Origin: a virus
DNA: 64,000 nt
Virus record (IMG/VR): IMGVR_UViG_3300046007_003718
Coordinates: 32,001 to 96,000 of that record
Reading direction: 5' to 3' (one strand)
Part shown: positions 1-64,000 of the stretch, one piece after another
Layout of the letters: each line of letters begins with the position of its first letter
Position numbering within the stretch: position 1 is the first letter of the stretch
Translations under genes and position numbers: made by a program
The notes under the pieces: generated by a model
The model's input: the letters and a program-made list of their open reading frames with translations, nothing else
What the model was told of the DNA's origin: nothing
Databases searched by the model: none

Positions 1-3000
1 TGTTGCATACTCACCAAAAGTCATCTTTTCAACAGGAGAAGTCATATGAAAAAGTTCTCCAGTATCTGGATTATAAAGTCCACGATAAGACTTGCTTAAA
101 TCACTTCCTATCCACCCATTATCTATTAAAGTTTGTTGATGAATATCTTCCCAGTCGCCTGCAATATGCATTTTTCCATCAGGATCAATTACGGCTGCAT
201 GAAATCCCTCTATCCAATGGCTTTTCTTTTTCCATTTAGATTCTTTATACCCAACAGGCTGAATAATAAGATCATATGGATGTTTGCCATGATCAAAGTG
301 GAATGACCAGCGCTTCTTTTCTTCGTAAAGTTTTAGATCTTCTATTGCGTGGCCATCTTGCTCTTTAGCCTCGGGGTCAATCTTTTTATTGTCATGAGGG
401 TTTTTCTTATTTATATATCCATTTTTAAGTTGCTTAAGCCACTTAAGAGTTTGCTTCTTTACTTCCTCCCAACTTCCGGTTGTGAGGATATCGTGGCCCA
501 ACTCTCCATCAAGGACGGCTTCCCACGCATCTTCTTTAGATGTTTTCCATTTAGACATTCTCATCTGGGCCACCTCTGCTGGGGAATGACGATTATATCT
601 ATTTACATCGTATCCAACATATGGATTTCTTTCAGGCTCTCCCGAAAACATTTTTACCTCTGATACTGGAATGTCAGCATCTTCAGCAGCCTTAAGCCAT
701 TCTTTTTCGGTTTTATATGGAGATATAAAATGTTCTGGGCTATTAAACCATTCAAAACCCAGTGGCCATTGCTTTTCAGTATCATCTGTGCTGTAATCCC
801 AACTATTTTGAAGTTTGTTCCACTCTTCGGGAGTTGTCATATGTAACAACTCGCCAGTATCCTTGTTGTAAAGACCACGATGATATTTACGCAGTCCTAG
901 ATCGCTAAATAAACTTCCGTGAAAATGATTCCAATCTTTAGCGACTCTCATTTCGCCATTTGGAGTAATAATTGCTGCATAATAATCCTCTAACCAATGG
1001 CCTTTTTTCTTCCATTTAGAAACTTTTGGCATAAACTCTTCTGAATCTAAGAGATTAAAATCTTCTTTTTTGTTTTCACCGTGCCAAAGTTTCTTAAGAG
1101 GCTCATCTCCATATTCATCTGCATCTTTTTCGTACATTAATTTAAAATCTCTAATAGGAATATTTGACTGATTGGCAGCATCTCTCCAATAAGTTTCATG
1201 CTCTAAAGGATTTATGGCCTCATCTTTACTTAGATATTCATAACCGGGGGACATATTCTCATGCTCTTCTGAAGAGGTCATGTGGATAAGTTCTCCAGTT
1301 TTATGATTATAAAGTCCACGATATTGAGGATAACCGCCAATATCCCAATGCGTTGCGTGCCAAGTATCGTCTTCGTCAATTACATTTCCATTACCATCAA
1401 CAATAACCATTCCCGGAGGAGCAACTTCCATTTTCCCATGTTGATTGATTATTGCAGCGCTAAATCCTTCAATCCAATGCGCTTCTTTTTTGTTTCCAGT
1501 ACGTTTTGGTGCAGGAGAAGCAAAAGTAATTTGATATTCATGCTTATAATTCTCTTCTGGTTTATTCCAAAGAAATTTAAAATCTTCTGGAGATTCTTCC
1601 GGTATGTCTCTTTTGTGCATTACATGAACAGATCCAATAGGAATATGTTTTTTATCAACTACATTTAGTTTATCGCCACCCTTTAATAAACCACTAAGAT
1701 TGGGATTCTTGCCATTTTCATCAACGGGTCCATAATCGCCCATCTCTCCAGCCGGTTCAATAATGTCAACAGGCTTTTTTGCAGCATCCATCCAAACTTT
1801 TTGATGCTCTTCGGGGGTAGCATCTAAAGCCTCTCTATTTGGCAAGATATCGTCGTATCTATTTTTTACATATTCTGTTGGTGAACTTAAATGAATTACT
1901 TCTTTTAATTCTGGATTATATAACCCGCGATAATCAGGGAAAGTACCATTTGCTGCGTGAATATTCCAATGATTCATACCTTCGTGATTTGCAAGAATCA
2001 TTCTATATCCACCATTTTCTTCATCAGGAATTAAAGTTGTTGAGTACCATCCGGGGAAATAAGTTCCTCGTTTTTTAATGCTTCCAGTCTTTGTATCGTA
2101 TCCGCCTTGTGCTATTTCCCAAGGAGTTAGAGGACGTTTTCTTTCGCGCATTCTCATCTCTCTAGATACTTCTTCAGGCATTTCCAAATCTGCAACATTT
2201 AGATCTTCCAAGTGCCCTGTCTGATTGTTTAATACGCGAATAGAATCTAATTCGATGTTATTTTGTTCAGCAAGTTGTCTCCAGAATGCTTCCATTCTGT
2301 CGCGCTCATCTTGATCTAGATGTTTGAAGTTATATTCTGCTTCATTCCAAAAATCGGGGTGAGACATATGAATAAAATCTTTTGTGACTGGATTATAGAG
2401 GCCTCTTGCTGTATGATAATTATAATAGTCCGTGCGACTATCCTTATCTGCGACAGCCTTTCTCATGGCTTTTGTGCCAAGATCATTTATATAATCTGCT
2501 GTCACGCCTCCGTGGGTCAGTTTATCATTGAAACCCACATCCATGTGCCAAACGTCGGTGTCTGGGTCTCTTAACGCAACTGTTGCATGATATCCATCTA
2601 CCCAGTATGAGAGTTTGGACATATTATCTAATGCAATTAGAATCGCAGCCTTTTGAGAAAAACCTGCTTTGATTAGAGATTGTTCCATTTCTTGTTGCAT
2701 ATCTAGTTTACTTTTCTTTTCAGGAAGGTCTTTGGGGCTTTGCCCCTCAACATATTCACAAGCCTGAGCGCGAGTCATTCCTTTAGGTGGCTTAATTGAT
2801 CCATTGCAGATTGCTTGCATATATCTGAACTGAGCCTTACTGCGGGCTGGGGCTTCTTTAATCATCCATTTGGACTTAATAGAAGGAAGAGGTAAACGTC
2901 GTTTAGAACCATATTCTTGATAATACTTATCAATTGCATCTTTAATATCCATATCTTTTGCAGCACGACCGACCCAATTTTCTTTATAGACAGGATCTGA

Positions 3001-5127
3001 TTCTTCGATTATTGGATATCTTCTCATAAAGTCTGCAAAAAGATTTGCATCTATTTCCATCGGATGCTTAACATATTCCTCTTCAAACTTTTTAGCAACC
3101 TCTTCGTCTGTTAGGCTTGGATCTATTTTAGTTGGATCAAAATAAGCATCTCTCAACTCTTTTGTAAAGCGTTCTTCTTGGTGTTGATAAGCATGTTGCA
3201 ATTCATGCCAAAGTGCTTCGTTTGCAGATTCTGGAGAGATAAGAGGATTAATATAAATAAATCCACTTCTGTTCTTTCCTTGGGGAGATTCGTGAGTCCC
3301 CAATGCCGCTCTGTTCCAGTGGGTAAGGTCTGGTTTTTCTCTTCCTTTGAGTTGTGCCTGTTCTAAGGATAGAGGAAAAACATTATATTTACTTTCTAAT
3401 GGCCACTCTGGGTGATTGTATAGTCTTTCCAGATTCTCTTTATTCAATTGCCATCTGTGACCCCGAGGGTCTTTATTGTATTTGTATCTTTCTTCAATCT
3501 CTTCAGCAGAAGGCGCTGGGGCTTTTTCATATCCCTCACCGAATTCTTCTGCTTTTTCTGCTGGAGGAACGGATATTTTCCACTTAGACAGACTTACAAA
3601 ATCTTGTTTTTGTGCTTTTTCTTTCAATTTTGGATTTACTATATCTGCACCGATTGGCGTTGGAAGATTATCTTTCATCCATCTAAGAACGGCGAGAGAT
3701 AATCTTGGATATCTTTGATTAAAATTATCTACTGTTTCTTGTGCATATGGATAATAAGTCTTTGCATGACCTTGTTCATTTAATTTTTGTAAATATATTC
3801 TACTTCCGGGGTAATAACTCTGTCCATCCATATAAGTAGCAGGCACATTATAATGAATACTTTCTACATAAGTTGGATTTTTATATTCCGAATATGCACC
3901 TTCAAGATCGTTAGGATCGCTAAAATCTTCGCCATATTCCAATGGATCAGTTTCCACATAATGATTAAATAATTCTGGGTGATTTAAATTATATTCCATT
4001 CCATAAACAATTTGAAGTTTTTCTGGATCCCAAAAAGATATGTTGTGATTGATTTGAGAACGTTGAGACAAGTAAAACCTATCTTTAGACAACATTCCGC
4101 TAGGGACTTCAGTTAATGAACGAGTAAGAGCATCAGAATCTATTTCTGCAATAGGAATAACTCCATATCTTGCAAAATTAGGAACTAATTCATGAACTAT
4201 TGCATAACCCGAAGGTATCTCATACTCGTCAATATTTCTTACATCTATTGGAGTTGCTTTTTCTGACGAAACGACTACCCAAGACTGTTTTTCCATTTCG
4301 TCAAGTAGTTTAGAATAAAAGCCCCATCCTCCGATTGGATCTTTATATGTATCAGGTTGAGGATTATTCTTGCGACGAACTATTCTCCATTTCTTACCAT
4401 TAATAATTTTTATCTCATCTTCATGCTCATCTGAAGTATCTTCATTTTGAATAGATTCAAAAGTTGTTTCTGCTGCGGGAGGACCGTCTGTGTGTTGGCG
4501 GTACATTCTATTAGCATCTTGTGCCATTTTCCACTTAGATTCTTTTTGTGGTCCATAAAGCGCACGTTGCATTAATTGTGCCCGAGTTGGGACTGGAGTA
4601 TCTTCATTTGCAGCAGAAAGCCCTTCATGTAAACCGGGAATAAAGCCAACTCTTTGATCAGTAAAACCACCACGATCAATTGCATACCCGGTTTGACCTA
4701 AGCATTCTGTTGCCAGTGCTTTTTGTGCATGAGGACTTGATAGAGCAAAATGTGTGGAACATGCATCATTTTCACCATGCCAGCCAAAGTCACCTTCAGT
4801 TGCTGCATGACCAAAAACATCATGAACGATTCTGAAGTTTATATTATCTTGTGGGGTCCAGATGGGGTGATCTGCATTTGCAGTAGAAACAATAAAATTT
4901 CTATTGTTTCTTATATCACGGATCATATCCTCAGAAGTATCATAAGGTTCTGGATCCTCTGTTTCTGTTACATTTAAGTGTTGTTTAATGTAATCAGCGT
5001 GTTCCTTAGATTCTTCTGCCAGTTGTTTCCAAGCATATTCTGCTTTTGGATCGTACTTAGGCAAAGCCGCATATCCAGCAGCCACATCTCCAATGTTGTG
5101 GCGAGAATGATCCATATTCCATTGCAT
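1..5127 (-). CDS. Giant modular polyprotein (>=1709 aa, 3' end outside window), probably virion/head-associated; HDxFGH domain, HExxH zincin domain, 5 RGLYN repeats
   Basis: Absent from the ORF track, consistent with no stop inside the window. ATG at 5127 (MQWNMDHSRHNIGDVAAGY). Frame read by hand over much of its length with no stop. Motifs FRIVHDVFGHA, HELQHAYQ...HPMEIDA, PARSKAQFRYM and repeated SKWK linkers. Confidence 0.85.
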   Translation of the reverse strand, partial: MQWNMDHSRHNIGDVAAGYAALPKYDPKAEYAWKQLAEESKEHADYIKQHLNVTETEDPEPYDTSEDMIRDIRNNRNFIVSTANADHPIWTPQDNINFRIVHDVFGHAATEGDFGWHGENDACSTHFALSSPHAQKALATECLGQTGYAIDRGGFTDQRVGFIPGLHEGLSAANEDTPVPTRAQLMQRALYGPQKESKWKMAQDANRMYRQHTDGPPAAETTFESIQNEDTSDEHEDEIKIINGKKWRIVRRKNNPQPDTYKDPIGGWGFYSKLLDEMEKQSWVVVSSEKATPIDVRNIDEYEIPSGYAIVHELVPNFARYGVIPIAEIDSDALTRSLTEVPSGMLSKDRFYLSQRSQINHNISFWDPEKLQIVYGMEYNLNHPELFNHYVETDPLEYGEDFSDPNDLEGAYSEYKNPTYVESIHYNVPATYMDGQSYYPGSRIYLQKLNEQGHAKTYYPYAQETVDNFNQRYPRLSLAVLRWMKDNLPTPIGADIVNPKLKEKAQKQDFVSLSKWKISVPPAEKAEEFGEGYEKAPAPSAEEIEERYKYNKDPRGHRWQLNKENLERLYNHPEWPLESKYNVFPLSLEQAQLKGREKPDLTHWNRAALGTHESPQGKNRSGFIYINPLISPESANEALWHELQHAYQHQEERFTKELRDAYFDPTKIDPSLTDEEVAKKFEEEYVKHPMEIDANLFADFMRRYPIIEESDPVYKENWVGRAAKDMDIKDAIDKYYQEYGSKRRLPLPSIKSKWMIKEAPARSKAQFRYMQAICNGSIKPPKGMTRAQACEYVEGQSPKDLPEKKSKLDMQQEMEQSLIKAGFSQKAAILIALDNMSKLSYWVDGYHATVALRDPDTDVWHMDVGFNDKLTHGGVTADYINDLGTKAMRKAVADKDSRTDYYNYHTARGLYNPVTKDFIHMSHPDFWNEAEYNFKHLDQDERDRMEAFWRQLAEQNNIELDSIRVLNNQTGHLEDLNVADLEMPEEVSREMRMRERKRPLTPWEIAQGGYDTKTGSIKKRGTYFPGWYSTTLIPDEENGGYRMILANHEGMNHWNIHAANGTFPDYRGLYNPELKEVIHLSSPTEYVKNRYDDILPNREALDATPEEHQKVWMDAAKKPVDIIEPAGEMGDYGPVDENGKNPNLSGLLKGGDKLNVVDKKHIPIGSVHVMHKRDIPEESPEDFKFLWNKPEENYKHEYQITFASPAPKRTGNKKEAHWIEGFSAAIINQHGKMEVAPPGMVIVDGNGNVIDEDDTWHATHWDIGGYPQYRGLYNHKTGELIHMTSSEEHENMSPGYEYLSKDEAINPLEHETYWRDAANQSNIPIRDFKLMYEKDADEYGDEPLKKLWHGENKKEDFNLLDSEEFMPKVSKWKKKGHWLEDYYAAIITPNGEMRVAKDWNHFHGSLFSDLGLRKYHRGLYNKDTGELLHMTTPEEWNKLQNSWDYSTDDTEKQWPLGFEWFNSPEHFISPYKTEKEWLKAAEDADIPVSEVKMFSGEPERNPYVGYDVNRYNRHSPAEVAQMRMSKWKTSKEDAWEAVLDGELGHDILTTGSWEEVKKQTLKWLKQLKNGYINKKNPHDNKKIDPEAKEQDGHAIEDLKLYEEKKRWSFHFDHGKHPYDLIIQPVGYKESKWKKKSHWIEGFHAAVIDPDGKMHIAGDWEDIHQQTLIDNGWIGSDLSKSYRGLYNPDTGELFHMTSPVEKMTFGEYAT

Positions 5128-5179
5128 AAAACAAAACCCCCAGACTATACATATATTATAGTCTGAGGGCTGGGTTTTA

Positions 5180-5614
5180 TTAGGCCAAAACTAGCATATC
5201 TACAGGCCAAACATATTCTAGGTCATTTGGAATATCAGACCAGAACTGACTGTAGTGGTCAAAATCTTTGCGGAGAAGATTAGACTTATGTGAAGTATGA
5301 AAATCTTCGTCACCAAGCCACGGAGGAAGGGTGACTTGATTGTTGCCAATACGATCACGGAACCATTCTAGTTGAGTGTCATTGTAACCGCGCTCAATCC
5401 ACTCTAGACAAATAACAGAGCCATAGTAGGCAAGAGCGGTCTCGTAACCACGCCACATATTGACAGCAGGGTGGTTGCGCCAACCCTTAGCCTCGTCACC
5501 GCGATCAATGGTAAGGAGAACTTGCTTGGCCTCAACGCGCTGCTTGCCTAGTCTGCGCCAGTCAAGAACAGAAGCGGTCTCATAAAAATCTGAATATGGA
5601 AGGAAAGTTTGCAT
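5180..5614 (-). CDS. Pyrimidine-dimer DNA glycosylase / endonuclease V-like protein (MSMEG_6728 family)
   Basis: MQTFLPY...LDWRRLGKQRVEAKQ...GWRNHPAVNMWRGYE...PPWLG...HTSHKSNLLRKD signature. Confidence 0.85.
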   Translation of the reverse strand: MQTFLPYSDFYETASVLDWRRLGKQRVEAKQVLLTIDRGDEAKGWRNHPAVNMWRGYETALAYYGSVICLEWIERGYNDTQLEWFRDRIGNNQVTLPPWLGDEDFHTSHKSNLLRKDFDHYSQFWSDIPNDLEYVWPVDMLVLA

Positions 5615-5623
5615 ATTTGTATC

Positions 5624-5902
5624 TTACAAGAATCTTATATCTTTTTCAAGGGCATAAGTTGCGCTAACAATTTGCTTCTTAAGAGCAGCATTGATTTCCC
5701 GCAATTGCTTCACTTCGATAACAAGTTTGGCAACATCGCTAGCAGCATTTTCAAAAAATTCTAAATCTGAATGAGTCATTGGCTTGCCATTCTCTCGTTC
5801 AATATAAATAAATGCATCGTCGCTAGAGATATCGGCTCTCCAATTGGTGGGAGTTGCGTTTCTCACTCGTTCAGATACTTCGTTTAGATTATTTTCAATC
5901 AC
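5624..5902 (-). CDS. Hypothetical phage protein
   Basis: 92-aa ORF in an overlapping operon; C-terminal coiled coil. Confidence 0.6.
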   Translation of the reverse strand: MIENNLNEVSERVRNATPTNWRADISSDDAFIYIERENGKPMTHSDLEFFENAASDVAKLVIEVKQLREINAALKKQIVSATYALEKDIRFL

Positions 5903-6114
5903 TTTTCTTTCCCTGCTCGTAGGTTTGCCCTTTTTACTCTATCATTGATTCTTGTTTTTTCTATTTCTCTTAAAACAAGATCTGATTTGAAAGTCTTTAA
6001 TTCTTGAATAAAATCAACAGCAATGTCTAATTGCCTCTGCAAAGACTCTTTCTCTTCTGTGGCTTCGACCAATTTATCTGTGGAATTAGCCCACATATCT
6101 TCCCAATCTACCAT
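5899..6114 (-). CDS. Hypothetical coiled-coil protein
   Basis: GGAGA RBS; overlaps next gene by 4 nt. Confidence 0.6.
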   Translation of the reverse strand: MVDWEDMWANSTDKLVEATEEKESLQRQLDIAVDFIQELKTFKSDLVLREIEKTRINDRVKRANLRAGKEK

Positions 6115-6130
6115 AATATATCTCCGAATA

Positions 6131-6163
6131 GAAAGGGGGCGGGAAATCCCGCCCCCTTTTATT
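6131..6163. terminator. Intrinsic terminator, possibly bidirectional
   Basis: aaagggggcggga-aa-tcccgcccccttt hairpin with A/T tails. Confidence 0.8.
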
Positions 6164-6360
6164 TAACTTACGACTGGAGCGCTTGACAGAACCTCATGCC
6201 AAGCGGTCTTCACGTTCTCATCTCTTGTTGCTGCGTCCTGAACAAGAGCAACAGGGTTTGAATTCGGGAAATTATCATCTAGACCAAACCGAGAAACAAT
6301 CTCAGTAGCACCTGTCTGAAGGTGGTCTGTGTGTGCAGTGCTTACAAGTCCAAAATGCAT
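6163..6360 (-). CDS. Small hypothetical protein
   Basis: AAGAAAGG RBS; followed directly by a terminator. Confidence 0.6.
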   Translation of the reverse strand: MHFGLVSTAHTDHLQTGATEIVSRFGLDDNFPNSNPVALVQDAATRDENVKTAWHEVLSSAPVVS

Positions 6361-6377
6361 TTTATGCCTTTCTTTAG

Positions 6378-6662
6378 TTAATTTAAGAATGTATTGGGGT
6401 CCAACTCTGGCCCATCATAGTTGCGAACGAAATCTGCTTCATCTTCTTCAAGAAAAGTAACATTGAGTGGAATTTCAATAACTTGAAGTTTTTCACCCTT
6501 CGTCTTTTCAAAGATGAAAGACATTTGATCATAAATGTCTAGAGCATCCTCCACATCAAGAGAAGCATACACAATAGTATTCTCTCTTGCAACTACATAG
6601 ACGGATAATCCGTCGTCGTCAATCTCTTCGTCGCCGTAAATAAAGAAACTGTTCTCCTTCAT
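6378..6662 (-). CDS. Acidic hypothetical protein
   Basis: 94-aa ORF in operon context. Confidence 0.55.
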   Translation of the reverse strand: MKENSFFIYGDEEIDDDGLSVYVVARENTIVYASLDVEDALDIYDQMSFIFEKTKGEKLQVIEIPLNVTFLEEDEADFVRNYDGPELDPNTFLN

Positions 6663-6793
6663 TCGTGTTACTCGTTTCTGGTTGGTATGAAAACTCGTAT
6701 TTTTCCATTACTTTTGCATATTCCTTCTCAAAAGAGTTTTTATTTGACTCTTTCCATCCGTTGGCATATAAATCATGAAAATCATTCTTTTCG

Positions 6794-7105
6794 TTATTCA
6801 TTTACTTTTAGCCCTTTTGTCACTATTTTAAGGTTTTCTGTGCCTTTTTCGGTTAAAAACCAGTCAAAAACGGCCTTTTTAAGCCCTTTTTCGTCTAAAT
6901 CTGCGTTTGAGAGGCTAAAAGTAGTGCATCCCAAATCGGACAGATCTTCTGAATAAAACTCTACTTCCGCAGTCTTTTCGCCTCTAATTTGGGTTATTTT
7001 GATATATAACGGTTTATTGTCGCTACCATCAATAGACATTACGACACAATTTTGGACTACAGACTGTATTTTTCTAATATTTAACTTAAACATGGACTTT
7101 GCCAT
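6794..7105 (-). CDS. Hypothetical protein
   Basis: 103-aa ORF in operon context. Confidence 0.55.
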   Translation of the reverse strand: MAKSMFKLNIRKIQSVVQNCVVMSIDGSDNKPLYIKITQIRGEKTAEVEFYSEDLSDLGCTTFSLSNADLDEKGLKKAVFDWFLTEKGTENLKIVTKGLKVNE

Positions 7106-7145
7106 ACACCTAACTTATCAGAATCCCACTCCCAAATCAAGAATC

Positions 7146-7331
7146 TTAGTTTTTAGAATCTTTCATTTTTGGGTGGGGAGAAATCCAACCAAATATAACA
7201 GCGGAGAGAGTTGCGATTGCCCCCGCAACAGTATCAGGCACCACAATACCAAACATAGTTAGAATCCAAACAATAATTACTCCGACTGCTCCACCTATGG
7301 CTGCTGTTCCTACGGTAGTATCTGGACCCAT
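7146..7331 (-). CDS. Holin-like two-TM membrane protein
   Basis: Two hydrophobic helices separated by VVPDTVA, basic C-tail; GGGAGA RBS before ATG 7331. Confidence 0.55.
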   Translation of the reverse strand: MGPDTTVGTAAIGGAVGVIIVWILTMFGIVVPDTVAGAIATLSAVIFGWISPHPKMKDSKN

Positions 7332-7368
7332 AATAGTCTCCCTTTTCAACTATTATGTTTCGCGGAGA

Positions 7369-7623
7369 TTATGAATCCTTTATAACTTCATAGACCTTTG
7401 TTGTGATCCATCGAATATAGGGCCACGCCAAAAACACGACAAAACTGAGGCCCCACACGGCTACCCACGCGGCAATAAGGATAGTGGAAATAATTCCACC
7501 AATGAAGATTGATACGGGAATTATCGCCAAAAGAATAAAAGCGCCAACAATAAAAAAGCCAACAAATATTTGGGCCATAGTATATTCTAGATCATCTTTA
7601 TTACACTTCTTTAGTTTACTCAT
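7369..7623 (-). CDS. Two-TM membrane protein
   Basis: Long hydrophobic stretches; AGGA RBS. Confidence 0.6.
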   Translation of the reverse strand: MSKLKKCNKDDLEYTMAQIFVGFFIVGAFILLAIIPVSIFIGGIISTILIAAWVAVWGLSFVVFLAWPYIRWITTKVYEVIKDS

Positions 7624-7721
7624 TATTCCTATCTTATATATCTCTATATCTTAAAGACCTAAGTATAACTCTATATAGGTCTTACTCATTATGCAAATCA
7701 TATACATAACTAAAACGAAAA

Positions 7722-7750
7722 CAAAAAGGGGGCCACTCACGGCCCCCTTA
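7722..7750 (-). terminator. Intrinsic terminator
   Basis: ggggggcc-actcac-ggccccc hairpin with U-tract on minus strand. Confidence 0.7.
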
Positions 7751-7754
7751 GAGT

Positions 7755-8060
7755 CTACGACCTATACTTCAAAACATCATCATAGTAATCGGGATCATAA
7801 AACCTTCCCGATGTATTGGGATCTGTACTCGCATCTTCGTTGTTTGTAAAGAACCTGCGGATAAGATCAATTACCTCTCTATATGCATATGCATCATTCA
7901 AGTTGCTCTTCTCTACAAGGCTCACATAGAAATCAAGAAGATCCTCCCGATTCATATGGATGACAACAGTTTCATCCTTCTCACTTCGGACGACGATATC
8001 GCCCTTAAGAACATCAATTGACATTAGACCTCTTAATCCTTTCACTCTTGGATATTCCAA
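7755..8060 (-). CDS. Hypothetical protein
   Basis: ORF ends at terminator; true start may be MSIDVL. Confidence 0.55.
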   Translation of the reverse strand: MEYPRVKGLRGLMSIDVLKGDIVVRSEKDETVVIHMNREDLLDFYVSLVEKSNLNDAYAYREVIDLIRRFFTNNEDASTDPNTSGRFYDPDYYDDVLKYRS

Positions 8061-8243
8061 CCCTTATTATAACAACTATTATATGCCTGCCAATACCCAA
8101 TCGCAACATCGCGTGGGCCTACATTCTCAATGCGATTAAGTGCATCAAGAAACAGATACGAGCGCATAACGAGCGACAAATCAATTCCTCGCGGCGCAGC
8201 GTTCAAAAAATTACTTTTTGTCACAATATTGTTACAATCTCAT

Positions 8244-8435
8244 CTAGCCTGTACGACGGAGATTATAGATCTGGATATCCTGAATGAATGCTGCATTATT
8301 CAAATCAAGGGATCCTTCGGCAATCTTCGTGACAAGATCATTCTTGGCAGCCTCAATGGCCTCTGGGTCTCCCTGACCTTCGGCTTCAACATTGACAGTT
8401 AAGACAATATCTGCCTGTGCCTGATAAGTAGCCAT
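8244..8435 (-). CDS. Small hypothetical protein
   Basis: AAAGGA RBS. Confidence 0.6.
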   Translation of the reverse strand: MATYQAQADIVLTVNVEAEGQGDPEAIEAAKNDLVTKIAEGSLDLNNAAFIQDIQIYNLRRTG

Positions 8436-9730
8436 CTAATTCCTTTCTATTTGTAATCTATAAAGATTCCTATAAGGACGATAAAGAACACTATCCCAAG
8501 GAAACATAAAAGCATAAACATAACTGCATCATGCAGGGCCTGCATATCAGTCCTTATCTTGCTTGCGCTTAACGTTCCAGATCATGATTAGTATCATGGC
8601 CAAGGGAACGAGTAGCCAAACGATATATTGACCAAGGAAATACATACACCTACTCTACCAAATATGCTCGCAGATTTCAAAGGGCTGGGACTCCTATCCG
8701 CAGACATACTTTGCGTTTTAGGGATATGGGGGGGTGCTTAATGGACAAAACATATAGGGGGTATATCTTTTGTCCACATATACATAGCAGAACAGTACCG
8801 TTTTCGGTACGGTCTTGCTACCGCTTTAAGGGAAAACTCTTGCGGCGGTACAAACACCCAGCCTAAGCATCTGTCGCTTGCGCCTTCATGCATAAACTCA
8901 AACTACGGAAAATTGCTTACAGATTTAAGAGGAGGGGGACTCCTAACTCAGATATGGGTACCCTTGATTTAAAAGGGATATGGGGGGAGGGGGGGGGTGG
9001 CCCCCTACACTATAGTCGGCCCCCTGTCAAGTCACACCTGTATGTCACAGTTAAGTGTAACTTACCTATTGGGATTCTCCCATGCCATAAGCACAAAGGG
9101 ATAAACGAGATACATAGCCAGAGTCACTACAGCAGAAGCATATCCCAGCATGACCATAGGCACACCAATGAGGGGCAGGGGCACCATGATGATGAGGCCA
9201 AGGACAAGTACCACAAACCCCCTTGCCACAATGGCATTGGCCCATCTCCTCCACGGGTGGAGCGTAGCCTTCCCTTCCCTGTATCCACGGCTAAACGCCT
9301 GTGTGAATGACTCCCTATGAGCCTGTACGGGCACGCTGTTTACATGAGCATGGGGAATACGCCCACTATTCACCACTTCTCCCCCACTATCCCCACCTGT
9401 GTTGGATGCATCGTTCTCCCCATAGCCAAGGGATATACGGCTGCCTTCCATCGTTGTGTAGTCCGGCTTTGTATGTGACACCTGTGTTGCACCTCCCCCT
9501 CTGTATCTTGTCTATATGTGACATATGCTTATTGGTATGTATATGGGCCGCCGAATGGGCTTCCCTGTAGAGGTGAGTTACACCCCAAAAGTATTTTTTT
9601 TAACCGCCGACGCGAGGGCATAGCCTCCCCCTTCCTGCCGTCCCCCGCATACTATCATATGTGTCAAGTGTATGCCCTCCTCGTTTGTACCGGGTGGGCT
9701 TCTATGGGCCACGGGCATTGGATGAATCCA

Positions 9731-10010
9731 TGAGAAGCGATCTACGGGCCGCGAATGGGGCTACCCATGCTAGGACATAGGCTAGGGGGTCGGAGGCCCG
9801 TGTAGGCCTTCCTGTGGCTTCCTGTGCATGGTCCCGTGGATGCCAGCCCCCGTGTCTGGTGGGCCAGCCTGTTCTGTATGGGTCATGGCCGTTGGATGAA
9901 TCGCTGAGAGGCTCTGTATGGGCCGCGCCTCGGGGTACCCATGCTAGACCCTTGCCCACCACCTCGGAGGCCGTCCTAGGCCCTCCTGTGGCCTCGGAGG
10001 CATGGTCCCC
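9731..10010. repeat. Two tandem copies (9731, 9905) of a ~105-bp dispersed non-coding element
   Basis: TGAGA.GC..T.TAYGGGCC.CG-N9-CCCATGCTAG...GGCC...GGCC; also at 12987 and 13958. Confidence 0.75.
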
Positions 10011-10016
10011 GGAACG

Positions 10017-10048
10017 ACAAAGGGCCACCCCGGAAGGTGGCCCTTGTC
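10017..10048 (-). terminator. Intrinsic terminator after helicase C-half
   Basis: aagggccacc-ccggaa-ggtggccctt hairpin. Confidence 0.7.
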
Positions 10049-10072
10049 TCCTGCCCGTTTATCCCGTGACCC

Positions 10073-11110
10073 CTAGAAGGCCGTCACCTCCTCCACCTCA
10101 TCCTCGGACAGCAGGCCCGCCTCCACGATGAAGGGCGAGACCCCGGTGATGTTGCGCCCGTAGACGGAGGTGCTGCTGACGAACAGAACGTCCTCGGCGC
10201 GGGTCATGGCGACGTATGCCATGCGGCGCTCCTCCTCAACGTCCTGCGGGGTCTTGGCGAGCGCGTGGGGCAGCAGGCCCTCGCTCATCCCGGCGATGAA
10301 CACGACCGGCCATTCCAGCCCCTTGGAGCGGTGGATGCTGAGGATGGTCACGGCGTCGTCCTCGTTCTCGCCCCGGAGGTCGGAGGCCTTGGCGGTCACG
10401 CTCTCCTGCTCCACGAACCATGCGACGAACGCCGCGAGGTCGTCCCCGAACTCGGCCCCGGAGAGGGCTACGTCCTCCACGATTGCGATGGAGCCGTCGC
10501 CGTTGGTCTCGGGGGTCTCGGTGTCCTCCTCGGCCTGATCGCGCAGCCATGCGGCCACCCCGGAGTCCTCAGCGATGCCGCGCACAATGTCAATCACGGG
10601 CACCTTGCCGACCATCTCACGGTACTTGCGAATGAGGGCGATGAAGGCGTCCATGTTGTCCTTCTGGCGACGGTTTATACGGGCGTCCTTAAGGCCAAAG
10701 AACGGGTCGTTCGGGCAGGCAGCGTAGGCCTGACGGGCGACACCGGCACCAAGGAACCGCGAGGGCGTGGACAGGGCCGTGGTCAGGGCCTCCTCGTCGG
10801 CGTTGCCGACGACCACGCGCAGGTAAGAGGTGATCGCCTGAGTCTGGTACCGCTTCCAAAACGACGGGGAACCGATGATGCGAAAGGTGAAGCCAGCGCG
10901 GGTAAACGCGCTTTCCAGCGGGCGGGTCTGACGGTTGGTACGGACCAGCACGGCGATGCTCGCGCCGGGGACACCGGCATCGCGCAGGGCCTTGATCTGG
11001 GTGGCGATGTTGTCGGCCTCCTCGCCCTCGTCGTTGTAGTGCGCGTAGTTGATGGGGTCCAGCCCGGTGGCCGGGATGATGAACTCAGGGATATCGGTGG
11101 TGGTGTCCAT
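10073..11110 (-). CDS. uvrD: UvrD/PcrA/Rep SF1 helicase, C-terminal half (2A/2B domains)
   Basis: AVLVRTNRQ, SIHRSKGLEW (motif V), EERRMAYVAMTRA (motif VI); own TAAGGAG RBS. Confidence 0.9.
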   Translation of the reverse strand: MDTTTDIPEFIIPATGLDPINYAHYNDEGEEADNIATQIKALRDAGVPGASIAVLVRTNRQTRPLESAFTRAGFTFRIIGSPSFWKRYQTQAITSYLRVVVGNADEEALTTALSTPSRFLGAGVARQAYAACPNDPFFGLKDARINRRQKDNMDAFIALIRKYREMVGKVPVIDIVRGIAEDSGVAAWLRDQAEEDTETPETNGDGSIAIVEDVALSGAEFGDDLAAFVAWFVEQESVTAKASDLRGENEDDAVTILSIHRSKGLEWPVVFIAGMSEGLLPHALAKTPQDVEEERRMAYVAMTRAEDVLFVSSTSVYGRNITGVSPFIVEAGLLSEDEVEEVTAF

Positions 11111-11135
11111 GTGGTCTCCTTAGTCGTGTAGAGGC

Positions 11136-11185
11136 ATCGTACAGGAAGGGCCGGGAGGATGCAAGCCCTCCCGGCCCCTCGTTTA
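11136..11185 (-). promoter_or_regulatory. Sigma70-type promoter overlapping a hairpin
   Basis: TTGCAT-N17-TACGAT; -35 sits in the loop of gggccgggagg/cctcccggccc; TAAACG upstream. Confidence 0.7.
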
Positions 11186-11191
11186 TCCGGG

Positions 11192-12271
11192 CTACCCGGC
11201 CAGCACCTCCACCGGGACGCCCTCAGCCTCGTCGTGGTCACGGTGCGGGGCGACCTCCTTGCCCAGCCGCTCCTTGTTGTGGGCGATGAGGCGGGCCGCA
11301 GCCTCCACGATGGGGCGACGGGAGCGGTAGTTGGTACCAAGGTTCACGACCGTCACCTCGCCCTTAGTCTGGGCGATGAACTCGGCAGGGACCGCGCCCC
11401 GGAACGAGTAGATGCTCTGGTCGTCGTCCCCGACCATCGTGAGGTTGGAGGTCTGCGATGCCAGCACCCGCATGAGGCCGAACTGCACCGGGTTGCAGTC
11501 CTGCGCCTCGTCCACGAACACCCACTTGACGCGGCCGATCACGGCCTCGCGCACCTTGTCGTCCTTGGCGGCAGCGAGACCCCGGATGCCCATGCATGAG
11601 AAGGTGACGCTAATCACGCCGCCCTGCCGACGCTTCCAGCCCCGGTCGCGGCCCTTACCCTGAACCGCCCAACCCTCGTCCAGCAGGCGCTCCATGATCT
11701 TGTAAACGGTGCCCACCACCGGGTCGGCATCGGGCAGGGAGAGGTACTGCTCGGCGGTGAGGTTCTGGTCCATGATCTTGGACACGGCCTTGGCGATCTT
11801 GCCAGCCTTGCGGGGCATGTCCACGCCGTACTCGGAGCCGCCCCACTCGCTGTCGTTGGCGAGGTTGTGGCCGAACGGGCAGTAGCGCGAGGGAGCCTCT
11901 ACGATGCCGCGCACCATGCCTGTCACCTGACTCGGGGACAGCAGGGAGCCGCCGTACTTGCCAGCGTTTATCCGCTTACCCTTCTGCTGGCGGTAGAACT
12001 TGTACCCCAGCGAGTGCAGGGTGCCAACGTGGGCCAGCCGCTCCACGACCTCATCACCGACAAGGGTGGCAAGGCGGGACTTCATCTCCTCGGCGGCAGC
12101 CGTGGTGAAGGTAGCCAGCACGATGCTCTCGGGGGCCTCGCCCTCGGAGATGAGGCGGGCGACACGGTGAACCAGCACGCGGGTCTTACCGGAACCAGCA
12201 CCAGCGTTAATGACCAGCGGCCCCTCGCCGTGGTCAATCGCCGTCTGCTGCTCGGGACTCATGGTAGCCAT
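11192..12271 (-). CDS. uvrD: UvrD/PcrA/Rep SF1 helicase, N-terminal half
   Basis: SPEQ (Q), AGAGSGKT (I), TFTTAAAEEM (Ia), GTLHSLG, DEAQD (II), GDDDQSIYSFRGA (III), NYRS. Start set at ATG 12271 after GAGGAGG. Confidence 0.9.
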   Translation of the reverse strand: MATMSPEQQTAIDHGEGPLVINAGAGSGKTRVLVHRVARLISEGEAPESIVLATFTTAAAEEMKSRLATLVGDEVVERLAHVGTLHSLGYKFYRQQKGKRINAGKYGGSLLSPSQVTGMVRGIVEAPSRYCPFGHNLANDSEWGGSEYGVDMPRKAGKIAKAVSKIMDQNLTAEQYLSLPDADPVVGTVYKIMERLLDEGWAVQGKGRDRGWKRRQGGVISVTFSCMGIRGLAAAKDDKVREAVIGRVKWVFVDEAQDCNPVQFGLMRVLASQTSNLTMVGDDDQSIYSFRGAVPAEFIAQTKGEVTVVNLGTNYRSRRPIVEAAARLIAHNKERLGKEVAPHRDHDEAEGVPVEVLAG

Positions 12272-12315
12272 GCTCTTTCCTCCTCGTTCGGCGGGGCCGT
12301 TCCCCGTGTTCACGC

Positions 12316-12356
12316 ATCGTACCACAGGTGGTTCTGAGATTGCAAGTCCTCGTTTA
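12316..12356 (-). promoter_or_regulatory. Early promoter, TAAACG class
   Basis: TAAACG-N5-TTGCAA-N18-TACGAT with TGn extension. Confidence 0.75.
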
Positions 12357-12399
12357 GACGGGGTGCCGCATTGGCGTTTGGGCGCGAGTAGCACACCTT

Positions 12400-12960
12400 G
12401 TCTGAATCCACAAGTACCCCTTGTGCGTACTTGCTACAAAGTCGGTCCCGAGATTGTAAAGTCCCTGCTCCGAGCAGGCACTTTCACCAGAGCCGTTCTA
12501 CGGGCCTTGGAGGGATTCCCGAGGGTCGTTACACCTGAGACCTGTAAAGTCCCTGCTCGTAGCGACTTTCGGGGGTTGGCACGGAGGCCCGAGAATCGCC
12601 TGAGAGCGATTGTGGTGAGACTTTGTGCGAGATTGACACAAGCAAGTTGAGGTCGCTTGTGCGGATTCAGCACAATCTCAGTTGCTTGCACTCGCAAGGA
12701 CTCAGTTGCACTTGCAAGTACCTTGTAGCACTTTGTCACAAGAATCCCGTTAAAGCCGTTGGGTTTCTTGGGTATAAAAGCCTGAGATGTTGTTGGGATT
12801 CTTGTGCTGATTTCGCACAATGTTGTTGCAGTAGCAAGTACCTTGTTCAGTTTCGCACAAGGTCACGCTTGTAGGTATCCGCACAATGTAGTTGCAAGTG
12901 CAAGCACAGCGTTTACACGCGGTCCTCGGGGCCTTACACGATTGGGGAGAGAATGTCAAG
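12400..12960. repeat. Non-coding array of short degenerate repeats
   Basis: GCACAAT...GTTGC x3 (~12670, 12815, 12881); CAAGTACC(CC)TTGT x3; TGTAAAGTCCCTGCTC x2; no credible ORF. Confidence 0.65.
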
Positions 12961-12986
12961 GGCTACGGGCCTCAGATTTGACGCCC

Positions 12987-13092
12987 TGAGAGGCGATATA
13001 CGGGCCTCGGAGGGCCTACCCCATGCTAGGACATTCGGGAAGCATGGAAGGCCCGTGTGTGGCCTCCTGTGGCCTCCTAGGGGGTATCGGGG
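12987..13092. repeat. Third copy of the ~105-bp dispersed element
   Basis: tgagaggcgatatacgggcctcggagggcctaccccatgctaggac. Confidence 0.75.
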
Positions 13093-13170
13093 TATCCGGG
13101 CCTGTCCATCAACGAAAGAGGGGGCCTTGCGGCCCCCTCCCTGTCCTGCTCCTCGTTTGTACGCGGTGCC

Positions 13171-13536
13171 CTAGACCGCTGCCTGCTCGGCCCGCTGCTC
13201 ACGGGCGAGGTCGTACAGAGCATTGGCGGCTGCGGTCTTGGTTGTGTAGAGGCCGACCTTCTCGCCACCACGGTCGTAGGCGTGCCACTTGCCGTTCGCC
13301 CGATAGACCTCGCCCAGATACATCTCGCTGCGCCAGCGGTAGTAGCCAACCGCGTGCGGATTCCGCATCTTAACGACCTCGCGGCCCTCGGTCACGATGC
13401 CGTCCTCCCATGCGTAGATGCCCTGCGATGCGTAGATGGTGCTGACCAGAGGCTCATGGGCGCTAACCTCACGATGCCCCCATCGGATGTTCTCGTTGGG
13501 GACATACTCCTCGTTCTGGATGGTCTGGATTCTCAT
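13171..13536 (-). CDS. Hypothetical early protein
   Basis: AGGAGA RBS; terminator hairpin at 13117-13142. Confidence 0.65.
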   Translation of the reverse strand: MRIQTIQNEEYVPNENIRWGHREVSAHEPLVSTIYASQGIYAWEDGIVTEGREVVKMRNPHAVGYYRWRSEMYLGEVYRANGKWHAYDRGGEKVGLYTTKTAAANALYDLAREQRAEQAAV

Positions 13537-13594
13537 GGGATTCTCCTGTTCGTTGGCTGCTGAGGCAGTCTAGCACGTTTGTACCGCGTGCGCC

Positions 13595-13885
13595 CTAGCC
13601 CTCCTGCGCCTCCATGTAGTCAAAGATTGCGTGAACGCCCTCCTTGGTGAACCAGATCACGGGGTCGCCGGGGTCGTAGTGGTCGTCCTCGTCCACGAAC
13701 ATCAGGCCCTTGGCGACCAGAGACCCGATCACCCCATCGGCCTCATGCTTGTTTCCGATGATGCGCTGGGCACCAGAGAGGTCAAGGTTGGAGTAGTTGT
13801 CGCTCAGTTGCCCCTCCCGGTCGTCGTAGTTGAGGGCGGCGGTCAAAAGGATTGCCTCGCGCTCGGTGATGTTGCTCATGGTCAT
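13595..13885 (-). CDS. Hypothetical early protein, possible winged helix
   Basis: GGGAG RBS; ITEREAILL...GVIGSLVAKGLM pattern. Confidence 0.6.
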   Translation of the reverse strand: MTMSNITEREAILLTAALNYDDREGQLSDNYSNLDLSGAQRIIGNKHEADGVIGSLVAKGLMFVDEDDHYDPGDPVIWFTKEGVHAIFDYMEAQEG

Positions 13886-13957
13886 GCTCCCTGTTCGTTG
13901 GCTGCCAGAGCAGCGTATCACAGATTCCAGACGTAGGCCCGATTCGCTGTGAAGCCC

Positions 13958-14060
13958 TGAGAGGCGTTCTACGGGCCTCGGATGCCTTCCCCCATGCTAG
14001 ACCCTTCCCAGACCATGCGAGGCCCTTCTAGGCCCCTTAGAATCGCTCCTAGGCCCTACC
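13958..14060. repeat. Fourth copy of the ~105-bp dispersed element
   Basis: tgagaggcgttctacgggcctcggatgccttcccccatgctagacc. Confidence 0.75.
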
Positions 14061-14140
14061 GGGGGTCACGACCCCATCCCCGGATGCAGAAAGGGGGCCT
14101 TGCGGCCCCCTCCCCGTTTACACGCCCTGTACCTCCCGGC

Positions 14141-14323
14141 CTAGTAGTCGTCCAGCACCTCGTCCAGAAGGTCGCGCAGGCGCTCCACCTCATCCCCGGT
14201 CATGGCGACCGACACCTGCGGGCCGTCCAGCGTGGGGAAGGCGTGGAGGGTGATGTTGGCATCCCCGTCGCCCTTGTCAGTCACGAACACCACGGGGCCG
14301 TGGTAGGTCTCAATGCTGCTCAT
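14141..14323 (-). CDS. Small hypothetical protein
   Basis: AGGAG RBS; TAAACGATG stop/start junction. Confidence 0.6.
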   Translation of the reverse strand: MSSIETYHGPVVFVTDKGDGDANITLHAFPTLDGPQVSVAMTGDEVERLRDLLDEVLDDY

Positions 14324-14326
14324 CGT

Positions 14327-14530
14327 TTACACGCTCCTGTTCTCGTTGTTGAGGTGATGCTTGCCGCCACACTTGGGGCAAGCCCGGACGAACGTGAGTC
14401 GCCCGGTGCTGTTCTCCCTGAGCCAGAGGGTGCCCTCCTTCTCGGGCTTGCCGACGTACATGCTCATCCCCCGCCCGGTGACGGTGTTGCCACCGGGGCA
14501 GGGAGCAGAGATGAATGAGGTGGCCCCCAT
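14327..14530 (-). CDS. Small Cys/His (Zn-ribbon-like) protein
   Basis: CPKCGGKHH; TAAACGATG junction. Confidence 0.55.
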   Translation of the reverse strand: MGATSFISAPCPGGNTVTGRGMSMYVGKPEKEGTLWLRENSTGRLTFVRACPKCGGKHHLNNENRSV

Positions 14531-14533
14531 CGT

Positions 14534-14836
14534 TTACACCCCCTTCTCGTCGTTGGGAAGGAACATGGCCTCGCGCTTGGCAGCCTTGGCGAACGACGAC
14601 CCGCTGATGGAGTACCTGCGGGGCCGGGACGGGGCGGCGATCAGAGCCGCGTGGAACTCGGTCGCCAGCGACTCGGCCTCGTAGGCGCTCGCCAGAGCAA
14701 CGTCGGCCTCCAACCCCTCGGGCAGAGCGTCGGCCTGCCGGTGGTACTCCTCGGCACGGGCTTCCAGCGCGTCCACGATGAACGCGGCCTCACCGATGCA
14801 GAGGTTACGGATGGAGACTCGGTACGGATTACCCAT
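14534..14836 (-). CDS. Hypothetical early protein
   Basis: Start reassigned to MGNPYRV after GAAAGGA RBS and promoter. Confidence 0.6.
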   Translation of the reverse strand: MGNPYRVSIRNLCIGEAAFIVDALEARAEEYHRQADALPEGLEADVALASAYEAESLATEFHAALIAAPSRPRRYSISGSSFAKAAKREAMFLPNDEKGV

Positions 14837-14865
14837 GATGCTGTCCTTTCGGTTGGTGTTGGGGC

Positions 14866-14904
14866 ATTGTAGCACGCCCCTCAGACGGATGCCCTCCCCG
14901 TTTA
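14866..14904 (-). promoter_or_regulatory. Early promoter, TAAACG class
   Basis: TAAACG-N4-GGGCAT-N17-TACAAT; near-duplicate of 15345-15383. Confidence 0.65.
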
Positions 14905-14954
14905 TCCGGGGAGGGGAGGCAGGGCAGGGCGGTGGCCCGCCCTGCCCCTGTCGT

Positions 14955-15308
14955 TTAGACCCCCTGCTCGGTGGTCTCCTCGTCCTGCGGCCCCTCCTCG
15001 TACTCGCGGGCGGCAGCGAGCAGCACCTCGGCAATCTCGCGGGCCTGCTGGGCGGTGAACTTGGCGTGAACGTATCCCTTCTCCTGCCCCTCGGAGGTTG
15101 CCAGCGTCCCCAGCACCATGACCGTCACCTCACCGAACTTTCCGCCAGCGATCTGGTAGTCCTGCCGGTGAGTCGTGAGGGAGTCGTTTCGCTCATGGGT
15201 GAATGAGGTGCCGTCGTTGGTGACGTAGGTGTACGGGCCGACGCCCTCGCCCTGCACCGTGTAGGTGGTGTAGTCGTCGTTCTCGTAGTTGCTGATGTTG
15301 ATGCTCAC
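14955..15308 (-). CDS. Hypothetical early protein
   Basis: GTG after GAGGAG; acidic tail. Confidence 0.6.
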   Translation of the reverse strand: MSINISNYENDDYTTYTVQGEGVGPYTYVTNDGTSFTHERNDSLTTHRQDYQIAGGKFGEVTVMVLGTLATSEGQEKGYVHAKFTAQQAREIAEVLLAAAREYEEGPQDEETTEQGV

Positions 15309-15344
15309 GATGAAACTCCTCGGTTCAGTTGCTTGCTGAGGGGA

Positions 15345-15383
15345 AGTGTACCACACCCCTCGGACGGATGCCCTGCCCGTTTA
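15345..15383 (-). promoter_or_regulatory. Early promoter, TAAACG class
   Basis: TAAACG-N4-GGGCAT-N17-TACACT. Confidence 0.65.
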
Positions 15384-15441
15384 TTCGGGGAGGGGCGAGG
15401 GAGGGGGAGGGGAGGTGGCCCCTCCCCCTCCGGGGTGGTGA

Positions 15442-16203
15442 CTAGGCCCCGTGGGGAGCCGTCACCTTGGGCTTGCGGGTCTTGCGGGCGACCACCTGCA
15501 TACGCTCGCCGCAGCAGGGGCAGATCGGCGTGCCAGCCGCTTCCAGCCACTTGGCCGTCATGTTGAGGTTGTAAACGTCCTTGCCCTCACCGCTGGGGTC
15601 GCAGCCACGGGTGCCGTCCTCCTGCGGGGTGCAGCAGGCGACCTTCACCAGACGGGTGGCCTGCGGCTTGTGGACGACGTTCATGCCCTTGTGCGGGTAC
15701 TCGCCCAGCGACTCGCGCAGGCGGGCAGTCAGGGCCACGAAACGGTCCCCGGCGTAGGTGGCGGTGGGCTTGCCAGCGAGGCCGATGGTGCGAATCATCT
15801 CCACGAACGGACCCTTGTGGCCGTTCTTGTTGCCGTCAATGGCGTGGACAATCTCATGGGCGAGAACGTCCAGCACACCCGGCTCGCGCTCGTCGTTGCC
15901 CAGCGTGTCCTTGCGGCCCGTCTTGGGGCCGATAGCGTGGGCAAGGGCGGGCGACACGGTGATGTGCCGCACGTTGCCCTCGGGCGAGGAAGTCTCATGG
16001 TAGGCCATGCCGACCACGGAACCCTTGCCGCTCTTACCCAGCCACGCCCGCTTGTGCGAAAAGGACAGGTGCGGGGCGACGGTGTAGCCCTCGGGCATCG
16101 GGAAGCCAGCCTCGGCCAGAATGGTGAGCAGGCCGTCAGTTGCGGCGGCGATGTAGGACTCAGGCGTGTCGTGGACCTGAGCGTGAATCGGTGAGTAACC
16201 CAT
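15442..16203 (-). CDS. SprT-like zinc metalloprotease with C-terminal Zn ribbon
   Basis: VLAHEIVH...GHKGPF...IGL; C-terminal CPCC; AAGGAG RBS; TTGACA promoter upstream. Confidence 0.75.
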   Translation of the reverse strand: MGYSPIHAQVHDTPESYIAAATDGLLTILAEAGFPMPEGYTVAPHLSFSHKRAWLGKSGKGSVVGMAYHETSSPEGNVRHITVSPALAHAIGPKTGRKDTLGNDEREPGVLDVLAHEIVHAIDGNKNGHKGPFVEMIRTIGLAGKPTATYAGDRFVALTARLRESLGEYPHKGMNVVHKPQATRLVKVACCTPQEDGTRGCDPSGEGKDVYNLNMTAKWLEAAGTPICPCCGERMQVVARKTRKPKVTAPHGA

Positions 16204-16373
16204 GATGCTGTCTCCTTGGTTGGTTGCTGTACGGGGATTAAACCAGATGGTGTGAGCCGTGTCAAGTGCCCGGTGTGGGCGGCTCGTTTATCCCTGCCCC
16301 GGCAGTATGACAGATGCTCCGGGGGAATACAAGCCCTCCCCGAATCCTCGCTCGGGGAGGGCGTTTAGATGCC

Positions 16374-16613
16374 CTAGAGGTCGGCCTCGTACTCATCGGC
16401 CAGCCGGTCCAGCGTGTAGGCCTGATACTCGGCCTCCCGGTGGGTCTCCATCCACTCACGCTCGCGCTTGGGGTCGTAAGCGAACCCATCCTCATCCCCG
16501 AATCCTGCGGCGATATGCAAGGCATCAGCGGCCTTCTCACGCAGAGCCTCGGCTCCTGCCCTCAGAACCTCCACCCTCTCCTGCTGAATCATCCGGCTTG
16601 TTGCAACACCCAT
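16374..16613 (-). CDS. Hypothetical early protein
   Basis: Start MGVATS after GGGAG; promoter at 16641-16681. Confidence 0.6.
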   Translation of the reverse strand: MGVATSRMIQQERVEVLRAGAEALREKAADALHIAAGFGDEDGFAYDPKREREWMETHREAEYQAYTLDRLADEYEADL

Positions 16614-16678
16614 CGTTGTCTCCCTGTTCGTTGTTGGGGGACCGTAGCACAGATTGGGGAGAGGGCACAAGGCCCCGT

Positions 16679-16864
16679 TTATCCTTCCACCCACGACCAC
16701 ACCTCGGGGTCGGTAGGATGCTGCTCGGGGAGGGTGGCAAGGCGCGGCCATGCAGTCATGCCTTCCTGCTCCATGATGGTGAAGGCCGCGTTTACACGGG
16801 CGGTGATGTTGGTGAACTGCCCCTCACGGAGCCACTCCATGTACCGCTGCTCATCGCTCAACAT
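16679..16864 (-). CDS. Small hypothetical protein
   Basis: MLSDEQRYMEW; operon context. Confidence 0.5.
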   Translation of the reverse strand: MLSDEQRYMEWLREGQFTNITARVNAAFTIMEQEGMTAWPRLATLPEQHPTDPEVWSWVEG

Positions 16865-17023
16865 GACCAAGCCCCCTAGTAAGAATCCACGCATCCAGAG
16901 CATCCTGAACAAACGATGTGATGCGCTCCTGCACCGTATCAAAGTCCACGGTGCCCTCCTGCTTGTCCCACTCAGCGGCGTCCAGCGAAACCTGAACGGA
17001 GATTGGCAGAGAGATGTTGCCGC

Positions 17024-17191
17024 TTACCATGACACTTCCTCCTTGTGCTTACGCTTGCGCGTGTAACGGATGTTTACACGCTCGGGCGCATCCTTGCGCG
17101 AGCGCCTGACCTCAATGCGAACCCGCTGGCGCATACGACGCGCACGCTTAGGCTCAACGAACTTCTCCTCGTCCCGCTCTTGCTCGTACAT
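17024..17191 (-). CDS. 55-aa basic protein with YTRKRKHK motif (ArfA-like tail)
   Basis: Hand translation MYEQERDEEKFVEPKRARRMRQRVRIEVRRSRKDAPERVNIRYTRKRKHKEEVSW; TAGGAGA RBS. Confidence 0.6.
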   Translation of the reverse strand: MYEQERDEEKFVEPKRARRMRQRVRIEVRRSRKDAPERVNIRYTRKRKHKEEVSW

Positions 17192-17254
17192 GGTATCTCC
17201 TAATAGTTATCTATCTAACTAATGAATATCTATCTAACTGCTTGCTGCTCAGAC

Positions 17255-17293
17255 AGCATACCATCTCAGATGAGAGATGCAAGGCCTCGTTTA
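17255..17293 (-). promoter_or_regulatory. Early promoter, TAAACG class
   Basis: TAAACG-N5-TTGCAT-N16-TATGCT. Confidence 0.7.
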
Positions 17294-17620
17294 TTCGCCC
17301 TCAATCTCCATACCAATCGTGAATCCTAGGCTAGCACCAGACTTGGTGTTGTAAACGCCGTCAGGCACCCATCCGCTAACATCGTAGAACGACTCCAACA
17401 CAGTCCCCTTCACGGATTCTAGCGAACGGTGAAGGGTAAACCACACTTCACTCTCATGCACCTTGCGCTCAACTAGAAGCCACGGACGCTCCTGCTGCCC
17501 AGCAACCTCCAACCGAACATTGTCTGGGTCAATGTGGAAATCCTGATCGTAGTCCTCTAGGATTTCCACAATCACCTTATTGGTGATCTGAACATCGTCA
17601 GGGATGCAACTAACACTCAT
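17291..17620 (-). CDS. Hypothetical protein
   Basis: GGAGG RBS; TAAACGATG junction. Confidence 0.6.
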   Translation of the reverse strand: MSVSCIPDDVQITNKVIVEILEDYDQDFHIDPDNVRLEVAGQQERPWLLVERKVHESEVWFTLHRSLESVKGTVLESFYDVSGWVPDGVYNTKSGASLGFTIGMEIEGE

Positions 17621-17623
17621 CGT

Positions 17624-17899
17624 TTAATCCTCCTGTATGATTTCGGCAATATAACCTGCATAGCAGTTAAACTTCTCCTCATCGTTGGCTGATGAAGGAA
17701 CCTCAACATAACCATCGTGAACCCAAACATCATGCCCATCTATGCAACCGGGCTGACCGTCAAAGAGCATACGGCAGACCTGATGTGAAGTGCTGCCGTC
17801 GTCGTAGAACTGCCACCAATCATCAGAGCCAAAGCGGAGGCGATGAAGGGTCACAGTCTCCTGCTCGTACTTCTGGGGAGGCATGATTAAACGCCCCAC
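17624..17899 (-). CDS. Hypothetical protein
   Basis: Operon context; start may be MPPQKY. Confidence 0.55.
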   Translation of the reverse strand: MGRLIMPPQKYEQETVTLHRLRFGSDDWWQFYDDGSTSHQVCRMLFDGQPGCIDGHDVWVHDGYVEVPSSANDEEKFNCYAGYIAEIIQED

Positions 17900-18264
17900 T
17901 CAGAAAGGTTGCCATTGGCACGCTCAGGGACTCGGACACGGTACTCGGGGTAATAGACCTCACCGTTGGTGGTGTCCACGATAGCAACCACTACCCACAC
18001 ACCCTGTGCGTCAGCGTCCACCACAGAGTCGTAGATAGAGGTGTCGGCGTACTCGGCAGCCTCGTCCCACTCATCCTTGCCGTCGTAGAGAACATCGAAG
18101 TCCCCGCCCTTGACGACAGCGATGAAGCGGTACAGGTTGCCGTCAGAATCCCAGAATCCCGACTGCGGGGAGCCATGACGGGGAGTTCCCCACGCACTCT
18201 GAATCCTGTCCATCATCTCCTCAGCCTGCTCGCGCTGCTCAATCTCTGCATCGGTAATGCTCAT
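17887..18264 (-). CDS. Acidic hypothetical protein
   Basis: Start MSITDAE after AAAGGAG. Confidence 0.6.
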   Translation of the reverse strand: MSITDAEIEQREQAEEMMDRIQSAWGTPRHGSPQSGFWDSDGNLYRFIAVVKGGDFDVLYDGKDEWDEAAEYADTSIYDSVVDADAQGVWVVVAIVDTTNGEVYYPEYRVRVPERANGNLSEWGV

Positions 18265-18296
18265 CAGAATCTCCTTTAGTTTGTTGCTGCTTAGAC

Positions 18297-18335
18297 AGCA
18301 TAGCACCTCAGACCTAAGATGCAAGTGCCCGTTTA
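18297..18335 (-). promoter_or_regulatory. Early promoter, TAAACG class
   Basis: TAAACG-N5-TTGCAT-N16-TATGCT. Confidence 0.7.
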
Positions 18336-18556
18336 TTCGTCGTAGTAGTCGAAACTGTCTGAGACCGGACCTTCCTGCTGTAGCAGGGAGAACACTTCCC
18401 ACGCCTCGTCCTCGTCCTCTATGTAGAAAGAAACGTCCCGTAGTCCAAAGCCAGCACCAGAATCGAACTGATAACCCTTAGACTCTCGGATGCCCTCAAA
18501 GAAGTCCTGCAACTCGTTTAGACGCTCAATGGGATATGAAGCAGAAACAACAAACA

Positions 18557-18892
18557 TTATCCCTCCCTCCACTCAGGCCCCTCGTCCAGAATGTCCATAA
18601 CCTGAACATCTCCGGGCTGGCAATCAATAAGGTCATGCCAAGCCCAACGGTCGGGGCAATCATCTGAGGCATCGGTTGTGATGCGAAGGGTGATGGTGTA
18701 AACGCGCATCTCTCTCACGTTCAGAACGTAAGCAGGAAACCTCTCACCACAGTCGTAGCACTTGTAGCCACAGACCAGAACCTCACGGTCATGCTCATCA
18801 ATCTCAACATCATGCCCAGACTGCGAGGTGACGTTCTCAGACTGACAGTTTACACAACACTCGGGATTATCAACAAAGTTTACGGCACTCAT
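18557..18892 (-). CDS. Zn-ribbon protein
   Basis: CVNC...CYDC pairs. Confidence 0.55.
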   Translation of the reverse strand: MSAVNFVDNPECCVNCQSENVTSQSGHDVEIDEHDREVLVCGYKCYDCGERFPAYVLNVREMRVYTITLRITTDASDDCPDRWAWHDLIDCQPGDVQVMDILDEGPEWREG

Positions 18893-18895
18893 CGT

Positions 18896-19075
18896 TTAAC
18901 CATCCTGTCGGGGAGTGATGTACCCAGCCTCAATCAGAGCCGCAGCCATGCGACCGTAAGAGCCTTGCAGGCTCCATGCCATACCTGTATCCACAAGGTA
19001 CTGAAAGAGGTCAATGATACCCTCCTCATCCAACTCACCCTGCTCATACTCCATAATCGAACTAACGTAATCCAT
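18896..19075 (-). CDS. 59-aa small phage protein
   Basis: Hand translation [53 protein letters not shown]...; AAGGAG RBS; below ORF-track cutoff. Confidence 0.65.
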
Positions 19076-19193
19076 TTCTATCTCCTTACCTAGTCAGAGA
19101 AAACGTAAGACCGGCCACTACCCACACGGCCAGAACGCCAACTGCGATTACAATAAAAGTTTCCATCTTGCCCTCCTCGTTGCTTGCCTTGTA

Positions 19194-19233
19194 AGCATAG
19201 GGAATATATCTCACTAATGCAACTATTCGTTTA
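19194..19233 (-). promoter_or_regulatory. Early promoter, TAAACG class
   Basis: TAAACG-N5-TTGCAT-N17-TATGCT. Confidence 0.75.
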
Positions 19234-19455
19234 TTCAGCCTACCACTCAAAGCGAGCGGAAAGAACCTTGTGGTCTGGGAACAAACACCTAACCTGCTCC
19301 ATCGCTCGGTCCACCATCTCTGTGATGATTTCACTATCCTCAAGGTTTCCCCAAACATAGTCTAGCGTGTCCTCGTTCTGCTCGGTCAGGCTTGCCTCAT
19401 AGGTAAAGTTATCGGCAATACCATTCTCACTAACCATCTCAACGGTAACAAACAT

Positions 19456-19812
19456 TTAGATGCGCTCCTCGCTCATTGTGTCCTGTCGGATGTTCTCCAT
19501 CTCCTGTTCGTTGAGCCATGCGTAAGCCTCGGCACGACTCTCCTCGTCAGCCGCAGCCTGTCGCAGAATCTCGTTCCACTCCTCGGGGTCGGTGACATAG
19601 GACTCAGCATCAATCTCGTCCCGACGACGCCGATACTCCTCCTCAATCTGAGCCTCAATGATGCCCTGTCGGTACTCAACCCAGAGAGTCAGAGCCTCAT
19701 CAAGAATGACGAACTGCTCAATGGTGAGGTCTCCGTTTACAGTCAGGTCGTCCAGACGGTGATAGAGAGCCGTAGCCTTGTCCTGCATAATCATAACATC
19801 GTCCTGCATCAT
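19456..19812 (-). CDS. Acidic hypothetical protein
   Basis: AAAGGAG RBS; promoter directly upstream. Confidence 0.6.
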   Translation of the reverse strand: MMQDDVMIMQDKATALYHRLDDLTVNGDLTIEQFVILDEALTLWVEYRQGIIEAQIEEEYRRRRDEIDAESYVTDPEEWNEILRQAAADEESRAEAYAWLNEQEMENIRQDTMSEERI

Positions 19813-19842
19813 TGGTCTATCTCCTTTCGTGCTTGCTCGTCA

Positions 19843-19882
19843 AGCATACAGGTTAATAGGAAAAAGTGCAACCCCTCGTTTA
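19843..19882 (-). promoter_or_regulatory. Early promoter, TAAACG class
   Basis: TAAACG-N5-TTGCAC-N17-TATGCT. Confidence 0.75.
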
Positions 19883-20251
19883 TTCAGCGTAGAAGGGGTC
19901 GGGGCACCAATGCGAAGCAATCTCCATCTCTCGCTTCCACGAACGCTCCTCCTCCACACACTCGGAGAATCGCTCAATAATGATAGAACCGATGCCCTCC
20001 AACTCCTTGCGGTCTGTATCAATCTGGTTCATCGTGCAGTACGAAGCATCCTCAGCATAATCCCAATCACCATCAGGCTCCTTGGTCAGCACAGAGAAGC
20101 GAAGCAGAGGCTCGTCGGTAGGGTCGGTAGGGTCGAAGTCCCCATACCATCCCTCGCCAATGTAGTCCCACTCAACCTTCACAGTCTGGTCGTCGTTCGT
20201 AACCTCTAGTGGAATAAACGACTCAATCTCAGTTGTCCAATCCTTACTCAT
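19880..20251 (-). CDS. Acidic hypothetical protein
   Basis: GGAGG RBS; IGEGWYGDFDP...PLLRF...DASYCT. Confidence 0.65.
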   Translation of the reverse strand: MSKDWTTEIESFIPLEVTNDDQTVKVEWDYIGEGWYGDFDPTDPTDEPLLRFSVLTKEPDGDWDYAEDASYCTMNQIDTDRKELEGIGSIIIERFSECVEEERSWKREMEIASHWCPDPFYAE

Positions 20252-20593
20252 CTTTCCTCCTAGCGTCCGTAGTAGTCTGGGTGATTCATACGATACTTAG
20301 CCTCCTGCTTCATGGCTGCGATACACTCATTATCGCAGCGAGCAGGCAAACCAAGCGTTACCACGTTATACAGCATAACACTTCCAATCACAGAAAGCGA
20401 AGCGTAAAGAATAACCTTCCACATCATCGGTTTCTCCATTCAGTATAAACGCCCACAACTTCATTGTAGATATCGAACGGCTCATCTAGAGTGTGGCCTG
20501 CATCGTCCCGATAGCCACAGTCGTCGTTAGAACCAACATCGCATGAAAGATAGCACGCAAGACCTTGGAAATAGTAGTCAGGCTCTAGCATGT

Positions 20594-20803
20594 TTATTCT
20601 CCATCCTCGGGGTAGCCAGCCTGTGAGCGCAGGCTATCAATGAGTGACTGAATAAACTCAACATTCTGCTCGTCAGCATCCTCGTAAGATGAGGAGTCAC
20701 GAATCTCCTCAACATTCTGCCAGAGAGACCAAAGAATGTAGTCCAAGTCCTCAATCGGCAGAGTCACGTTTACATCTCGGTTCCAAAAGTCGTTGGTAGT
20801 CAT
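20594..20803 (-). CDS. Small acidic hypothetical protein
   Basis: GGAGG RBS; TAATG coupling. Confidence 0.6.
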   Translation of the reverse strand: MTTNDFWNRDVNVTLPIEDLDYILWSLWQNVEEIRDSSSYEDADEQNVEFIQSLIDSLRSQAGYPEDGE

Positions 20804-21007
20804 TACATAACCTCCGGTGTAGGAATGTGCAGTCGAAGTCCACCAGCCTCGTAATCGTTCAGAGCATAGTGGATAGCATCAGGCAGGGTAGCAATCATAG
20901 TCTCTACCTCCCCACCGTCGCCGGGACCACCATGATACCAGATATCCCAGCACCTATCATCCATCGCGGGATAAATGTCGTACACGAAGCCCTCGCCGTA
21001 GATACGA

Positions 21008-21331
21008 TCAATAGTCCTCATCGTCGTCCTCGTCCATCTCAAAGTCGAACTCCACGATGAGGCGAGCGACACGACCATCGTTGTCGTACTCAACGAACAC
21101 CGGATAAACGCCGTCACCCCAGCCGGTGCTGGTGCAGACCGCATCAGAAAAACGACCCTGAGTAGAGAACTGCCCCGCCCGCTCGTCGCTCAGGCTAGCC
21201 GCACAAGCGCGACCATATGGGGAATCCTCACCGTACTCGCCGTCAAGGACGTAGCAGGGGTCCACAACGAACACCTGACCAGAATCAACGGGAACCTGTC
21301 CCACCTTCACGCGCATACCAGACCTACTCAT
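21008..21331 (-). CDS. DUF4241-like protein
   Basis: VDSGQVFVVDPCY...TGWGDGVYPV motifs; GGAGG RBS. Confidence 0.65.
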   Translation of the reverse strand: MSRSGMRVKVGQVPVDSGQVFVVDPCYVLDGEYGEDSPYGRACAASLSDERAGQFSTQGRFSDAVCTSTGWGDGVYPVFVEYDNDGRVARLIVEFDFEMDEDDDEDY

Positions 21332-21359
21332 TACTGCCTCCTTTGTTGCTTGCTCGTCA

Positions 21360-21400
21360 AGTGTAGCAGATCAAGTCTGCCGATTGCAACTACTCGTTTA
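21360..21400 (-). promoter_or_regulatory. Early promoter, TAAACG class
   Basis: TAAACG-N5-TTGCAA-N18-TACACT. Confidence 0.75.
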
Positions 21401-21591
21401 GATGCGGGTACGCTTGCTGCGCTGATTGACCCTCATCAGAATCTCGTAAACCTCAGCCTCATTCACCGCCTCATGCAGAGAATCAAACTCAGCATCCGTG
21501 AACTCGCTCTCATCAATCACGATAAGATCATCCTCGTCGCATCCACCCCAACTGCCGTCAGCGGCGCTCATCCAGATCACACGACCCATGA

Positions 21592-21849
21592 CTAGGCCTC
21601 CCGAATGATCGTAGAGATATACTCAGCGAGCATACCACGCTCATCAGAGTCGTCAGGAAGGGGAATAACGATGCTGCCCACATTGGTCTTAGTGCCGTGG
21701 GCAGTCGTGGACTCAATCAGGATGTTTATACGACCACCCGGCTTGGCAAAGATGCCGACCTCGTAAGTGCGAGCGTAATCCTTTCCTGCATCACGCTCCA
21801 CCTTGTAGATATAGGCCACACCGTTTACATCGTTATTGGTACCAATCAT
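21592..21849 (-). CDS. Hypothetical protein
   Basis: Operon context. Confidence 0.55.
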   Translation of the reverse strand: MIGTNNDVNGVAYIYKVERDAGKDYARTYEVGIFAKPGGRINILIESTTAHGTKTNVGSIVIPLPDDSDERGMLAEYISTIIREA

Positions 21850-21850
21850 A

Positions 21851-22279
21851 TTATGCCTTCCTTTCGTAAGAATCGTACTTTTCGTTTAGAATCGGTCGAA
21901 ACTTCTGCTCAACAAGCGCCTGAGCAGTTTCATACACTTCCTGAGCAAATGCGTTTGTCCACGCCCCGGTCATATCAAAAGAGTCAGGGAGATAAGTGTC
22001 GAACAACTCATCCACCAACTCGCAGGGAGAGGGCCAATAAACGCTGTCCACGTTCTTATCCCAATACTCCCATGCGATGTTAGCGAATACCTTGCCCACA
22101 TACTCTGCATTGTTATTGGAATAAATGACCACACCATAGATGCTCCCATCGAAGGGGTCCACATACGGAGTAAAGGTGATGCCTGCATCGTACTCCACGG
22201 TCTCCTGAAAAGTCTCGCGGAAGTCTTGCAGCACAGCCTTGCTAACAGAACCATAGGACTCACACATTAGGCATCCCAC
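21851..22279 (-). CDS. Hypothetical protein
   Basis: Operon context; start may be MCESYG. Confidence 0.55.
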   Translation of the reverse strand: MGCLMCESYGSVSKAVLQDFRETFQETVEYDAGITFTPYVDPFDGSIYGVVIYSNNNAEYVGKVFANIAWEYWDKNVDSVYWPSPCELVDELFDTYLPDSFDMTGAWTNAFAQEVYETAQALVEQKFRPILNEKYDSYERKA

Positions 22280-22422
22280 CCACTCACGCGGGCCTGCTGC
22301 TTGGCCTTACGGCGCTGGGTCTTGCGACTCTGGATGCCATGCGTCTGAGAGTGCATGATAGCGAACCGCTGGCCGGTCGTGCTGGTGTCCTGCCGGAACT
22401 TCTTTCGCTGCTTGTTGGTCAC
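22267..22422 (-). CDS. Small basic protein
   Basis: AAAGGAG RBS; KQRKKFR...SRKTQRRKAKQQAR. Confidence 0.55.
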   Translation of the reverse strand: MTNKQRKKFRQDTSTTGQRFAIMHSQTHGIQSRKTQRRKAKQQARVSGWDA

Positions 22423-22450
22423 GATCATCTCCTTTGCTTGATGCTCTAGC

Positions 22451-22490
22451 ATCATACAGTATGGAATCCAAAAGTGCAACTGCTCGTTTA
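22451..22490 (-). promoter_or_regulatory. Early promoter, TAAACG class
   Basis: TAAACG-N5-TTGCAC-N17-TATGAT. Confidence 0.75.
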
Positions 22491-22706
22491 TTTGCCTTCC
22501 TCTAGGGCAATCAGAGCATTGACAATCTTGCGGGCCTTCTCCTCTGCTTGCTTCATGTAAACGCTACGGTCGCCCTTCACATCCTTACGGACAACGATGA
22601 TACAGACCTCTCCACCCTCCTCATCCATGACCTCAATATGGTCTGCATGAGGAAGGGCAAAGTCGGGTTCCTCGTTCCAATACCAAGCATACATCATCTA
22701 AATCAC

Positions 22707-23174
22707 CTATCCGTAGATGAGCCGACCGAACACAGCAATCTGAACCAGAACATCGGCGCAGTCTGCGTCAAGATAGCCGGGGTCGTTCTCACGAAGGGCA
22801 CGCTGAATGTAGCCGGTGATGCTGGTGTTAGCAGGAGGCTCCTCCTGAACAAAGGTCTGGAAAGCCTTAGTCAGATTCTCAGCATTGACCGTATAAATAG
22901 GGGATTCGGTCTCAGCCACATCCTCATTCTCGCGGAGAGTAACCTCGTACCACAGTTCATCAAGAATGTCTCCACTCTCAGGCTTAGTTACCTTAATGTT
23001 TAGAGCGTCAGCCCAATAGAAGGAAGCGCCATAGGAACCATCAAAAGCCCCGACAAGCACAGCGTCCACCATATGCGCGGTAATAGGAAGGGTCGTCGTG
23101 ACCACACCAACCACCGTGGACTTGTCGTACTTCTCCTCTAGAGCCTTAAGACTCTCCGATACATAGTCACTCAT
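22707..23174 (-). CDS. Phage hypothetical protein
   Basis: C-terminal DADCADVLVQIAVFGRLIYG; start after GAAAGGAG. Confidence 0.65.
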   Translation of the reverse strand: MSDYVSESLKALEEKYDKSTVVGVVTTTLPITAHMVDAVLVGAFDGSYGASFYWADALNIKVTKPESGDILDELWYEVTLRENEDVAETESPIYTVNAENLTKAFQTFVQEEPPANTSITGYIQRALRENDPGYLDADCADVLVQIAVFGRLIYG

Positions 23175-23203
23175 ATTGCTCCTTTCGTTTTCCATCTGAA
23201 TAG

Positions 23204-23243
23204 ATGGTATCAGATCAACCAACCAACTGCAACTACTCGTTTA
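23204..23243 (-). promoter_or_regulatory. Early promoter, TAAACG class
   Basis: TAAACG-N5-TTGCAG-N17-TACCAT. Confidence 0.7.
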
Positions 23244-23477
23244 TACTCCACGCCAACCAGAACAGGTGCCGCATGTGCAACAGCAACTTGTGGGGGATGC
23301 AAGCCAAAGGTAAGCGATAGCCCTCTCAGCATAACGTCCTTTACTATCGGCACAATAAATACGCTGCCAAATAGAGATTGTATCATCGCAGAAGTAACGC
23401 CTATGGGGGTTATCCCATGCCCTCTTATAGATAGGCTTATTAAACCACTCATTATTAGAGCATCCACATCCACACAT
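23241..23477 (-). CDS. Cys-rich small protein
   Basis: AAAGGAGG RBS; CGCGC and CCCTCGTC ends. Confidence 0.5.
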   Translation of the reverse strand: MCGCGCSNNEWFNKPIYKRAWDNPHRRYFCDDTISIWQRIYCADSKGRYAERAIAYLWLASPTSCCCTCGTCSGWRGV

Positions 23478-23502
23478 AAAAGCCTCCTTTAATGATTTAT
23501 AC

Positions 23503-23596
23503 TACCCCTAGCGGGAGTCGAACCCGCGATAAACTTCCGCGTAAGCCAAGCGTCCTTGTGCGTTACCGGCGTCGTTGCCGCTAGACCATTAGGGGC
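23503..23596 (-). ncRNA. tRNA-like RNA with a long non-canonical anticodon arm
   Basis: Acceptor stem GCCCCUA/UAGGGGU, D-arm GUC-UAGCGGCAAC-GAC, T-arm GCGGG-UUCGACU-CCCGC; central arm ends in CAAG-GACG-CUUG; no encoded CCA. Confidence 0.75.
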
Positions 23597-23602
23597 ATGA
23601 GT

Positions 23603-23630
23603 ATTATAGACGGTTCCACAATCAAGTCAA
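23603..23630 (-). promoter_or_regulatory. Consensus-like promoter for the tRNA-like RNA
   Basis: TTGACT-N16-TATAAT ending 6 nt before the acceptor stem. Confidence 0.7.
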
Positions 23631-23639
23631 AGGTAGGCT

Positions 23640-23846
23640 TGACGTAACAATGCCCGCTCCCTGCTCACCCGTCACCGACAACCGATTCCTTTAGTTTACT
23701 TATTATTAGTATAAATGGCTCTCGCGCCTAACGTCCCATATTGGTTGTTAGGATTTCCCGACCTACCAATCGGTTTCTTACGGAGATTCCTCCACCCCAC
23801 TAGGTCAAGAGTGGTAGCCCTCGCCTAGTAGGTCGTGAGAACCGCT
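23640..23846 (-). ncRNA. Putative structured RNA downstream of the hammerhead
   Basis: Non-coding; helices CGACCUAC/GUAGGUCG, ACUAGG/CCUAGU, GGAG/CUCC, CCUAAC/GUUAGG, AACCGAUU/AAUCGGUU. Confidence 0.5.
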
Positions 23847-23889
23847 GACGCCTCTCGGCGTTTCGTCCTATCAGGACTCGTCAGAGCGG
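23842..23889 (-). ncRNA. Hammerhead ribozyme (type I)
   Basis: CCGCU-CUGACGA-GUCCU-GAU-AGGAC-GAAA-CGCC-GAGA-GGCG-UC-AGCGG: complete core, three stems, GUC cleavage triplet. Confidence 0.92.
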
Positions 23890-24041
23890 CTAGTTGCCAT
23901 TACCTTCTTATGAACCTGCATAACCCAACCATCCTCAAAGTCGTGAGCATCACACGCCTCGCCAAGACTTTCGTAGGGGCCATAAGCCATGTACCCCGTA
24001 GAGAGATTACCGACAAGAAATACAAAAGTGTAGTCACCCAT
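23871..24041 (-). CDS. Small hypothetical protein whose 3' end overlaps the hammerhead
   Basis: MGDYTFVF after AAAGGAG; TTGCAT-N17-TATGCT promoter at ~24072-24100. Confidence 0.6.
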   Translation of the reverse strand: MGDYTFVFLVGNLSTGYMAYGPYESLGEACDAHDFEDGWVMQVHKKVMATSRSDES

Positions 24042-24403
24042 GAATCTATCTCCTTTCTCGCTTGCCCAACAAGCATACAGCACTCAATCTAGAAATGCAA
24101 GCCTTAGTCGGACTCTGAATAAACGTAACTGACCTCTCCCGAAAGATGATCTGAATGGCGATCATCAAAGAAACGATTGTCGTAAGTACCCCAGACTTCC
24201 TCTCCGGGGACATTAGACGCTGCTGCTTTAGACGCATCAAGGATAGAGTTAGCCAAACTCATAGCCTCGTCTGGATAGAGAGATAGGATAAACCCGAAAG
24301 TGCTATCTCCCGAATCAATCACAACTTGGTCCTCCACAACTGAAACATAGAACTTACTCATACTCACTCCAAAGTCTGCTTGCCACACACCTGTAGATTA
24401 GCA

Positions 24404-24436
24404 GCCCCCTATCCCCGTGTCAAGGGATAGGGGGCA
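24404..24436 (-). terminator. Hairpin overlapping a TTGACA promoter
   Basis: gccccctatccc/gggatagggggc; TTGACA in the loop, TAATCT 17 nt downstream. Confidence 0.6.
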
Positions 24437-24442
24437 ACCGAT

Positions 24443-24931
24443 CTAAATGGCCGCGCCGAAGAACTCGGGCTGCTCCTCTGGGGTGTCCACGGCCTGCTGC
24501 TCAAAGGCGGGAGTCGGAGTAGAGAACTGCATGAGCGAGTAGTCGCCGCTCAGGACAAGAGCGACCTTAGTGAGAATGCTCCTCAGAGCCTTATTCTCCT
24601 CCTCCACAGCCTCTAGACGCTGAATAAACTGAATGGAAACGGCCTCGTCGTCCATGCGCTCGTTGAGCATACCCTCAACGACATACTCCACACGGGAGTC
24701 GAAGTCGTCAATGTCGTCGGAATCGAAGGTGCGATAGCGAAGGGCCTCCTCAACTCCGTCAGAGAAGTCAAGGTTGTTGTCAATGTAGTCCTGCACGCGA
24801 CCATCAATGTCAGACTCATCCACGACAGTCTCAGCGATATCGCGGATAAACGACTCGCTGTTATAGACAGCCTCGGTGGCCTTCTCGTCCACCAGAGTCT
24901 CAATGTCTGCGGGCCAATCCTCAAAACTCAT
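24443..24931 (-). CDS. Highly acidic protein with coiled coil
   Basis: Asp/Glu-rich; own promoter (TTGACT...TATGCT ~24964-24991). Confidence 0.65.
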   Translation of the reverse strand: MSFEDWPADIETLVDEKATEAVYNSESFIRDIAETVVDESDIDGRVQDYIDNNLDFSDGVEEALRYRTFDSDDIDDFDSRVEYVVEGMLNERMDDEAVSIQFIQRLEAVEEENKALRSILTKVALVLSGDYSLMQFSTPTPAFEQQAVDTPEEQPEFFGAAI

Positions 24932-24994
24932 TACAGTCTCCTCTCGTTGATTGCTTCCCTAGAAGCATACAGTATGGATTCTAAAAGTCAAGGG

Positions 24995-25414
24995 CTAGTG
25001 CCAACCCTCGTCCTGCTCATCTAAACACTCAGTCAGAGCCGCGATAGCACTCTCCAAAGCGGGAGGGGTATAATCCAGACCAGCAATCGTGCCATTGATT
25101 AGCGCACGAATCTCGTCCTCGTACAGATAAACAGGCATCTGCCCCTCATCAAGCACGTTTTCCCAATCGCTAGAGATAACGCTAAGAGATGCAACTCCGC
25201 TCAGAGGCACGACGCACTCGTAAACAGGAGCAGCATCGCGGATAAACGACCGTCTTGCCATGAAAGGCTTACCCACAGAAAGATGCTTCTGAAAATCAAT
25301 AAGACGACGCTGCTTTGCAGGCTCGGGATTCTCCCTAGCCCACTCAGTAGTGTTCTCCCAATCAGTATAAAGGGTGCGCCCATCAACAGTACGAATCTGG
25401 ATGTAAGAACTCAC
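24995..25414 (-). CDS. Hypothetical protein
   Basis: GGTGGAG RBS. Confidence 0.6.
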   Translation of the reverse strand: MSSYIQIRTVDGRTLYTDWENTTEWARENPEPAKQRRLIDFQKHLSVGKPFMARRSFIRDAAPVYECVVPLSGVASLSVISSDWENVLDEGQMPVYLYEDEIRALINGTIAGLDYTPPALESAIAALTECLDEQDEGWH

Positions 25415-25622
25415 TACTCCACCTCAATATCGTTAGAAAACTTCATAACGTCCCAGCCATAATAACCCTCAATCAGAGAAGCGGCCTCCTCAATCGCAAC
25501 CTCCCGGTCAAAATCAGGAGGAGCAATCACCGAAGTTGTGAGGGTGAAATAATCTCCAATAAAAGTCACATTCATCATCTATCCATCTCCTTTCATCGCT
25601 ACGGGAGTAGCGTAGCATAGAA

Positions 25623-26156
25623 TCACTTAACAGGCAAGGTCCGAAGGTGACGGACCCTATCTCTTGCCCAACGCCTACGAGGCTCGGTAAACGGGTAGTT
25701 GTTCTCAATGCAACCATCCAGCATCTCCAAAACCCTGCTCTCGTCAGACCCCGTTTGTACCGCGAAGTCGTGAATCATCCCGCGAGCGATCTTAAGGTCG
25801 TGAAGGTTCTTTTCCCTGAGAAGTTTACGGTCGTCAGTAGCCTTGTTCTTACGAGCCTGCCGAATAAGACGCTTGGCCTCATCCTTTACCTCACCAACAA
25901 GGTGCTTGTTTGCACCAAGGAAGGTCTCAATGCAGTTGGAACCGGCGATGAGGTCGCCCCCATTGTCCACATCAGAAAGGTGGAACTCATACCGGATTCC
26001 ACCGTGACCACACACCTCGCAGGTAGTGTAGTTACCGGGACCGCGATCAACAGCCCCGACAAGACGAAGCCGGTGAGCATCCCTCTGCTCCTCGGGAACA
26101 CGAATGTCCTCAAAGAACTTCTGGATACCACCGGCCTGTCGCTTGCTGAACTCCAT
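25623..26156 (-). CDS. Zn-finger protein
   Basis: CEVCGH..IRYEFH...GSNCI; own promoter TTGATT-N17-TATGCT. Confidence 0.65.
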   Translation of the reverse strand: MEFSKRQAGGIQKFFEDIRVPEEQRDAHRLRLVGAVDRGPGNYTTCEVCGHGGIRYEFHLSDVDNGGDLIAGSNCIETFLGANKHLVGEVKDEAKRLIRQARKNKATDDRKLLREKNLHDLKIARGMIHDFAVQTGSDESRVLEMLDGCIENNYPFTEPRRRWARDRVRHLRTLPVK

Positions 26157-26218
26157 TAGAATCCCCTCTCGCTTGCTTACGAAGGAAGCATAGCATACCC
26201 ATTAGGGGGAATCAAGCC

Positions 26219-26578
26219 CTAGTAGTGACCATCATCATAATCACAGGGGAAATCAGGCTCGCGGGGTTCATCATCGTACCATCCACTTGCAGCCTCATAC
26301 TCAGACTCAGCGATATCACAACAAGCCTCAAAACTCAACTCAGCAACGATGTATCGTTTAGATGCCTCTGGCTCATCCTTAACGATACTGTCGTACAAAC
26401 TCTGAATCTCCTCCTGAGTACCAATCTCGTCTGGAACCTTGTCGTAGTTGATGATATCTCCCGTTTCGGGGTCTGTATCATACAGCCCGTACAAACCGCG
26501 CTCATAGACGAGTTCTGCCTGCTTCTGAAAAGAATACTCAGGCGGGTCGTAATAAGAATCTGGCATATGAAACGACAC
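26219..26578 (-). CDS. Acidic hypothetical protein
   Basis: GTG after GGAGG. Confidence 0.6.
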   Translation of the reverse strand: MSFHMPDSYYDPPEYSFQKQAELVYERGLYGLYDTDPETGDIINYDKVPDEIGTQEEIQSLYDSIVKDEPEASKRYIVAELSFEACCDIAESEYEAASGWYDDEPREPDFPCDYDDGHY

Positions 26579-26807
26579 TACAAGTCCTCCTTTGTAACAG
26601 GAATACAGTTTTCGCAATATGGAAGCCCCTCAGTCCAAGTAACTGCCTTGGTTGCTGGGTTAATCAGCACCACTTTGTCGGTCTCAACCGTATGACCACA
26701 CATACATACAGTAGTCTTTGTGTCCATCTTTCCTCCTCTCCCCCTATTGCTCTGTCGCTCAGACAGCATAGCATAGGTCGTTGGCTAAAAGCAAATGCTC
26801 GTATAAA

Positions 26808-26927
26808 TCATCGGGCGTGCCAAAAGTTTGGCTTAGGAACGCTAGCCTTGCGAGGCTTGCTGACCTTCATCTTAGCAACACGAACCTTACGCGGCTTGCT
26901 AACACCTGTACGACGAACCTTACGCAT
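26808..26927 (-). CDS. 39-aa highly basic repeat peptide
   Basis: MRKVRRTGVSKPRKVRVAKMKVSKPRKASVPKPNFWHAR; AAAGGAG RBS. Confidence 0.6.
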   Translation of the reverse strand: MRKVRRTGVSKPRKVRVAKMKVSKPRKASVPKPNFWHAR

Positions 26928-26985
26928 GTAATCTCCTTTGTTTGATCTATCTAACTTACGAAGTAACTCTATCAACTTACATATC

Positions 26986-27174
26986 TTAAGTCAAGTCATC
27001 CTCGTCATCTTCATCTATAACTATAAATGTCCTTATGAACATCAATAACATTCCTGAGATTATAGCCCATACCCCGGCGTTCCAATCTCCTGTAAGCAAA
27101 TAAAAGGTGCCGAAAAAGAAGCAGACGAGAGCAACGAATAAACCCGCTGCTCTAACCAAGTCAGTCATTAACAA
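26986..27174 (-). CDS. Two-TM membrane protein
   Basis: Hydrophobic helices, acidic tail. Confidence 0.55.
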   Translation of the reverse strand: MLMTDLVRAAGLFVALVCFFFGTFYLLTGDWNAGVWAIISGMLLMFIRTFIVIDEDDEDDLT

Positions 27175-27457
27175 TCTCTTTCCACGCTGCCCATGCCGCC
27201 TTACTTGCTCTATCTAGTCGAGACCATCGCTCTTTGTAGAATCTAACTCTAGTCTGAATAGCATTGTAGGATTCCATCTGCATCTCTACTTTGAGAATGT
27301 CTTTACTTCCGGGGAAGTCTGGTACGTTGGGTTTGCGAATGGTGCTTGCTATATCCCTCGCTATGAGGTAATCGCGGTGCGCCTCATTTGCACGACGAGA
27401 TATAGCCTTCCAAGCCCTATAGAACAAATCTGCGTTCTTTGGGCTAGGCTCGGACAT
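27161..27457 (-). CDS. Hypothetical helical protein
   Basis: Overlapping operon context. Confidence 0.55.
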   Translation of the reverse strand: MSEPSPKNADLFYRAWKAISRRANEAHRDYLIARDIASTIRKPNVPDFPGSKDILKVEMQMESYNAIQTRVRFYKERWSRLDRASKAAWAAWKEIVND

Positions 27458-28286
27458 AACGAGTACCCCTACGCTCTCCCTCAATGTTTACACGCTCATC
27501 GTTCTGTAGAACATAACGCACGCTAGTCCACTCAGTAGTCGAAAGACCGAAGTGCGAGATGAGTTCTGCCTTAGACGTTGGCCCATTGTCTGAGATAAAC
27601 TGAACAATAACATTCATCACATCAGTATCAACCGTAGGCGTCTTGTCCTCAACGATAACCTCATAAGTGCGACCGGGGACAGTATAGTTTGTCCCTCGCT
27701 TGGTGCCGTTCTTAACTACCTTGCCTGTCTCAACCGCAGCGTTGATTACCTCGGAATAGATCGAAGCCGGGATAAGGTCGCCAATATGCTTCTTAGTAAC
27801 AGGCTGGTCTGACTCCTCTACAAAGAGGATAAACTCGTCGCGTACAGCAGCAATCCTCTGAGCCTTCTCGTCGCTCTGCTTGCGCCCCGGCTTGTACCGA
27901 AGGACGCGACCATACTCATCAACGGGGGCACCGCGAGCAATAGCAGCCTGATCGGCTCGCTCCTGACACTTGGCAATCCACTTTCCCAAGTAATCCTCAC
28001 GATGGTTAATAGCCTCGTCCTCGGGCAGAGAGCGAAGCAACTCCATACGGTTATCATGCACCTCGTTTAGATCCTCAAAAGGAAGCGTAATGCGATCATT
28101 GTCTGATGTAAGAATAGTTGCTTCCTTATCCTGTGCCGCAAGCACAAGTGCATATCGAAAGCCACCCTCGCTATTCCAAAAACTAATCGTGTCACCGCGA
28201 ACGGGCGCAACCTTGGTCTGCATATCAACCTCCTTTGACTTAACATTTCTCTTAGTAAGTTTGTTACTCACTCGTTTCTTACCCAT
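27444..28286 (-). CDS. Putative DNA-binding protein with tandem winged-helix-like repeats
   Basis: Two C-terminal repeats ending GTKRGTNY and GERRGTRY. Confidence 0.55.
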   Translation of the reverse strand: MGKKRVSNKLTKRNVKSKEVDMQTKVAPVRGDTISFWNSEGGFRYALVLAAQDKEATILTSDNDRITLPFEDLNEVHDNRMELLRSLPEDEAINHREDYLGKWIAKCQERADQAAIARGAPVDEYGRVLRYKPGRKQSDEKAQRIAAVRDEFILFVEESDQPVTKKHIGDLIPASIYSEVINAAVETGKVVKNGTKRGTNYTVPGRTYEVIVEDKTPTVDTDVMNVIVQFISDNGPTSKAELISHFGLSTTEWTSVRYVLQNDERVNIEGERRGTRYVRA

Positions 28287-28297
28287 AAGTTACCTAC

Positions 28298-28522
28298 CTA
28301 ACTCTCTACTGTCAAGGCCTCATCAAAGATCGCATTTAGACTATCTGCGATCACATCCCTCTCTTTAGTCAGACAAGGGGAACATTGTGCCTCGGGGTTA
28401 TACCGTGAGAGGCGAGCATCGCACCGGGTACAATGCCGCACCTCCGCAGGCTTGTCGTCCACGAAGTCAAATGGGACCATATCGCCCATAGATTTCGCAG
28501 GAATAATCTCATCAAATCGCAT
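28298..28522 (-). CDS. Zn-finger protein
   Basis: CTRCDARLSRYNPEAQCSPC; GGAGG RBS. Confidence 0.6.
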   Translation of the reverse strand: MRFDEIIPAKSMGDMVPFDFVDDKPAEVRHCTRCDARLSRYNPEAQCSPCLTKERDVIADSLNAIFDEALTVES

Positions 28523-28532
28523 AACTTACCTC

Positions 28533-28790
28533 CTAGAACGAGTCCGGGTATTCTGCTGAAAGGATAGTCAGCATAAAGTTAAGAGAGTGAAACGTAGAGT
28601 CGGCAGGAGTCCATGCCTTCTCAAAGTTGTCATACACACGCCACTCCTGCTTGCGGCCACGCTTACCAATGCCGCGAATCATAAAGCGCCCATCCTTGGA
28701 CTCATATACACCGGACTCAACACGGTGAAGGGACTTAGTGCGGGGACGGCCCCGGCCACGCTTCTCCTCAGTAACAGTTGCACTAGACAT
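28533..28790 (-). CDS. AT-hook-containing protein
   Basis: KRGRGRPRTK; AAAGGAG RBS. Confidence 0.6.
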   Translation of the reverse strand: MSSATVTEEKRGRGRPRTKSLHRVESGVYESKDGRFMIRGIGKRGRKQEWRVYDNFEKAWTPADSTFHSLNFMLTILSAEYPDSF

Positions 28791-28939
28791 ATGAATCTCC
28801 TTTAGGTCGTATTGACGATATAACAGTAACTTAGCATAGGTACTATAGGAGATGCAAGTGTAACTATAATCGCATTTATACGGAGATATTCGCGGGGCGT
28901 TTAAACGCTGAGTCCACGGGGGCGTACAAACGCTGACCT

Positions 28940-29365
28940 CTACTTCTCGTCAAGAGGAGGAGCGTCTGGAATGGAGCGGATAAACTCCTCAACGATAGCC
29001 TCCTCTTGCTCCCCGATTTTCTTATCAACGCGCTTCTTAAACTCGTCAATCTGCGCCTTGTATTGATCGGGGAATAGAGCCTGCATTTGTTCGATAGAAA
29101 CAAGGACGGTTGCCATCGCGCTTGCAAATTCAGAAAGAGAAGAAACAATCGCCCTTCCATTTGGAGTGTCTACGATCTCTGCCAACTCGTCGGGTGGAAT
29201 TTTAGCCATTTTAATATCCACTTCAGAACCGATGGCGCTAAGAAGGTTGTGAATGCCCTCCATAATCACGATTGCCATCTCGCTGATGTTCATCTCTTTT
29301 GCCGTTTCCCAATTGGCATTTATAATCATCTTTAACTTGTCGGGCACTTTATCATCTTTAGGCAT
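28940..29365 (-). CDS. Hypothetical helical protein
   Basis: 141-aa ORF. Confidence 0.6.
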   Translation of the reverse strand: MPKDDKVPDKLKMIINANWETAKEMNISEMAIVIMEGIHNLLSAIGSEVDIKMAKIPPDELAEIVDTPNGRAIVSSLSEFASAMATVLVSIEQMQALFPDQYKAQIDEFKKRVDKKIGEQEEAIVEEFIRSIPDAPPLDEK

Positions 29366-29589
29366 AATAATTATCTAACTAACTTTCTAATAGAATTTAA
29401 TAGGATTTAACTATCTAACTAACTTAAATTAGTCCCATCTTACGAAATGGGGATGTGCATCCTACAGGGCACCAACCATCCATCTCTACATATTCACCGT
29501 GGGGGCAAATTAGGTGAAAGTCGAAAGGGTCATTGCCTTCCATCTCCCAATCATCTGGTAGCAAATCTTCTAGAGTCTCCCAAAGACCA

Positions 29590-29874
29590 TCATACTTGCT
29601 CATCATCACCCTCTCGTAAATAAATTAATAAACTATCTATCTGACTATTTACTGCTGAAAGATTCTCCATCATAGTTTTCTTAATCTTATCAGATTTTGA
29701 TTCATGAAACAACTGCATTAGTTCATCTCTTTCCAAGAATAGATTAACTAACTTATTTGAAAGATACAACTTTTGTTCAGCGATTTCTTTTTGTTCAAGT
29801 GCTTCTGCCATCTTTTTCCAAAGATGCTCTGCTTGATAAAAACGCCACGGGTCTTTTTCTTTATCTTCACTCAC
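29590..29874 (-). CDS. Hypothetical coiled-coil protein
   Basis: Overlapping operon context. Confidence 0.55.
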   Translation of the reverse strand: MSEDKEKDPWRFYQAEHLWKKMAEALEQKEIAEQKLYLSNKLVNLFLERDELMQLFHESKSDKIKKTMMENLSAVNSQIDSLLIYLREGDDEQV

Positions 29875-30137
29875 TACTTAAATTTTCGTTCTTTTCGTTA
29901 GAAAGAGCCTTTTCCTTAGCAGACCGCGATGCTAAACGGAATAAATCACCATCTGCATTTTTTGAAGCCCATATTGAGAGTCCACGCTTTTTTGTCTTTG
30001 CAATAACATGCAATTTATCTCCAGAGATGTGGCATTTGCCCGGAGTGTGCGTTTCGGGGTCTTGCCAAACTTTCTTTTCTTTCCAGCCTTTAATTTCTTC
30101 AGGCGGGTTGCGACCTTCTCCCAATGGCTCCATTTGT

Positions 30138-30995
30138 TTATCCTTCCTGTGATCTGAATACGTTTGGCGCGATTCTTTGAAGTTGTATACGGACAAGTTT
30201 TGCAACTTCTTGGAACATAGCATCTGCTTCTGGGGTGTCGCGCTTTTGTAGATATTCATACCAAGACCTAAGATTGCCTGTGATAACCATCTTTGTTTCC
30301 GTACATTCTGGAAGGATTGCTCTCGCCGCCTCTCGGCTTTGCTTCTTAAGTGCAAAAGAGTCCTCCCCAATACTATTGTAAAGATCGCTAAGGTTATCAA
30401 CATACTTCTTTCCAACCTTTTCGCCATAATTCAAAAACTCCTTCTCAATATTCTTCTCTCTCCACAGAGCGGGAGGAATAACTAACTCAACCTTGTCGGG
30501 TACAAAAAATCTTTGAGAAAGTTGTGAATAATTAAAATGACGATGCCTGACCTGTTCATGACTCCAATAACGCGGGACTCTATCAACATAGATGGAAACA
30601 TGAGTATGTTCTAAAATTGAATAGTGACCCACTTCCATAATATGTTCAAGATAGTCTGACGCATTCTTTCGCCCTGCCTTGTCACCAAATGATTGATAAC
30701 AAATTCTTCCAGCAAAGATTGGAACCTGTTCTTCTAAAGCAGAGTCATCCTCAATCTTATGACCAAACAATTCCGACAACTCTCTAAAGGGAGAGGGATA
30801 TTTAAATGAATCCCACATCGGACGAGATGACTGAATCGCCACCACGCGAGGTTTGCCAAGGAAAACACGGCTGTATTTACCCTCAAACACAAGACGAGAT
30901 ACATCACCCCACACACCTGTAAAGGTGTCTTTTTCAACGTATTCCTTTAGGGGTGTCGTTACATCTGACTTAAATAAACTTAAAAGTGATTTCAT
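30138..30995 (-). CDS. thyX: Flavin-dependent thymidylate synthase
   Basis: AGRICYQS, GHYSILEH, RHRHFNYSQLSQR motif, AARAILP, GNLRSW. Confidence 0.93.
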   Translation of the reverse strand: MKSLLSLFKSDVTTPLKEYVEKDTFTGVWGDVSRLVFEGKYSRVFLGKPRVVAIQSSRPMWDSFKYPSPFRELSELFGHKIEDDSALEEQVPIFAGRICYQSFGDKAGRKNASDYLEHIMEVGHYSILEHTHVSIYVDRVPRYWSHEQVRHRHFNYSQLSQRFFVPDKVELVIPPALWREKNIEKEFLNYGEKVGKKYVDNLSDLYNSIGEDSFALKKQSREAARAILPECTETKMVITGNLRSWYEYLQKRDTPEADAMFQEVAKLVRIQLQRIAPNVFRSQEG

Positions 30996-30997
30996 AA

Positions 30998-31279
30998 CTA
31001 GAATGGCCTTCTCATTCCACACTTGTCACATCTTGTTAAATAATGACGATGAGGGCCAGAACAATCTGGTTCATCGCAGCCCCATTCCTCTTTTGGTAGT
31101 GGAGACTTGCCAAAATTTCTTGGAGTAACATTTGAAGAGAACTTACCCTCTAGAATCTTTCGTGAATGCATATCGGTGCCAAGATACTTCAAAGGTCCAG
31201 TAGTGGTTCCTTCGGGGATACCATCTCTAACCGGATCCATTACTTTAACTTTAATTGGCTTATCTTTATTATCACTCAT
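30998..31279 (-). CDS. Small Cys/His protein
   Basis: C...C...H...CDKC at C-terminus. Confidence 0.55.
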   Translation of the reverse strand: MSDNKDKPIKVKVMDPVRDGIPEGTTTGPLKYLGTDMHSRKILEGKFSSNVTPRNFGKSPLPKEEWGCDEPDCSGPHRHYLTRCDKCGMRRPF

Positions 31280-31291
31280 CTAACTAACTCC

Positions 31292-31582
31292 CTATGGTGT
31301 AATTAAGGAACCACCACCAACGGCTCCCGCTGCTGCTGCTCCTTGCATCATACCAGCCAGTTGTCCAAGAACAAAGGCTAGATTAGCAATGCTATTAAAT
31401 CTTCCGGCAAAATTGATTGCTTCATCAACATTTAGAAACAATTCACTCTTATTACCATTAATATCTGTGACAAGCAACTTAACTCCAAGACCATACAGAG
31501 GATGTTCACTAATCCCGACTGAAATACCCTTATTGTTAGAAGCCGAAGGCTCTTCTTGTGCTTGCTTCTCTTCTTCTGACAT
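31292..31582 (-). CDS. Hypothetical protein
   Basis: GAAAGG RBS. Confidence 0.6.
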   Translation of the reverse strand: MSEEEKQAQEEPSASNNKGISVGISEHPLYGLGVKLLVTDINGNKSELFLNVDEAINFAGRFNSIANLAFVLGQLAGMMQGAAAAGAVGGGSLITP

Positions 31583-31811
31583 AATTACCTTTCTTATTTA
31601 AAATTTCCACGGCTTAGAATCAAACAATGTTAATTGATTGTTAAAATCCTCAACCTCGGGAGTTTCTACGCTGGCAGACTTTTCTGCTAGATCTAATCTT
31701 TCTCCATCAGATCTAACTGAGATACCCATATCATCTATTACAATAGATATTCTATCAGTCGCATTAACTTTTGTTTCAAACGGCATCTCGTTATCTTTAT
31801 CAATGCGAATT

Positions 31812-32198
31812 CTAATCATCTGACTCATCATCCACCTCTTTCCAAAATCTAAATACTGGACTAATAAGCCCAGCGCGAATTGCCGCAGCAACCGCTGACG
31901 GAGGGATTCCTATATTCATATATTCTTCCACTTCCCGGATTGTAATTGATTCTGTTCTCTGCTCTACTTCAAAATTCCGGGTTAACTGCACATACATTAC
32001 TTCAGAATCTGGTTCTCTAAAGTATTTAATACCTTGTTCAGCAAATGCTTGAGAAAGTTCAGAAAACCATTTTTGATAAGGATCTTGTGAAATCTTTTCT
32101 TGCTGATTCTTTATGTGCAATTCATTAAACTGAGCGCGAAATTCTTCAACCATCTCTGGGTCAAAAAGATCATCGAACTCATCTTTGTTCATAGTCAT
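31812..32198 (-). CDS. Hypothetical protein
   Basis: Operon context. Confidence 0.55.
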   Translation of the reverse strand: MTMNKDEFDDLFDPEMVEEFRAQFNELHIKNQQEKISQDPYQKWFSELSQAFAEQGIKYFREPDSEVMYVQLTRNFEVEQRTESITIREVEEYMNIGIPPSAVAAAIRAGLISPVFRFWKEVDDESDD

Positions 32199-32205
32199 GA
32201 TATAT

Positions 32206-32766
32206 TTATGAGGGAATAATCAACTCACTAACAACCTCAAGCACCCTTTCTTTAAATTGATTCAAAGAACTTTTATTATCTATTATATAAGAAAAGTATT
32301 CATCAGGCAAACGTTCTTCAGAAATATGAGAATCATTATGAAATAGATCGGGCCTATTTATGCGAATAATATGACCGCCAAGATGTTTAATTCTCTCTGC
32401 TTCATTCTTAAAACGAACATCCGTAATAATCCACAATTCATCATCTGGAACGGTAGGCTCTCTGGGTAATATCATATCTACCCAAAAATCATCACCGAAA
32501 ATATCTCGGTGCGCTTCTGTACCATACCTTTGAGCAAAACTTCTCCAAGTGTATGAATGCTCAAAACTCTGACTTTCAATCTTAAAGACGCCCCGCTCTT
32601 CCTTTAGTGTGTTTATTTCTCTTATTGAAACGCCAAAGAGAGCCGCTAGGCTCTCCTTGATCTTGTCAGCAAATGCTAACCTTTGAGCATGAGGATATAC
32701 GGATTGAATAAAATTGTAAGCGGTATCTTTTCCAGCCCGCTTACCTCCATGTAATCCAATAATCAT
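32206..32766 (-). CDS. Deoxynucleoside monophosphate kinase
   Basis: GGKRAGKDT P-loop, FADKIK, QRYGTE, ITDVRFKNE, HISE. Confidence 0.88.
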   Translation of the reverse strand: MIIGLHGGKRAGKDTAYNFIQSVYPHAQRLAFADKIKESLAALFGVSIREINTLKEERGVFKIESQSFEHSYTWRSFAQRYGTEAHRDIFGDDFWVDMILPREPTVPDDELWIITDVRFKNEAERIKHLGGHIIRINRPDLFHNDSHISEERLPDEYFSYIIDNKSSLNQFKERVLEVVSELIIPS

Positions 32767-32768
32767 AT

Positions 32769-33038
32769 CTAGTTAGACTGTTCGCCTGTCATGTTCTCAT
32801 AAAAATCATCAATCTCTTGCTGAATAGAATCTTCAGCATGACGACGAAGTTCATCCTCAATCTCAGCACGACGAGTCCTGACATACTCATCATAAGCCTC
32901 CTGCTCTTCTTCCGTATCTGGACGAGGAGCCAAAGGCTCTTCATGAGCAAAAGAACGAGAGAAAACAACATTTTCATATTGGTTTCTTGGATTTGTAACC
33001 TTAGAGGTCAAACCAACACTAACCTTAATAACTGTCAT
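32769..33038 (-). CDS. Hypothetical protein
   Basis: Operon context. Confidence 0.6.
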   Translation of the reverse strand: MTVIKVSVGLTSKVTNPRNQYENVVFSRSFAHEEPLAPRPDTEEEQEAYDEYVRTRRAEIEDELRRHAEDSIQQEIDDFYENMTGEQSN

Positions 33039-33276
33039 AACTACCCCTTATTTACAGCAATAGCAAGACTATTGAGATTGCTTCCCTTAATAGACTCCTC
33101 AACCTGAGAAACAATACGCTTTACAATATCATCAGAAATTGGCGAACCTTGCATATCATATACAGTAACACAGACAGAACGCGGATAATGCTTATACGCT
33201 GTCCAATTATTGTTGTTGTGCTTACGTCGCTTATTGTTATTATTCCTGTTGTTGCCCTGACTAGACAATTTAACTC

Positions 33277-34578
33277 CTATTGAATTGATCCGAGATTAAT
33301 ACGTTCAAAAGATGTAATACCATGCTTGCGATTCATAGTGATGAGAGCCTGTTGTGCCTCATCTCCTGCGTGCATAGTATCAAATGCATACTCATCTGGC
33401 CCCTTAATGGAACCATTCACTACAAGATCACATCCACGACCGGGCCACCAAAGCAACTGGTGGAAGTGACCCATTACTAGCATATCAACTGACGGCATCC
33501 CAAGACTCTTAAGACCCTCCTGAAAAGCCGCCCTTTTCTTTGCAAGCCCATAGAATGGAATACCTGCAAAACTTGATGACTTATAACCATCACCGTGAGT
33601 CATGCCGACGCGGTGGCCTGCAATCTCATGAATATAAATCATATCCTTTGGTACGATAACTTTGACATTCTTAATTGGCTCAACGATAGCCTTCACCATC
33701 ATACCCATCATGTATTCAAGATTATCATACTTATTCTTGTGGCGTGGCTTGTGGTGAATGCGAGGGTGATTACCCGGCATGATAACAACTTCAACCTCTG
33801 GGAATATCTCAGACATTGAACCAATCATATCTACCATAAGATGTGCCATTCGTACAAACTGGTCAGAAACTGGAGTCTCATTGCTCTCAGCCAACTCTTC
33901 GTGGATATTCCCACTAATCATATCGCCAAGAAACGCTAGAACGATCTTATTGACTGGATAATCATTACTCTTGATTTCATAGAAGCGAGAAATCTTCTGA
34001 GCGAGAAATTCCATACGACGATCACAGATATCCATATTATACTTAATATCAAACATATCTACAGTCTCTCCGTAGTGGGCGTCTGAAATTAGAGCAAACA
34101 TGGTGTGAGGATCGTCACCGATAGCGGGGTTTGGTCCTACACGGAATACTGGCTCATAGGGATTTGATTCAATTACCTGAACAATGCGATCTGCAATACG
34201 ATCCTTATCATCAACGATCTTTTCATATTCCTTAATCATCTTAAGGGTATGACGCTTATCAGCATTTAGACGAACAATTTCTCTATTCGCTGTAAGCAAC
34301 TCATCATGAATGCGATCCTCTTCTGTCTCTTCCTCTTCCAGACGACGCTTTGCTCTCTTGATGGGAGACTTATCTGCATCGAATGAAAAGATTTCACTAT
34401 CCCAACGATCAATTGCTCGGCGCACAGAACGATCAGAAGTGGAAAGACCATAACGATCTGTAAGAAAGCGGGAAATTGCCCCAGCAGTCATTCCATCCAC
34501 ATAACAGTCAATAATTATGTCTTTATACTCGTCTAGTGGTGACACTGACGATTTACCATCTGGGGTATTAGTACCCAT
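33277..34578 (-). CDS. Calcineurin-like metallophosphoesterase with N-terminal HTH and coiled coil
   Basis: DAHYG, GDMISG, GNH, HGD, GHFH motifs. Confidence 0.85.
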   Translation of the reverse strand: MGTNTPDGKSSVSPLDEYKDIIIDCYVDGMTAGAISRFLTDRYGLSTSDRSVRRAIDRWDSEIFSFDADKSPIKRAKRRLEEEETEEDRIHDELLTANREIVRLNADKRHTLKMIKEYEKIVDDKDRIADRIVQVIESNPYEPVFRVGPNPAIGDDPHTMFALISDAHYGETVDMFDIKYNMDICDRRMEFLAQKISRFYEIKSNDYPVNKIVLAFLGDMISGNIHEELAESNETPVSDQFVRMAHLMVDMIGSMSEIFPEVEVVIMPGNHPRIHHKPRHKNKYDNLEYMMGMMVKAIVEPIKNVKVIVPKDMIYIHEIAGHRVGMTHGDGYKSSSFAGIPFYGLAKKRAAFQEGLKSLGMPSVDMLVMGHFHQLLWWPGRGCDLVVNGSIKGPDEYAFDTMHAGDEAQQALITMNRKHGITSFERINLGSIQ

Positions 34579-34605
34579 TAAGTAACTCCTTGATTAGAGA
34601 ATTAA

Positions 34606-36735
34606 CTATTCTTTTTCATCTTCACTAGAGATGTTATCATCTTTTACTTCTTCTGGAAGTATATCATCTCTGATTAATGAAATCTTTTTAGCATTCTTTG
34701 GGCGGTTTATCTTTTCTACAAGCCTACCGTCCTTCTCTTCAAGGACTTTACTCATACTTGATCTTCCGCCCGGAGGTTGGATGGGAGTTCTTTCATTAGA
34801 AACTTCAGGCATACCGCCCGGAGTTGGGCTTATTGGCTGTGCGGCTGGAGTTGTACCACCCGGCTCTGGTGGGATAAGAATGCCACCGGGGCCTTGCTCT
34901 GGGGCACCCTCTTCACCTTCTGCTGGCGGCATCATTCCACCACCGGGGACCATTTCTTCATCCATACCGGGGAATTGATTTGGGTCAAGACCAGCATTAG
35001 GATCTAGTCCAGACATAATGATTTCCTGCAACAAGTCTGGAGGAATGGGAAGATTCTGAGCCTTAAGCAGACGATAAATCTTGACCTTAGCCTCTTGCTG
35101 TGCAACAGTCTTTTCGATAGCCTCTTCTTCAAACCTTGCAAGTTCTTCCTTGAAGGTGTAAGGCAGACCAACCATAAATGTCTGATCTGAAATAGGAACT
35201 CCAGAAGCCTTGAGTTGGGCAAGGAATTGACGCTGAGTAGCCTCATCTCTAAGATCAAGAACTTTCATGTTAATTTCTGGAATAAGCAATTTGTGTCGTT
35301 CGACAACCATGATGTTGCCCTCTTCATCATATTCAATATGCTCTTCCATGATTGGGACGCGAGTATCACCACGCTGTTCGTAATCGTAATGTTCATTAGC
35401 CTCAGCAACAACTCGGGCGCGGTCCATGAAGTGCCTCTTCAAGAAGTTCTGGTATGTACGAAGGATTTGATTAAGGAACTCAGCCTGTAGTGCTGATGAT
35501 GCATATGGTTGTGCATTAGAACCAGCAGAAAGTAGGCTTGGGTTTACACCAAACAACTGCATTAAACGACGTTCAATTCTGTCGAAGTCATCGCCTAGAT
35601 TTGGCATCTGCTCACGACCAAATACATTTTGAATATCTACGCCGAAGTGGTGGACAAGAACACGGAAGTCTGAAGCGAGAGCGATATCAATATCATCGCG
35701 GAAGGCCTCACACTCATCTGGACCGGGCATCCAAGGTACACCATCTCCAATATCCTGAACACCTAACTTGGCTAGAATCAGTGGGGAGTACAAACGCTCT
35801 GCAATAGCATCCTGAGAAGCAAGCAACTTCTCTTCATGCATAAGTGTGCGTAATCCTCTAAGAAGCAGAGGGGTTCCGTGAATGTCCCAATCGTTAATCT
35901 TGAAAGCAACCTGCTTCATAAGAACGTTCGAAACAGGAATATTTTCATTCTTGATCAAATATGGAATAAGTTCCGGCCAATCCTGAACAAGAGTTTCGTA
36001 GTCTGTAGTAGGACTCTTCTTTGCCGCGAGTTCCTTTAGGAATTCAGGTGGTTTAATCTCAAACTGCTGAGTTCCAAGAAGCGGATACTGCTTTAGTACC
36101 ACATCTTCTGGATTGATAAGTTCTTCTCTTTCCCAAATACCAAGAGTCTCATTAAATGAGCCGAGAGGAAATGCCTGTCCCACTGTCCAGTATTCACGGC
36201 CAAGACGTACAAGGAATTCCTGATAGTCAAGACGATCAAAGAAAAGATCCTCGTACCATTGTGTGAGTTTTGGATCTTTAGAACTTAGTTCCATTCCTAC
36301 TAAGGGGAACCTAGTAAAAATATCAATCAAGATAGGAACAAGGTAATGCGTCATGTAGTATAGACGCAGCCACTGATACAACTTCTGACGATGCGTATCA
36401 TTTTGAATATTCCAAGGAATACCAGAGAGTTCCCAGTATTCCACCGGATCGTAAAAACGAGGAATAGCAGCAATATAGTCTCCACCGCCCGCTGCTGTTT
36501 TGTTAATAGAAGAAACCCTACGGTTTCTAGAGAACTCAGACGCAAGAGCGCGGTTGGCTCTCATATCTTTAATTGTGTTCTCTAGACTGTCAGGACCGTT
36601 AGGGTCACTAGTAGCAAGGTTGTACGACTCCCAAGCCGCAATCTTCTTACGAAGGTCGTGCTTAGGGAGCGTACCTCCCATTTCCTGAATTGCTTTTACC
36701 TTCTGATCTGATGAAAGATGAGGAAATTCTGGCAT
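34606..36735 (-). CDS. Portal protein
   Basis: Size and position near terminase; GTPLLLRGLRTL...QDAIAERLYSPLILAKLG resembles large actinophage portals; Pro/Gly-rich tail. Confidence 0.75.
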   Translation of the reverse strand: MPEFPHLSSDQKVKAIQEMGGTLPKHDLRKKIAAWESYNLATSDPNGPDSLENTIKDMRANRALASEFSRNRRVSSINKTAAGGGDYIAAIPRFYDPVEYWELSGIPWNIQNDTHRQKLYQWLRLYYMTHYLVPILIDIFTRFPLVGMELSSKDPKLTQWYEDLFFDRLDYQEFLVRLGREYWTVGQAFPLGSFNETLGIWEREELINPEDVVLKQYPLLGTQQFEIKPPEFLKELAAKKSPTTDYETLVQDWPELIPYLIKNENIPVSNVLMKQVAFKINDWDIHGTPLLLRGLRTLMHEEKLLASQDAIAERLYSPLILAKLGVQDIGDGVPWMPGPDECEAFRDDIDIALASDFRVLVHHFGVDIQNVFGREQMPNLGDDFDRIERRLMQLFGVNPSLLSAGSNAQPYASSALQAEFLNQILRTYQNFLKRHFMDRARVVAEANEHYDYEQRGDTRVPIMEEHIEYDEEGNIMVVERHKLLIPEINMKVLDLRDEATQRQFLAQLKASGVPISDQTFMVGLPYTFKEELARFEEEAIEKTVAQQEAKVKIYRLLKAQNLPIPPDLLQEIIMSGLDPNAGLDPNQFPGMDEEMVPGGGMMPPAEGEEGAPEQGPGGILIPPEPGGTTPAAQPISPTPGGMPEVSNERTPIQPPGGRSSMSKVLEEKDGRLVEKINRPKNAKKISLIRDDILPEEVKDDNISSEDEKE

Positions 36736-36778
36736 TTATATTATATCCAAACTGTTGATAGGTATATCATACCACACA

Positions 36779-39637
36779 TTATCTTTTAGAACCAGATCCC
36801 CAGCCAATGAAATTATCATCATATACTCCAAGTGACTGGATTGCTTGTTCTGGGGTCATACCATCAGACATAAGTTTTTCAACTTCATTGTCTATTAGAT
36901 CAAAATCTAGAGGTGCTGCGCCTTCTTTAGAATTTTCTTGCTTTAATTCCTTAAGACGCTTATGCAAATCGGCTAATTCGTCAGAAGCGATATCATCATC
37001 GCCGGGATAAATATACCCACCGTCAAGCACGCCGCGTTTTAGTTTAGCAATCTCTTTTTCAATCTCTTCTATTTCATCACTTCTATTTGCTGAAGTCTTA
37101 GCATTTTCTATTTGCTTAACTTTAGCAGCAGCCCAAGTGCGACCGGCGTTTCCGCCCCATGCTAACCAAGCAACATCCCAAGGAGTTATTTCGCCTTGCT
37201 TTGCTTTTTGCGAACGACCACCCGCATGACGCTCAAAGAATGAGTGCATACGCTTTACATGCTCGGGAGTTAATTCTTGCCCTTCGGCAATTTTCTTTGC
37301 TCTAGTTAGGGTTGCTGATTCAAATCCATCTCCAGCCTTACCTTCTGAGTGATACTTAATGCCACGCCTTGCAGCACTACGCACACCTTCTGGTGGTACT
37401 AGATTTAGATCGGATGCCTCCTTGACAGAGGCGCTAGATTTTTTTGAATCGCTTCCAAAAATAGGGTCTCTTTTGTTTCTTTGATTTTCAGATGCTAAAT
37501 CGTATGCGTGCCTTTGAGCATCTTGATGTGCTGTTTCGCCATGAAACTCTTTTATCTTTTGTCCATTACTGGCATTAAGCACTACAGCATACATCCCATC
37601 TTTAGTTGATCCATACGCAAAATCTCCGAGCCTATCAAATTCCATTGCCTTGTCATTTGATAAAATTATTGAAGATTTTTTTGGAGCATTATCCTCTTGC
37701 TTAACACCCTTAGCGTTCATATCTGAAGTGGCCTGAGCCTTTTCTTTATCTTTAGTATTTTCAGAATAAGGTGCTTCTCCACCGGGCTGAATAAACTCAC
37801 GAACTGGCTCACCAAAGTCAGTAAAGTCTTGATGTTCTAATCCCAATTCTTTTTGCTTTTGCTTAACATCTAAATTTTTGTACTTCTCGCCTTCTGATCC
37901 GCCAATTTCTTTATCAATACTCATTCTGCTTGGATCAGAAGCGCCTGCGGGTAGCCCCGGTTCATTTTGCTGAAGTTGGGCCATCTCGCCAACGGCTTCA
38001 ACGAGAATAGAAGCGGTCTTCTCTGGGATTCCCTGAGCAACATAGAATTCTTCTAAGGCCTTTACGCTCGCACCACGAAGATAATCGTAACGATTTGGTC
38101 CTCTTGTCTTGAATTGAGGCTCCCCCTCAATCATCTCTTTTCTTCTACGAGCATTTTCTTTCATCTTTTCTTCTGCTCTTGATTGATCTTCAATCATATC
38201 TTCATACTCGCTCTTTTCAGAAGAAGGGCTATTTAATTCAATAGTAGGTTGCTCTTGAGCCTCTAGTTCATCCATCTTTCTTGCTCTAGCAGGCAGTGGC
38301 TTGTCTTTGCTTGACCAGTCTGGAGCATTGTAACCAACATCATTATTGCGGTCCATAAAGCCACGAAGCATTTCTCTCCAACCAGCATTCTTTTGAATCC
38401 ATTCTGGTACAAGGGAATCTGCGTTCTCTAAAATAAATGCAGCCTTTTTCTTTTCACGATCTGCATCACACTTCTCACAAGAGCCGGGAGAGCAAGGCTT
38501 AGTTCCGGGGACACGCTTGTACCCATCCCAGCAATTACATTCCTTAGCCTCTCTTACTGAAGAATTCTTTCTTTCATCTCTTTCGTTCCATCTTGATTGG
38601 TATTCATGAGCCGCATCGAATGCTTCATCAAGACTATCGTAAACATCACGAACATCATGCCCCGAGAATATCAAGTTACCTCCCTTCCCCTCGTAGTAAC
38701 CGGGAGGGATGTGAGATAACTGATAGCGAGTCTCCCTACGTCCGGGGTAATCGGGTGGATCAAAGTCTAGAAGGCCCATATCAAGTTGCTCTTCTCTACT
38801 TTGAGGATCAATATTCCACTCACCATGCGGTCCCTTGGCAGTGTAATAATCGTCCCCGTGGTCTTGCCAATCAATGTTAGCGGTCTTTACTACTGAAGAT
38901 TCTTTCTTTTCTTCTTCTTCGTCCTCTTCTTCTTTTTCTTCAGAATCTGACTCCTCATCCTCTTCATCTTCTTCCTTGGATTCATCTTCTTCGGTCCAAG
39001 GCTTGTCCCATTCAGCCTGCCTGATAGTCGCCTCTTTTAAATCAGTTCCTGCTGCTTCGTCTAAGGAGTGATCAACACCACTATCATAAAGGGCGCTTAG
39101 AGCCTTACTAATTTGTTCTTCTAGCGACCAATACTTATCACTACCTTCCTCTTCACTATCAATACCATCTAATTCACTCTTCAGATGCTCAAGTTCCATC
39201 TCTAATTGATTCTGGTCTTGATTCCAGCCCCCCTGAAGTGCAGATTGTACAAGTGGCTTATACTGATTCCAATACAGTTCAATCTGATCTAAGTCCATAT
39301 TGTAGCCAACATAATCATTGATTAGATCTGAATGTGCTTCGTCTTTTCCAGCAAATGGATCAACATATGGGTTTGCCTTCTTAACAGCAGCCTCTTTTAA
39401 ATGAGTTACTGTTGCATCATAGATAGTCTCTGAAGGAATGTCATACTCTGCGGCATACTTATCCGCAACTGAACGAATGTCATCAGAAAGGAAATCAACT
39501 CTCTCTGGATTCTTGGCTACGAAACTTTCAAAACGCTGTTCGCATTCTAACTGTGAGGCCATAATAGCCTTAGTTGGATTAATTCTTTCAGCCTCTTGTC
39601 TCATATTGAGTTCTAGGCTCTCAAACATATCGCTCAT
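36779..39637 (-). CDS. Large modular head-associated protein
   Basis: Modules CWDGYKRVPGTK and PPEGVRSAARRG...VKRMHSFFERH...AWLAWGG, separated by KEA/KTA/REA/KNA sites; TAATG coupling. Confidence 0.7.
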   Translation of the reverse strand: MSDMFESLELNMRQEAERINPTKAIMASQLECEQRFESFVAKNPERVDFLSDDIRSVADKYAAEYDIPSETIYDATVTHLKEAAVKKANPYVDPFAGKDEAHSDLINDYVGYNMDLDQIELYWNQYKPLVQSALQGGWNQDQNQLEMELEHLKSELDGIDSEEEGSDKYWSLEEQISKALSALYDSGVDHSLDEAAGTDLKEATIRQAEWDKPWTEEDESKEEDEEDEESDSEEKEEEDEEEEKKESSVVKTANIDWQDHGDDYYTAKGPHGEWNIDPQSREEQLDMGLLDFDPPDYPGRRETRYQLSHIPPGYYEGKGGNLIFSGHDVRDVYDSLDEAFDAAHEYQSRWNERDERKNSSVREAKECNCWDGYKRVPGTKPCSPGSCEKCDADREKKKAAFILENADSLVPEWIQKNAGWREMLRGFMDRNNDVGYNAPDWSSKDKPLPARARKMDELEAQEQPTIELNSPSSEKSEYEDMIEDQSRAEEKMKENARRRKEMIEGEPQFKTRGPNRYDYLRGASVKALEEFYVAQGIPEKTASILVEAVGEMAQLQQNEPGLPAGASDPSRMSIDKEIGGSEGEKYKNLDVKQKQKELGLEHQDFTDFGEPVREFIQPGGEAPYSENTKDKEKAQATSDMNAKGVKQEDNAPKKSSIILSNDKAMEFDRLGDFAYGSTKDGMYAVVLNASNGQKIKEFHGETAHQDAQRHAYDLASENQRNKRDPIFGSDSKKSSASVKEASDLNLVPPEGVRSAARRGIKYHSEGKAGDGFESATLTRAKKIAEGQELTPEHVKRMHSFFERHAGGRSQKAKQGEITPWDVAWLAWGGNAGRTWAAAKVKQIENAKTSANRSDEIEEIEKEIAKLKRGVLDGGYIYPGDDDIASDELADLHKRLKELKQENSKEGAAPLDFDLIDNEVEKLMSDGMTPEQAIQSLGVYDDNFIGWGSGSKR

Positions 39638-42093
39638 TATAGTAACCATCCTTCATCTGAAATTTCAGTGTTTGACTTTTTCTTTTTAGGCTTTTCTTCG
39701 CCCTCTTTCTCATCATCTTCTGCCTCTTCTTGCATATCGTCAATCTCATCAATGGTTTCAAAAAGAGTGGAGGCAGCAAATCTATCAACAAAATCATCAG
39801 GCTCATTTTCTGCCATTTGACTCATTTCATCAGGATCCATCTGATGTGCAACAGAAGAATCTAGATATTGCTCAATTTGAAATGATGCTCCGGGAATATA
39901 TTTATCTAGGTCATCAAAATTCGAAAGGGGAGCATTGACAATATCTTCGGCATGAAGAAGAATTTCTTCTTTTAATTTATTGATTTCTTGTTCCCACTTA
40001 TTATTATCCCAACGAAATCCGTCTTCCGCATCTGTTTTAGAACCGCTTCTAAGAACACGCATTCCTTCTCTTGCATAATTTATCAATTCTTGAATTTCTG
40101 CTTCTGATTCATTTTCTGATATTTTTTCAGTCGCTTCTCTCATTTGAATAACAAAAGAACGACGAACTTTTTCTACATTTGCAAGGAATTCATTAGCAAT
40201 TTCTTGAGCCTTCTCTGCGGGAAGAGCAGAAACTTTAGGCTGAATAAATGTAGTTGCAAGTCTAGCAACTTCTTGTCCATCACCGATCAGAACAGGAGAA
40301 ATGTCTGAAACGAATTCAACGGAGGCAATTCTAGCGAATTCATTCCAATTAGTTGCTTCTAGTTCTTCTTCCATTTCCGCAGCAATGAGTACGATTGATT
40401 CTCCACCACCGGGGCCAAATGCATATCCACCAGCGGCTTCCTTGCCGAACTCGTACTTGGGTAGGCTATTTACATATTCATCTTCACCAACGAAATCTGC
40501 GCTAGCGAGGCGAGTCTGACAAAATACAATTTCGTTAGCAAGGGCAACCTTAGCCTCTCCAAGAAGTCCCATCTCGGCAACATCTTTAGTTGTTGAGATT
40601 CTGTTATGAACTTCTCTTTGCAACTTAGTTGCAGCCTTAATTCTTTGTGAATATGTGTTTCGATAATCCTCTGGTAGAGCCTCTAGAGCGTCATACCAGT
40701 CACCGCTAAGGTGTGCTGCAATCTTGTCTAGCAATTCATCTCTAGTATCAGCAAGTTTATCTTGCCTTACCTTTTGTAAATCTTCAATGGGGAATTCATA
40801 TTCCCCACCATTTTCTAATTTTACACTCGCCATTTTGCCGTAGAGAGTATCCCATACTCCAGTTACCTCTCCTGTGTTTCCACTGGCTCTGACGATAGTG
40901 CCGGGATTGATCGCAGGATCATCCTCTAGTTCTAGATTCTCAGCCACTTGATTTGCCTCCTCCTCGCTAGCGCCTTCATTTTGCAGAATCTGTACTAAGT
41001 CAGTTTTAGTCATTTGTGGATCATTGGAAACAAAATCTTGACCTCTTCCGCCCCAATATCCTAGATCTTGATCAGAACCCATCTCTGGAGCCTGACCAGA
41101 ATCTTGTCCTTCTGTAAAGAATTGTCCATCTTCAGTATCTTCGGGACCACCAATAAAACCCCCACCAGTAGCCTCAAAGTCATTTGGACCGGGAGCGCCC
41201 TCTAGTGAGTCGTTGATTCCTCCGGGGCCACCCTCGTCACCCATTCCAGCACCATATGGAAAATCACCACTTGGACCCATATCTAGATCTTCTGGGGCAT
41301 CACTTTCAGGACCAATTCCCGATAGGTCTGCTCCGGGGTATCCTTCGTCCCCCTGATCCTCCGCTCCACCTTGCTCCCTAGGAAGAGATGCGGCATGGGC
41401 TTCTTCGTCAGTTGCCCCAGCACGTTTTAGTTCTTCGATAATTTGATCCTGAGAGATTCCCTTATCTTGCAAAGTAAGACCAAGTTCTCTCCAAGAGAGT
41501 TCTACAGATGTTTTATTAACATTTGAAGTCTTTCCGCCAAACAGTTCATTTATGAGTTGTTGAATTGATTGGGAAGAAACGTTATGCTTTTCTAGCATAG
41601 TTCTTATAAATGAAGAATCAATTTCATCACGATTAGATTCTGCATGATTTAGCAACTCTTGGAGTGCAGCGGGAGGCACATCGTCGTATTTATATCCGGG
41701 ATCGGCATAATCTGCAAAAGCATTATCATCCCCCTCTTGAATATCAGTATGTTGATTAACTGACTGAGAACCTTCATCTGTATTGAGCATATCAATAGCA
41801 TTTGAAGCATCTTCTCTTGTATAACCCATCTCCAGAAGGGCATCTAAGATTTGACCAAGATCAATATTAGTGCTGAACATCACCTTGGCTGCCTGTAGGG
41901 CGTTTACTCCAGAAGACTTTAGATAGGTAACTTCAGGGCCATCCTGAAATACCATCATTACTGCCATTTTTGCTGTTTTGGGATCAAATCCCATTTGAGT
42001 AAGTTCTCTAACAATATTTCCGATATTGCTGTATCTCACATCTGGTCTCTGCTTTACCAGAGTGATTGCAGCAGAGAGGTCGGTTTTTGCCAT
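39637..42093 (-). CDS. Large acidic head-associated protein
   Basis: Between terminase and portal; repeated L..MG...E.A helical units; Gly/Pro/Asp linker. Confidence 0.65.
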   Translation of the reverse strand: MAKTDLSAAITLVKQRPDVRYSNIGNIVRELTQMGFDPKTAKMAVMMVFQDGPEVTYLKSSGVNALQAAKVMFSTNIDLGQILDALLEMGYTREDASNAIDMLNTDEGSQSVNQHTDIQEGDDNAFADYADPGYKYDDVPPAALQELLNHAESNRDEIDSSFIRTMLEKHNVSSQSIQQLINELFGGKTSNVNKTSVELSWRELGLTLQDKGISQDQIIEELKRAGATDEEAHAASLPREQGGAEDQGDEGYPGADLSGIGPESDAPEDLDMGPSGDFPYGAGMGDEGGPGGINDSLEGAPGPNDFEATGGGFIGGPEDTEDGQFFTEGQDSGQAPEMGSDQDLGYWGGRGQDFVSNDPQMTKTDLVQILQNEGASEEEANQVAENLELEDDPAINPGTIVRASGNTGEVTGVWDTLYGKMASVKLENGGEYEFPIEDLQKVRQDKLADTRDELLDKIAAHLSGDWYDALEALPEDYRNTYSQRIKAATKLQREVHNRISTTKDVAEMGLLGEAKVALANEIVFCQTRLASADFVGEDEYVNSLPKYEFGKEAAGGYAFGPGGGESIVLIAAEMEEELEATNWNEFARIASVEFVSDISPVLIGDGQEVARLATTFIQPKVSALPAEKAQEIANEFLANVEKVRRSFVIQMREATEKISENESEAEIQELINYAREGMRVLRSGSKTDAEDGFRWDNNKWEQEINKLKEEILLHAEDIVNAPLSNFDDLDKYIPGASFQIEQYLDSSVAHQMDPDEMSQMAENEPDDFVDRFAASTLFETIDEIDDMQEEAEDDEKEGEEKPKKKKSNTEISDEGWLL

Positions 42094-42127
42094 AAGATTA
42101 TCCTTTAGTAAATGCATTTACTACCAA

Positions 42128-44059
42128 TTATAGGGTCGGACGGCGTGTTTTATTATAAGTGTTTTGCCTTGGAACCCTTTTTGCACTGCGAACTCGCATC
42201 GGTTCTGCTTTTCTTTCGTAAAAATGAGACATAGATTCGGGCACATTGCTTGCGGGACGAGAGTTATATCCACCGGGCGCACCCATAACAAGACCCTCAG
42301 AATATGGCTCCATTTGTACAAAATCGCCAACTAATGAATCAACAACTTCCATTATACAGTCTGCGATATCCTTTGTGGTTACAGGTCCAACTTCCTGTTT
42401 TACCACACGATTTCCCTTCTGCTGAAGAAACTTTAGTTCATTTTTAGCGAGTTCAAGGAGGGGGAAATCAGCAGGAGCGTGTACCAAACCGAGGTTTATT
42501 GCTGTTTTAAACCTATCTGCTCTTGCAAAGTTTAACTTTTCTGTAGCAGTAACTTCTCTAATCATTGTTTCGCCAGCACCTTTTTTGCGGCTTTCTTTCC
42601 TAAGCCACTGAATTAGCCCCTTTGATTGGAATTGATCGAAAGTAAATTCTTTTGGTCTAAAAAGCAAGATCTTTTCAAGGATTTCGTCTTGAACATCAAG
42701 GTAGTTAATTGTGTGATCTGGGAAGTCTGCTGGGATCCATGCGTGAATAAGGTCAAAGAATACATGAGGTATTTCTCTTCCTTGCTCATCTTCGTGATAT
42801 TCAACATGCCCAACTGCCAGACCAAAGTTGGCGGTAGTTGTTGAGGGGTCGCAATGCCCCTTAAATACAACACCGGGACCATAGCCAGCGCGGTCCTTAG
42901 TCGTTCTTAATATACGATTCTTCCAAGGCTTAAACATATCATCAACCTTGTTTGGATCTAAAAACCCGTCTATGACTTCTGCAAACTTAGAACGACGCTC
43001 AACTGAAAATTTCTCAGGATTACGTTCTTCTTCCAAAGCCATTGCTTCATCTACTCTTGGAGAAAGCACAATTGCATTCTTAAAACGTCGTTCTGGATCT
43101 TTATCCCAATCCTTGTAAAGTTCCCATGAAGGAAACTGAAAACCCATCATACGGTAGTCAAGAATTTCACTTGAAAGTTGCTCTTGATCTGGTATAATAT
43201 CCATTGCGACGAGATAGTTACTATAGAACTTTCCTACCTTAGTATATGGAGAAGAGTTCTCAAAGATAAGAGCATCTTCTTTAAACTGGTCAAGTGCAGG
43301 ACGAGCCGCCTCTAGAATTTCATCGGCTCCCGATTTACTATTAACACCTTCCATCATGTGAGCCATCTCATCCATGATAAGAACCATCGTTGCTTCTCCA
43401 CGGATGGTAGAAGCGTTTGCTGCTGAAGGCTTGATTCTAATAGATGCCAAGTCTCTTTCTGCTTTAAATGCACTACCTGCTTTTAGTTGAGCAGCCTTCT
43501 CAATATCAGCGGGAGTCATAAGACTGATTTCTTTTTCAAGAAACTTTGACCAGTATGGTCTAAGTGCTTCGCATGAAGTAACAGCGCCGTTAATATCGGC
43601 AAACTGATAACGCTTTGCCTGATCTTCGGATGCTGCGATTGCAGTTACCCAAATCGCCTTATCGCGGTCAATCCCATATTTGTCTTGTGGATTTTCCATA
43701 TTGATGAGATCATAAATCTTTTTAGCAACCGCAAGGCCAGTGATGTGGCCTTTTGAAGAACGACGACCTCCGATAAGCATCACCTCTCTAAAGTGATCAT
43801 AGTTCTTATCTCTAAGCGTCTGAATGCGTTCACGAATTCTGGGAGAGATCATTACTTCTCCAGATTTGTTGTGAATCCATTCATCTAGAACATCTTCTTC
43901 ATAGCCGGTGAGTTCTTCAAGAAAGATTAGTTTAAGAAGAAGACGCTGCCTAGGATAGAGAGGCTTATTACAATAATCACTAGACTCCGCAAATTCAACA
44001 ATTGAAATATTTTTATCTCTAAGATTATTTGTAAAAAAATCTAAAAGATCAGTTCCCAT
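42128..44059 (-). CDS. terL: Terminase large subunit
   Basis: GRRSSKG Walker A, IMDEMAH Walker B, HCDPS / FDQFQS / KDIAD RNase H-like nuclease. Confidence 0.88.
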   Translation of the reverse strand: MGTDLLDFFTNNLRDKNISIVEFAESSDYCNKPLYPRQRLLLKLIFLEELTGYEEDVLDEWIHNKSGEVMISPRIRERIQTLRDKNYDHFREVMLIGGRRSSKGHITGLAVAKKIYDLINMENPQDKYGIDRDKAIWVTAIAASEDQAKRYQFADINGAVTSCEALRPYWSKFLEKEISLMTPADIEKAAQLKAGSAFKAERDLASIRIKPSAANASTIRGEATMVLIMDEMAHMMEGVNSKSGADEILEAARPALDQFKEDALIFENSSPYTKVGKFYSNYLVAMDIIPDQEQLSSEILDYRMMGFQFPSWELYKDWDKDPERRFKNAIVLSPRVDEAMALEEERNPEKFSVERRSKFAEVIDGFLDPNKVDDMFKPWKNRILRTTKDRAGYGPGVVFKGHCDPSTTTANFGLAVGHVEYHEDEQGREIPHVFFDLIHAWIPADFPDHTINYLDVQDEILEKILLFRPKEFTFDQFQSKGLIQWLRKESRKKGAGETMIREVTATEKLNFARADRFKTAINLGLVHAPADFPLLELAKNELKFLQQKGNRVVKQEVGPVTTKDIADCIMEVVDSLVGDFVQMEPYSEGLVMGAPGGYNSRPASNVPESMSHFYERKAEPMRVRSAKRVPRQNTYNKTRRPTL

Positions 44060-44379
44060 TATTCAATTTCCTCAATATCCTGATTCAATTCTCTAGCCTT
44101 CTTAACTTCGTACTGTTTCTTCTCATGATCAAATCCAGAGATAGGATCTACCCGATCAATGATAGTAACGACAAGTTCAAGAATATCTGTATCTTCGTTG
44201 AGTTGCCAATCGGCATCTGCTTCGAATCCGTTATCATATAAACGGCCTTCTAGTTCTGCAATCATGTTCCACATTGTATCAAAGTTGTTATTAGCATCTT
44301 TATATTTATATTCAATGCGTCCAACAACATCTCTAATTTTAACGATATCCTCATCGTACAGATTAATCATGCTGTCCAT
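44059..44379 (-). CDS. Hypothetical protein
   Basis: GGAGG RBS; coupled to terL. Confidence 0.6.
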   Translation of the reverse strand: MDSMINLYDEDIVKIRDVVGRIEYKYKDANNNFDTMWNMIAELEGRLYDNGFEADADWQLNEDTDILELVVTIIDRVDPISGFDHEKKQYEVKKARELNQDIEEIE

Positions 44380-45076
44380 CAATTTCCTCCTCTGAAATAA
44401 TAATTTGGTCAACGGGAACTTCCACATCGCCAACCGTTGCTTTCTCTACCCCAGATTCTAGACTTAGAATATCTCCCTTAGCAATTTCTTTTGCTCTGGC
44501 AGCAACAGCAGCATGGAGGTCTGGAGGAACAATTTCTCTAATTGCCTGCACCATAGATTTAACCTGAATCATCATCTTTTCTTCAAGAACTGAGTAACCA
44601 TCATTCATCAACTCTTCTCTCAGTTCGATAGCCTTAAGAATGTCCTTCGGATCAAGATTCAAATCTTCATAGATTAATTGGTCCCATCCCTTTTGAATGA
44701 ATACATCTAGGTATGCCTTACCAGAAATGATTCTAATTTCATTTTCAGCATTTGCCTTCTCGTACTCTTCTGCGTGCTTGTCAATAATTGCACGATACGC
44801 AGACTTCTCTAGATTAAGGTGCGACTCTTTATGACGCTGAACAGAACGATAACTAATGTCTTCACCTGCGTTCTGCAAAGACTCTGCAATCTTTCTAACG
44901 CTAAAGCCACGGATAAGCATCATATCTACATTAGGACGCCATTTAGATTGGCATACTTTGCAACGGCTTGATGACACGACTTCAAAAAGTTCGTTTTCTC
45001 CAGCGGCTGGAAGTCTACTTGACTTCTCTTTTTTCTTGCCGTCATCTTTTTCTGGCTGTTCTGGTAGTTTAGGCAT
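44363..45076 (-). CDS. Possible terminase small subunit (CxxC + HTH)
   Basis: CKVC...GFSVRKIAESL...SVQRHKESH; upstream of terL. Confidence 0.5.
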   Translation of the reverse strand: MPKLPEQPEKDDGKKKEKSSRLPAAGENELFEVVSSSRCKVCQSKWRPNVDMMLIRGFSVRKIAESLQNAGEDISYRSVQRHKESHLNLEKSAYRAIIDKHAEEYEKANAENEIRIISGKAYLDVFIQKGWDQLIYEDLNLDPKDILKAIELREELMNDGYSVLEEKMMIQVKSMVQAIREIVPPDLHAAVAARAKEIAKGDILSLESGVEKATVGDVEVPVDQIIISEEEIDGQHD

Positions 45077-45414
45077 TAGCGGTAAAAACTTGCTCCGTTG
45101 ACTTTACGCTGGTACTCACTGTTAACTTTACGCCCATCTGGGTGAGTTCTATTGTAATATCCTTGCTGAATAGAAGGATCTGGAATACCCACCTTTGTAT
45201 AAATCTCTCTCTTATAACGAGTTCTCATATGCTCTTTAAATAAAATAGGATTTTTATGGTGTATTCTATTACCGGCTCGCACATCTGCTTTTAATATCAT
45301 ATCGGTAATATAGTCAAGTTGAGCAGGAGTTAAGTTTGGGTCGTTAATATCAAACTCATAATACTCCTCTTCAAATGTTAATTCTTCAAATTTGTTATTA
45401 ATCTCTTTGCTCAT
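45076..45414 (-). CDS. Hypothetical protein
   Basis: Operon context. Confidence 0.6.
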   Translation of the reverse strand: MSKEINNKFEELTFEEEYYEFDINDPNLTPAQLDYITDMILKADVRAGNRIHHKNPILFKEHMRTRYKREIYTKVGIPDPSIQQGYYNRTHPDGRKVNSEYQRKVNGASFYR

Positions 45415-45745
45415 CTTCATCTCCAAAATAAACATCTGCCAACTGACGAGATGCGCTTTCTACATATTGCCCGACAGACACTGTTGTTATGCCCATGATC
45501 TCAGCAACATCTTTTTGCTTTTTATCTAAAATAACGTTGAGATAAAAAGCCTCTTTCTTTCGTGGGCTTAATTCTTCTAACCCAACGCCCAGATCATGAA
45601 AAGATATCGTAAGCCCACGATGGCTTATTGCGTGCTTACCTGTAGCCCTGACGTATTCTTGAAATTGAAGATAATTTCTATATAACTCACGCATGACTTT
45701 GTGCTTTTGAAGAGTTTCTGCATCTTTCTTTTTTGTCTTTGGCAT
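45398..45745 (-). CDS. Sigma-70 region-4-like HTH regulator
   Basis: LSPRKKEAFYL...KQKDVAEIMGITTVSVGQYV. Confidence 0.75.
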   Translation of the reverse strand: MPKTKKKDAETLQKHKVMRELYRNYLQFQEYVRATGKHAISHRGLTISFHDLGVGLEELSPRKKEAFYLNVILDKKQKDVAEIMGITTVSVGQYVESASRQLADVYFGDEDEQRD

Positions 45746-46278
45746 TACTCTTCTTCCTTTACATGATGAAGGTCTGGAAAGTAACTCATTCCAATCGCAA
45801 TAGCATCAGTTTCGTCAAAAGGTATATCACTTAACTTTCGTTCTTGTTGGATTTCAGGGTATTCCGCAATTACCGCTCTGCGAATAACAGCCTTACTTGC
45901 AGAAGAATCTCCAACAATCATCGTCTTGACAGACCTTGCTGATATATCTTTCCATTCTATTTCATCTTCATAAGCCATAATCTTACACACGGCGATTACT
46001 GAAATAACAAGAGGCAATTGAGGGGATATGCCAAAATTTCCTTTATTGGAAATGGGAGGAATAATCTCAGCGATTATATGAGTAACTTTATTTTCTTCAA
46101 TTAATTCATCAAACCAGTGATACATATCATAAAGACCAGTGTTCAAATAGGCTTGATATTTTTCGTCTTTGCCACGTTCTCTTGGAGATCTAACTCCGTG
46201 AGTGATTAACTCAGCGTTTTCATCAAAAATTGCGTACCCGAATCTTTTAAAGCCGGGGTCAATTGCTAGTAACCTCAT
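45745..46278 (-). CDS. ruvC: RuvC-like Holliday junction resolvase
   Basis: LAIDPG, AE, VK...G...ASK, DETDAIAIG. Confidence 0.85.
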   Translation of the reverse strand: MRLLAIDPGFKRFGYAIFDENAELITHGVRSPRERGKDEKYQAYLNTGLYDMYHWFDELIEENKVTHIIAEIIPPISNKGNFGISPQLPLVISVIAVCKIMAYEDEIEWKDISARSVKTMIVGDSSASKAVIRRAVIAEYPEIQQERKLSDIPFDETDAIAIGMSYFPDLHHVKEEE

Positions 46279-46973
46279 TTAGCCTCCGGTGGTGTTTCAT
46301 TCTGGACGCATTCCCAAACATATGACCATTTCTTATAAATATCTTGTATAAGATTTTCATCATATTCAATAGCAATTTCTCTTAGATCGTGTGCAGGCAA
46401 TCCACCCTTACCGGGGGAGCCTCCTTTTCTAATGCAGAGAATAAATGCCTTTCTAATACCAGTCCAATCCATATAGCAATTGACTTGGGCGGTCCATTTA
46501 GCAAGAGTTTGAGGAAAGGGTCCAGTATCAAACTCATTGTCATTCATGGTCTTTAGATCTACAATGTATTCGCCACCCTTTGGCATATCAACAATAAGAT
46601 CCAGCGTTCCCTTACCTGTCCATCCATCTGGATGATCATACCCATAAGATCTTTCGACATTCTCTGGTTTTGCGTATCCCATTGCAACCAGAATGTTTTG
46701 GTAATAAGCGTGCCAAAAGTGACCACAATCAAAAACGCGCCTTAACCCGGCAGAAACTCTTTTCTCTTCTTGTCCGGTTAGACGCTTATACAACTCATGT
46801 GGAGATGCCAAACAATCTCCTGATGGGTGAAAACATTGATCTGGAACTCGTCTAAAGTTTTCTATTTCTACGGTCCACTTGTCTGGAAACTCTCCCCGAT
46901 TTTGATATTGATCAATATAAGGGACAAGCATATTTCCAGTTGATAATTTTTTTAGTAGTGTTTTATTTAGCAT
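46275..46973 (-). CDS. Cas4-like PD-(D/E)XK exonuclease
   Basis: FHPS, G..WH, GTLDL...VDLKT, QVNCYM. Confidence 0.75.
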   Translation of the reverse strand: MLNKTLLKKLSTGNMLVPYIDQYQNRGEFPDKWTVEIENFRRVPDQCFHPSGDCLASPHELYKRLTGQEEKRVSAGLRRVFDCGHFWHAYYQNILVAMGYAKPENVERSYGYDHPDGWTGKGTLDLIVDMPKGGEYIVDLKTMNDNEFDTGPFPQTLAKWTAQVNCYMDWTGIRKAFILCIRKGGSPGKGGLPAHDLREIAIEYDENLIQDIYKKWSYVWECVQNETPPEAK

Positions 46974-47313
46974 CTTCAATAATTTCTATATCGTCATGAA
47001 TTGATCTAACTACAAGATCAATAGCCTCTCCAGTCTCTAACTGGAAACGAATAAACATTGTCGGTCTACGGTTCTGTTCTTGAGCCTCTTCAATAATCTT
47101 ATTCCACGTTTCTAACTTAACAGAATAAGACTTTTTTTCAGTAGCCTTGCACTCGGCTGTGAAATCAAAGTTTTCACCAATCTCAAACCTAACGTCGCCA
47201 CGATCAGCCCAAGATGCCCCGGACGATGCAGACCTTCTACCATTATACATTTTAGCAATGTATGTTTCATGGCGTCTTGCTAACTCAGTTGTTGTTTTTG
47301 CTCTACTTTGCAT
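46963..47313 (-). CDS. Hjc-like PD-(D/E)XK resolvase/endonuclease
   Basis: RHE...SGA...GDV...AECKATEKKS. Confidence 0.75.
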   Translation of the reverse strand: MQSRAKTTTELARRHETYIAKMYNGRRSASSGASWADRGDVRFEIGENFDFTAECKATEKKSYSVKLETWNKIIEEAQEQNRRPTMFIRFQLETGEAIDLVVRSIHDDIEIIEDAK

Positions 47314-47484
47314 TTAAACCTCTTATAAGAAATATATCATAAAATAGAGCCGCCGTCGTCTTCCCAACGAGACATTTCTCTATCATATTCTTCAAACCAA
47401 TACTTAAACGTTTTTAAGTATTCTTCATTTGGCATATCTCTATATTTCCATGCCAATTGTATCATATTTATAATTCTAGGATCT

Positions 47485-48501
47485 TTAGACAGAGAGTTCG
47501 ATTGAAACATCTTTAAACATCTCTTTTCTAAGTTTTTCAATGTTTTCAGGATCTGACTTAAGAAAATCTACTAAAGCATTTCTTCCTTGATAACTTTCTT
47601 CCCAAAGATCGTACCAAGATCCCCTTTGCTTTACTAATCCCATACGCAGAGCAACACCAACAGTAGATTCAACAATATCTACTCCAATATCATTATTCTC
47701 TGTCTTAGTATGATAAAGATCCCATTCAGCATTTCTCTTAGGTGGGCTTACCTTTGACTTGTTAATAGTTGCTACGGGGCGAAAACCAATCTCAACTGGC
47801 TCACTTTCCCCCGGAATGGTAGCCTTCTTAACTCCAGCAGAGCCACCCTTCTTGACTTGAATAATTACAGCGCAAGCATGATGGAGAGCGTGACCACCGG
47901 GAGCGTGTACAATCGGAAGCCCCTGACGATTAGCAGTATCTCGCACTTGATTGAGGAGAAGGAAAGCCTGCTTAGTCTTGGCAATACGAGGAAGTAATTG
48001 CTTTACCATCTGCGTAATAATTCCAGATTGACCATATGCCTGCTTCTTACCGTCTTCATCCAGTTCTCTTTCTGACGCCATAGCACCAATTGAATCTACT
48101 ACTACAATGCCAAGAGCCTCCTCTTGAGCAAAGTGTACGGCGTGCTTTGCAGTATCTTCAGCAGACTCTGGAGTAGTAACGATTAAACGATCAATATCTA
48201 CTCCAAATTGTTTTGCAAATTCTGAATCAAAAGAACCTTCAAGATCAACATATGCAGCATACTGACCATTCTTCTGAGCCTCAGCAACTGCCATGTAGGC
48301 CATTACAGACTTACCCACACTCTCTGGACCAAAGACCATAGTGATTCCACCTTTTGGATACCCACCGATCCCAAGTGCATAATCAAGGGAGGGGATTCCT
48401 GAAGATGATGCTTCGACCTTCACTGTATTACTCGCAATTCTAACATTGTCTGAACCAAACTCTTTAGATGCCTTCTTTAGAATATCTTCAACTTCACTCA
48501 A
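47485..48501 (-). CDS. recA: RecA recombinase
   Basis: SSGIPSLDYALGIGG, GPESVGKS, VVDSIGAM, LNQVRD, PGGHAL. Confidence 0.93.
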   Translation of the reverse strand: MSEVEDILKKASKEFGSDNVRIASNTVKVEASSSGIPSLDYALGIGGYPKGGITMVFGPESVGKSVMAYMAVAEAQKNGQYAAYVDLEGSFDSEFAKQFGVDIDRLIVTTPESAEDTAKHAVHFAQEEALGIVVVDSIGAMASERELDEDGKKQAYGQSGIITQMVKQLLPRIAKTKQAFLLLNQVRDTANRQGLPIVHAPGGHALHHACAVIIQVKKGGSAGVKKATIPGESEPVEIGFRPVATINKSKVSPPKRNAEWDLYHTKTENNDIGVDIVESTVGVALRMGLVKQRGSWYDLWEESYQGRNALVDFLKSDPENIEKLRKEMFKDVSIELSV

Positions 48502-51500
48502 CTGAGTTCCTCCAAACTCACCAAATTAACTCCTCTATTTGTAACCTTGAGTACGGCCAATACAGGAATACACTCTTCTAGTATATCAGAGAATGCAAAC
48601 AGTTGTTGTTCAAACGCTGCAAACTCTACTGTCTGGTCTCCATATTCCATTGTAATCCAAGCCATATCTTGGCCCTTCTTTGTTTTAGTCTTCCTGACTG
48701 ATTTAATTTCACCAGCAACAATATGTTTTCCATTTACAGAGCGTAGATCTGAGTAGTCTGAACATTCTTCTTCAATTGCTTCTTTATATTTATCTAGAAT
48801 CTTGGGAGCATCATTAGTTAGGATAATACCCAACAATTCCTTTTCAAATTCACGGCGCTCTCTCTTGGAAATTATCCGATCTTCAGAAGCATCAAAAGCG
48901 CCCGCATTAAATAGAGCCTTCGCCTTATTAGCACCAAGACGTTGCTTAGGAGATGGGCCGTCAGTTTCGCCAGCCTTCTTATCAATCAGGAATTGCTTAT
49001 TCTGCGCTTCTAGCACTTCAATCATGTGATCAAAGTTATCAAAAGGACGATTCTCAATAACCCACTCGGCTCCCTTCGAAACACCCTTAACGTCTTTTAG
49101 ACCTAGATAGATTTCACCGTCAATAATATCTGTTTCATACATAGACTTATTGATATCTGGAGCATTGACCTTAGTTCCCATTCGTTGGGCTTCTGCAATG
49201 AAACGTGGAACATCTTCTCTCTTATCTTCCTTGCGGATACAAGCGAGAAGGTATTCTGCGGGATAGAGATACTTTGTCCAGAGAGTCCATAAGGTAACGA
49301 TCCCGTAGGCAACTGAGTGTGCCTTATTAAACGCATACTTAGAGAAACCAAGAAGTTCTTGCCACAACTCATTGGCGCTCTTTTCGTCCATATGATCTGT
49401 TGCCTTCTCCATGTAACGAGGATAGAACTCTTCCATCTCCTTAACTTTCTTCTTACCCATGATGCGTCGAACATCATCTGCCTCTTCTAGAGTAAAACCC
49501 ATCTTAGTAAAGAGACTGATGACCTGTTCTTGATACACAAAGACACCATAGGTGTCCTCCACAATGTCTGCAATAAAGGGATGAAGAACTTCGAACTCTC
49601 CACCACTCTCACGACGATCTAGATACATATCTACATAACCAGCGCGTAGGGGGCCGGGTCGGTTAAGAGCAACGAGAACAGCAAGATCTTCTACACTACG
49701 GCACCTCATTCTGGAAGCAATTTTCTTTGCAATACCACCATCCTCAACCTGAAAGACACCAACAGTGAGTCCACGGTCAAGAAGTTCCCAAAAAGGCTTG
49801 TCTGTTAAATCAAGTTCGTGGTGCATCTTCTTAAAATCTAGATCAAAGTCATAATCTCTCTTAATAAGACCTTGAGCCTCTTTTAGAATAGAAAGGTTCT
49901 TAAGAGCAAGGAAATCCAACTTCATGAATCCAAGGGATTCAATTTCATGCATATCGAACTGAGTTGCAATTTCCCCCTCCTTTTTGCCCGCGCTTTTATC
50001 AATTCTTAGAGGGCAAATAGCAGCAAGAGGCTCATCACCCACGACAAATCCACTAGCATGAACACTACTAGCAAAGATGCGTCCGTGAAGGTCTCCAGCA
50101 AGAGAGAATAGGTCTGGGTATTTAGCAATCCAACCCTGAAGTTCACCGACTTCCATAACATCATCCCAATCAGCCATTAGGCCAGCATCCGTCGTGCTAT
50201 CAATAATGATCTTAATTTCTTCAATATCTCTCATGGGCACTTCTAGATACTTGCCTACTCTTTCAATGGCAGACTTACCATGCAACTTCATCACAGTACC
50301 GATATGGGTTACACAGTCCTCCCCGAAAGTATCGCGCATAAATTGCTTAATCTTGTCTCTGTCTTCAATAGCAAAGTCAGTATCAATATCGGGCAGACCA
50401 CCCTTCTCACGACCCTTGTTATAGAATCGCTCAAAGATCAGTCCGTACTGAATCGGATCAATATCTGTAATCCCAAGCAAATAGGCTACGAGGCTTCCGC
50501 CTACAGAACCACGGCCCGGTCCTCGGACAACTCCACTTGTCTCCGCATAGTCGTTTACAAGATGTTCAATTAGGAAGAAGTCAACAAGATCCGCCTCAAA
50601 GATAGCGCTCATCTCTTTCTCAACGCGAGCCATATAGCGACCATCATCGTCAAGATCAGCAACCTTGTCAAAGTAACCCTTCTCAACGAGAGCGACAAAA
50701 CGATCAGTTCCTTCAGGCCCCCATGTGGGGATTCTCTTGCGCTTGGTAGGGAGTTCCACCTCACTCATATCCGCAATCATGTGGGTATTAGAAATGGATT
50801 CCTCAACAATGCTTTTAGGCAGATAACTAAGTGCATCTCGGATACCCTGCTCATCTAGAATCCAGAGAGAGGGTGGATGATTGCGCTCAGATTCGGATAC
50901 CTTCTTACGCATTGACATATTAACGAATGCTTCGTGATTACAATACTGATCAGCGCAAGCATAGTGGGCGTCGGTGGCGTACACAAAAGGGACACCCTTC
51001 TTCTGACCTAACCTCACCAGTTCACCATTTACTTCACGTTGAGTATCGCTGTCATATGTGTGGAGTTCAATAAAAAATCTGTCTCCAAATATTTCTAGAT
51101 ATTGATCTAGTACGGCCTCTGGATTTTGCTCTTTCATAATCGCAGAAGACACCTTACCACCAAGGCAGGCAGATGTAAGGATCAACCCCTCGTTATGCTC
51201 TTGAAGCAATTCCCAATCAACGCGAGGCTTATGATAAAAGCCTTCTAGATACGCCCTCGTAGAAATGGTCCACAAATTGTTAAGACCCTTATTATTATAA
51301 GCAATAATAATAAGATGGCTACGATCATTTTCTGGACGATTGCCTTTAAGGTCAGACTTGTGATGTACCTTACGATCATCTCTTGCTTGGTAAGATTCAA
51401 TTCCAAGAATGGGCTTAATGCCCCGCTCGGTTGCCTTTCTATAAAACTCAACGTGGCCAGCCACAGTACCATGATCCGTTAGGGCAACGGCATCTGAACC

Positions 51501-51590
51501 GATATCTTTCACCCGATCTAAAATCTCATCAATCGTTGCATAACCGTCAAAAATAGAATAATGACTATGTTGATGAAGTGGTACAGCCAA
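48498..51590 (-). CDS. dnaE: DNA polymerase III alpha subunit
   Basis: PHP HQHSHYS/TDHG, GRGSVGGS, PDIDTDF, KLDFL, YAFNKAHS. Confidence 0.95.
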   Translation of the reverse strand: MAVPLHQHSHYSIFDGYATIDEILDRVKDIGSDAVALTDHGTVAGHVEFYRKATERGIKPILGIESYQARDDRKVHHKSDLKGNRPENDRSHLIIIAYNNKGLNNLWTISTRAYLEGFYHKPRVDWELLQEHNEGLILTSACLGGKVSSAIMKEQNPEAVLDQYLEIFGDRFFIELHTYDSDTQREVNGELVRLGQKKGVPFVYATDAHYACADQYCNHEAFVNMSMRKKVSESERNHPPSLWILDEQGIRDALSYLPKSIVEESISNTHMIADMSEVELPTKRKRIPTWGPEGTDRFVALVEKGYFDKVADLDDDGRYMARVEKEMSAIFEADLVDFFLIEHLVNDYAETSGVVRGPGRGSVGGSLVAYLLGITDIDPIQYGLIFERFYNKGREKGGLPDIDTDFAIEDRDKIKQFMRDTFGEDCVTHIGTVMKLHGKSAIERVGKYLEVPMRDIEEIKIIIDSTTDAGLMADWDDVMEVGELQGWIAKYPDLFSLAGDLHGRIFASSVHASGFVVGDEPLAAICPLRIDKSAGKKEGEIATQFDMHEIESLGFMKLDFLALKNLSILKEAQGLIKRDYDFDLDFKKMHHELDLTDKPFWELLDRGLTVGVFQVEDGGIAKKIASRMRCRSVEDLAVLVALNRPGPLRAGYVDMYLDRRESGGEFEVLHPFIADIVEDTYGVFVYQEQVISLFTKMGFTLEEADDVRRIMGKKKVKEMEEFYPRYMEKATDHMDEKSANELWQELLGFSKYAFNKAHSVAYGIVTLWTLWTKYLYPAEYLLACIRKEDKREDVPRFIAEAQRMGTKVNAPDINKSMYETDIIDGEIYLGLKDVKGVSKGAEWVIENRPFDNFDHMIEVLEAQNKQFLIDKKAGETDGPSPKQRLGANKAKALFNAGAFDASEDRIISKRERREFEKELLGIILTNDAPKILDKYKEAIEEECSDYSDLRSVNGKHIVAGEIKSVRKTKTKKGQDMAWITMEYGDQTVEFAAFEQQLFAFSDILEECIPVLAVLKVTNRGVNLVSLEELS

Positions 51591-51601
51591 CTTAACCTCT
51601 C

Positions 51602-52198
51602 TTAAATTTGATAATGTATCTCGCCGTTGCCCTTTGTGATTCGGGCTTCCTTGGCAAGTTTATCACAGTAGTCATTAAACTTGTCGCCACTGTGAGCCTT
51701 AACTTTAATGCATTCTATTGGATTGAACTTTAATAAGTACGTCAATTCTCTCCAATAAGCAGAATTTGGAGTAGGGATTCCGTTCTTCTTAACCCAGCCA
51801 TTCTTTTCCCAATCTTTCCACCAACCATGCCTTAGTGTATTAATCATATAGGCAGAATCGGAATAAAGATTGATTTGACATTTTTGAGAAGTTAAATGCC
51901 AAATACCTTCTATGGCTGCCTTCAGTTCCATACTATTGTTGGTGGCGATAGGTTCGTACCCATAATCTTGGGTTAAAAACCCCTCTTCAGAATAAATAAC
52001 ATAAGCCCACCCGCCTTCGTGGGTTATATGAGAAGAAGAACCATCTGTATATAAATGATAGAGGGGGAGGTCTTGCCTCCCCCTCTTTTTGCTTTTAGGA
52101 CTGCCCTGCTGCCTGTCGCTTAATGCGCTGGAAAGCAGTTTCTGCATCCTCTTCTGCTTCTGAGTCTTCCGCCCTGCGACGGGGGACTTCTGTGCCAC
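51602..52198 (-). CDS. rnhA: Ribonuclease HI (start uncertain)
   Basis: YTDGS, TNNSMEL, SDSAY, KVKAHSG, NDYCDKLA. Confidence 0.88.
   Translation of the reverse strand: MAQKSPVAGRKTQKQKRMQKLLSSALSDRQQGSPKSKKRGRQDLPLYHLYTDGSSSHITHEGGWAYVIYSEEGFLTQDYGYEPIATNNSMELKAAIEGIWHLTSQKCQINLYSDSAYMINTLRHGWWKDWEKNGWVKKNGIPTPNSAYWRELTYLLKFNPIECIKVKAHSGDKFNDYCDKLAKEARITKGNGEIHYQI
52060..52090. terminator. Hairpin after the SSB stop, inside the RNase H frame
   Basis: agagggggagg-tcttg-cctccccctct. Confidence 0.5.
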
Positions 52199-52961
52199 TA
52201 TTACTCTCTTCCTTGTTTACAAACTTCTGATGCTGCTTCTGCCACAACTCTGGATTGCCAAAGTATGTGTCATAGCGCTCCTTAGATCCAAGATTCTCTA
52301 GAACTTCATGAATCGTCGGGATCTTCATATTAGAATAATCAACGTCGGCTGCCTTATCTACTTCATAGCCGTGATAGATCGTTGACTGGTCATTTCCTTC
52401 ACGGATGATCTTCCAAGGATTTGCGGTAATTGGTCCGATCTGGTCATTGTGACTGGCAAACTGCTGCCAGAAGTTCTGTGCAGCCTGAAAAACTACAACG
52501 ACCTCTGGATAGAAAATAGTTGTCCCATCCTTGGTGGTGTACTCATTACCCTTAACCTCAAATGAGGAGATATCTGAGATACGATTAGTCTTTGCAGATG
52601 AATCAAAGACCGGCTCTAGACCTACCGCTACAGCGGCAAAGTTTTCCTTCGGAACGTGGCCGAGTTCATCACAAATAACGCACTTACCGTCTGCATCGTC
52701 CCAAGCGTCCATCTTGCGACAAGCAAAATCGCGGTATCCCTTACCGATACTACCATCATCCTTCTCCCATGCAACCTGAACAAAACGATGCAGGGTAACG
52801 AGGGGTACATCCTCAATATCAGTAAAGAACTGGATATACGATTCCTGACCATCCTTCAAAGAAAAGAATGGCATAAAGTCAGTTGGCTTAGAACGAGCGG
52901 TTCCTCCCCCACCCTGACTTTTCTGCTTAATTAGATTACTTCCACCCTTAAATGTCGGCAT
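52095..52961 (-). CDS. Single-stranded DNA-binding protein (T4 gp32-like)
   Basis: Replication cluster; H...C...CxxC Zn ligands; acidic C-terminus; own upstream promoter. Confidence 0.7.
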   Translation of the reverse strand: MPTFKGGSNLIKQKSQGGGGTARSKPTDFMPFFSLKDGQESYIQFFTDIEDVPLVTLHRFVQVAWEKDDGSIGKGYRDFACRKMDAWDDADGKCVICDELGHVPKENFAAVAVGLEPVFDSSAKTNRISDISSFEVKGNEYTTKDGTTIFYPEVVVVFQAAQNFWQQFASHNDQIGPITANPWKIIREGNDQSTIYHGYEVDKAADVDYSNMKIPTIHEVLENLGSKERYDTYFGNPELWQKQHQKFVNKEESNSGTEVPRRRAEDSEAEEDAETAFQRIKRQAAGQS

Positions 52962-53174
52962 TATGTCTCACCTTTCTTCGTGTTAATGACTTGCCTTTAT
53001 AGGTTTACTATAGCATATGAGATTATTTGTTTTTATTTAGTTCTTGGTTAAGTTCTTCTCTTTCTTCTTTAGTCAACTGATCATACACAACCTTACCAAC
53101 ACGCTTAAAGTAATTTTGTACAACTTCAGTTTCGACTTCAATAGATTCAGAACTAGTAAATTTTGTAAAAGCCA

Positions 53175-54149
53175 CTATTTCCTCCAATGGATATAGTATT
53201 GCGCTCTATTAAGATAACTCTCCCATTCCTCAAAAGGAACGTCGGCGGGATCACCCTTTGGAACGCTTACAGGGGGAACAATGTAAACTTCACAATGATC
53301 CTTCAATAAATTAAGGGCCGTGCGAGTCGCTTTTGCTCCTGCCTCATCGTTGTCAAACCATAGAAAAACGTTTTCATATCTCCACAACATTCTCATCTGA
53401 TCTTGATTGATAGAGGCCCCAAAAGTGGCAACGACATTGCGGTATCCTACTCCCCACATAATTGCTGCCGTTTTGGGAGATTCAACAACAATTACATAAT
53501 TTGAATCATCGTGGCATTCACAATCTCCATGATATAACGTTTCACTTTTGGGGAAATCTGGAGTATTAAGGTATTTAGCCTTCTTCTCTCCTGTCAAGTC
53601 TCGGATTTGCCACCCGACTGCCTTGCCCGCAACAAAGTGGGGAAATATAATCCCCTCTCTGTTTTGATCATAAGAGATTCTAAAATGTTCTATTGCTTCG
53701 TCGTTAAGACCCTGTTTGTACATCCACGGATGCTTGTTTGGAATGCTAGATATTTCATAGTTTGGAAATTCTTTTTCGACTAAAGATACTGGGATAGGTT
53801 CTGAATCATCAACCATCTTAAGGAATTCTTCCTTATTCCACTCATCATCAATATCGTTTAAATATTTATCTTCTATCCATCGCTCGGCTTCTTCATAAGA
53901 ATCAAAACCTTTTATTTGATGAACAAAGTTAACCACATTTCCACCACCACAAGCAAAGCAATGGTAAAGACCATATTTCAAAGAGGTGGGATTTACATTA
54001 ATGCTAAAACTTGGGTTTTTATCATTATGGAATGGGCAAGGACACCACAACTCGCCGCGTGAATCCTCAAAGAATTCCGCGTCGTGGGTGTCCTTAACAA
54101 TTTGTTCTATCGGAAGTTTATTCCGACGCTCTTGAAACAATCGGCCCAT
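53175..54149 (-). CDS. dnaG: DNA primase
   Basis: CPFHNDKNPSF...CFAC zinc finger; KYLN; TOPRIM VVES...FDNDEAG. Confidence 0.9.
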   Translation of the reverse strand: MGRLFQERRNKLPIEQIVKDTHDAEFFEDSRGELWCPCPFHNDKNPSFSINVNPTSLKYGLYHCFACGGGNVVNFVHQIKGFDSYEEAERWIEDKYLNDIDDEWNKEEFLKMVDDSEPIPVSLVEKEFPNYEISSIPNKHPWMYKQGLNDEAIEHFRISYDQNREGIIFPHFVAGKAVGWQIRDLTGEKKAKYLNTPDFPKSETLYHGDCECHDDSNYVIVVESPKTAAIMWGVGYRNVVATFGASINQDQMRMLWRYENVFLWFDNDEAGAKATRTALNLLKDHCEVYIVPPVSVPKGDPADVPFEEWESYLNRAQYYIHWRK

Positions 54150-55353
54150 TGAATGTGAACTGTGTCTTATTTTGTAGGTTTACTTTGATTCCCCAAGTAG
54201 CGTTACTCTTACAATAACGGCCTTCTAGAATCCTCATCCTGACAATGTTTAGGTCTGCCTCATCTTCATTTCTGTGAAGAGCAACAAGGAGGTCAGCGGT
54301 CTCCTCAATTGAGCGAGATAGGCCAATCTTATCTGCTCCAGCCAGATCCTCCAACTGAGCAGCCTCTCGGTTAAACTGACAAACGCAAATATAAGGAATT
54401 TCCTGCTTGGTTGCTGCAACTTTCAAAGCGTGAACAATAGACTTTGTGTTTTCATCAGAACGACCAACATTCTTCTCGGGATGAATGAACGAAAGTTGAT
54501 CAACCAAAACAACATTAGCATTAACCTTCTCGGACTCAAGGACAAAACTAGAAACCTTACGATCCTCAAATCCGGGATGGATAATGTATGCGGGACCAAG
54601 AGCGTTAAACTCAGACATAGCACCTTCAATCTGCTTCCATTCTGACGGCATTAGAGAATTTTTAACCATCCGGGTGTAACTCACCCCACTGACCAGACAC
54701 ATAAGGCGCTTATACATATCCTTTTCTGTAAGTTCTAGGGTGAACAAAACCGGAATGAGGCCCTGACGGCGCTGCTCAACAAAAGCGTTGAGAAGGAACC
54801 ATGACTTGAAGCGCTTTGGGCGTGCAACAAAAAAAGTCAAGTGCCCCGGTCCCGCACCGCCAGTGTGTTCATCAACATCCGGGAAGCCATAAGTAGCACC
54901 CTGCTCATTCTTCTCTGCATAAATCTTAAATTCTTCAATAAGTTCCTTGTAGTCTTCGGAAGCAAGAATATGCTTCTTGCTGCTTACCTGAGACCAAACT
55001 TCGTGTGCGCGAGAAATTAGCGCATCAACAAAATCATTGGGATCTTTAGTGTCAGCAAGTTCCTCAATAATCTCCTTATGCTTAGAGCGCACATAGCGCA
55101 TCTTAAGTTTATCGGCAAGAAAATGAGGATCAACCGTTGGTCCAGTTCGAACAATTTCCCATTCGCTATTAATGGTAGTCTCGTTCGGAGGCTTACCGTA
55201 GTCATGGAGATAGTCAAAGATAAACTGCACAAGTGGGCGCAGTTTTGAATCCTTAATCATGTTAGGGCCAACACCAGCGGCCTTGAGTTCGACTAGATTT
55301 TCAGGTACGAGAGCCTGCTGAACAAATTCATTATCAAGATCAAGTACACTCAT
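54118..55353 (-). CDS. dnaB: DnaB-like replicative helicase
   Basis: ARPKRFKS Walker A, TLE, VDQL, QFNR, IEETAD. Confidence 0.85.
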   Translation of the reverse strand: MSVLDLDNEFVQQALVPENLVELKAAGVGPNMIKDSKLRPLVQFIFDYLHDYGKPPNETTINSEWEIVRTGPTVDPHFLADKLKMRYVRSKHKEIIEELADTKDPNDFVDALISRAHEVWSQVSSKKHILASEDYKELIEEFKIYAEKNEQGATYGFPDVDEHTGGAGPGHLTFFVARPKRFKSWFLLNAFVEQRRQGLIPVLFTLELTEKDMYKRLMCLVSGVSYTRMVKNSLMPSEWKQIEGAMSEFNALGPAYIIHPGFEDRKVSSFVLESEKVNANVVLVDQLSFIHPEKNVGRSDENTKSIVHALKVAATKQEIPYICVCQFNREAAQLEDLAGADKIGLSRSIEETADLLVALHRNEDEADLNIVRMRILEGRYCKSNATWGIKVNLQNKTQFTFNGPIVSRASE

Positions 55354-56126
55354 TTGATTGGTCGGACTTCCTTGTTAGAAATTAGCATGTTAACAACATC
55401 TTTTGCTGTAGACGCACGAACGTCTGTACCAGATACTAGCACAGGGATCTGCACCATGTTGAGAAGACTCCAAACTCTAGGATAAAGTTTTTCATGTTCT
55501 TCTGAAGATAGGTTTGTACCAATTAGGGTCGGTAGGCTGTTCTCCACGCGGTATCGGATAACCGCTTCATAAACATCAGAAAAGAATTCGTGTTGGCGAA
55601 CAGACATAGGCTCAATAACCTCATCAAGAGCAAAAATTTCAGCCGACCGGACGGCTTCCATAAGCGCAACCTTATTCTCGCCATTGCTATACCTATCAAC
55701 AACACTAGTGAATGACTCAAACCACGCCTTATATCCTTGCTTAACAAGTTCTTTTAAGATCAAAATTTGAGCAAAGGTCTTGCCTGTTCCAAGAGGTCCA
55801 AAGAACGTGAGGCCACGGCCATAGCGAGAATTGAAATCGAAATTATTTATATAATCCTCTAGAAAAATTCTGAGTTCATCTTTCTCTTCATAAAGATCAT
55901 CAAAAGACAGGGAATGATACCTGATGCCAATATTTGCATATAGATAGTGTCTGCGAAGCCCCTTTTGGATATCGCAGTCACATTCATTCTCATTGCCTTC
56001 AAAGAAATAAAGGCCAGTGTCATTGCAAGTTGGGCAAAGATTTGCCTTTGCTCTTAATGTTGGAAATCTCTTCCAGAGAGTTTCATATTCTGTGCTTGGG
56101 ATGCTTCTCCAAATAATCTTACTCAA
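55350..56126 (-). CDS. DnaC/IstB-like helicase loader
   Basis: CPTC...CDC, GPLGTGKT, ALDEV, TNL. Confidence 0.82.
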   Translation of the reverse strand: MSKIIWRSIPSTEYETLWKRFPTLRAKANLCPTCNDTGLYFFEGNENECDCDIQKGLRRHYLYANIGIRYHSLSFDDLYEEKDELRIFLEDYINNFDFNSRYGRGLTFFGPLGTGKTFAQILILKELVKQGYKAWFESFTSVVDRYSNGENKVALMEAVRSAEIFALDEVIEPMSVRQHEFFSDVYEAVIRYRVENSLPTLIGTNLSSEEHEKLYPRVWSLLNMVQIPVLVSGTDVRASTAKDVVNMLISNKEVRPIK

Positions 56127-56595
56127 CTCTGATTATCCTATCATTAATCTTTTGGTCAAAAAATACTTGTCGAATTGCCTTGTCTATTGCGGCATTAATT
56201 TCGTCTTTGCCCTTGTATGGCAAGTAATATATCTCATCATACCACAGGGAGTCATTGATTACTTGATTCAGCAATGCGCTAGGCCATAAAAGTCTAACCA
56301 TTCTCTCATCATCATCTCCCACAAAATTGGCCTTAAAAACAAAATGAGCCAAAGTGTAGAGGGAACTGGATGTAATTACATATCCTTCATCTTTGTATTT
56401 ATATTCGTTTTCAAGAATATTTCCCATAAACATCATATCAACGCGATAGTCTGATATATGACCTAGTGCCAGTCCGGTCTTTTTTATGTATTTTTGGGGA
56501 AGATTGTCAAGAAGATTTAAGTTTTTATCTTTTGCTAGTGTTTTAGCAAATTTAGTTTTTCCAGACTTAGGAGCGCCTATTACACAGACCTTCAT
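56119..56595 (-). CDS. P-loop nucleotide kinase-like protein
   Basis: GAPKSGKT at N-terminus. Confidence 0.65.
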   Translation of the reverse strand: MKVCVIGAPKSGKTKFAKTLAKDKNLNLLDNLPQKYIKKTGLALGHISDYRVDMMFMGNILENEYKYKDEGYVITSSSLYTLAHFVFKANFVGDDDERMVRLLWPSALLNQVINDSLWYDEIYYLPYKGKDEINAAIDKAIRQVFFDQKINDRIIRVE

Positions 56596-57110
56596 TATTC
56601 CTCCGTTGGTTTCGTAGCAACAAGAGCAACAGAAGGTCTGGTCATTTCTAAGACTTCTTCTATCACCCTTAGAAAATCAGGATCATTTTCTAATTTATTG
56701 TTTAATTTTTGTTCATCAATTTCTGGAACAAGGGTAATTATTTCTTGAAAATAAGAAGGGTAATTTTTTTGTAAAAGATCTGTATTGATAGTCGGTTTGC
56801 CGTGAGAAATCCTTCTATAAAATTGCGCCCCGTTTTCAAAAACAATTTTTTTTGGAACAAATGCTTCCTTTTCTTTAATTTTTGCTGTTCTTTGATCTAA
56901 CGAAACTAAATCAAAAGTTGGGTAACGCTGAGAAAGATATTCTCCGATATCTTCTATGTACTCAGGCACTTCAATAATTTTTATTTCTGGATCCCTTTCC
57001 GGTAAAAGTTCTGAATCCAACATATTCTTATATTTTTTAATGTCCGACTCTACTGAATCTTTAAGATCTTGTAATTCTCTAATTTTTTGATAAATTTCTG
57101 TCGTATCCAT
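56595..57110 (-). CDS. Hypothetical protein
   Basis: Coupled ORF; N-terminal coiled coil. Confidence 0.6.
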   Translation of the reverse strand: MDTTEIYQKIRELQDLKDSVESDIKKYKNMLDSELLPERDPEIKIIEVPEYIEDIGEYLSQRYPTFDLVSLDQRTAKIKEKEAFVPKKIVFENGAQFYRRISHGKPTINTDLLQKNYPSYFQEIITLVPEIDEQKLNNKLENDPDFLRVIEEVLEMTRPSVALVATKPTEE

Positions 57111-57279
57111 AATTTTTTCTCACTTCTTGTAAATGGGAACAGTCCCCACGAAAAGAAAACCCTCGGCAATCGCAAAAAGGATCACACAAGGGATAACCAA
57201 CCCCAGCAACTGTATATACTTTGCCACGGGGCGAAACTTTAGTTATTGAATTTGGAAAATCTTCTATTTTTTTATTCAC
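57079..57279 (-). CDS. SWIM zinc-finger protein
   Basis: YTV...CDCRGFSFRGDCSH. Confidence 0.65.
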   Translation of the reverse strand: MNKKIEDFPNSITKVSPRGKVYTVAGVGYPLCDPFCDCRGFSFRGDCSHLQEVRKNYGYDRNLSKN

Positions 57280-57664
57280 TTATAATTTCTGAAAGAGATT
57301 CTTCTGTTGTATATGAAATGTTGATGTGATTTAAAAATTCTTTAATCATATCAATCAATCTAAAACACACAATTTGTGCAAGTATATCATGCAGAGTGTG
57401 TTCTCCACCTTCTTGGAAAACAAGTGAGTCAAAAGAAAACTCTTTATTGAAATAAAAAATTTCTACTAAGTCAACCTCTCCAGATGCTTGAGCATCTACT
57501 AGAGCAGCAACAGAAAGTTCAAGCATTGTGTCAAACTGAATAGGTATCGCAATATCGTCTTGTTTAATTAAATTTTCTAAAGTTATTAAAACTTTTTTAG
57601 AAAGTTTTATAAACGGATTGTCTTCTATTGTTGAGTTTTCTAGATCAGTCATATTTTTCTTCAT
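57272..57664 (-). CDS. Hypothetical protein
   Basis: Operon context. Confidence 0.5.
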   Translation of the reverse strand: MKKNMTDLENSTIEDNPFIKLSKKVLITLENLIKQDDIAIPIQFDTMLELSVAALVDAQASGEVDLVEIFYFNKEFSFDSLVFQEGGEHTLHDILAQIVCFRLIDMIKEFLNHINISYTTEESLSEIISE

Positions 57665-57759
57665 CCAGTGACCAAAAATAATTTTCCATTGGGCAGTCTG
57701 CCCTATTACAGTCCTTTGGATCTATTTTACCACAAACCTTACAAGTAACAACATATTCA

Positions 57760-58053
57760 TCATTCATTTTCTTCTACCTTATGTCCGTATGCGAAATTAT
57801 CACACTCATTGCATAGCGTGATTAATTTTTTATTAAAATCTATGGCCCAATAGAGATCGTTATGTTTACAATCTCCTTGAATCTTTTCGGGCCAAACTTT
57901 TTTAATATCTTTCCCCGTGAGGATCACTCTCCAGATATAAATAGGATTATCTGGGGAGTTTGTCTTCAACTTCATCAAACCATCCCCAACACAGGGTTGA
58001 AAAATTGGGGATTGTTCTTGCTCTAAATTCTCTTCTGGATCTAAGAAATCCAT
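57760..58053 (-). CDS. Hypothetical protein
   Basis: AAAAGG RBS. Confidence 0.55.
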   Translation of the reverse strand: MDFLDPEENLEQEQSPIFQPCVGDGLMKLKTNSPDNPIYIWRVILTGKDIKKVWPEKIQGDCKHNDLYWAIDFNKKLITLCNECDNFAYGHKVEENE

Positions 58054-58062
58054 AATTACCTT

Positions 58063-61000
58063 TTATAAAAACAAATCTTGATCTTCAGTGGGAAGTTGAT
58101 ATGAATCTTCTTCTATTGTAGCAGTTTGTTCAAAATTTGCAAGTTCTGGATAATGTGTGCCTTCTAGATTAAGACGATCTAAATTTCTAGCAATTCCCTG
58201 TTCATCAATTAACTCTCTCTGCTGTGAGGTTGACAGGTTTGCAGTTTTATTTATAGGCTTCCATTTGGCAGCACGGTTCCAATATTCAATTTCTTCTTTT
58301 GTTTTACCCTTTTGCCAAGGCTCGTCTTCTAGCCAATGTCCTCTTGTTGGATCATCTTCTTCTCTCATAAGTCTCATCGCCCTTTGTTGTATTTCCCAAG
58401 GAACTTCCAGTTTTTGATCTTCTTTATCTTCTTCGCCATAGACGTTATATCCAGATAAGGCTAATCCAGCCCCTTCCATAGCATTTGACCAAAATTCTTT
58501 TAGATTGGTTCTTTCATCTTCACTCAATTCATCTTTATAGGCTGGGTGACTTAAGTGAATTAAATGTTTAGTTTGAGGATTATAAAGACCTCTGACGGTA
58601 TGATCGTTATAAAGATTTCCAATCGTCATTTGATCATTGGCTTTTGCTAATGATTTGTTTTTTAATGCTTGATCATAAAGAACGTCTAAATGACCATTTC
58701 TATCGTTAGGAGAAACTTCTGTATGATATTCTCCTGTCTCTGGATTGTGAACAGAAATGATTGCATGGTATCCATCAATGTAATAAGCCTCTTTATCTAA
58801 AGAAGAGGTCTTTATTGGTTCAAACTTATATTTAGAAGTTCTCATCTTATCTTCATCTAAAGTAACCTCTACTCCAGATCCGCTTAAGTGAATATCTAAT
58901 TTTTTAGGACCATTATTAATTACCCTGACAAAATCAGGAACGGGATACTCGGGGGAAGTCATCTTGTAGATCTTCCCCCTTTCTAATAAATTTCCCTTAG
59001 TATCCTTCCATGCGGCTACTTTTGCAGTTGTTGCAGAGGGAAGGCCTGCTGCTGCTGGATTTGCCCTCTGACCGGCTGGAGAGATTGGAGACTGGCTGTT
59101 GGGATGGGGTGCTTGTTGAGCATTTAACCATTTTTTAGCCATTTCTGGGGGTACATTAGGATACATTTGAGAAAGTTGTGCCATCTCTTGTTGCTGCTTT
59201 TCTAATTCTGTTAATTGTAAAGGATTTGGTGGCAATCCAACATTTTGTGGACTAGCATTCCATCCAGCATTAGACATACCAGCGCCGGTATTTGGCATAG
59301 CAGTATAGTCAGCACTTTTTTCACTAGATGAACTTTTTTGTTTGCTTCTTTCTTCAGCAATCCAGTCTTTGACTTTCTTTCGTTCTTTATCTATTAAAGA
59401 AATTCTTTCAATTGGAGCGCCTTCGCTTTGCATTTCTAAAATAAGATTAGTTAAACGCTCTTCTTCGGCCATAAGTCTTGACAACATAGAGGAGTCTTGA
59501 GCCCATTTTTCTTGTTGAGGAGTGATTAAATTAGAATCTGCTTGTTGGTTAATTTTTTCATCTTCATTTTGGCCAACATGCTCACCCTTGGCGGGGAATC
59601 CTGCTTCTTCTTGAACAATACCTCTTGCCCAATCAAGGAGTTCTTTAAATTCCCACTCACCTTCTTCTTCTAAGAAATCTTTTCCTAAAGAAGAAGGGTC
59701 TGTTGCAAATCCCATCTCTTTTCTATCAGAAACTACTTCTGGATGGTTTTCAGCAATCCAATTTCCAACTTCAATAAAATTTCTTTCTGAAAAGTTTGAA
59801 GTTTTCCACTCAACGCCCAAGTTTGCAACTGCTGGATCAACTAAAGGGTCGCTATTTGCCACCTTTTGAGCCTGATCAATTGCCCAAATTGTTCTTTCTA
59901 ATCCAAACGCGGGAGAAAGTTCATTTACAATCTGCTCTTCGTGTGCGCCAGATTCAAGGTATTTAGCAACCTTTGCTAAAACTGGACGGTCTTCTTCTGC
60001 ATAATCTTCAAATAAAGATTCTTCAGTTTGAGCAAAAATTGGTCTGATTTTCAATTCATCGTGGGAAGCCATCGCTCCGGGAATGAGGCCCTGTCCTTGT
60101 GGCATCTTCTGAGGAGTTCCAGCGCCCTCAATTGGCACCGGGCTTGGAGTTTCATCTTGATTAGCAATAGAAGCACTACCTTCTGCTGGATCTGTTACGT
60201 CTGGAAGTCCACTATTACCTTCTTCTGGAGCGATTCCAGCGGGGAGTGGGCTTGTCATAACGGCATTGTGGTAATCTGCTGGGATTGCGGTGAGAATAGT
60301 CTGAAGTTCAGCAATGGTGCTGGCTTCGTGAGCATAACTAAAATAAACCCACCATTCTGCTCTATTCTCTGCTTCTCCAGAATCTGCCCAAGCCTTAAGA
60401 GCAGCGATAACTTGCGCTCTAAGAGTTTCAATGTCTTCATTTCTCTTTTTAGGTCCGGGGGATGTTGCAGATTGGAACATCAAGTTGTCTTCAACATGCT
60501 GATATGGCATTTCATAACGATTGTTTGCATAAGTAGGCTGAGGGCCTTTTAGATCCCAATCTGTAGTTTGTACCGGCGCTGCGCCTCCAACGGCTCCTCC
60601 ACCGCCCCCACCACCGGGAATTAAACTAGCAATACCAAGGCCCTTAAGAGCCGAGCCTAAACCACCTTTTGCTGCTTGCAAACCTTTTTGAGCAAAAGGA
60701 AGAAGTCTACCGGCCATAGGAAGGACTCTTGATGCAAGCATTCCTCCCGCAGCAAGAAGTGGAGCAATGGCGGTTTTATTCTCTCCCATCCTAAAACTGC
60801 TAATTCCATTTGTTTTGGGAGAGCCTAGAAGAGAAATAATTTCATGAGTTCCGGGAAGATCTTCTTCTCCTAATTCAGAATCTGAACAAGTGTGCAAAAA
60901 ATCCATAAAGCATGAGTTAAAGTGGTCTAATTCAGAACAATCTTCGCCATTTTCTTCTTTGGCTCTTTTTTCGTGATTGTAATCTTGTAAATATTGTTGA

Positions 61001-61137
61001 ATAAACGCCTCTGGGCGCTCTAGAGGATCCGGATATTCGTATGCCTCTGGGTCATAACCACTATCTGCGGGACTAACCATCTCTCCAATGGCTAGTTTTC
61101 TATCCAAACTGGACATTCTAAATGCGAAATCAGACAC
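58063..61137 (-). CDS. 1024-aa modular virion-type protein with one RGLYN domain
   Basis: KxA/KxS-delimited segments; YYIDGYHA...RGLYNP...HLSHP at ~58540-58785; AGGAG RBS. Confidence 0.75.
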   Translation of the reverse strand: MSDFAFRMSSLDRKLAIGEMVSPADSGYDPEAYEYPDPLERPEAFIQQYLQDYNHEKRAKEENGEDCSELDHFNSCFMDFLHTCSDSELGEEDLPGTHEIISLLGSPKTNGISSFRMGENKTAIAPLLAAGGMLASRVLPMAGRLLPFAQKGLQAAKGGLGSALKGLGIASLIPGGGGGGGAVGGAAPVQTTDWDLKGPQPTYANNRYEMPYQHVEDNLMFQSATSPGPKKRNEDIETLRAQVIAALKAWADSGEAENRAEWWVYFSYAHEASTIAELQTILTAIPADYHNAVMTSPLPAGIAPEEGNSGLPDVTDPAEGSASIANQDETPSPVPIEGAGTPQKMPQGQGLIPGAMASHDELKIRPIFAQTEESLFEDYAEEDRPVLAKVAKYLESGAHEEQIVNELSPAFGLERTIWAIDQAQKVANSDPLVDPAVANLGVEWKTSNFSERNFIEVGNWIAENHPEVVSDRKEMGFATDPSSLGKDFLEEEGEWEFKELLDWARGIVQEEAGFPAKGEHVGQNEDEKINQQADSNLITPQQEKWAQDSSMLSRLMAEEERLTNLILEMQSEGAPIERISLIDKERKKVKDWIAEERSKQKSSSSEKSADYTAMPNTGAGMSNAGWNASPQNVGLPPNPLQLTELEKQQQEMAQLSQMYPNVPPEMAKKWLNAQQAPHPNSQSPISPAGQRANPAAAGLPSATTAKVAAWKDTKGNLLERGKIYKMTSPEYPVPDFVRVINNGPKKLDIHLSGSGVEVTLDEDKMRTSKYKFEPIKTSSLDKEAYYIDGYHAIISVHNPETGEYHTEVSPNDRNGHLDVLYDQALKNKSLAKANDQMTIGNLYNDHTVRGLYNPQTKHLIHLSHPAYKDELSEDERTNLKEFWSNAMEGAGLALSGYNVYGEEDKEDQKLEVPWEIQQRAMRLMREEDDPTRGHWLEDEPWQKGKTKEEIEYWNRAAKWKPINKTANLSTSQQRELIDEQGIARNLDRLNLEGTHYPELANFEQTATIEEDSYQLPTEDQDLFL

Positions 61138-61180
61138 TTTAACTCCTTGTTATGAAGATCTACCCTTTATTATCAGGAAA

Positions 61181-62608
61181 CTACAACAATACAGGTTCTG
61201 TACCACCTACAGAAATGCTAATTATGTCTCCCGTCGCGGTTCCATGTACGGTTGAGTTATCATTAATATTCAATACGAGGGGGGCGGCTTTACCAATACC
61301 TGTTTTTTCTTTAAATGTAATCAATTGGAGGCCATTCAGGGCTATAGCACTAGTCAATTCACTAACAAAGAATTGATCGTCATCCTCTTTAAGAATAGAA
61401 GCACTTGTAATTTCAGAAATTAAGAATAGATGATCTAATCTTGCATAATCAGCATCATAATATGGTATTTCTGTCAATATTCCTCTTTGAAGACCAATGA
61501 GAGATATTCTATTATCCGATTCTGTTAGATTTGCAGAATCTTTACTAGTAGCGTTTGCATTTATCCTTACAAAATCTGAAAGAATTGACACATCAGAAGC
61601 GATTGCTCCAATAATTTTGTTTTCTATTAAATTAATTGAATCTAAACTATTCAAAGAGTTTTGAACAATTTCTGTTAAGTGGCCTGAATCGGCTACCGAC
61701 ACTGTGATAGTAATACTCTCTCCAAGTTGAATGTTTTCTACTCCAATTGGACTTGCTTCTAGCGTGCGGTTATCTTCAAAACTTAAAGAATCTAAAGCGC
61801 TATGATCTGTTGCAAGATTAAATGCTTCTTGATAAATAAATTGATCAGTAGATGATGCTGAAATCCCAAGAGAAGAAAGTGTATCGGTAATAAATAGACT
61901 ATCTTCCGCAATCAACGCAAGAGATATAAATTCTGATATGTCACCAGAGTCAACAACTGGGATAGATATATCAGGAGTATCTTCTGAGAGGATGGGATCA
62001 TCTAAAGATGAAAGTGTAGTTTGAATAAATTGATAATCAAACTCATCGTTCCAATGCATGTGATCAAGACCGGGGCCATCTGCTATTATGAATCCACTAA
62101 ATTCTATAAAAGTCTGATCAAGATCAATTGATTGTACAAAAGTAGAAATGCTTTGCACAAGATCAGTTGCTGCAACTTCATCAGATTGTCTAAGTGCTAT
62201 TGAATTTACAAAATCAGAAAGTGTTAATGAGTCTTCAATAAATATCTCAATTGTAGCAACATCTGCAAAAGAACTTGAGTCTTCAGAGACAAGAGATATA
62301 CTTATTTTGTCTGTAAAGTGAATAGTTTCATCAGGTACGGTAATAATAAATGTACCTATGAAATCCTGTATTGTGGCAGAATCAACACTATCAAAAGTAA
62401 TAGAAAGGACCGTATCTGATGCTAAAGCAGAATCAGATAGGTCTAAGTTTACATCAAGCGTTACTTTTTCTGCAAAAGAGGCGGAATCAAAGGGCGGCTC
62501 AATTATAAATGAAGCAATTGATTCTGAAAAAGTTACAGAATCTGAAGACTGAACACTCTTGTAAGGAATAGTAATTGCATCATCAATAAATGTAAAATTA
62601 GTTGACAT
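61181..62608 (-). CDS. Repetitive Ser/Asp/Ile-rich virion/tail protein
   Basis: Repeated S.DS...(S/T)(E/D) units; structural context. Confidence 0.6.
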   Translation of the reverse strand: MSTNFTFIDDAITIPYKSVQSSDSVTFSESIASFIIEPPFDSASFAEKVTLDVNLDLSDSALASDTVLSITFDSVDSATIQDFIGTFIITVPDETIHFTDKISISLVSEDSSSFADVATIEIFIEDSLTLSDFVNSIALRQSDEVAATDLVQSISTFVQSIDLDQTFIEFSGFIIADGPGLDHMHWNDEFDYQFIQTTLSSLDDPILSEDTPDISIPVVDSGDISEFISLALIAEDSLFITDTLSSLGISASSTDQFIYQEAFNLATDHSALDSLSFEDNRTLEASPIGVENIQLGESITITVSVADSGHLTEIVQNSLNSLDSINLIENKIIGAIASDVSILSDFVRINANATSKDSANLTESDNRISLIGLQRGILTEIPYYDADYARLDHLFLISEITSASILKEDDDQFFVSELTSAIALNGLQLITFKEKTGIGKAAPLVLNINDNSTVHGTATGDIISISVGGTEPVLL

Positions 62609-62644
62609 TAGATCACCTATCTATTATGTGCCGTATAAACACAG

Positions 62645-62665
62645 AAACCCGCCGAAGCGGGTAAC
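62645..62665 (-). terminator. Intrinsic terminator
   Basis: acccgc-ttcg-gcgggt followed by ttct. Confidence 0.7.
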
Positions 62666-62689
62666 TGATTTGTTTTAGGCTAATTTGCA

Positions 62690-63262
62690 TTAGGCTAATG
62701 AAAGTGATACAGAAAAAGTCCACGTTGAAGCAGAAGTCTTTGATCCAAGATCTTCTTGCTTACGGTTAAGCATTCTTCCGCCAGATGAGCCATTAAATAC
62801 ACCCCACTCATACCAGTGAAAGTTGGCATCTGCGGTTCCGTATGTTGAACGGAAGGTAATTGTACCGGCTCCTGCACCAGTCCCGTCTGAGTGTTGTGGA
62901 TAAGTTGAATCCATAGCCTTACGGATTTGGTTTGCAGTACCACCAGAAGCCTGCAAATCGTTTTGAGTTGCAGCAGCGGCAACAGTTCCATTGCCTACTC
63001 CAATGTGAGCGTTAGCATTGTTAAAGTAAGTAAGAGTTTGACCGCTTGATGCATTACCATTTCCGATAAGAGTTTCCCAAATACAAGAAGCCCCACCATG
63101 CATGAGAAGGTTGCCCTCTTTTTCAAATACTTCATAAGGTTGGCTTAGATCTTCGCCATGATATTTTTCAACTCTCCAACGGGCTTTCCACTGGATTGGT
63201 TGGTGAGTTTCATAATTAGCGCCAATTACGCTAGCCTCACCCATTCTTGCTGATTCTTTCAT
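62690..63262 (-). CDS. Virion structural protein (tail-associated)
   Basis: IGVGNGT...ANFHWYEWGVFN...GRMLNRK...KTS pattern of baseplate/tail proteins. Confidence 0.65.
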   Translation of the reverse strand: MKESARMGEASVIGANYETHQPIQWKARWRVEKYHGEDLSQPYEVFEKEGNLLMHGGASCIWETLIGNGNASSGQTLTYFNNANAHIGVGNGTVAAAATQNDLQASGGTANQIRKAMDSTYPQHSDGTGAGAGTITFRSTYGTADANFHWYEWGVFNGSSGGRMLNRKQEDLGSKTSASTWTFSVSLSLA

Positions 63263-63344
63263 TTTAAGTATTTCCTTTCTTTTACGCGCATAAAAGATAT
63301 TTTCTTCTTATATTAAAGCAAAGTGTGTGGTTAGAAAGAAGGAT

Positions 63345-64000
63345 TTAAGATATTTCTGCTGATGCTGTGTAAGAAAATCCATAAGTATACCCGCTACTGG
63401 GTATTCCACTAGTATTTCCCACAGTATAAAAACCATCATGGGTAATGTTTCCAGCAGTCATTGCATACCCTGAATTTGTATTTGATACATAAACACTTCC
63501 AGCACTACCACCAAGATATGTACTATTATATAAAACAATTACTGGATCTGTTCTCATTCTCGTTGGAAAAATTGCTCCAGTTCTGGCAACAGTGCCGTTA
63601 CCAGAATTACCATCGGCATAGACCATAGAATCATTTCTCAAAAAATACCTTCTACATAAAGATAGTTCTTGTTTAAACGTTCTTTGTTGAAAAGGAGTTG
63701 CTGTTGGACCTAACTCTAATTGTACCCCGGATAATTGCCAAGTAGCCGCAGCGGTTGCCATAAGGTTTGTTGATCCAGACGGTTGATTATAATTAGCGCT
63801 TTCCCATGTGTTTATGTTTGAAGTTGTAAATGAAGATCCGTGGCCTAGTGACCAATTAATTATCAATCCACCTGTTGTCGTCTTTTCCCACGTTCCAGTA
63901 TTGTCTGCTGTGAAAGTTATAATCTTTCTTTCCCAAGTATTTGCAGCATTAATTGTATAAGAAAAGGTATAGGATCTATTCAATGCGTCATTTTTAAATG
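63345..64000 (-). CDS. Tail fibre / receptor-binding protein, C-terminal part (5' end outside window)
   Basis: VQLELGPTATPF...ELSLCRRYF...MRTDP...YTASAEI; frame open to the window edge. Confidence 0.75.
   Translation of the reverse strand, partial: FKNDALNRSYTFSYTINAANTWERKIITFTADNTGTWEKTTTGGLIINWSLGHGSSFTTSNINTWESANYNQPSGSTNLMATAAATWQLSGVQLELGPTATPFQQRTFKQELSLCRRYFLRNDSMVYADGNSGNGTVARTGAIFPTRMRTDPVIVLYNSTYLGGSAGSVYVSNTNSGYAMTAGNITHDGFYTVGNTSGIPSSGYTYGFSYTASAEIS

Follow-up and report, generated by a model that had tools for sequence, protein, structure and literature searches.

RGLYN, a repeated domain without family match in giant, probably head-associated multi-domain proteins of uncultured Bixzunavirus-like myophages

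In the genome of an uncultured relative of the large mycobacteriophages, a domain of about 110-130 residues, here termed RGLYN, is found in seven diverged copies; it is almost certainly a real, new and autonomous domain family. The domain is likely to be a cargo unit of head-associated polyvalent proteins, and the giant proteins that carry it are probably loaded into the virus head. Taken as a whole, the reading that we tentatively favour is that of a new autonomous cargo domain of polyvalent proteins which most likely serves as a non-catalytic binding scaffold. Among phage proteins, those of the polyvalent and capsid-cargo type are believed to make the earliest contact with the host, and most of their filler domains are uncharacterised. 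Within its carrier proteins RGLYN is amplified beyond any other unit and is therefore probably important for this phage clade. The DNA analysed, referred to below as the window, is a stretch of 64,000 nucleotides corresponding to bases 32001-96000 of a linear 110,395-bp IMG/VR virus record with an estimated completeness of 70% and a genome G+C content of 42.8%. The coordinates of the features discussed are collected in Table 1.

Table 1. RGLYN modules, carrier proteins, linkers and related genes of the source genome (window positions, unless genome positions are named)
Feature	Position	Strand	Remarks
P0001, part in the window (aa 1-1709)	1..5127	-	entire gene: genome 30630-37127 = L003:633-7127(-)
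P0001 N-terminal domain (aa 10-167)	4627..5100	-	phrog_3170 match
P0001 zincin-like region (aa 515-755)	2863..3585	-	HExxH (WHELQH) and downstream HPMEID
RGLYN module 1 (P0001 aa 839-970)	2218..2613	-	long-loop type
RGLYN module 2 (P0001 aa 1021-1133)	1729..2067	-	copy most diverged of all
RGLYN module 3 (P0001 aa 1215-1335)	1123..1485	-	insertion separates strands 1-2 from helix 1
RGLYN module 4 (P0001 aa 1375-1498)	634..1005	-	SKWKKK precedes; long helix2-helix3 linker
Small non-RGLYN domain (P0001 aa 1525-1634, 110 aa)	226..555	-	SKWK on either side
RGLYN module 5 (P0001 aa 1635-1745)	1..225	-	final 36 codons beyond the window; modelled copy, L001:1393-1725:-
K-x-S-K-W-K linkers, six in the window	4528-4539, 3577-3588, 2863-2874, 1009-1020, 544-555, 229-240	-	P0001 domain borders
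K-x-S-K-W-K linkers, two beyond the window	genome 31336-31347, 31792-31803		P0001
1024-aa protein	58063..61137	-	Gly-rich hydrophobic segment near aa 125-190
RGLYN module 7 (aa 783-904 of the 1024-aa protein)	58426..58791	-	RGLYN at aa 849
823-aa head maturation protease fusion	genome 24300-26771 = L034:4300-6771	-	phrog_18299, zinc ribbon and repeat-rich C-terminal part
467-aa protein	genome 104800-106203 = L035:9800-11203	-	module-free homologue of RGLYN-bearing P0005 and P0007; no family match

Homology, predicted fold and conservation of the domain

The six-frame translation of the window contains the RGLYN pentapeptide six times, where 0.06 occurrences would be expected, and all six lie in frame within two ORFs. 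A preliminary description of this DNA had reported five copies at the start of the window and a sixth 56 kb away, which is accurate for the window and places the core of each copy correctly; the actual total is seven, with one more copy in the 456 further codons by which the minus-strand ORF at the window start extends beyond the edge to give P0001, a protein of 2165 aa. P0001 hence carries six modules (pentapeptide at aa 908, 1067, 1270, 1417, 1682 and 1828) and a 1024-aa protein carries the seventh. The seven copies are homologous, with leave-one-out HMM E-values of 2e-9 to 5e-26, which upholds the earlier view of highly diverged copies of one unit that keep RGLYN and His residues; the closest paralogues are module 1 and the copy of the 1024-aa protein. 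An origin of the repeats as a chance motif, as low-complexity sequence or as spurious translation of a non-coding or wrong-frame ORF is refuted by the excess of pentapeptides, by the uninterrupted frame of P0001 over 2165 aa, by dN/dS values of 0.04-0.18 in the orthologues of other contigs and by a pLDDT of 93 for the predicted structure, and its probability is practically nil.

The structure of module 5 was predicted with AlphaFold2 from an alignment of 26 rows, comprising all seven modules of the genome, further copies from related contigs and diverse metagenomic proteins, in which the columns were checked individually; P0003-P0020 were entered as whole sequences and their correct alignment in the query columns was checked. 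The model is a single compact alpha/beta domain (mean pLDDT 93.1, pTM 0.87) with the order strand-strand-helix-strand-strand-helix-helix-strand. It consists of strands at residues 9-13 and 19-21, a helix at 29-35, the RGLYN hairpin at 47-52/57-62, a helix at 64-70 and, in the C-terminal part, a long helix at 83-97 (the W..AA helix) and a strand at 103-106. Among 49 modules Arg48 is invariant, Gly49, Leu50, Tyr51 and Trp90 are conserved at 98%, His29 at 94%, Asn52 and His60 at 92%, and Thr55, Trp4, Gly7, Ala10, Pro64 and Ala94 at more than 80%, while identity otherwise drops to about 20-25%. Conservation is highest in residues 1-13, 47-62 and 98-102, and most of the entropy lies in three loops at residues 14-18, 36-46 and 71-82, as do most of the insertions, which reach 18 residues. 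The 49 modules share no conserved acidic, Lys, Ser or Cys residue; they are acidic (mean pI 5.2, mean net charge -9), and His makes up 4.9% of their residues. Two relatives, P0017 (140 aa) and P0016 (185 aa), are practically single modules, and we therefore regard the unit as autonomous. P0017 and module 5 (111 aa) provide small, soluble-looking stand-alone targets for work on structure and binding partners.

The family had not been recognised in the preliminary description, and database searches bear this out. For the seven modules Pfam-A, including its LPD and PolyVal models, gave no match at E<=10 other than single-member noise at E 0.02-0.29, PHROGs, NCBIfam and PADLOC gave no match to any copy, and a profile search against PDB sequences gave nothing under E 0.07. 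Structure prediction followed by Foldseek, which had been suggested as a check, produced the confident compact model described above and nothing convincing among known structures (best E 0.33 in PDB and 0.15 in BFVD); VIA-wide and pdb_via fold searches with the module likewise gave nothing convincing, and neither module 5 (best 0.76) nor P0017 had a usable neighbour in the ESM Atlas. By comparison, a lower-confidence model of a different P0001 domain did yield coherent fold matches. The gelsolin/villin repeat (G1-G6) is among the closest known systems that were compared with RGLYN at the fold level, and in the searchable literature the motif returned unrelated text only.

Three functional assignments were considered and dropped. 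GIY-YIG and His-Me/HNH nucleases were suggested by G[FY]H...hairpin motifs, but the would-be YIG position is variable, such structures are absent from the structural match lists and there is no conserved metal-ligand pattern. A DNA-binding role was discarded on account of the acidity of the modules, and a PD-(D/E)xK nuclease, which had several weak structural matches, on account of the absence of the catalytic D ... (D/E)xK residues.

Architecture and linkers of the carrier proteins

P0001 runs from the phrog_3170 domain through an unassigned region, a zincin-like HExxH region and six RGLYN modules to a C-terminal domain with an ART fold, resembling the DarT/Tpt1-like ADP-ribosyltransferases, and its RGLYN array is broken by a conserved domain of 110 aa. 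This small domain (SKWKTSKEDAWEAVLDGELGHD...HPYDLIIQPVGYKESKWK) is 90% identical in the relative L012, is also found in P0002, P0004, P0009 and P0011, and has no family match. PHROGs matches on whole RGLYN proteins are limited to aa 10-167 and the HExxH region. The latter matches Pfam Peptidase_M78 (E 0.012, 15.8 bits against a cut-off of 22) and the phrog_87 metallo-protease (E 0.075), in both cases below threshold, and judged by its sequence it is a candidate in-cis processing metallopeptidase. Queried against PDB sequences, the N-terminal, zincin-like and C-terminal regions of P0001 gave no match. The phrog_3170 domain forms a separate 202-aa gene without appended modules in Gordonia phage Skog and sits within a 511-aa protein in Mycobacterium cluster C phages. 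Immediately upstream of the P0001 ORF lies a gene for a 144-aa pyrimidine-dimer DNA glycosylase (Pyr_excise, E 2e-21; window 5180-5614, minus strand), and the order of glycosylase and then phrog_3170 gene is identical in Skog, where the second gene is only 202 aa long.

The linker K-x-S-K-W-K-[KIV]-[SAV] is present at each domain border of P0001, with eight occurrences against 0.65 expected (about 12-fold), and occurs 11 times against 0.95 expected in a related ORF of 3220 aa, while SKW is at background level in the remaining ORFs of the genome. Certain relatives terminate in SKWK followed by two to four residues; in the lineage of P0007 and P0016, (E)QLxLFxA...K occupies the linker positions instead. 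The N-terminus of the module itself, K-x-[SA]-[HY]-W, shares the linker signature. As a sequence pattern the linker fits a lineage-specific address or cut signal, for which the prohead protease and the in-cis zincin are candidate proteases.

The 1024-aa protein, in turn, contains long Pro/Gln-rich stretches, has no PHROG or Pfam match, and is 53% identical to its orthologue P0012. Its gene sits at the downstream end of a tail-fibre gene cluster.

Phage-type polyvalent proteins and their "large polyvalent-protein-associated domains" (LPDs) were described by Iyer, Burroughs, Anand, de Souza and Aravind in 2017 (PMC5512222). In phages and conjugative elements these proteins combine two to fifteen or more unrelated domains per polypeptide, and they were proposed to be packaged in the capsid, delivered with the DNA and processed by embedded metallopeptidases (PMC5512222). 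P0001 resembles them in having many unrelated domains in one giant polypeptide, a host-directed enzyme domain (the ART fold) and a gene located among late/virion genes. The ART-fold unit is shared between polyvalent proteins and P0001, as the zincin-like HExxH region may be, and ParB, 2H and RelA/SpoT-type HD domains between polyvalent proteins and the relatives of P0001; uncharacterised filler domains and extensive mosaicism between related elements are common to both groups. We base the assignment of P0001 to the polyvalent class on architecture and fold-level evidence, the Pfam MPTase-PolyVal and ART-PolyVal models having no match to it. Unlike polyvalent proteins, proteins of the P0001 type amplify one uncharacterised domain to six or seven diverged copies each, and the domains of P0001 are punctuated by a fixed K-x-S-K-W-K linker.

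Relatives, gene neighbourhood and module turnover

A profile search of 1.84 billion representative proteins, again of the kind that had been suggested beforehand, gave 20 matches, all metagenomic; a word-indexed search of 5.8 billion clusters gave 17, all from ENA, Logan or JGI metagenomes. The domain is present in none of 50,697 GenBank phage genomes, in which only the N-terminal domain of P0001 has matches. Back-translated pattern scans of IMG/VR and JGI metagenomes yielded one related contig of 129.6 kb, a few fragments and chance matches. A homologue search restricted to near-module length found no short relatives, and a search of IMG/VR for related loci with P0003 as the query found nothing. 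Nearly all carriers are beads-on-a-string giants of 600-3220 aa with one to seven modules, which also contain ParB, PcfJ, 2H, HD, zincin-like or ART-like domains; those added in the relatives are ParB_N, PcfJ, 2H (2_5_RNA_ligase2) and HD_4.

The related virus record IMGVR_UViG_3300013132_000025 contains a polyvalent ORF of 3220 aa with seven RGLYN modules (L012:1038-10697, minus strand). Its synteny is the same as in the source phage and the flanks are about 80% identical in DNA, with homology between the polyvalent ORF and P0001 present only as islands. On this contig about 7-8 kb separate the capsid gene from the polyvalent gene, and a 1017-aa protein about 57 kb away carries one module only. 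In a tree of the modules, orthologous sets extend across phages, as for module 1, which groups with copies of P0004, L012, P0008 and L028 and has the copy of the 1024-aa protein as its sister, and independent expansions are seen in P0003, P0005 and P0006. The dN/dS values of the orthologous module pairs, given above, show purifying selection on every paralogue, and the number and order of modules vary strongly between related phages. We conclude from the tree, the dN/dS values and the comparison with L012 that the modules are old, individually maintained and reshuffled. The polyvalent locus in P0001 and L012 is a hot spot for gaining and losing modules.

The phage, a myovirus, has genes for a tail sheath and a baseplate wedge; its major head protein shares 54-55% identity with the counterparts in Mycobacterium cluster C (Bixzunavirus) phages and in Gordonia phage Skog. 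Downstream of P0001 on the same strand are genes for a tail fibre/collar protein (phrog_9116), the 823-aa protease, a 182-aa protein and the major head protein (phrog_2522), and also the tail sheath and baseplate genes; the phage Grungle has a matching order of giant protease, a protein of about 180 aa and capsid protein. The Bixzunavirus/cluster C phages (such as Grungle and Myrna) and Skog share a related major capsid protein, the gene order and the phrog_3170 domain with the source phage, but lack the RGLYN domain.

The C-terminal part of the 823-aa protein looks scaffold-like. Residues 1-264 are 58% identical to P0013, which beyond the protease part has modules punctuated by SKW(K/Q)KV, two of them RGLYN, and the C-terminal half is homologous to P0014 and P0018, in which an RGLYN module is located between the zinc ribbon and the C-terminal part. 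P0013, P0014 and P0018 are split or extended versions of the 823-aa protein that bear RGLYN; the source phage's own version is without a module. The presence of modules in homologues of the protease, the scaffold and the 467-aa protein therefore indicates insertion into at least five backgrounds, i.e. the giant multi-domain protein, the 1024-aa protein, a prohead-protease fusion, a putative scaffold homologue and a homologue of the 467-aa protein, two of which are head-assembly proteins. Judged by eye only, the centre of the 467-aa protein is helix-hairpin-helix glycosylase-like. The shuffling of the domain proposed in the preliminary description is confirmed by these backgrounds and by the differences in copy number and order among related phages. 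Its description of the carriers as virion polyproteins is made plausible by the tail-fibre, protease and capsid neighbours and by the protease fusions, with packaging and cleavage as further steps that this context would suggest.

Possible roles of the module

In phage T4, IPI-III and Alt have a capsid-targeting sequence and are processed by the gp21 prohead protease. These proteins, like Dar of phage P1, enter the prohead, undergo trimming by a protease and are injected along with the DNA, and they act before phage gene expression (PMC5512222). The same logic is proposed here for the RGLYN proteins, whose packaging and cleavage are inferred and which have no sequence relation to the T4 and P1 proteins. 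Unlike the T4 and P1 cargo, RGLYN polyproteins have internal repeated linkers, and relatives fuse cargo to the protease or scaffold itself. In the mechanism that we propose, RGLYN would be an autonomously folding alpha/beta domain that has been amplified, diversified and relocated in a small clade of uncultured Bixzunavirus-like myophages, and its units would travel as cargo of beads-on-a-string polyvalent proteins encoded among head and tail genes. These proteins would most likely enter the prohead, cutting at the K-x-S-K-W-K linkers is possible, and the cargo would be delivered together with the DNA. The module would most likely act in a stoichiometric rather than a catalytic manner, with a rigid core (the N-terminal K-x-S-H-W-x-x-G, the RGLYNPxT hairpin, His29, His60 and Trp90) displaying three indel-rich variable loops, and each paralogue could recognise a separate host or phage partner.

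We prefer a binding scaffold because the conserved positions resemble a folding core and a tight turn, because the conserved set includes no acidic, Lys, Ser or Cys residue, because indels and variation are confined to three loops, and because arrays of long-diverged, individually conserved paralogues suit the stoichiometric recognition of different partners. A more specific form of this reading, to which we give quite a low probability, is that RGLYN represents a new fold and a portable, ejection-compatible binding scaffold with three hypervariable loops on a conserved core. Its arrays of diverged paralogues would be loaded into the capsid by way of K-x-S-K-W-type address or cut signals and enter the host with the DNA, as a ready-made set of inhibitors directed at host defences or at takeover targets. 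The combination of the domain with the K-x-S-K-W-K linker and with the protease and scaffold fusions of the relatives offers a system in which the capsid addressing, cutting and delivery of cargo can be tested.

The preliminary description had regarded the domain as a diversified effector or enzyme; neither is established, as the data allowed no assignment of a catalytic signature or ligand and the conservation pattern suits a structural core bearing variable loops as well as or better than an active site. The near-invariant polar residues His29, Arg48, Tyr51, Asn52, Thr55 and His60 might just as well make up a catalytic or small-ligand site, and the module might then be a small enzyme or a small-molecule-binding, sponge-like domain with His29, Arg48, Tyr51, Asn52 and His60 at its site, for example for a nucleotide or a phosphate-containing host signal, and with injected paralogues acting on entry. 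The retention of these five residues in at least 92% of modules despite the low overall identity, the His content, the purifying selection on every paralogue and the neighbouring domains that handle NAD or nucleic acids (the ART fold; 2H, HD and ParB in relatives) all point in this direction. We consider such a function unlikely, given that the module has no conserved acidic, Lys, Ser or Cys residue as is typical of hydrolases and transferases, that RGLYNPxTG resembles a strand with a tight turn and the two conserved Trp appear core-like, that six to seven copies of one enzyme per chain would be unusual, and that neither the fold searches nor the profile searches linked it to an enzyme or a known sponge.

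It is somewhat unlikely, too, that the module is a structural or packaging unit with no effector role, in which case it would serve as a spacer or would dock on the scaffold, the protease or the inner capsid wall, either to load the attached enzymes or to build an extended internal or ejection structure. The tail-fibre neighbours of the 1024-aa protein would also fit a structural role. A single docking unit would be enough for such a purpose, yet the paralogues have long been kept distinct as conserved orthologous sets, and stand-alone genes with a single module exist. The source phage's own protease-scaffold protein is module-free, so the module is not required for head assembly as such, and among the relatives its copy number ranges from one to seven.

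Follow-up and report, generated by a model that had tools for sequence, protein, structure and literature searches.

Why should a very long phage protein repeat one short peptide at the seams between otherwise unrelated modules, and does that peptide mark the places at which the protein is cut? The question arises at a locus of an uncultured lake-water phage represented by a contig of 110,395 bp, of which we analysed a window of 64,000 nucleotides (positions 32,001 to 96,000 of IMG/VR record IMGVR_UViG_3300046007_003718). An earlier note, made from the letters of the window, had proposed that K-x-[A/S/G], often following SKWK, delimits the modules of this protein and is the cleavage code of a capsid maturation protease, with SKWK as a possible capsid-targeting or docking signal.

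A 2165-residue polyprotein built of separate modules

The stretch flagged in that note is part of a single minus-strand open reading frame (ORF) that fills window positions 1-5127 and is open at the window edge. The full polyprotein comprises 2165 aa (genome 30630-37127; L001:10630-17127, minus strand) and about 14 self-contained modules, and an identical 2165-aa protein was recorded from five contigs, which excludes an assembly accident. Beyond the window lie the rest of RGLYN unit 5, RGLYN unit 6 (with the joint KKS/HWVDG, the slash marking the proposed junction), a C-terminal module, and the joint-like peptides SKWR (residue 1775) and GKWK (residue 1927). Within the window, the polyprotein is organised as follows.

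1-5127, minus strand: ORF, the part of the polyprotein inside the window, residues 1-1709
4540-5127, minus strand: module 1, residues 1-196, conserved N-terminal module with a PHROG 3170 match (function unknown)
4528-4539, minus strand: junction motif 1, KE-SKWK-MA
4315-4527, minus strand: module 2, residues 201-271, starting QDANRMYRQH; present in most relatives
4306-4314, minus strand: decayed junction SKL after module 2; relatives have SKWK there
3589-4305, minus strand: module 3, residues 275-513, which appears to be inserted within a junction motif (GFYSK/LL, then SLSK/WKIS)
3577-3588, minus strand: junction motif 2, SL-SKWK-IS
2875-3576, minus strand: module 4, residues 518-751, zincin-like metallopeptidase with HELQH at 3193-3207 and the conserved Glu residues downstream of it
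2863-2874, minus strand: junction motif 3, IK-SKWM-IKEA
2617-2862, minus strand: module 5, residues 756-837, whose first ~50 residues match stand-alone 50-70-aa proteins
2704-2712, minus strand: decayed SKL junction in module 5
2608-2616, minus strand: K-L-S right before RGLYN unit 1, in MSKLS (a W-to-L variant of the motif)
1021-2607, minus strand: RGLYN units 1-3, residues 841-1369, separated by K-R-G (2065-2073) and K-E-A (1480-1488)
1000-1020, minus strand: junction motif 4, KV-SKWK-KKG
556-999, minus strand: RGLYN unit 4, residues 1377-1524
544-555, minus strand: junction motif 5, RM-SKWK-TS
241-543, minus strand: module 6, residues 1529-1629, a ~100-aa module between two motifs
220-240, minus strand: junction motif 6, KE-SKWK-KKS
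1-219, minus strand: first part of RGLYN unit 5 (residue 1637 onwards), with HW as the start of the modelled fold, right behind the motif

Most of these modules have no Pfam family match. Modules 1 and 6 matched nothing in Pfam or NCBIfam, module 6 matched no PHROG, and the Atlas gave nothing named for either; the feature profile of module 1 is similar to clusters of ~188-aa phage proteins. For the RGLYN unit, searches for a function returned no fold match above Z 3.5 and no Pfam match.

A word-indexed search recovered 32 mosaic relatives of the polyprotein, proteins of 1.4-3.2 kaa whose module content varies from one to the next and which include the Pfam domains ParBc, methyltransferase, PcfJ, 2H phosphoesterase and acetyltransferase. 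A search of IMG/VR for further relatives yielded only four loci, and among GenBank phages the sole match was to module 1, within a 511-aa mycobacteriophage protein. One related lineage encodes two adjacent polyproteins of 3236 and 1151 aa (L002:917-10627 and L002:10665-14120).

A recurrent peptide at the joints

Every junction on which the earlier note had built its proposal could be located. KLS/YWVDG, KRG/TYFPG, KEA/HWIEG, KKG/HWLED and KKS/HWIEG, and likewise SKWKMA, SKWKIS, SKWMIKEA/PARSKAQ and SKWKTS, are found in the minus-strand ORF at window 1-5127, and KEA/YYIDG is present in a 1024-aa ORF at window 58063-61137. SKW[KRM] occurs 7 times in the polyprotein against 0.04 expected, and [SG]KW[KRM], which adds one GKWK, occurs 8 times against 0.09; for both patterns, none of 2000 shuffles reached as high a count. 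In contrast, K-x-[ASG] taken by itself is found 34 times over the whole protein against 32.1 expected, a chance frequency that rules it out as a sufficient code. The K-x-small code of the note therefore survives in part, as a pattern that is non-random at the junctions only.

The 1024-aa ORF mentioned above carries a lone RGLYN module.

58348-58794, minus strand: lone RGLYN module in the 1024-aa protein, which is without SKW; K-E-A (58786-58794) stands before the module

This protein (58063-61137, minus strand) has a Gly-rich hydrophobic segment near residue 120-190 and its RGLYN module near the C-terminal end. It had no Pfam or PHROG match and may be another virion or ejection protein.

The full motif is essentially confined to the polyprotein: a search of all other proteins and of six reading frames of the genome gave no convincing SKW site, and a position matrix trained only on relatives found 8 sites in the polyprotein ORF and one elsewhere across the six frames of the 110-kb genome. 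Three more joints read SKL (0.68 expected, p = 0.03), and because two of them are SKW in relatives, we read these as decayed or variant copies of the motif. Two RGLYN-RGLYN joints retain K-x-small only; in one relative, the unit-2 type of RGLYN has a full SKWKKKS before it.

The same peptide recurs across the family. SKW occurs 4-11 times per protein in most of the relatives (~28 proteins), as well as in additional matches of an exhaustive HMMER search, and it precedes unrelated modules in relatives where the motif flanks are otherwise unrelated. Some 100 non-redundant contexts gave the consensus [KR]-[EQ]-S-K-W-K-[IK]-[AVSI]-[S], that is, [KR]-[EQ]-S-K-W-K-x(1-2)-small. K-x-[ASG] comes after SKW in 67 of 102 non-redundant contexts, and a small residue stands two positions past the K following SKW in 52% of cases, compared to a background of 18.6%. 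The residue following the proposed cut is highly variable. Alongside SKWK, the two-polyprotein lineage (L002) additionally has the longer joint variants RKHRKxIxDKW[EK] and WWKGS, which leave W-K-x-small as the shared core. Of the 43 distinct RGLYN-module starts in the family, 39 have K-x-small immediately before them, among them starts in distant relatives without SKW, and the K at position -3 from HW is invariant in 9 aligned RGLYN copies even though it lies outside the modelled fold. The most constrained core of the joint is (W)-K-x-small, immediately preceding the next module.

Modules begin and end at the motif

Homology within the family tends to break where the motif stands. A motif lay within 8 residues of 44-64% of the internal BLAST alignment ends (5.6% expected), and homology breakpoints at the motif were 8-11 times more frequent than expected. 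Sequence searches also found stand-alone homologues for at least three modules, with termini that correspond to the joints. Stand-alone peptidases of 185-282 aa were recovered, two of which start with MPPA, the sequence after SKWKIS in the polyprotein; dozens of stand-alone 50-70-aa proteins (starting PA..SK.Q) begin at the end of SKWMIKEA; and a stand-alone 107-aa protein ends in GYKE-DN at the point where the polyprotein reads GYKE-SKWK.

Module 6 also exists in ~100-aa stand-alone forms. Its identity is 84-99% in closer relatives and 48-54% in a few, in polyproteins that otherwise share little (the module is also seen at L002/L004:10001-10303), and it could serve as the virion anchor of the protein. 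The idea that module 6 is more conserved than virion proteins was dropped, as capsid protein identity amounts to 99-100% in these phages.

Structure prediction gave a similar picture of the joints. In the two AlphaFold models that were made, of the peptidase module and of RGLYN unit 5 (from alignments 8-9 rows deep), both motifs around the peptidase and the KESKWKKKS before RGLYN unit 5 had pLDDT below 50, and confident folds begin directly after these low-pLDDT motifs, that of RGLYN unit 5 at the HW that follows KKS. The motif is thus predicted to lie in disordered linkers. Breakpoints at the motif, predicted disordered linkers, and stand-alone homologues that end there support the earlier view of one gene whose many self-contained modules are split by a short code. 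Together, these data establish the motif, its position, and the autonomy and shuffling of the modules.

A prohead protease gene and K-x-small in other phage proteins

The polyprotein gene is directly upstream of tail-fibre-like genes, a prohead protease-scaffold protein, a 182-aa protein and the major capsid protein, all on the same strand, and the order polyprotein, tail-fibre-like, protease, capsid is kept in relative L004. The prohead protease forms the N-terminal part of an 823-aa protease-scaffold protein encoded 4 kb downstream of the polyprotein and conserved in all related records. Residues 107-261 of this protein (L001:4300-6771) match phrog_18299, 'head maturation protease' (E 1.5e-23); Pfam, NCBIfam and PDB sequence searches returned nothing, and its name comes from the PHROG match only. 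The full SKWK element is not in the major capsid protein, the 182-aa neighbour or the protease.

The K-x-small part of the joint behaved differently. From the polyprotein joints only, we derived the tripeptide K[LREKMIT][SGA] and tested it on the 87 other proteins. The most enriched was an 826-aa protein (12 occurrences, 3.9 expected), and the protease-scaffold protein itself had 17 occurrences with 7.3 expected (p about 0.001; with 87 proteins tested, the enrichment p-values lie near the limit that multiple testing sets). Also among the most enriched were a 196-aa neighbour, a 190-aa protein and a 956-aa protein. Reversed and permuted tripeptides showed no enrichment, and in the rest of the proteome the tripeptide occurred 108 times, compared to 106 expected. 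Two of the enriched proteins lie elsewhere in the window.

36779-42117, minus strand: 956-aa and 826-aa proteins between the terminase and portal genes, enriched in the junction-derived K-x-small tripeptide; possible further substrates

For the protease-scaffold protein, an orthologue of 64% identity retains 13 of the 17 sites, including two in a stretch where identity is 23%. The lysines at these sites are conserved in 14 of 17 cases compared to 43 of 61 for other lysines, which is not clearly better. In the capsid protein, a KLA stands at residues 18-20, at the start of the PHROG match.

Several features of the surrounding genes were observed alongside. In another record, the orthologue of the protease-scaffold protein (L016:472-3219) has a ~75-aa insertion just after an N-terminal K-E-A, and this insertion begins GSSLKKWQK. 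Across records L018-L020 the capsid protein is 99-100% identical, the protease-scaffold protein only 65-91%, and the polyproteins are largely different. The portal and large terminase genes (34606-36735 and 42128-44059, minus strand) are ~30 kb from the protease and capsid genes, all on one strand, and between the two groups stands a block of small genes, rich in G+C. Window 10001-16000 has 60-66% G+C in a phage that is otherwise 38-43% G+C.

The K-x-small enrichment is suggestive evidence in favour of the maturation protease that the earlier note had proposed, and it is a three-residue pattern that suggests the link to this particular prohead protease. The presence of a prohead protease gene 4 kb downstream and the enrichment of K-x-small in its product speak for that proposal, while the absence of SKWK from head proteins and the rivalry of an embedded zincin, which the note had not seen, count against it. 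The expectation of a protease rule other than a Glu-ended one agrees with the joints, which end in A, S or G after Lys.

A candidate cargo polyprotein

We lean towards a cargo polyprotein whose joints would serve as processing sites, with the prohead protease as the probable cutter. Such a polyvalent (cargo) polyprotein would comprise ~14 independently folding modules, arranged as beads on a string, among them the zincin peptidase, the six RGLYN units and several with small stand-alone counterparts elsewhere. It would be made late, together with the head genes, and would be loaded into the prohead, where a cut after the small residue at each joint would free the modules. The prohead protease encoded 4 kb downstream would probably make these cuts, applying a K-x-small rule that it may also apply to several head proteins, and SKW would be an extension peculiar to the polyprotein. 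With uniform joints, recombination at the motif can exchange whole modules from phage to phage.

The embedded zincin as an alternative protease

The main rival to the prohead protease is the polyprotein's own zincin, which could cut the joints in cis or in trans without the prohead protease being involved; we regard this as unlikely, though it is the alternative that fares best. That module 4 is a zincin is itself well indicated. The alignment of 8 family sequences shows no change at H641, E642, H645 or at two Glu further downstream, and nearly all of the top 50 structural matches of the model (pTM 0.79) are zincins, with modest Z of 6.3 or below. The best of these were PprI/IrrE (Z 6.3) and CapP (Z 5.6), followed by lethal factor, Wss1 and ArdC, and PprI and CapP are site-specific proteases. 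By sequence, the window protein scored 14.8 bits against Peptidase_M78 (cutoff 22), the module 4 profile had no match among PDB sequences, and the stand-alone homologue P0057 passed the threshold of Pfam DUF6782, 'putative metallopeptidase' (30.4 bits, cutoff 27).

A role for this peptidase at the joints would agree with the restriction of SKW to polyproteins of this kind, to the exclusion of head proteins. Processing by embedded metallopeptidases has also been predicted for polyvalent proteins of phages and conjugative elements (Iyer, Burroughs, Anand, de Souza and Aravind, 2017; PMC5512222), a precedent for the zincin reading. However, the distribution of the peptidase does not follow that of the motif. 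HExxH is missing from about half of the SKW-bearing relatives, and a search of three records of a zincin-less lineage, two of which extend oppositely from the gene and together probably cover the whole genome, found no homologue of the zincin module; relatives without the zincin still have the motif. Motifs flank the peptidase on both sides in this protein, which also counts against it, and zincins usually read the residue after the cut, the very position that is variable in the polyprotein. We consider the prohead protease the more likely reader of the motif, with the zincin as its main rival and an uncut joint as the null.

An uncut joint or a docking tag

According to the null, the motif is never cut and is a conserved flexible joint that supplies microhomology for cassette swaps or spacing for folding, the protein acting at full length. 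We find this doubtful, more so than cutting by the zincin. It draws on the coincidence of breakpoints with the motif, on the seeming insertion of module 3 inside a motif, and on codon usage: the Ser codon of the motif is TCT in 19 of 21 copies from three phages, compared to 44% of all Ser codons (the observation concerns, among others, window 229-240, 544-555, 1009-1020, 3577-3588 and 4528-4539). This bias may reflect spreading of the joint by recombination. Full-length action also has precedents in the N4 virion RNA polymerase and ArdC, which are delivered unprocessed (PMC5512222). Twelve bases are nonetheless too few for homologous recombination, and the Lys codons of the motif vary freely (AAA/AAG) while its flank preferences follow residue type rather than base, indicating that selection acts on the peptide. 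A plain spacer, for its part, would leave unexplained both the invariance of the Trp and that of K-x-small in SKW-less distant relatives. Module shuffling at the joint is real, yet it leaves the conservation of the peptide unexplained.

Least probable among the alternatives weighed here is that SKWK is a docking tag at the C-terminal ends of modules, contacting the capsid interior, the portal, DNA or a loading factor, with or without cutting. Several relatives terminate in the motif plus 2-5 residues (SKWKIC, SKW[QK][LT]AKV), one such ending being kept in two diverged versions, which suggests that the motif doubles as a C-terminal tag, and a basic and aromatic motif would suit nucleic acid binding. 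An uncut single polypeptide, however, would have no need of a dozen tags.

Two further candidates were rejected: off-frame ATG or lysine-rich slippery sequences at the motif, as the ATG is out of frame, the strand has no second long ORF and the codons vary; and self-cleavage at Ser via an acyl shift, which was ruled out by the motif's place in disordered linkers between unrelated folds.

It is conceivable, and we offer it tentatively, that 'cleavage codes' which differ from lineage to lineage enable tailed phages to fit a dozen or more swappable effectors into one gene. Here the code would be W-K-x-small, read by the capsid maturation protease, such that a single 6.5-kb gene would give rise to ~14 capsid-loaded proteins, and recombination there would bring in new effectors. 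Should the joints be cut, phage proteomes would be bigger than gene counts imply, the motif would be a direct means of dividing giant "hypothetical" phage proteins into working units, and anti-host or anti-defence activity could be assayed unit by unit. A cutting signal that is short and portable, together with the protease that reads it, would be a useful tool, and uniform joints would account for the free exchange of modules among such proteins.

Comparison with known systems

Proteins that are made as one product and cut at uniform joints are known from MARTX toxins, whose cysteine protease domain cuts after Leu, and from the polyproteins of RNA viruses. The phage polyprotein would resemble them in being cut at uniform joints into independent, swappable effectors, but the proteases and the mode of delivery are different and no homology is implied. 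A second parallel concerns the site. The R-site of herpesvirus assemblin is Tyr-Val-Lys-Ala/Ser, and phage prohead proteases share the assemblin fold. The putative scissile bond of the polyprotein would likewise have an aromatic P4 and a small P1 (W-K-x-A/S compared to Y-V-K-A), which is a resemblance only.

A further comparison is with the head cargos of other phages. The internal proteins and Alt of T4 are cut by gp21, and the inner-body proteins of phiKZ and 201phi2-1 are cut by gp175; the sites of both enzymes end in Glu ([LI]-x-E, [SAG]-x-E), and mostly one N-terminal targeting peptide is removed per protein. As in those phages, the prohead protease would here trim head cargo at a short motif that other head proteins may share. 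Unlike theirs, the polyprotein site would be K-x-small rather than Glu-ended; it occurs up to 13 times per chain and carries the extra SKW, which was not seen in the head proteins. DdrB of phage P1, a head protein whose C-terminal domain is a zincin, is known to be processed before packaging (PMC5512222), but the processing happens once and involves no repeated motif.

A literature search found no paper on SKWK in connection with phage and none that described such a junction code. The nearest counterparts of the polyprotein are the polyvalent proteins of Iyer et al. (PMC5512222). Like them, it is a giant multi-module protein that combines unrelated, separately occurring domains, is phage-encoded beside late and virion genes, and embeds a zincin-like metallopeptidase as a hub domain, and its relatives carry ParB, methyltransferase, PcfJ, 2H-phosphoesterase and acetyltransferase domains. 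In contrast to the account of polyvalent proteins in PMC5512222, which describes no joint peptide and in which the word 'linker' is absent, here a motif of 8-9 residues marks both the modules and the breakpoints between them.

Follow-up and report, generated by a model that had tools for sequence, protein, structure and literature searches.

The hexamer TAAACG is strongly enriched in one gene block of the window (the whole 64,000-nucleotide stretch of viral DNA analysed here), where it is a fixed component of the promoter architecture and persists within ORFs, in sense and antisense alike, more often than codon usage predicts. The array is tentatively read as a set of sites for a sequence-specific, double-stranded-DNA-binding protein, a putative regulator of this block. 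The block is the following:

9100-29940, minus strand: approximately 53 small genes, mostly acidic and without known families, at 44-66% GC and with 51 copies of TAAACG

The gene calls within it are heuristic, being derived from ribosome-binding sites and the GC-frame pattern. GC content is 66% at 10-16 kb and drops to 44-50% at 24-30 kb, with the remaining genome at 34-44%; an earlier, sequence-only reading had described the genes as GC-rich, which is correct for 10-16 kb and does not extend uniformly to 24-30 kb.

The window contains 66 exact copies of TAAACG, with 51 in the block (19 on the plus strand and 32 on the minus), 12 in 29941-64000 and 3 in 1-9099, in close agreement with the sequence-only reading, which had counted about 50 in the block and about a dozen in 30-64 kb. 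Dinucleotide shuffles of the whole window give an expectation of 23 ± 5 copies, and none of 100 reached 66. Within the block, Markov models predict 5.5 (order 1), 7.0 (order 2) and 16.8 (order 3) copies, and local 2-kb order-2 models sum to 5.9; the claimed local enrichment thus survives composition correction (51 copies against 6-7 expected), and it is not confined to promoters, as 27 copies lie inside ORFs. TAAACG ranks first among the hexamers of the block, with z of 16.6 at order 2 and 8.3 at order 3, and TAAA tetramers are followed by CG in 51 of 134 cases in the block against 12 of 436 in 30-64 kb. One-mismatch variants of the word are at background. On both strands the word extends to G-[T/G/A]-[A/G/C]-TAAACG (position -2 being anything but C), and the preferences for G at -3, no C at -2 and R at -1 are common to plus-strand copies, minus-strand copies and the closest relative, G001. 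Information content is restricted to about nine positions (G-N-N-TAAACG), and a nine-letter word ending in TAAACG occurs at approximately 10 times chance density in this GC-rich block of small genes. No orientation polarity suited to a translocation signal was seen among the 51 copies, nor any strand skew with a switch point of the Chi, KOPS or SRS type, both orientations being interleaved along the block.

In predicted sigma70-type promoters, TAAACG lies exactly 5 bp upstream of the -35 hexamer, at -46 to -41, with its AAA run at -45 to -43. The placement upstream of -35 boxes that had been noticed from the sequence is real: there are eight exact promoters of the coding-strand form TAAACG-N5-TTGCA and none of a control pattern, and about six more variants retain TAAACG with the -35 drifting. 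The TAA often doubles as the preceding gene's stop codon. The cassettes are as follows, all on the minus strand:

23172-23243, minus strand: promoter cassette, TAAACG-N5-TTGCAG-N17-TACCAT, then leader, AAAGGAG and ATG
22420-22490, minus strand: promoter cassette, TAAACG-N5-TTGCAC-N17-TATGAT; TAA is the stop of gene 22697-22488
21329-21400, minus strand: promoter cassette, TAAACG-N5-TTGCAA-N18-TACACT, with leader GAGCAAGCAAC-AAAGGAGG; TAA is the stop of gene 21589-21398
19810-19882, minus strand: promoter cassette, TAAACG-N5-TTGCAC-N17-TATGCT; TAA is the stop of gene 20251-19880
19150-19233, minus strand: promoter cassette, TAAACG-N5-TTGCAT-N17-TATGCT; TAA is not a stop, the upstream gene closing with TAG 9 nt before
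18262-18335, minus strand: promoter cassette, TAAACG-N5-TTGCAT-N16-TATGCT; TAA is the stop of gene 18557-18333; repeat family D11
17189-17293, minus strand: promoter cassette, TAAACG-N5-TTGCAT-N16-TATGCT; TAA is the stop of gene 17620-17291; repeat family D11
16611-16681, minus strand: promoter-like cassette with a weaker -35, TAAACG-N5-TTGTGC...TACGGT
16201-16367, minus strand: double-site cassette, TAAACG (16362), terminator hairpin, TAAACG (16285), TTGACA-N17-TTTAAT promoter, gene 16203-15442
15306-15383, minus strand: GC-rich promoter cassette, TAAACG-N4-GGGCAT-N17-TACACT; repeat family D5
14834-14957, minus strand: double-site cassette, stop TAAACG (14952), hairpin, TAAACG (14899), N4-GGGCAT-N17-TACAAT promoter
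12269-12356, minus strand: promoter cassette before the N-terminal half of a UvrD-like helicase, TAAACG-N5-TTGCAA-N18-TACGAT
11108-11185, minus strand: 81-bp spacer between the split UvrD-like helicase halves, with TAG, TAAACG, a hairpin with TTGCAT in its loop, TACGAT, ribosome-binding site and ATG

Gene boundaries account for 23 of the 51 copies in the block (11 overlapping stops and 12 intergenic), among them four promoter-less stop/start junctions that had been picked out at 14324, 14531, 17621 and 18893 and proved genuine, all on the minus strand:

14321-14329, minus strand: promoter-less junction TAAACGATG, stop of 14530-14327 and start of 14323-14141; repeat family D13
14528-14536, minus strand: promoter-less stop/start junction TAAACGATG
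17618-17626, minus strand: promoter-less stop/start junction TAAACGATG
18890-18898, minus strand: promoter-less stop/start junction TAAACGATG

The 27 copies inside ORFs (9102-29938) occur in both orientations, as had been claimed, with 10 sense and 17 antisense:

11965, 16789, 18515, 19734, 20767, 21822, 21883, 23238, 26355, 28064: the 10 sense copies
9102, 9292, 10903, 11703, 15572, 17352, 18699, 20215, 20446, 21105, 22038, 22558, 24120, 24847, 25243, 25688, 29933: the 17 antisense copies
17888: an additional antisense copy, overlapping a stop

Synonymous shuffles (n = 2000) give expectations of 2.7 sense and 3.9 antisense copies, neither observed count being reached in any shuffle, and codon-order shuffles likewise reject a chance origin. 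When all hexamers are put through the synonymous-shuffle test, TAAACG comes first with a merged z of 8.0, the runner-up having 4.3. No paralogy was found among the proteins hosting intragenic copies, and no -35/-10 elements were found downstream of these copies.

The relatives of this large, uncultured phage are Bxz1-like myoviruses, and the phage itself looks lytic and Bxz1-like; this group packages DNA by the headful mechanism, so that a fixed leading end would not be expected. G001 displays the same enrichment as the present genome (G000), with 5 sense copies against 1.4 in synonymous shuffles and 13 antisense against 3.9, although the counts of these two related genomes are not independent. 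Among alignable sites, 18 of 29 are conserved in G001, compared to 31% for all hexamers (P = 5e-4), and conservation of the intragenic sites, 10 of 15, is likewise above background (P = 0.004). In each genome approximately two thirds of the sites either are specific to that lineage or cannot be aligned, but density is maintained. The enrichment was not found in the more distant relatives G002 and G003, and GC-rich cultured relatives carry just 2-6 copies per ~150 kb. Several G001 promoters have TAAACA in place of TAAACG, so the requirement at promoters may be less strict (TAAACR) than inside ORFs.

A candidate binder and its promoter are encoded within the block:

28533-28790, minus strand: 85-aa basic protein with an invariant AT-hook (GRGRPRT), then three predicted beta strands and a helix
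28850-28940, minus strand: promoter of the candidate gene, TTGCAT...TATGCT, with two direct copies of a 19-bp unit upstream

The hook has the G-R-P core with basic residues around it, and both GRGRPRT and the beta region are invariant across 14 homologs. The candidate gene is present in G000 and G001 only, being absent from G002 and G003, where its neighbours are present; its distribution is that of the motif, a match resting on two genomes against two. The predicted structure places strands at residues 28-30, 36-40 and 50-54 and the helix at 70-80 (pLDDT 72.7). Structure searches gave a best Z of 4.6, with an AP2 tandem domain at Z 3.5 and rmsd 3.0 over 54 residues, and the language-model neighbours, integrase arm-type DNA-binding domains of the PF02920 and PF09003 clusters (score 0.93-0.94), offer a lead only. 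The protein matched neither PF02920, PF09003, PF00847 nor other Pfam profiles, even at E <= 10, nor any PDB entry by sequence; remote HMM matches to WD40 blades are probably due to chance. The motif-bearing 19-bp unit, TCAGCGTTT[G/A][T/A]ACGCCCC, is duplicated before the candidate promoter, and its second copy contains the sole perfect palindrome, CGTTTAAACG (28898-28907). The G001 ortholog likewise has two such units upstream.

Regulator sites near -42 to -43.5 include those of Mu Mor and C, lambda cI at PRM and class II CRP. Like these, TAAACG abuts the -35 hexamer with fixed spacing and orientation, its centre being at about -43.5, but those sites are dyads for dimers found at promoters only, whereas the present word is asymmetric apart from its single perfect palindrome. 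UP elements are degenerate A/T tracts at -40 to -60, also restricted to promoters, with a proximal subsite that binds the alpha C-terminal domain. The -46 to -41 position and the AAA run recall this subsite; however, TAAACG is exact, with an invariant CG end, and about half of its copies lie far from promoters. The exact word and the 27 intragenic copies rule against the UP element as its class.

The operator/stoperator arrays of cluster A mycobacteriophages, with the L5 gp71 and TipsytheTRex repressors (PMC9283540), also come from phages of actinobacteria. There, as here, one asymmetric word recurs many times, both at promoters and in the narrow gaps beside stop and start codons. Its reader there, and putatively here, is a small phage-encoded protein that probably binds as a monomer and touches DNA through two of its parts. 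Stoperators are, however, 13-14 bp long, spread genome-wide and nearly all in one orientation to transcription, on which their action depends (PMC9283540), whereas the present word has 6-9 bp, is confined to a 21-kb block, and occurs in the template-side orientation in 19 of 51 copies; a third of the copies are antisense, and half lie inside ORFs. Stoperators also serve lysogenic immunity, in contrast to this lytic-looking phage, and their readers are helix-turn-helix proteins, the candidate reader here having an AT-hook instead; 51 block proteins yielded no match to a helix-turn-helix or integrase family, in a genome record that is about 70% complete. The block further resembles the PeSL regions of T4-type phages (PMC2839356, PMC4122927), which bear strong sigma70-type promoters and stem-loops between small nonessential family-less genes and are hyperplastic, relatives differing by insertions, deletions and replacements. 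Comparable cassettes of promoter and terminator stem-loop occur here at 11108-11185, 14834-14957 and 16201-16367 and in repeat families D5, D6 and D11. PeSLs are long homologous cassettes restricted to intergenic regions, and their descriptions mention nothing like a short word preserved within coding sequence in both orientations (PMC2839356, PMC4122927).

Several other explanations of the array were weighed. An unlikely one is that the word is only promoter and gene-boundary punctuation for host machinery, either an UP-like proximal element contacted by the alpha C-terminal domain or a host-factor site, fused to a TAA stop, with functionless intragenic copies. Its fixed place at promoters and frequency at gene boundaries are consistent with this. 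So is the CGTTTAT that trails some hairpins on the other strand and may be the short T-tail of terminators working in both directions. First-round phage promoters must also function with host proteins alone. Since promoters firing first cannot need a block-encoded protein, the promoter copies may instead be there for host RNA polymerase or some host factor, a point that also counts against the reading preferred here. As the whole explanation, however, punctuation does not accommodate intragenic copies on both strands at 3- to 4-fold above synonymous shuffles in two genomes, conserved above background and without downstream promoter elements, and the exact CG end and unenriched variants misfit a degenerate A-tract. 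Somewhat less probable again is a recombination signal of mobile, PeSL-like regulatory cassettes, with the word at cassette edges and intragenic copies as scars or crossover points. The hyperplastic array of family-less genes and repeated promoter, leader and terminator cassettes argues for it, as do a 76-nt direct repeat bracketing a 900-bp indel that distinguishes G000 from G001, a relocated gene (25638-26169, with its G001 counterpart at 82.8 kb), and homology breakpoints within 20 nt of a site, which number 9 of 40 against 3.9 expected (P = 0.014), and 4 of 15 against 1.0 inside ORFs, although the tendency of BLAST segments to end at conserved islands inflates this test and may account for the excess. 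Against it, a 6-9-base word alone is insufficient for homologous exchange; antisense intragenic copies, the most enriched class, would need local inversions to be absorbed cassette ends; and the UvrD-like helicase is also split in relatives at 35-38% identity, so its split is old and reflects no recent cassette insertion.

Less likely still is another DNA transaction limited to the block, such as site-specific modification, nicking, or a Chi-like protection or recombination hotspot. The intolerance of mismatches resembles that of enzyme recognition sites, both strands are in use, and the phage has its own RecA, exonuclease and UvrD-like helicase, but no gene for a methyltransferase, a nickase or DNA modification could be recognised in the window, polar signals such as Chi and KOPS would need the orientation bias with a switch point that is absent, and such sites would not explain why the word stands at a constant 5 bp from the -35. 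An artefact of composition, codon usage or shared ancestry is very improbable. An order-4 Markov model does absorb the signal, TAAAC and AAACG being enriched themselves, and G000 and G001 share ancestry; nevertheless, the order 1-3 and local 2-kb models and both the synonymous and codon-order shuffles reject it, each genome has sites of its own, and the GC-rich cultured relatives lack enrichment.

The preferred reading, a protein-binding array, rests on recognition of double-stranded DNA, which is suggested because intragenic copies are kept on both strands and sites are conserved above background; with the phage-encoded AT-hook candidate, these lend partial support to the earlier proposal of a binding site for a phage or host protein. 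The putative reader is the 85-aa protein, whose gene lies at the block's upstream end. Its AT-hook would insert into the minor groove at TAAA, a tetrad seldom found in GC-rich DNA, leaving recognition of the G and CG on either side to its beta-sheet domain. Promoter-bound protein would have its centre near -43.5, a position from which regulators contact region 4 of sigma or the alpha C-terminal domain, and intragenic copies may increase local occupancy or serve as roadblocks, comparable to stoperators. Because the block encodes the protein itself and carries a doubled operator at that gene's own promoter, timed shut-off or autoregulation of the block is tentatively favoured over first-round activation.

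A bolder and rather improbable extension is that the word acts as an address label, whereby an AT-rich phage of a GC-rich host, whose first-expressed genes would be written in host-like GC-rich code, tags this stretch with a word built on a rare AT tetrad, which its own AT-hook protein reads. If so, the block would be distinguishable from both host DNA and the remaining phage genome, and could be spared from the shut-off or degradation of host DNA, or be turned off as a unit, control of the whole block being exerted through a word retained on either strand of coding DNA.

The IMG/VR record IMGVR_UViG_3300046007_003718 (G000) is 110,395 bp long, with an estimated completeness of about 70%, and the window covers its bases 32,001-96,000. 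No DNA-level match to any cultured phage was found for it; its portal shares 40-42% identity with the portals of Gordonia phage Skog and of Bixzunavirus (cluster C) mycobacteriophages. The recognisable genes of the window lie without exception on the minus strand, among them those for DnaB, DnaG, a DnaE-type polymerase, RecA, RNase H and ThyX, together with a terminase, the portal, an exonuclease and a giant multi-domain protein. The GC content of G000 is 34-44% except at 9-30 kb, where it reaches up to 66% and then gradually declines. The proteins of this block (window 9100-29940) are nearly all small, acidic and without known families. Individual features of the window are as follows.

2893-2905, in the giant multi-domain gene outside the block: inverted pair TAAACGTCGTTTA
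9723-9798, 12979-13054 and 13950-14025 (also 12489-12520): the three to four copies of a 76-nt repeated non-coding element with core CCCATGCTAG and GC-rich arms
10073-12271, minus: UvrD/PcrA-like helicase, cleanly split near residue 294 of an intact 600-aa homolog, with a promoter for each half gene
15442-16203, minus: 253-aa block protein with a HEIVH zincin-like motif, 89% identical in the closest relative (G001), matching phrog_6361, a family with no assigned function
17024-17191, minus: very basic 55-aa protein, net charge +9
22267-22422, minus: very basic 51-aa protein, net charge +11, found also in the more distant relative G003
23502-23597, minus: odd 96-nt tRNA-Cys-like gene (ARAGORN) with anticodon ACA at position 39, conserved in the distant relatives G002 and G003
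28790-28533, minus: 85-aa basic AT-hook protein

The helicase split recurs in all close homologs (70-77% identity) and in homologs at 35-38%, and is therefore old. Two copies of the 76-nt element flank a 900-bp stretch missing from G001. The 55-aa and 51-aa proteins, found amid acidic block proteins, could be nucleic-acid binders, and an Rfam search of the block, tRNA-Cys-like locus included, returned no known RNA family at gathering score.

The hexamer TAAACG occurs 51 times in the block (19 plus, 32 minus), compared to 12 times in 30-64 kb and three times in 1-9 kb, so that the local enrichment proposed in the sequence-only reading is borne out by exact counts. It also withstands correction for composition, which is excluded as its source: 5.5 to 16.8 copies are expected under Markov models of orders 1-3 and 5.9 under summed local 2-kb models, and TAAACG is the top-ranking hexamer of the block (z 16.6, order 2). 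CG directly follows 38% of the TAAA tetramers of the block versus 2.8% elsewhere in the window, while the 18 one-mismatch variants reach a maximum of 2.6-fold and mostly lie near 1; the word is thus exact, with no tolerance to mismatch. Its flanks are also patterned, with G at -3 in 35 of the 51 copies, C absent at -2 and a purine-rich -1, alike for plus-strand copies, minus-strand copies and G001. A hairpin-loop model, in which G at -3 and C at -4 pair with the CG end, was rejected on finding the outer positions no more complementary than shuffled controls in both genomes, and no informative column out to +/-40 indicated an ECF-sigma -35 or a second fixed-distance promoter element. Signals of even spacing or of one site per gene are only weak (17 gene units without the word versus 22.8 expected, P = 0.014; spacing CV 0.78 in G000 and 1.03 in G001).

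By heuristic gene calls made in this analysis rather than gene-caller output, 12 block copies are intergenic, 11 provide a minus-strand gene with its TAA stop, 10 lie in sense within ORFs and 18 are antisense, one of these overlapping a stop codon. When codons were permuted among synonyms within each of the 53 block genes, the 10 sense copies compared to 2.7 +/- 1.4 expected and the 17 antisense copies to 3.9 +/- 1.7, and none of 2000 shuffles reached either observed count. Over all 4096 hexamers, TAAACG ranked first in this test (merged z 8.0; runner-up 4.3). The enrichment is accordingly not confined to promoters, and the earlier claim that the word sits inside genes in both orientations stands. 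These sites occupy differing reading phases (Val-Tyr, Phe, Val-Asn and Leu-Asn-Glu contexts), and a paralogous protein motif is ruled out as their origin, the proteins holding them being unrelated. On this evidence, the intragenic copies are kept by selection at the level of dsDNA, or by a very specific process at that level.

The boundary copies form part of a repeated cassette, (stop) TAAACG-N5-TTGCAn-N16-18-TAtgcT-leader (A)GCAAGCAAC-AAAGGAG-ATG. Both placements first noted by eye recur here: copies upstream of -35 boxes, with eight exact TAAACG-N5-TTGCA promoters on the coding strand (none for the control pattern), and the word as a stop/start junction, with four promoter-less junctions of the form SD-N3-5-TAAACGATG. 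About six variant cassettes retain TAAACG despite a drifted -35 (GGGCAT, TTGTGC) or an inserted hairpin, and terminator hairpins lie downstream of some boxes. Where the upstream gene ends in TAG, the box is still present a few bases downstream and is therefore more than a stop codon.

Two motif-bearing genomes, G000 and G001, could be compared. In the latter (129,640 bp; portal 96% identical to that of G000), the same GC-rich block lies at 74-94 kb and holds 40 copies of TAAACG versus 5.6 expected; ATAAAC and TAAACA are enriched there as well. The blocks of G000 and G001 align collinearly at 68-88% DNA identity, interrupted by indels and by the relocation of a single gene. Of the alignable G000 sites, 18/29 are conserved in G001 versus 31% for all hexamers (P = 5e-4). 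Within genes, 10/15 alignable sites are kept (P = 0.004), and the shuffle excess is repeated in orthologous coding segments of G001 (5 versus 1.4 and 13 versus 3.9 expected). Each genome also has about 10 aligned private sites and many more in unalignable DNA; density is therefore maintained while positions turn over. In G002 and G003 (portals 86-87% identical), the block is shorter, with 44-53% GC, few promoters and a different junction (AAGGAGAnnGACTGATG), and TAAACG enrichment was not found. The homologous block of G003 (~17-30.5 kb; L027, L028), in which this junction is conserved, lies in the opposite orientation to the remaining genome and is tightly packed; in three of its promoters the -35 is preceded by TTTACA at a distance of 9-11 nt. 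Inheritance from GC-rich actinophage ancestors was rejected, as Skog, Pinkcreek and E3 hold just 2-6 copies per ~150 kb. The promoter pattern gave 11 single matches in IMG/VR, at chance level and without enrichment; UvrD-based searches of viral contigs and of metagenome contigs, the latter with a helicase profile that was too generic, brought up generic helicases but no other motif-rich locus; and nothing relevant on TAAACG in phage promoters was found in the literature.

The 85-aa basic protein, an exception among the acidic block proteins, carries an AT-hook, GRGRPRT, which with the segment after it is invariant in 14 homologs (59-73% identity). Its gene is present in G000 and G001 and absent from G002 and G003, where the neighbouring genes persist; in IMG/VR, G001 was the sole match. 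Upstream of the gene's promoter, both genomes carry a 19-bp unit twice in direct repeat, with the word inverted within it; in G000 one of the copies is the sole perfect palindrome, CGTTTAAACG. In the predicted protein structure (pLDDT 72.7), three strands and a helix follow a disordered N-terminus. Language-model comparison places the protein next to integrase arm-binding domains of the Tn916 and lambda types (0.93-0.94), a likeness that offers a lead only. Pfam and PDB sequence and structure searches yielded nothing decisive, the remote matches of an exhaustive profile search were all WD40-blade look-alikes, and no longer or fused forms were found, which is weak evidence.

On the most economical account, the copies would be sites arrayed for a DNA-binding regulator that serves this block, the AT-hook protein being the candidate. 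A UP-like element read by the host alone accounts for the promoter copies but leaves the intragenic ones over. A recombination signal like the promoter-early stem-loop (PeSL) cassettes of T4-type phages fits the repeated cassettes, the 900-bp indel with flanking repeats and a modest surplus of breakpoints close to sites, although the breakpoint test may reflect an alignment artefact and the antisense intragenic enrichment does not fit. In the window no gene was recognised that would support a modification, nicking or Chi-like site, and the copies show no polarity.

For the regulator array, we infer a path from DNA-level selection, through binding by the candidate, to control of transcription. 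An AT-hook requires a short A/T run, for which the candidate would take TAAA; this run is rare in block DNA. The asymmetric 9-bp word would fit a monomer with two contacts, and its centre at promoters lies near -43.5. The regulator would perhaps act by shut-off or autoregulation of the block, since the candidate is block-encoded and has its own doubled operator.

The block may be early, to judge from the sigma70-type promoters that precede almost all of its genes or gene pairs, from its small, acidic, family-less proteins and from its GC-rich codons. A cluster of 11 tRNAs is found in the relatives, outside the window, at 17.8-22.9 kb in G001, 5.9-10.6 kb in G002 and 83.3-88.0 kb in G003; it reads Asn, Gly-GGA, Arg-AGA, Val-GTA, Leu-TTG, Ile-ATA, Leu-TTA, Glu-GAA, Gln-CAA, Lys-AAA and Met, nine of its members decoding A- or G-ending codons (e.g., AGA, ATA, TTA, AAA, GAA and CAA). 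G000 has no such cluster, probably an effect of its incomplete record. Such a tRNA set would point to an AT-rich phage whose host is GC-rich, with the block in host-like code and used before the phage tRNAs exist.

One short word kept in coding sequence on both strands implies that gene sequence is constrained by a DNA-level reader, and to our knowledge few such intragenic two-strand arrays are known from lytic phages. This case supplies an exact word, a 21-kb territory, a candidate reader and two relatives without word and reader, and touches on the question of how an AT-rich phage that has tRNAs of its own for A/U-ending codons operates a host-like GC-rich module. Should the AT-hook protein bind the word, the pair would represent a compact, portable promoter-control module and a new example of stoperator-like genome-scale regulation beyond the temperate cluster A phages.

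Follow-up and report, generated by a model that had tools for sequence, protein, structure and literature searches.

Does the minus-strand DNA between two small ORFs in the early region of a lake phage encode an RNA that frees itself from its own transcript? The sequence analysed here (the window) comprises 64,000 nt, positions 32,001-96,000 of IMG/VR record IMGVR_UViG_3300046007_003718, a record of 110 kb that is ~70% complete. All coordinates are window positions, and as the cassette lies on the minus strand, high numbers are 5′. The phage is uncultured and aquatic (lake water) and has a DnaE-type polymerase; the cassette belongs to its early region, and all genes that surround it are on the minus strand. 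Read 5′ to 3′, the order is promoter, 56-aa ORF, hammerhead ribozyme, 250-nt spacer, internal promoter, tRNA-like element (the mimic), Cys-rich ORF and next early promoter. The initial annotation had placed a promoter, an ORF, a hammerhead, a structured RNA, a tRNA mimic and a Cys-rich ORF on one strand in this same order, and we recovered them all. The features are as follows.

24100-24072, minus strand: promoter of early type, TTGCAT-17-TATGCT, 5′ of the 56-aa ORF, a repeated phage promoter pattern
24041-23871, minus strand: 56-aa ORF with ribosome-binding site (ORF listing)
23890-23841, minus strand: type I hammerhead (RF00163), predicted cut C23847/A23846
23846-23597, minus strand: spacer, 250 nt, without a credible ORF
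23846-23717, minus strand: module 1, a multi-helix domain of ~130 nt starting at the ribozyme cut (RNAalifold, 4 sequences)
23716-23692, minus strand: A/U-rich linker of variable length (alignment)
23691-23609, minus strand: constant domain, formed by pairing of block A (23691-23669) with block B (23619-23609)
23630-23603, minus strand: internal sigma-70-like promoter TTGACT-16-TATAAT, 11/12 consensus positions
23596-23503, minus strand: tRNA-like element, 94 nt (23502-23597 according to ARAGORN)
23477-23241, minus strand: Cys-rich ORF of 78 aa with a ribosome-binding site of its own, an accessory insert

The unit is ~390 nt long. Our reading, which we hold with modest confidence, is that the cassette is a conserved self-processing non-coding RNA unit, the RNA of which probably gives rise to two small stable RNAs by cutting itself. 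It is a new assembly of parts of known kinds, namely a hammerhead and a tRNA-like processing signal.

Scans with exact patterns, run on IMG/VR and on JGI metagenomes, returned four further distinct versions of the cassette: L013, L014, L015 (= L009 = L016) and L008 (= L010 = L011 = L012). A failure of the parts to co-occur in relatives had been named at the outset as evidence against a unit. Hammerhead, spacer and tRNA-like element were found together and in one order in 5/5 versions, that is, in each of the four others besides the window. As those four are independent, the recurrence goes beyond chance. These five versions come from one phage lineage, so covariation statistics are thin. Identity to the window is 50-56% in the immediate flanks and rises to 80-93% in the hammerhead, 78-100% in blocks A and B and 85-99% in the tRNA-like element. 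The phages are closely related, with DnaE 83-89% identical as protein between lineages, but its four-fold degenerate sites are 37-40% identical, which is saturation. The conservation of the cassette while the silent sites of DnaE are saturated shows strong selection at the nucleotide level. A blastn search against GenBank phages gave no match, and looser DNA patterns (block A, the D arm or block B alone, and a scan of genome contigs) gave chance matches in coding DNA only. What the aligned versions show directly is which parts there are, in what order they stand, how far they are conserved and how they pair.

The hammerhead has a complete core, CUGACGA ... GAAA ... GUC|A at 23884-23846 (CUGANGA / GAAA / UC), with three helices arranged round it, of which stem I is open and the other two are capped. 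It scores 29 bits on RF00163, below the gathering score of 34, with an E-value of ~1e-4 in a 1.4-kb search and 2e-6 for the whole genome; the hammerheads of the relatives, at 28.5 bits, are likewise under the gathering score. A search with a pattern that left stem I free and specified no more than the core, stem II and stem III also identified six unrelated phage contigs with a hammerhead core, sited between genes and in no case followed 3′ by a tRNA-like element. Across nine phage sequences the core is invariant and 99.3% of cells are paired. Stem I, in which 6/6 pairs have changes on both sides, carries this comparison, since pairing in the other two stems was dictated by the search and is uninformative; one compensated pair in stem III was found in the L015 lineage. 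From this comparative evidence we take the hammerhead to be a real ribozyme. Its predicted cut (23847|23846) and the 5′ end of the tRNA-like element (23596) fall exactly where the initial annotation had put them. No other hammerhead was found in the IMG/VR record.

The six unrelated contigs favour a different explanation, in which the cassette consists of two independent units: the hammerhead would trim the 3′ end of the upstream ORF's mRNA, like those of other phage operons, the mimic would be a separate small-RNA gene with its own promoter, and the spacer would be leader or filler. The upstream ORFs bear on this. In the window, the end of the 56-aa ORF (RSDES, then TGA) also encodes hammerhead stem I, core and loop II, with the stop within loop II. 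Homologous 49-aa ORFs lie immediately 5′ of the hammerhead in L013, L014 and L015, and the upstream ORF of L008 is unrelated, yet also terminates in RSDES* within the hammerhead. Retention of the hammerhead in 5/5 versions despite the differing upstream ORF argues against a ribozyme that serves that ORF's message, and we consider the explanation by two units rather unlikely; further evidence on both sides of it comes from the spacer and the internal promoter.

The mimic combines canonical tRNA parts with a replaced anticodon arm. Of the canonical parts there are 7 bp of acceptor stem, 3 bp of D stem under a loop containing GG, and 5 bp of T stem under the loop UUCGACU, which fits UUCRANY. Across the five versions the acceptor stem, both arms and a variable region of 9 nt do not change, and each version retains the cloverleaf. 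The anticodon arm has given way to a bulged hairpin of 10-13 pairs with an invariant 4-nt GACG loop, and the stem of this hairpin holds 3 compensatory pairs as well as a 4-nt insertion that is matched on the opposite strand. Mean column identity of the mimic alignment is 92% and 99% of cells are paired, although most pairs are invariant and hence neutral as to the fold. On the tRNA covariance model (RF00005) the window's mimic scores 13.3 bits and those of the relatives 20-23, against a gathering score of 29 and the 51-74 bits of the relatives' true tRNAs. U stands at position -1 in 4/5 versions, the discriminator base varies (A/U/U/G/U), and CCA is not encoded, as is also the case for the 11 true tRNAs of the relatives. 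The mimic corresponds to no Rfam 15 family, and none of those 11 true tRNAs is a look-alike that could be its parent. The mimic is not a decoding tRNA. ARAGORN reads it as a 96-nt tRNA-Cys(aca) or as a tRNA-Val(gac) with a 9-nt intron, and we rejected both readings because L014, L015 and L008 do not preserve the anticodon stems required.

These inconsistent identities, together with a tRNA model score far under the cut-off, could be taken to mean that the element is a decaying tRNA gene, or the functionless remnant of a tRNA-borne integration site. The identity of 85-99% across lineages in which silent sites are saturated speaks against decay, as do the compensatory changes in the new arm beneath an invariant loop and, in the relatives, the ~66 kb between the mimic and the array of true tRNAs, so this explanation appears highly improbable. 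The IMG/VR record itself holds no other tRNAs in its ~70%. That the mimic and both blocks, A and B, hardly vary points to recognition of tRNA shape by a partner, whether protein or RNA, and not to decoding. A specific partner is to be expected because the invariant loops and single-stranded parts of the mimic exceed what recognition by RNase P needs, and it is likewise implied by a mimic that is almost invariant where silent sites are saturated.

The spacer is predicted to be strongly folded (MFE -84 kcal/mol, z = -2.96), with 0/200 shuffles folding equally well. No conserved ORF was seen when the reading frames of the versions were compared by eye, and no Rfam 15 family was found for the spacer in either gathering or E-value mode. 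We also rejected a small ORF with its start in block A, preceded by the SD-like AAGGA, as frame length and peptide differ in every lineage. Module 1 is closed by helix P1 (23843-23834 with 23726-23717), in which 3 one-sided changes all preserve pairing, and its hairpin at 23752-23727 has 3 compensatory pairs (RNAalifold, 4 sequences). Several pseudoknot pairings may form within the module; the four sequences compared here are nearly identical. P1 and hammerhead stem I overlap by 3 nt, and as these nucleotides are shared, we infer that the final fold should form only after the cut. A pairing of the cut 5′ end with block B was also considered and dropped because P1 and the block A:block B helix are better supported comparatively.

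The linker that follows carries indels both in relatives and in RNA-library contigs. Beyond it, the pairing of block A with block B was predicted on 5 sequences and consists of CGGU/ACCG, tandem G.A and CGG/UG(G)U. The helix surrounds a variable hairpin (23655-23635) and, at its inner end, has 2 pairs with compensatory changes. Its two strands are conserved like the mimic and pair with covariation, which argues against a spacer that is mere leader or filler between two independent units. L008, on the other hand, has an unrelated sequence in place of module 1, in which two pseudoknots can be formed by eye, and this exchange is what two independent units would allow. It also bears on the proposal in the initial annotation that processing excises a defined RNA of ~250 nt. 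That proposal is not supported in this form: there is not one fixed RNA, since the 5′ ~130-190 nt are swapped in one lineage and the 3′ ~90 nt alone are constant. Given the replacement of module 1 in L008, the ~250-nt RNA may not be the functional product.

The constant domain and the mimic are separated by 12 nt in the window and by 9-12 nt in the relatives. This spacing, varying within 3 nt, would suit a single RNA of ~345 nt that runs from the cut site to the end of the mimic and is left uncut by RNase P, its 3′ end acting like the tRNA-like structure of a plant virus or the tRNA domain of tmRNA (CCA, end protection, or recruitment of tRNA-binding factors to the upstream domains). The invariant GACG loop could, by eye, pair with the invariant CCGUC of block B, and the pseudoknot-rich module of L008 recalls tmRNA, both of which are compatible with one continuous molecule. 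Against it, acceptor/T-arm minihelices that carry U at -1 are routinely cleaved by RNase P, C3-G70 stands where alanine identity has G3.U70, there is no conserved tag frame, the discriminator base varies, and ARAGORN finds no tmRNA. We therefore think an uncut RNA of this kind quite unlikely, and favour cleavage at the 5′ end of the mimic.

The promoter at 24100-24072 is weak relative to the sigma-70 consensus and lies below the threshold of a generic sigma-70 scan, but it fits the phage's own repeated early type, TAAACG-N5-TTGCAN-N16-17-TAYNNT, a pattern found 9 times on the minus strand. The transcript bearing the cassette probably starts here. Termination ahead of the mimic had been listed initially as a finding that would count against joint processing; no terminator pattern was found upstream of the mimic, and a pattern scan predicted no intrinsic terminator anywhere in 23000-24600.

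The internal promoter is more variable. In the window, L013 and L008 it is placed for a transcription start at or near the first base of the mimic, and its 11/12 consensus positions in these three versions are an argument for a mimic gene that is separate from the hammerhead. TATAAT is invariant and lies directly 3′ of block B. The -35 box, however, is missing in L014 and L015, leaving the promoter complete in 3/5 versions, and in L015 the TATAAT is just 3 nt from the mimic, both of which count against the explanation by two units. Part of the -35/-10 spacer, moreover, doubles as one strand of the conserved RNA helix. Production of the mimic from its own promoter, as first proposed, thus holds up for some versions, in which the promoter is plausible, and does not extend to all; it is not a constant feature. 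Where it is near consensus (3 versions), it would allow the mimic to be made without processing.

Downstream of the mimic, the versions have little in common. In the window a ribosome-binding site and the Cys-rich ORF begin 26 nt past the mimic, and small ORFs follow close behind it in L008 and L015. This arrangement could mean that the cassette is a cis-acting leader which controls or stabilises the gene 3′ of the tRNA-like element. The three downstream ORFs are mutually unrelated, though, and L013 and L014 lack any, the mimic there being followed directly by the next promoter; a leader of this kind is, in our view, very improbable. No relatives of the Cys-rich ORF were found among viral contigs. 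The ORF is present where the initial annotation had it and was counted there as a member of the cassette, but as an insert missing from all relatives it is, as judged by this comparison, outside the conserved cassette.

Taken as a self-processing unit, the cassette would work as follows. The phage early promoter would transcribe the small ORF and read through into the cassette. The type I hammerhead would then cut itself between 23847 and 23846, so that the ORF message keeps a folded 3′ end and the downstream RNA gains a 5′-OH, with its first bases leaving hammerhead stem I to close P1. The downstream RNA would fold into the swappable ~130-nt domain, the A/U-rich linker and the constant domain held by blocks A and B. 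Host RNase P would recognise the acceptor/T-arm minihelix and elbow of the mimic and cut at 23597|23596, and the products would be an RNA of ~250 nt and an anticodon-less tRNA mimic of ~94 nt. The 3′ end of the mimic would be trimmed and CCA probably added, as the phage's own CCA-less tRNAs need, and in 3/5 versions its own consensus promoter could in addition produce the mimic. We infer from sequence and predicted structure that both cuts occur in vivo and yield these products, and we lean towards excision by hammerhead and RNase P as the mechanism of the cassette.

Vertebrate MALAT1 and MEN-beta offer a close parallel for the second cut: there, RNase P cuts at the tRNA-like mascRNA, making the 3′ end of the upstream RNA and releasing a small tRNA-like RNA. 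In both systems a non-decoding tRNA look-alike lies directly 3′ of a non-coding RNA, and one RNase P cut would supply ends to both RNAs. Unlike MALAT1/mascRNA, the cassette is viral (with a bacterial host) and without sequence relation, its 5′ end would be made by a ribozyme, and its cleavage by RNase P is a prediction. Non-decoding RNAs with tRNA-like acceptor/T-arm features that use host tRNA-processing enzymes also include the stable small RNAs species 1 and 2 of the phage T4 tRNA cluster, tmRNA and YrlA; the mimic of the cassette has no sequence or Rfam match to these. We rejected tmRNA (RF00023) as an identity for it because, in addition to the C3-G70 pair, the lack of a tag frame and the negative ARAGORN result, its halves are joined by a plain hairpin and Rfam matches the T arm only (18.5 bits vs 47). 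YrlA / Y RNA was rejected for want of an Rfam match and because the acceptor stem of the mimic is open, whereas that of YrlA is closed. The gene for TROVE (Ro60), the partner that YrlA would call for, was found in neither G000 nor G002, both of which are incomplete records, and the same holds for RtcB.

For the first cut, phage hammerheads have been described in polycistronic transcripts and were proposed to cut long phage RNAs into shorter units (Perreault et al. 2011, PMC3088659). The hammerhead of the cassette shares with these phage and prophage type I hammerheads (RF00163, PMC3088659) the catalytic core, the three-stem layout and the polycistronic phage transcript. It differs in that it heads a conserved non-coding RNA ending in a tRNA-like element instead of being intergenic, overlaps the last codons of an ORF, and lies 5 bits under the gathering score. 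HDV-like theta ribozymes, in turn, occur directly 3′ of real, often suppressor, phage tRNAs, the trailers of which they trim (Kienbeck et al. 2024, PMC10879173). In both cases a phage joins a tRNA-shaped RNA to a small self-cleaving ribozyme, with a proposed role in RNA-end processing (PMC10879173), whereas the cassette has a hammerhead, ~250 nt upstream of a non-decoding mimic; Rfam gave no HDV-like ribozyme match at the cassette. The Drum motif was considered as one that lies between hammerheads and tRNAs and was dropped, as PMC5737381 describes it otherwise, namely as a terminator-followed motif linked to certain nearby protein-coding genes. We found no description of a unit of hammerhead, non-coding RNA and tRNA mimic in phages in the literature searched.

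The role of bacterial and phage hammerheads is largely open, and the cassette would give one of them a concrete job, that of setting a defined 5′ end for a small RNA. By combining cleavage by a ribozyme with cleavage by RNase P, a phage would have a protein-free means of excising stable RNAs from its early transcripts. As to what the products do, we offer one speculation, which we regard as unlikely: the cassette could be a maker, independent of phage proteins, of an anticodon-less tRNA decoy that titrates or redirects host readers of tRNA shape or of CCA ends early in infection, with the swappable 5′ module as a second, lineage-specific cargo RNA. If so, the decoy would keep acceptor end and elbow while its entry into decoding is impossible, its ends would be set by the hammerhead and host RNase P, and its targets could be, for example, defence toxins that modify acceptor ends or tRNA-processing enzymes. 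The mimic is also a candidate new route by which phages interfere with host tRNA biology.

Finally, short contigs of close relatives were found in four RNA-labelled runs, confined to 23615-23889. One of these RNA-library contigs (23723-23889) spans the cut site, so that either the uncut form or contaminating DNA exists in its sample, a point against the processing model. As DNA may be present, the contigs are at most a weak hint of transcription of the spacer and carry no information on RNA ends. We draw nothing from the uncovered flanks and mimic, since the contigs come from relatives, may be DNA, and cover the spacer, which is the best-conserved stretch. The DNA of the phage is present in at least 20 lake-water metagenome runs.

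In both the window and L008, one of the four other versions of the cassette-bearing phage lineage, the ORF upstream of the type I hammerhead runs into the ribozyme and terminates there:

window 23871-23890 and L008:4229-4257, minus strand: ORF end inside the hammerhead, encoding the peptide RSDES and then a stop codon in loop II

These two upstream ORFs are mutually unrelated, yet share the C-terminal RSDES; the protein C-terminus is set in both by the ribozyme sequence. The upstream ORF of the three remaining versions (L013-L015) stops at least 9 nt ahead of the hammerhead. We also found hammerheads in six unrelated phage contigs (L002-L007), retrieved with a pattern that fixed only the core and stems II and III. 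Those parts are nearly identical, the stem I sequences differ and covary, and each hammerhead sits in an intergenic gap with a ribosome-binding site just downstream.

The module that follows the hammerhead in L008 has no sequence relationship to that of the other versions and, judged by eye, can form two H-type pseudoknots:

L008:4023-4211, minus strand: module behind the hammerhead
first pseudoknot (by eye): GGAUUAU/AUAAUCC crossing GUUGCCAC/GUGGCAAC
second pseudoknot (by eye): GGGCAAC/GUUGUCC crossing CAUGGG/CCCAUG

Next to the cassette lies a conserved early protein of 138-175 aa, which carries the motifs VVGVVTT..., AFDGSYG and VFGRLIYG and has no match in Pfam:

window 22707-23174: conserved early protein, with homologues in L013, L014, L015 and L008

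In L008 its gene precedes the cassette, whereas in the other four versions it comes directly after it. On the other side of the window's cassette is a hairpin, followed by the conserved leader CUGCUAAUCUACAGGUGUGUGGCAAGCAG:

window 24400-24435, minus strand: G+C-rich hairpin of 12 bp, without a U tract

A hairpin of very different sequence occupies the equivalent relative position in L013 and L014. For the window hairpin, Rfam returned only DUF3800-IX, a weak and meaningless match (17 bits versus 36.8).

Eleven canonical tRNAs (Asn, Gly, Arg, Val, two Leu, Ile, Glu, Gln, Lys and Met) form an array in the genomes of relatives, and none of them encodes CCA:

G001:C1:5880-10633, G002:C1:17836-22926 and G003:C1:83275-88028: tRNA array

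No canonical tRNAs were found in the window's own 110-kb record, probably because this record is a fragment.

From about 38-43%, G+C climbs to 50-66% through the early-gene region (window 8000-28000, genome 40-60 kb), peaking at 66% at 10-16 kb, and later drops again. Either the assembly is chimeric here, or a single phage contig contains a very sharp compositional mosaic. A fixed early-promoter layout occurs in nine copies on the window minus strand:

window 23243, 22490, 21400, 19882, 19233, 18335, 17293, 16681 and 12356, minus strand: TAAACG-N5-TTG(C/T)(A/G)N-N16-17-TAYNNT

Each copy precedes a leader that contains GCAAGCA and a ribosome-binding site, and the TAA of the layout frequently doubles as the stop codon of the gene ahead of it.
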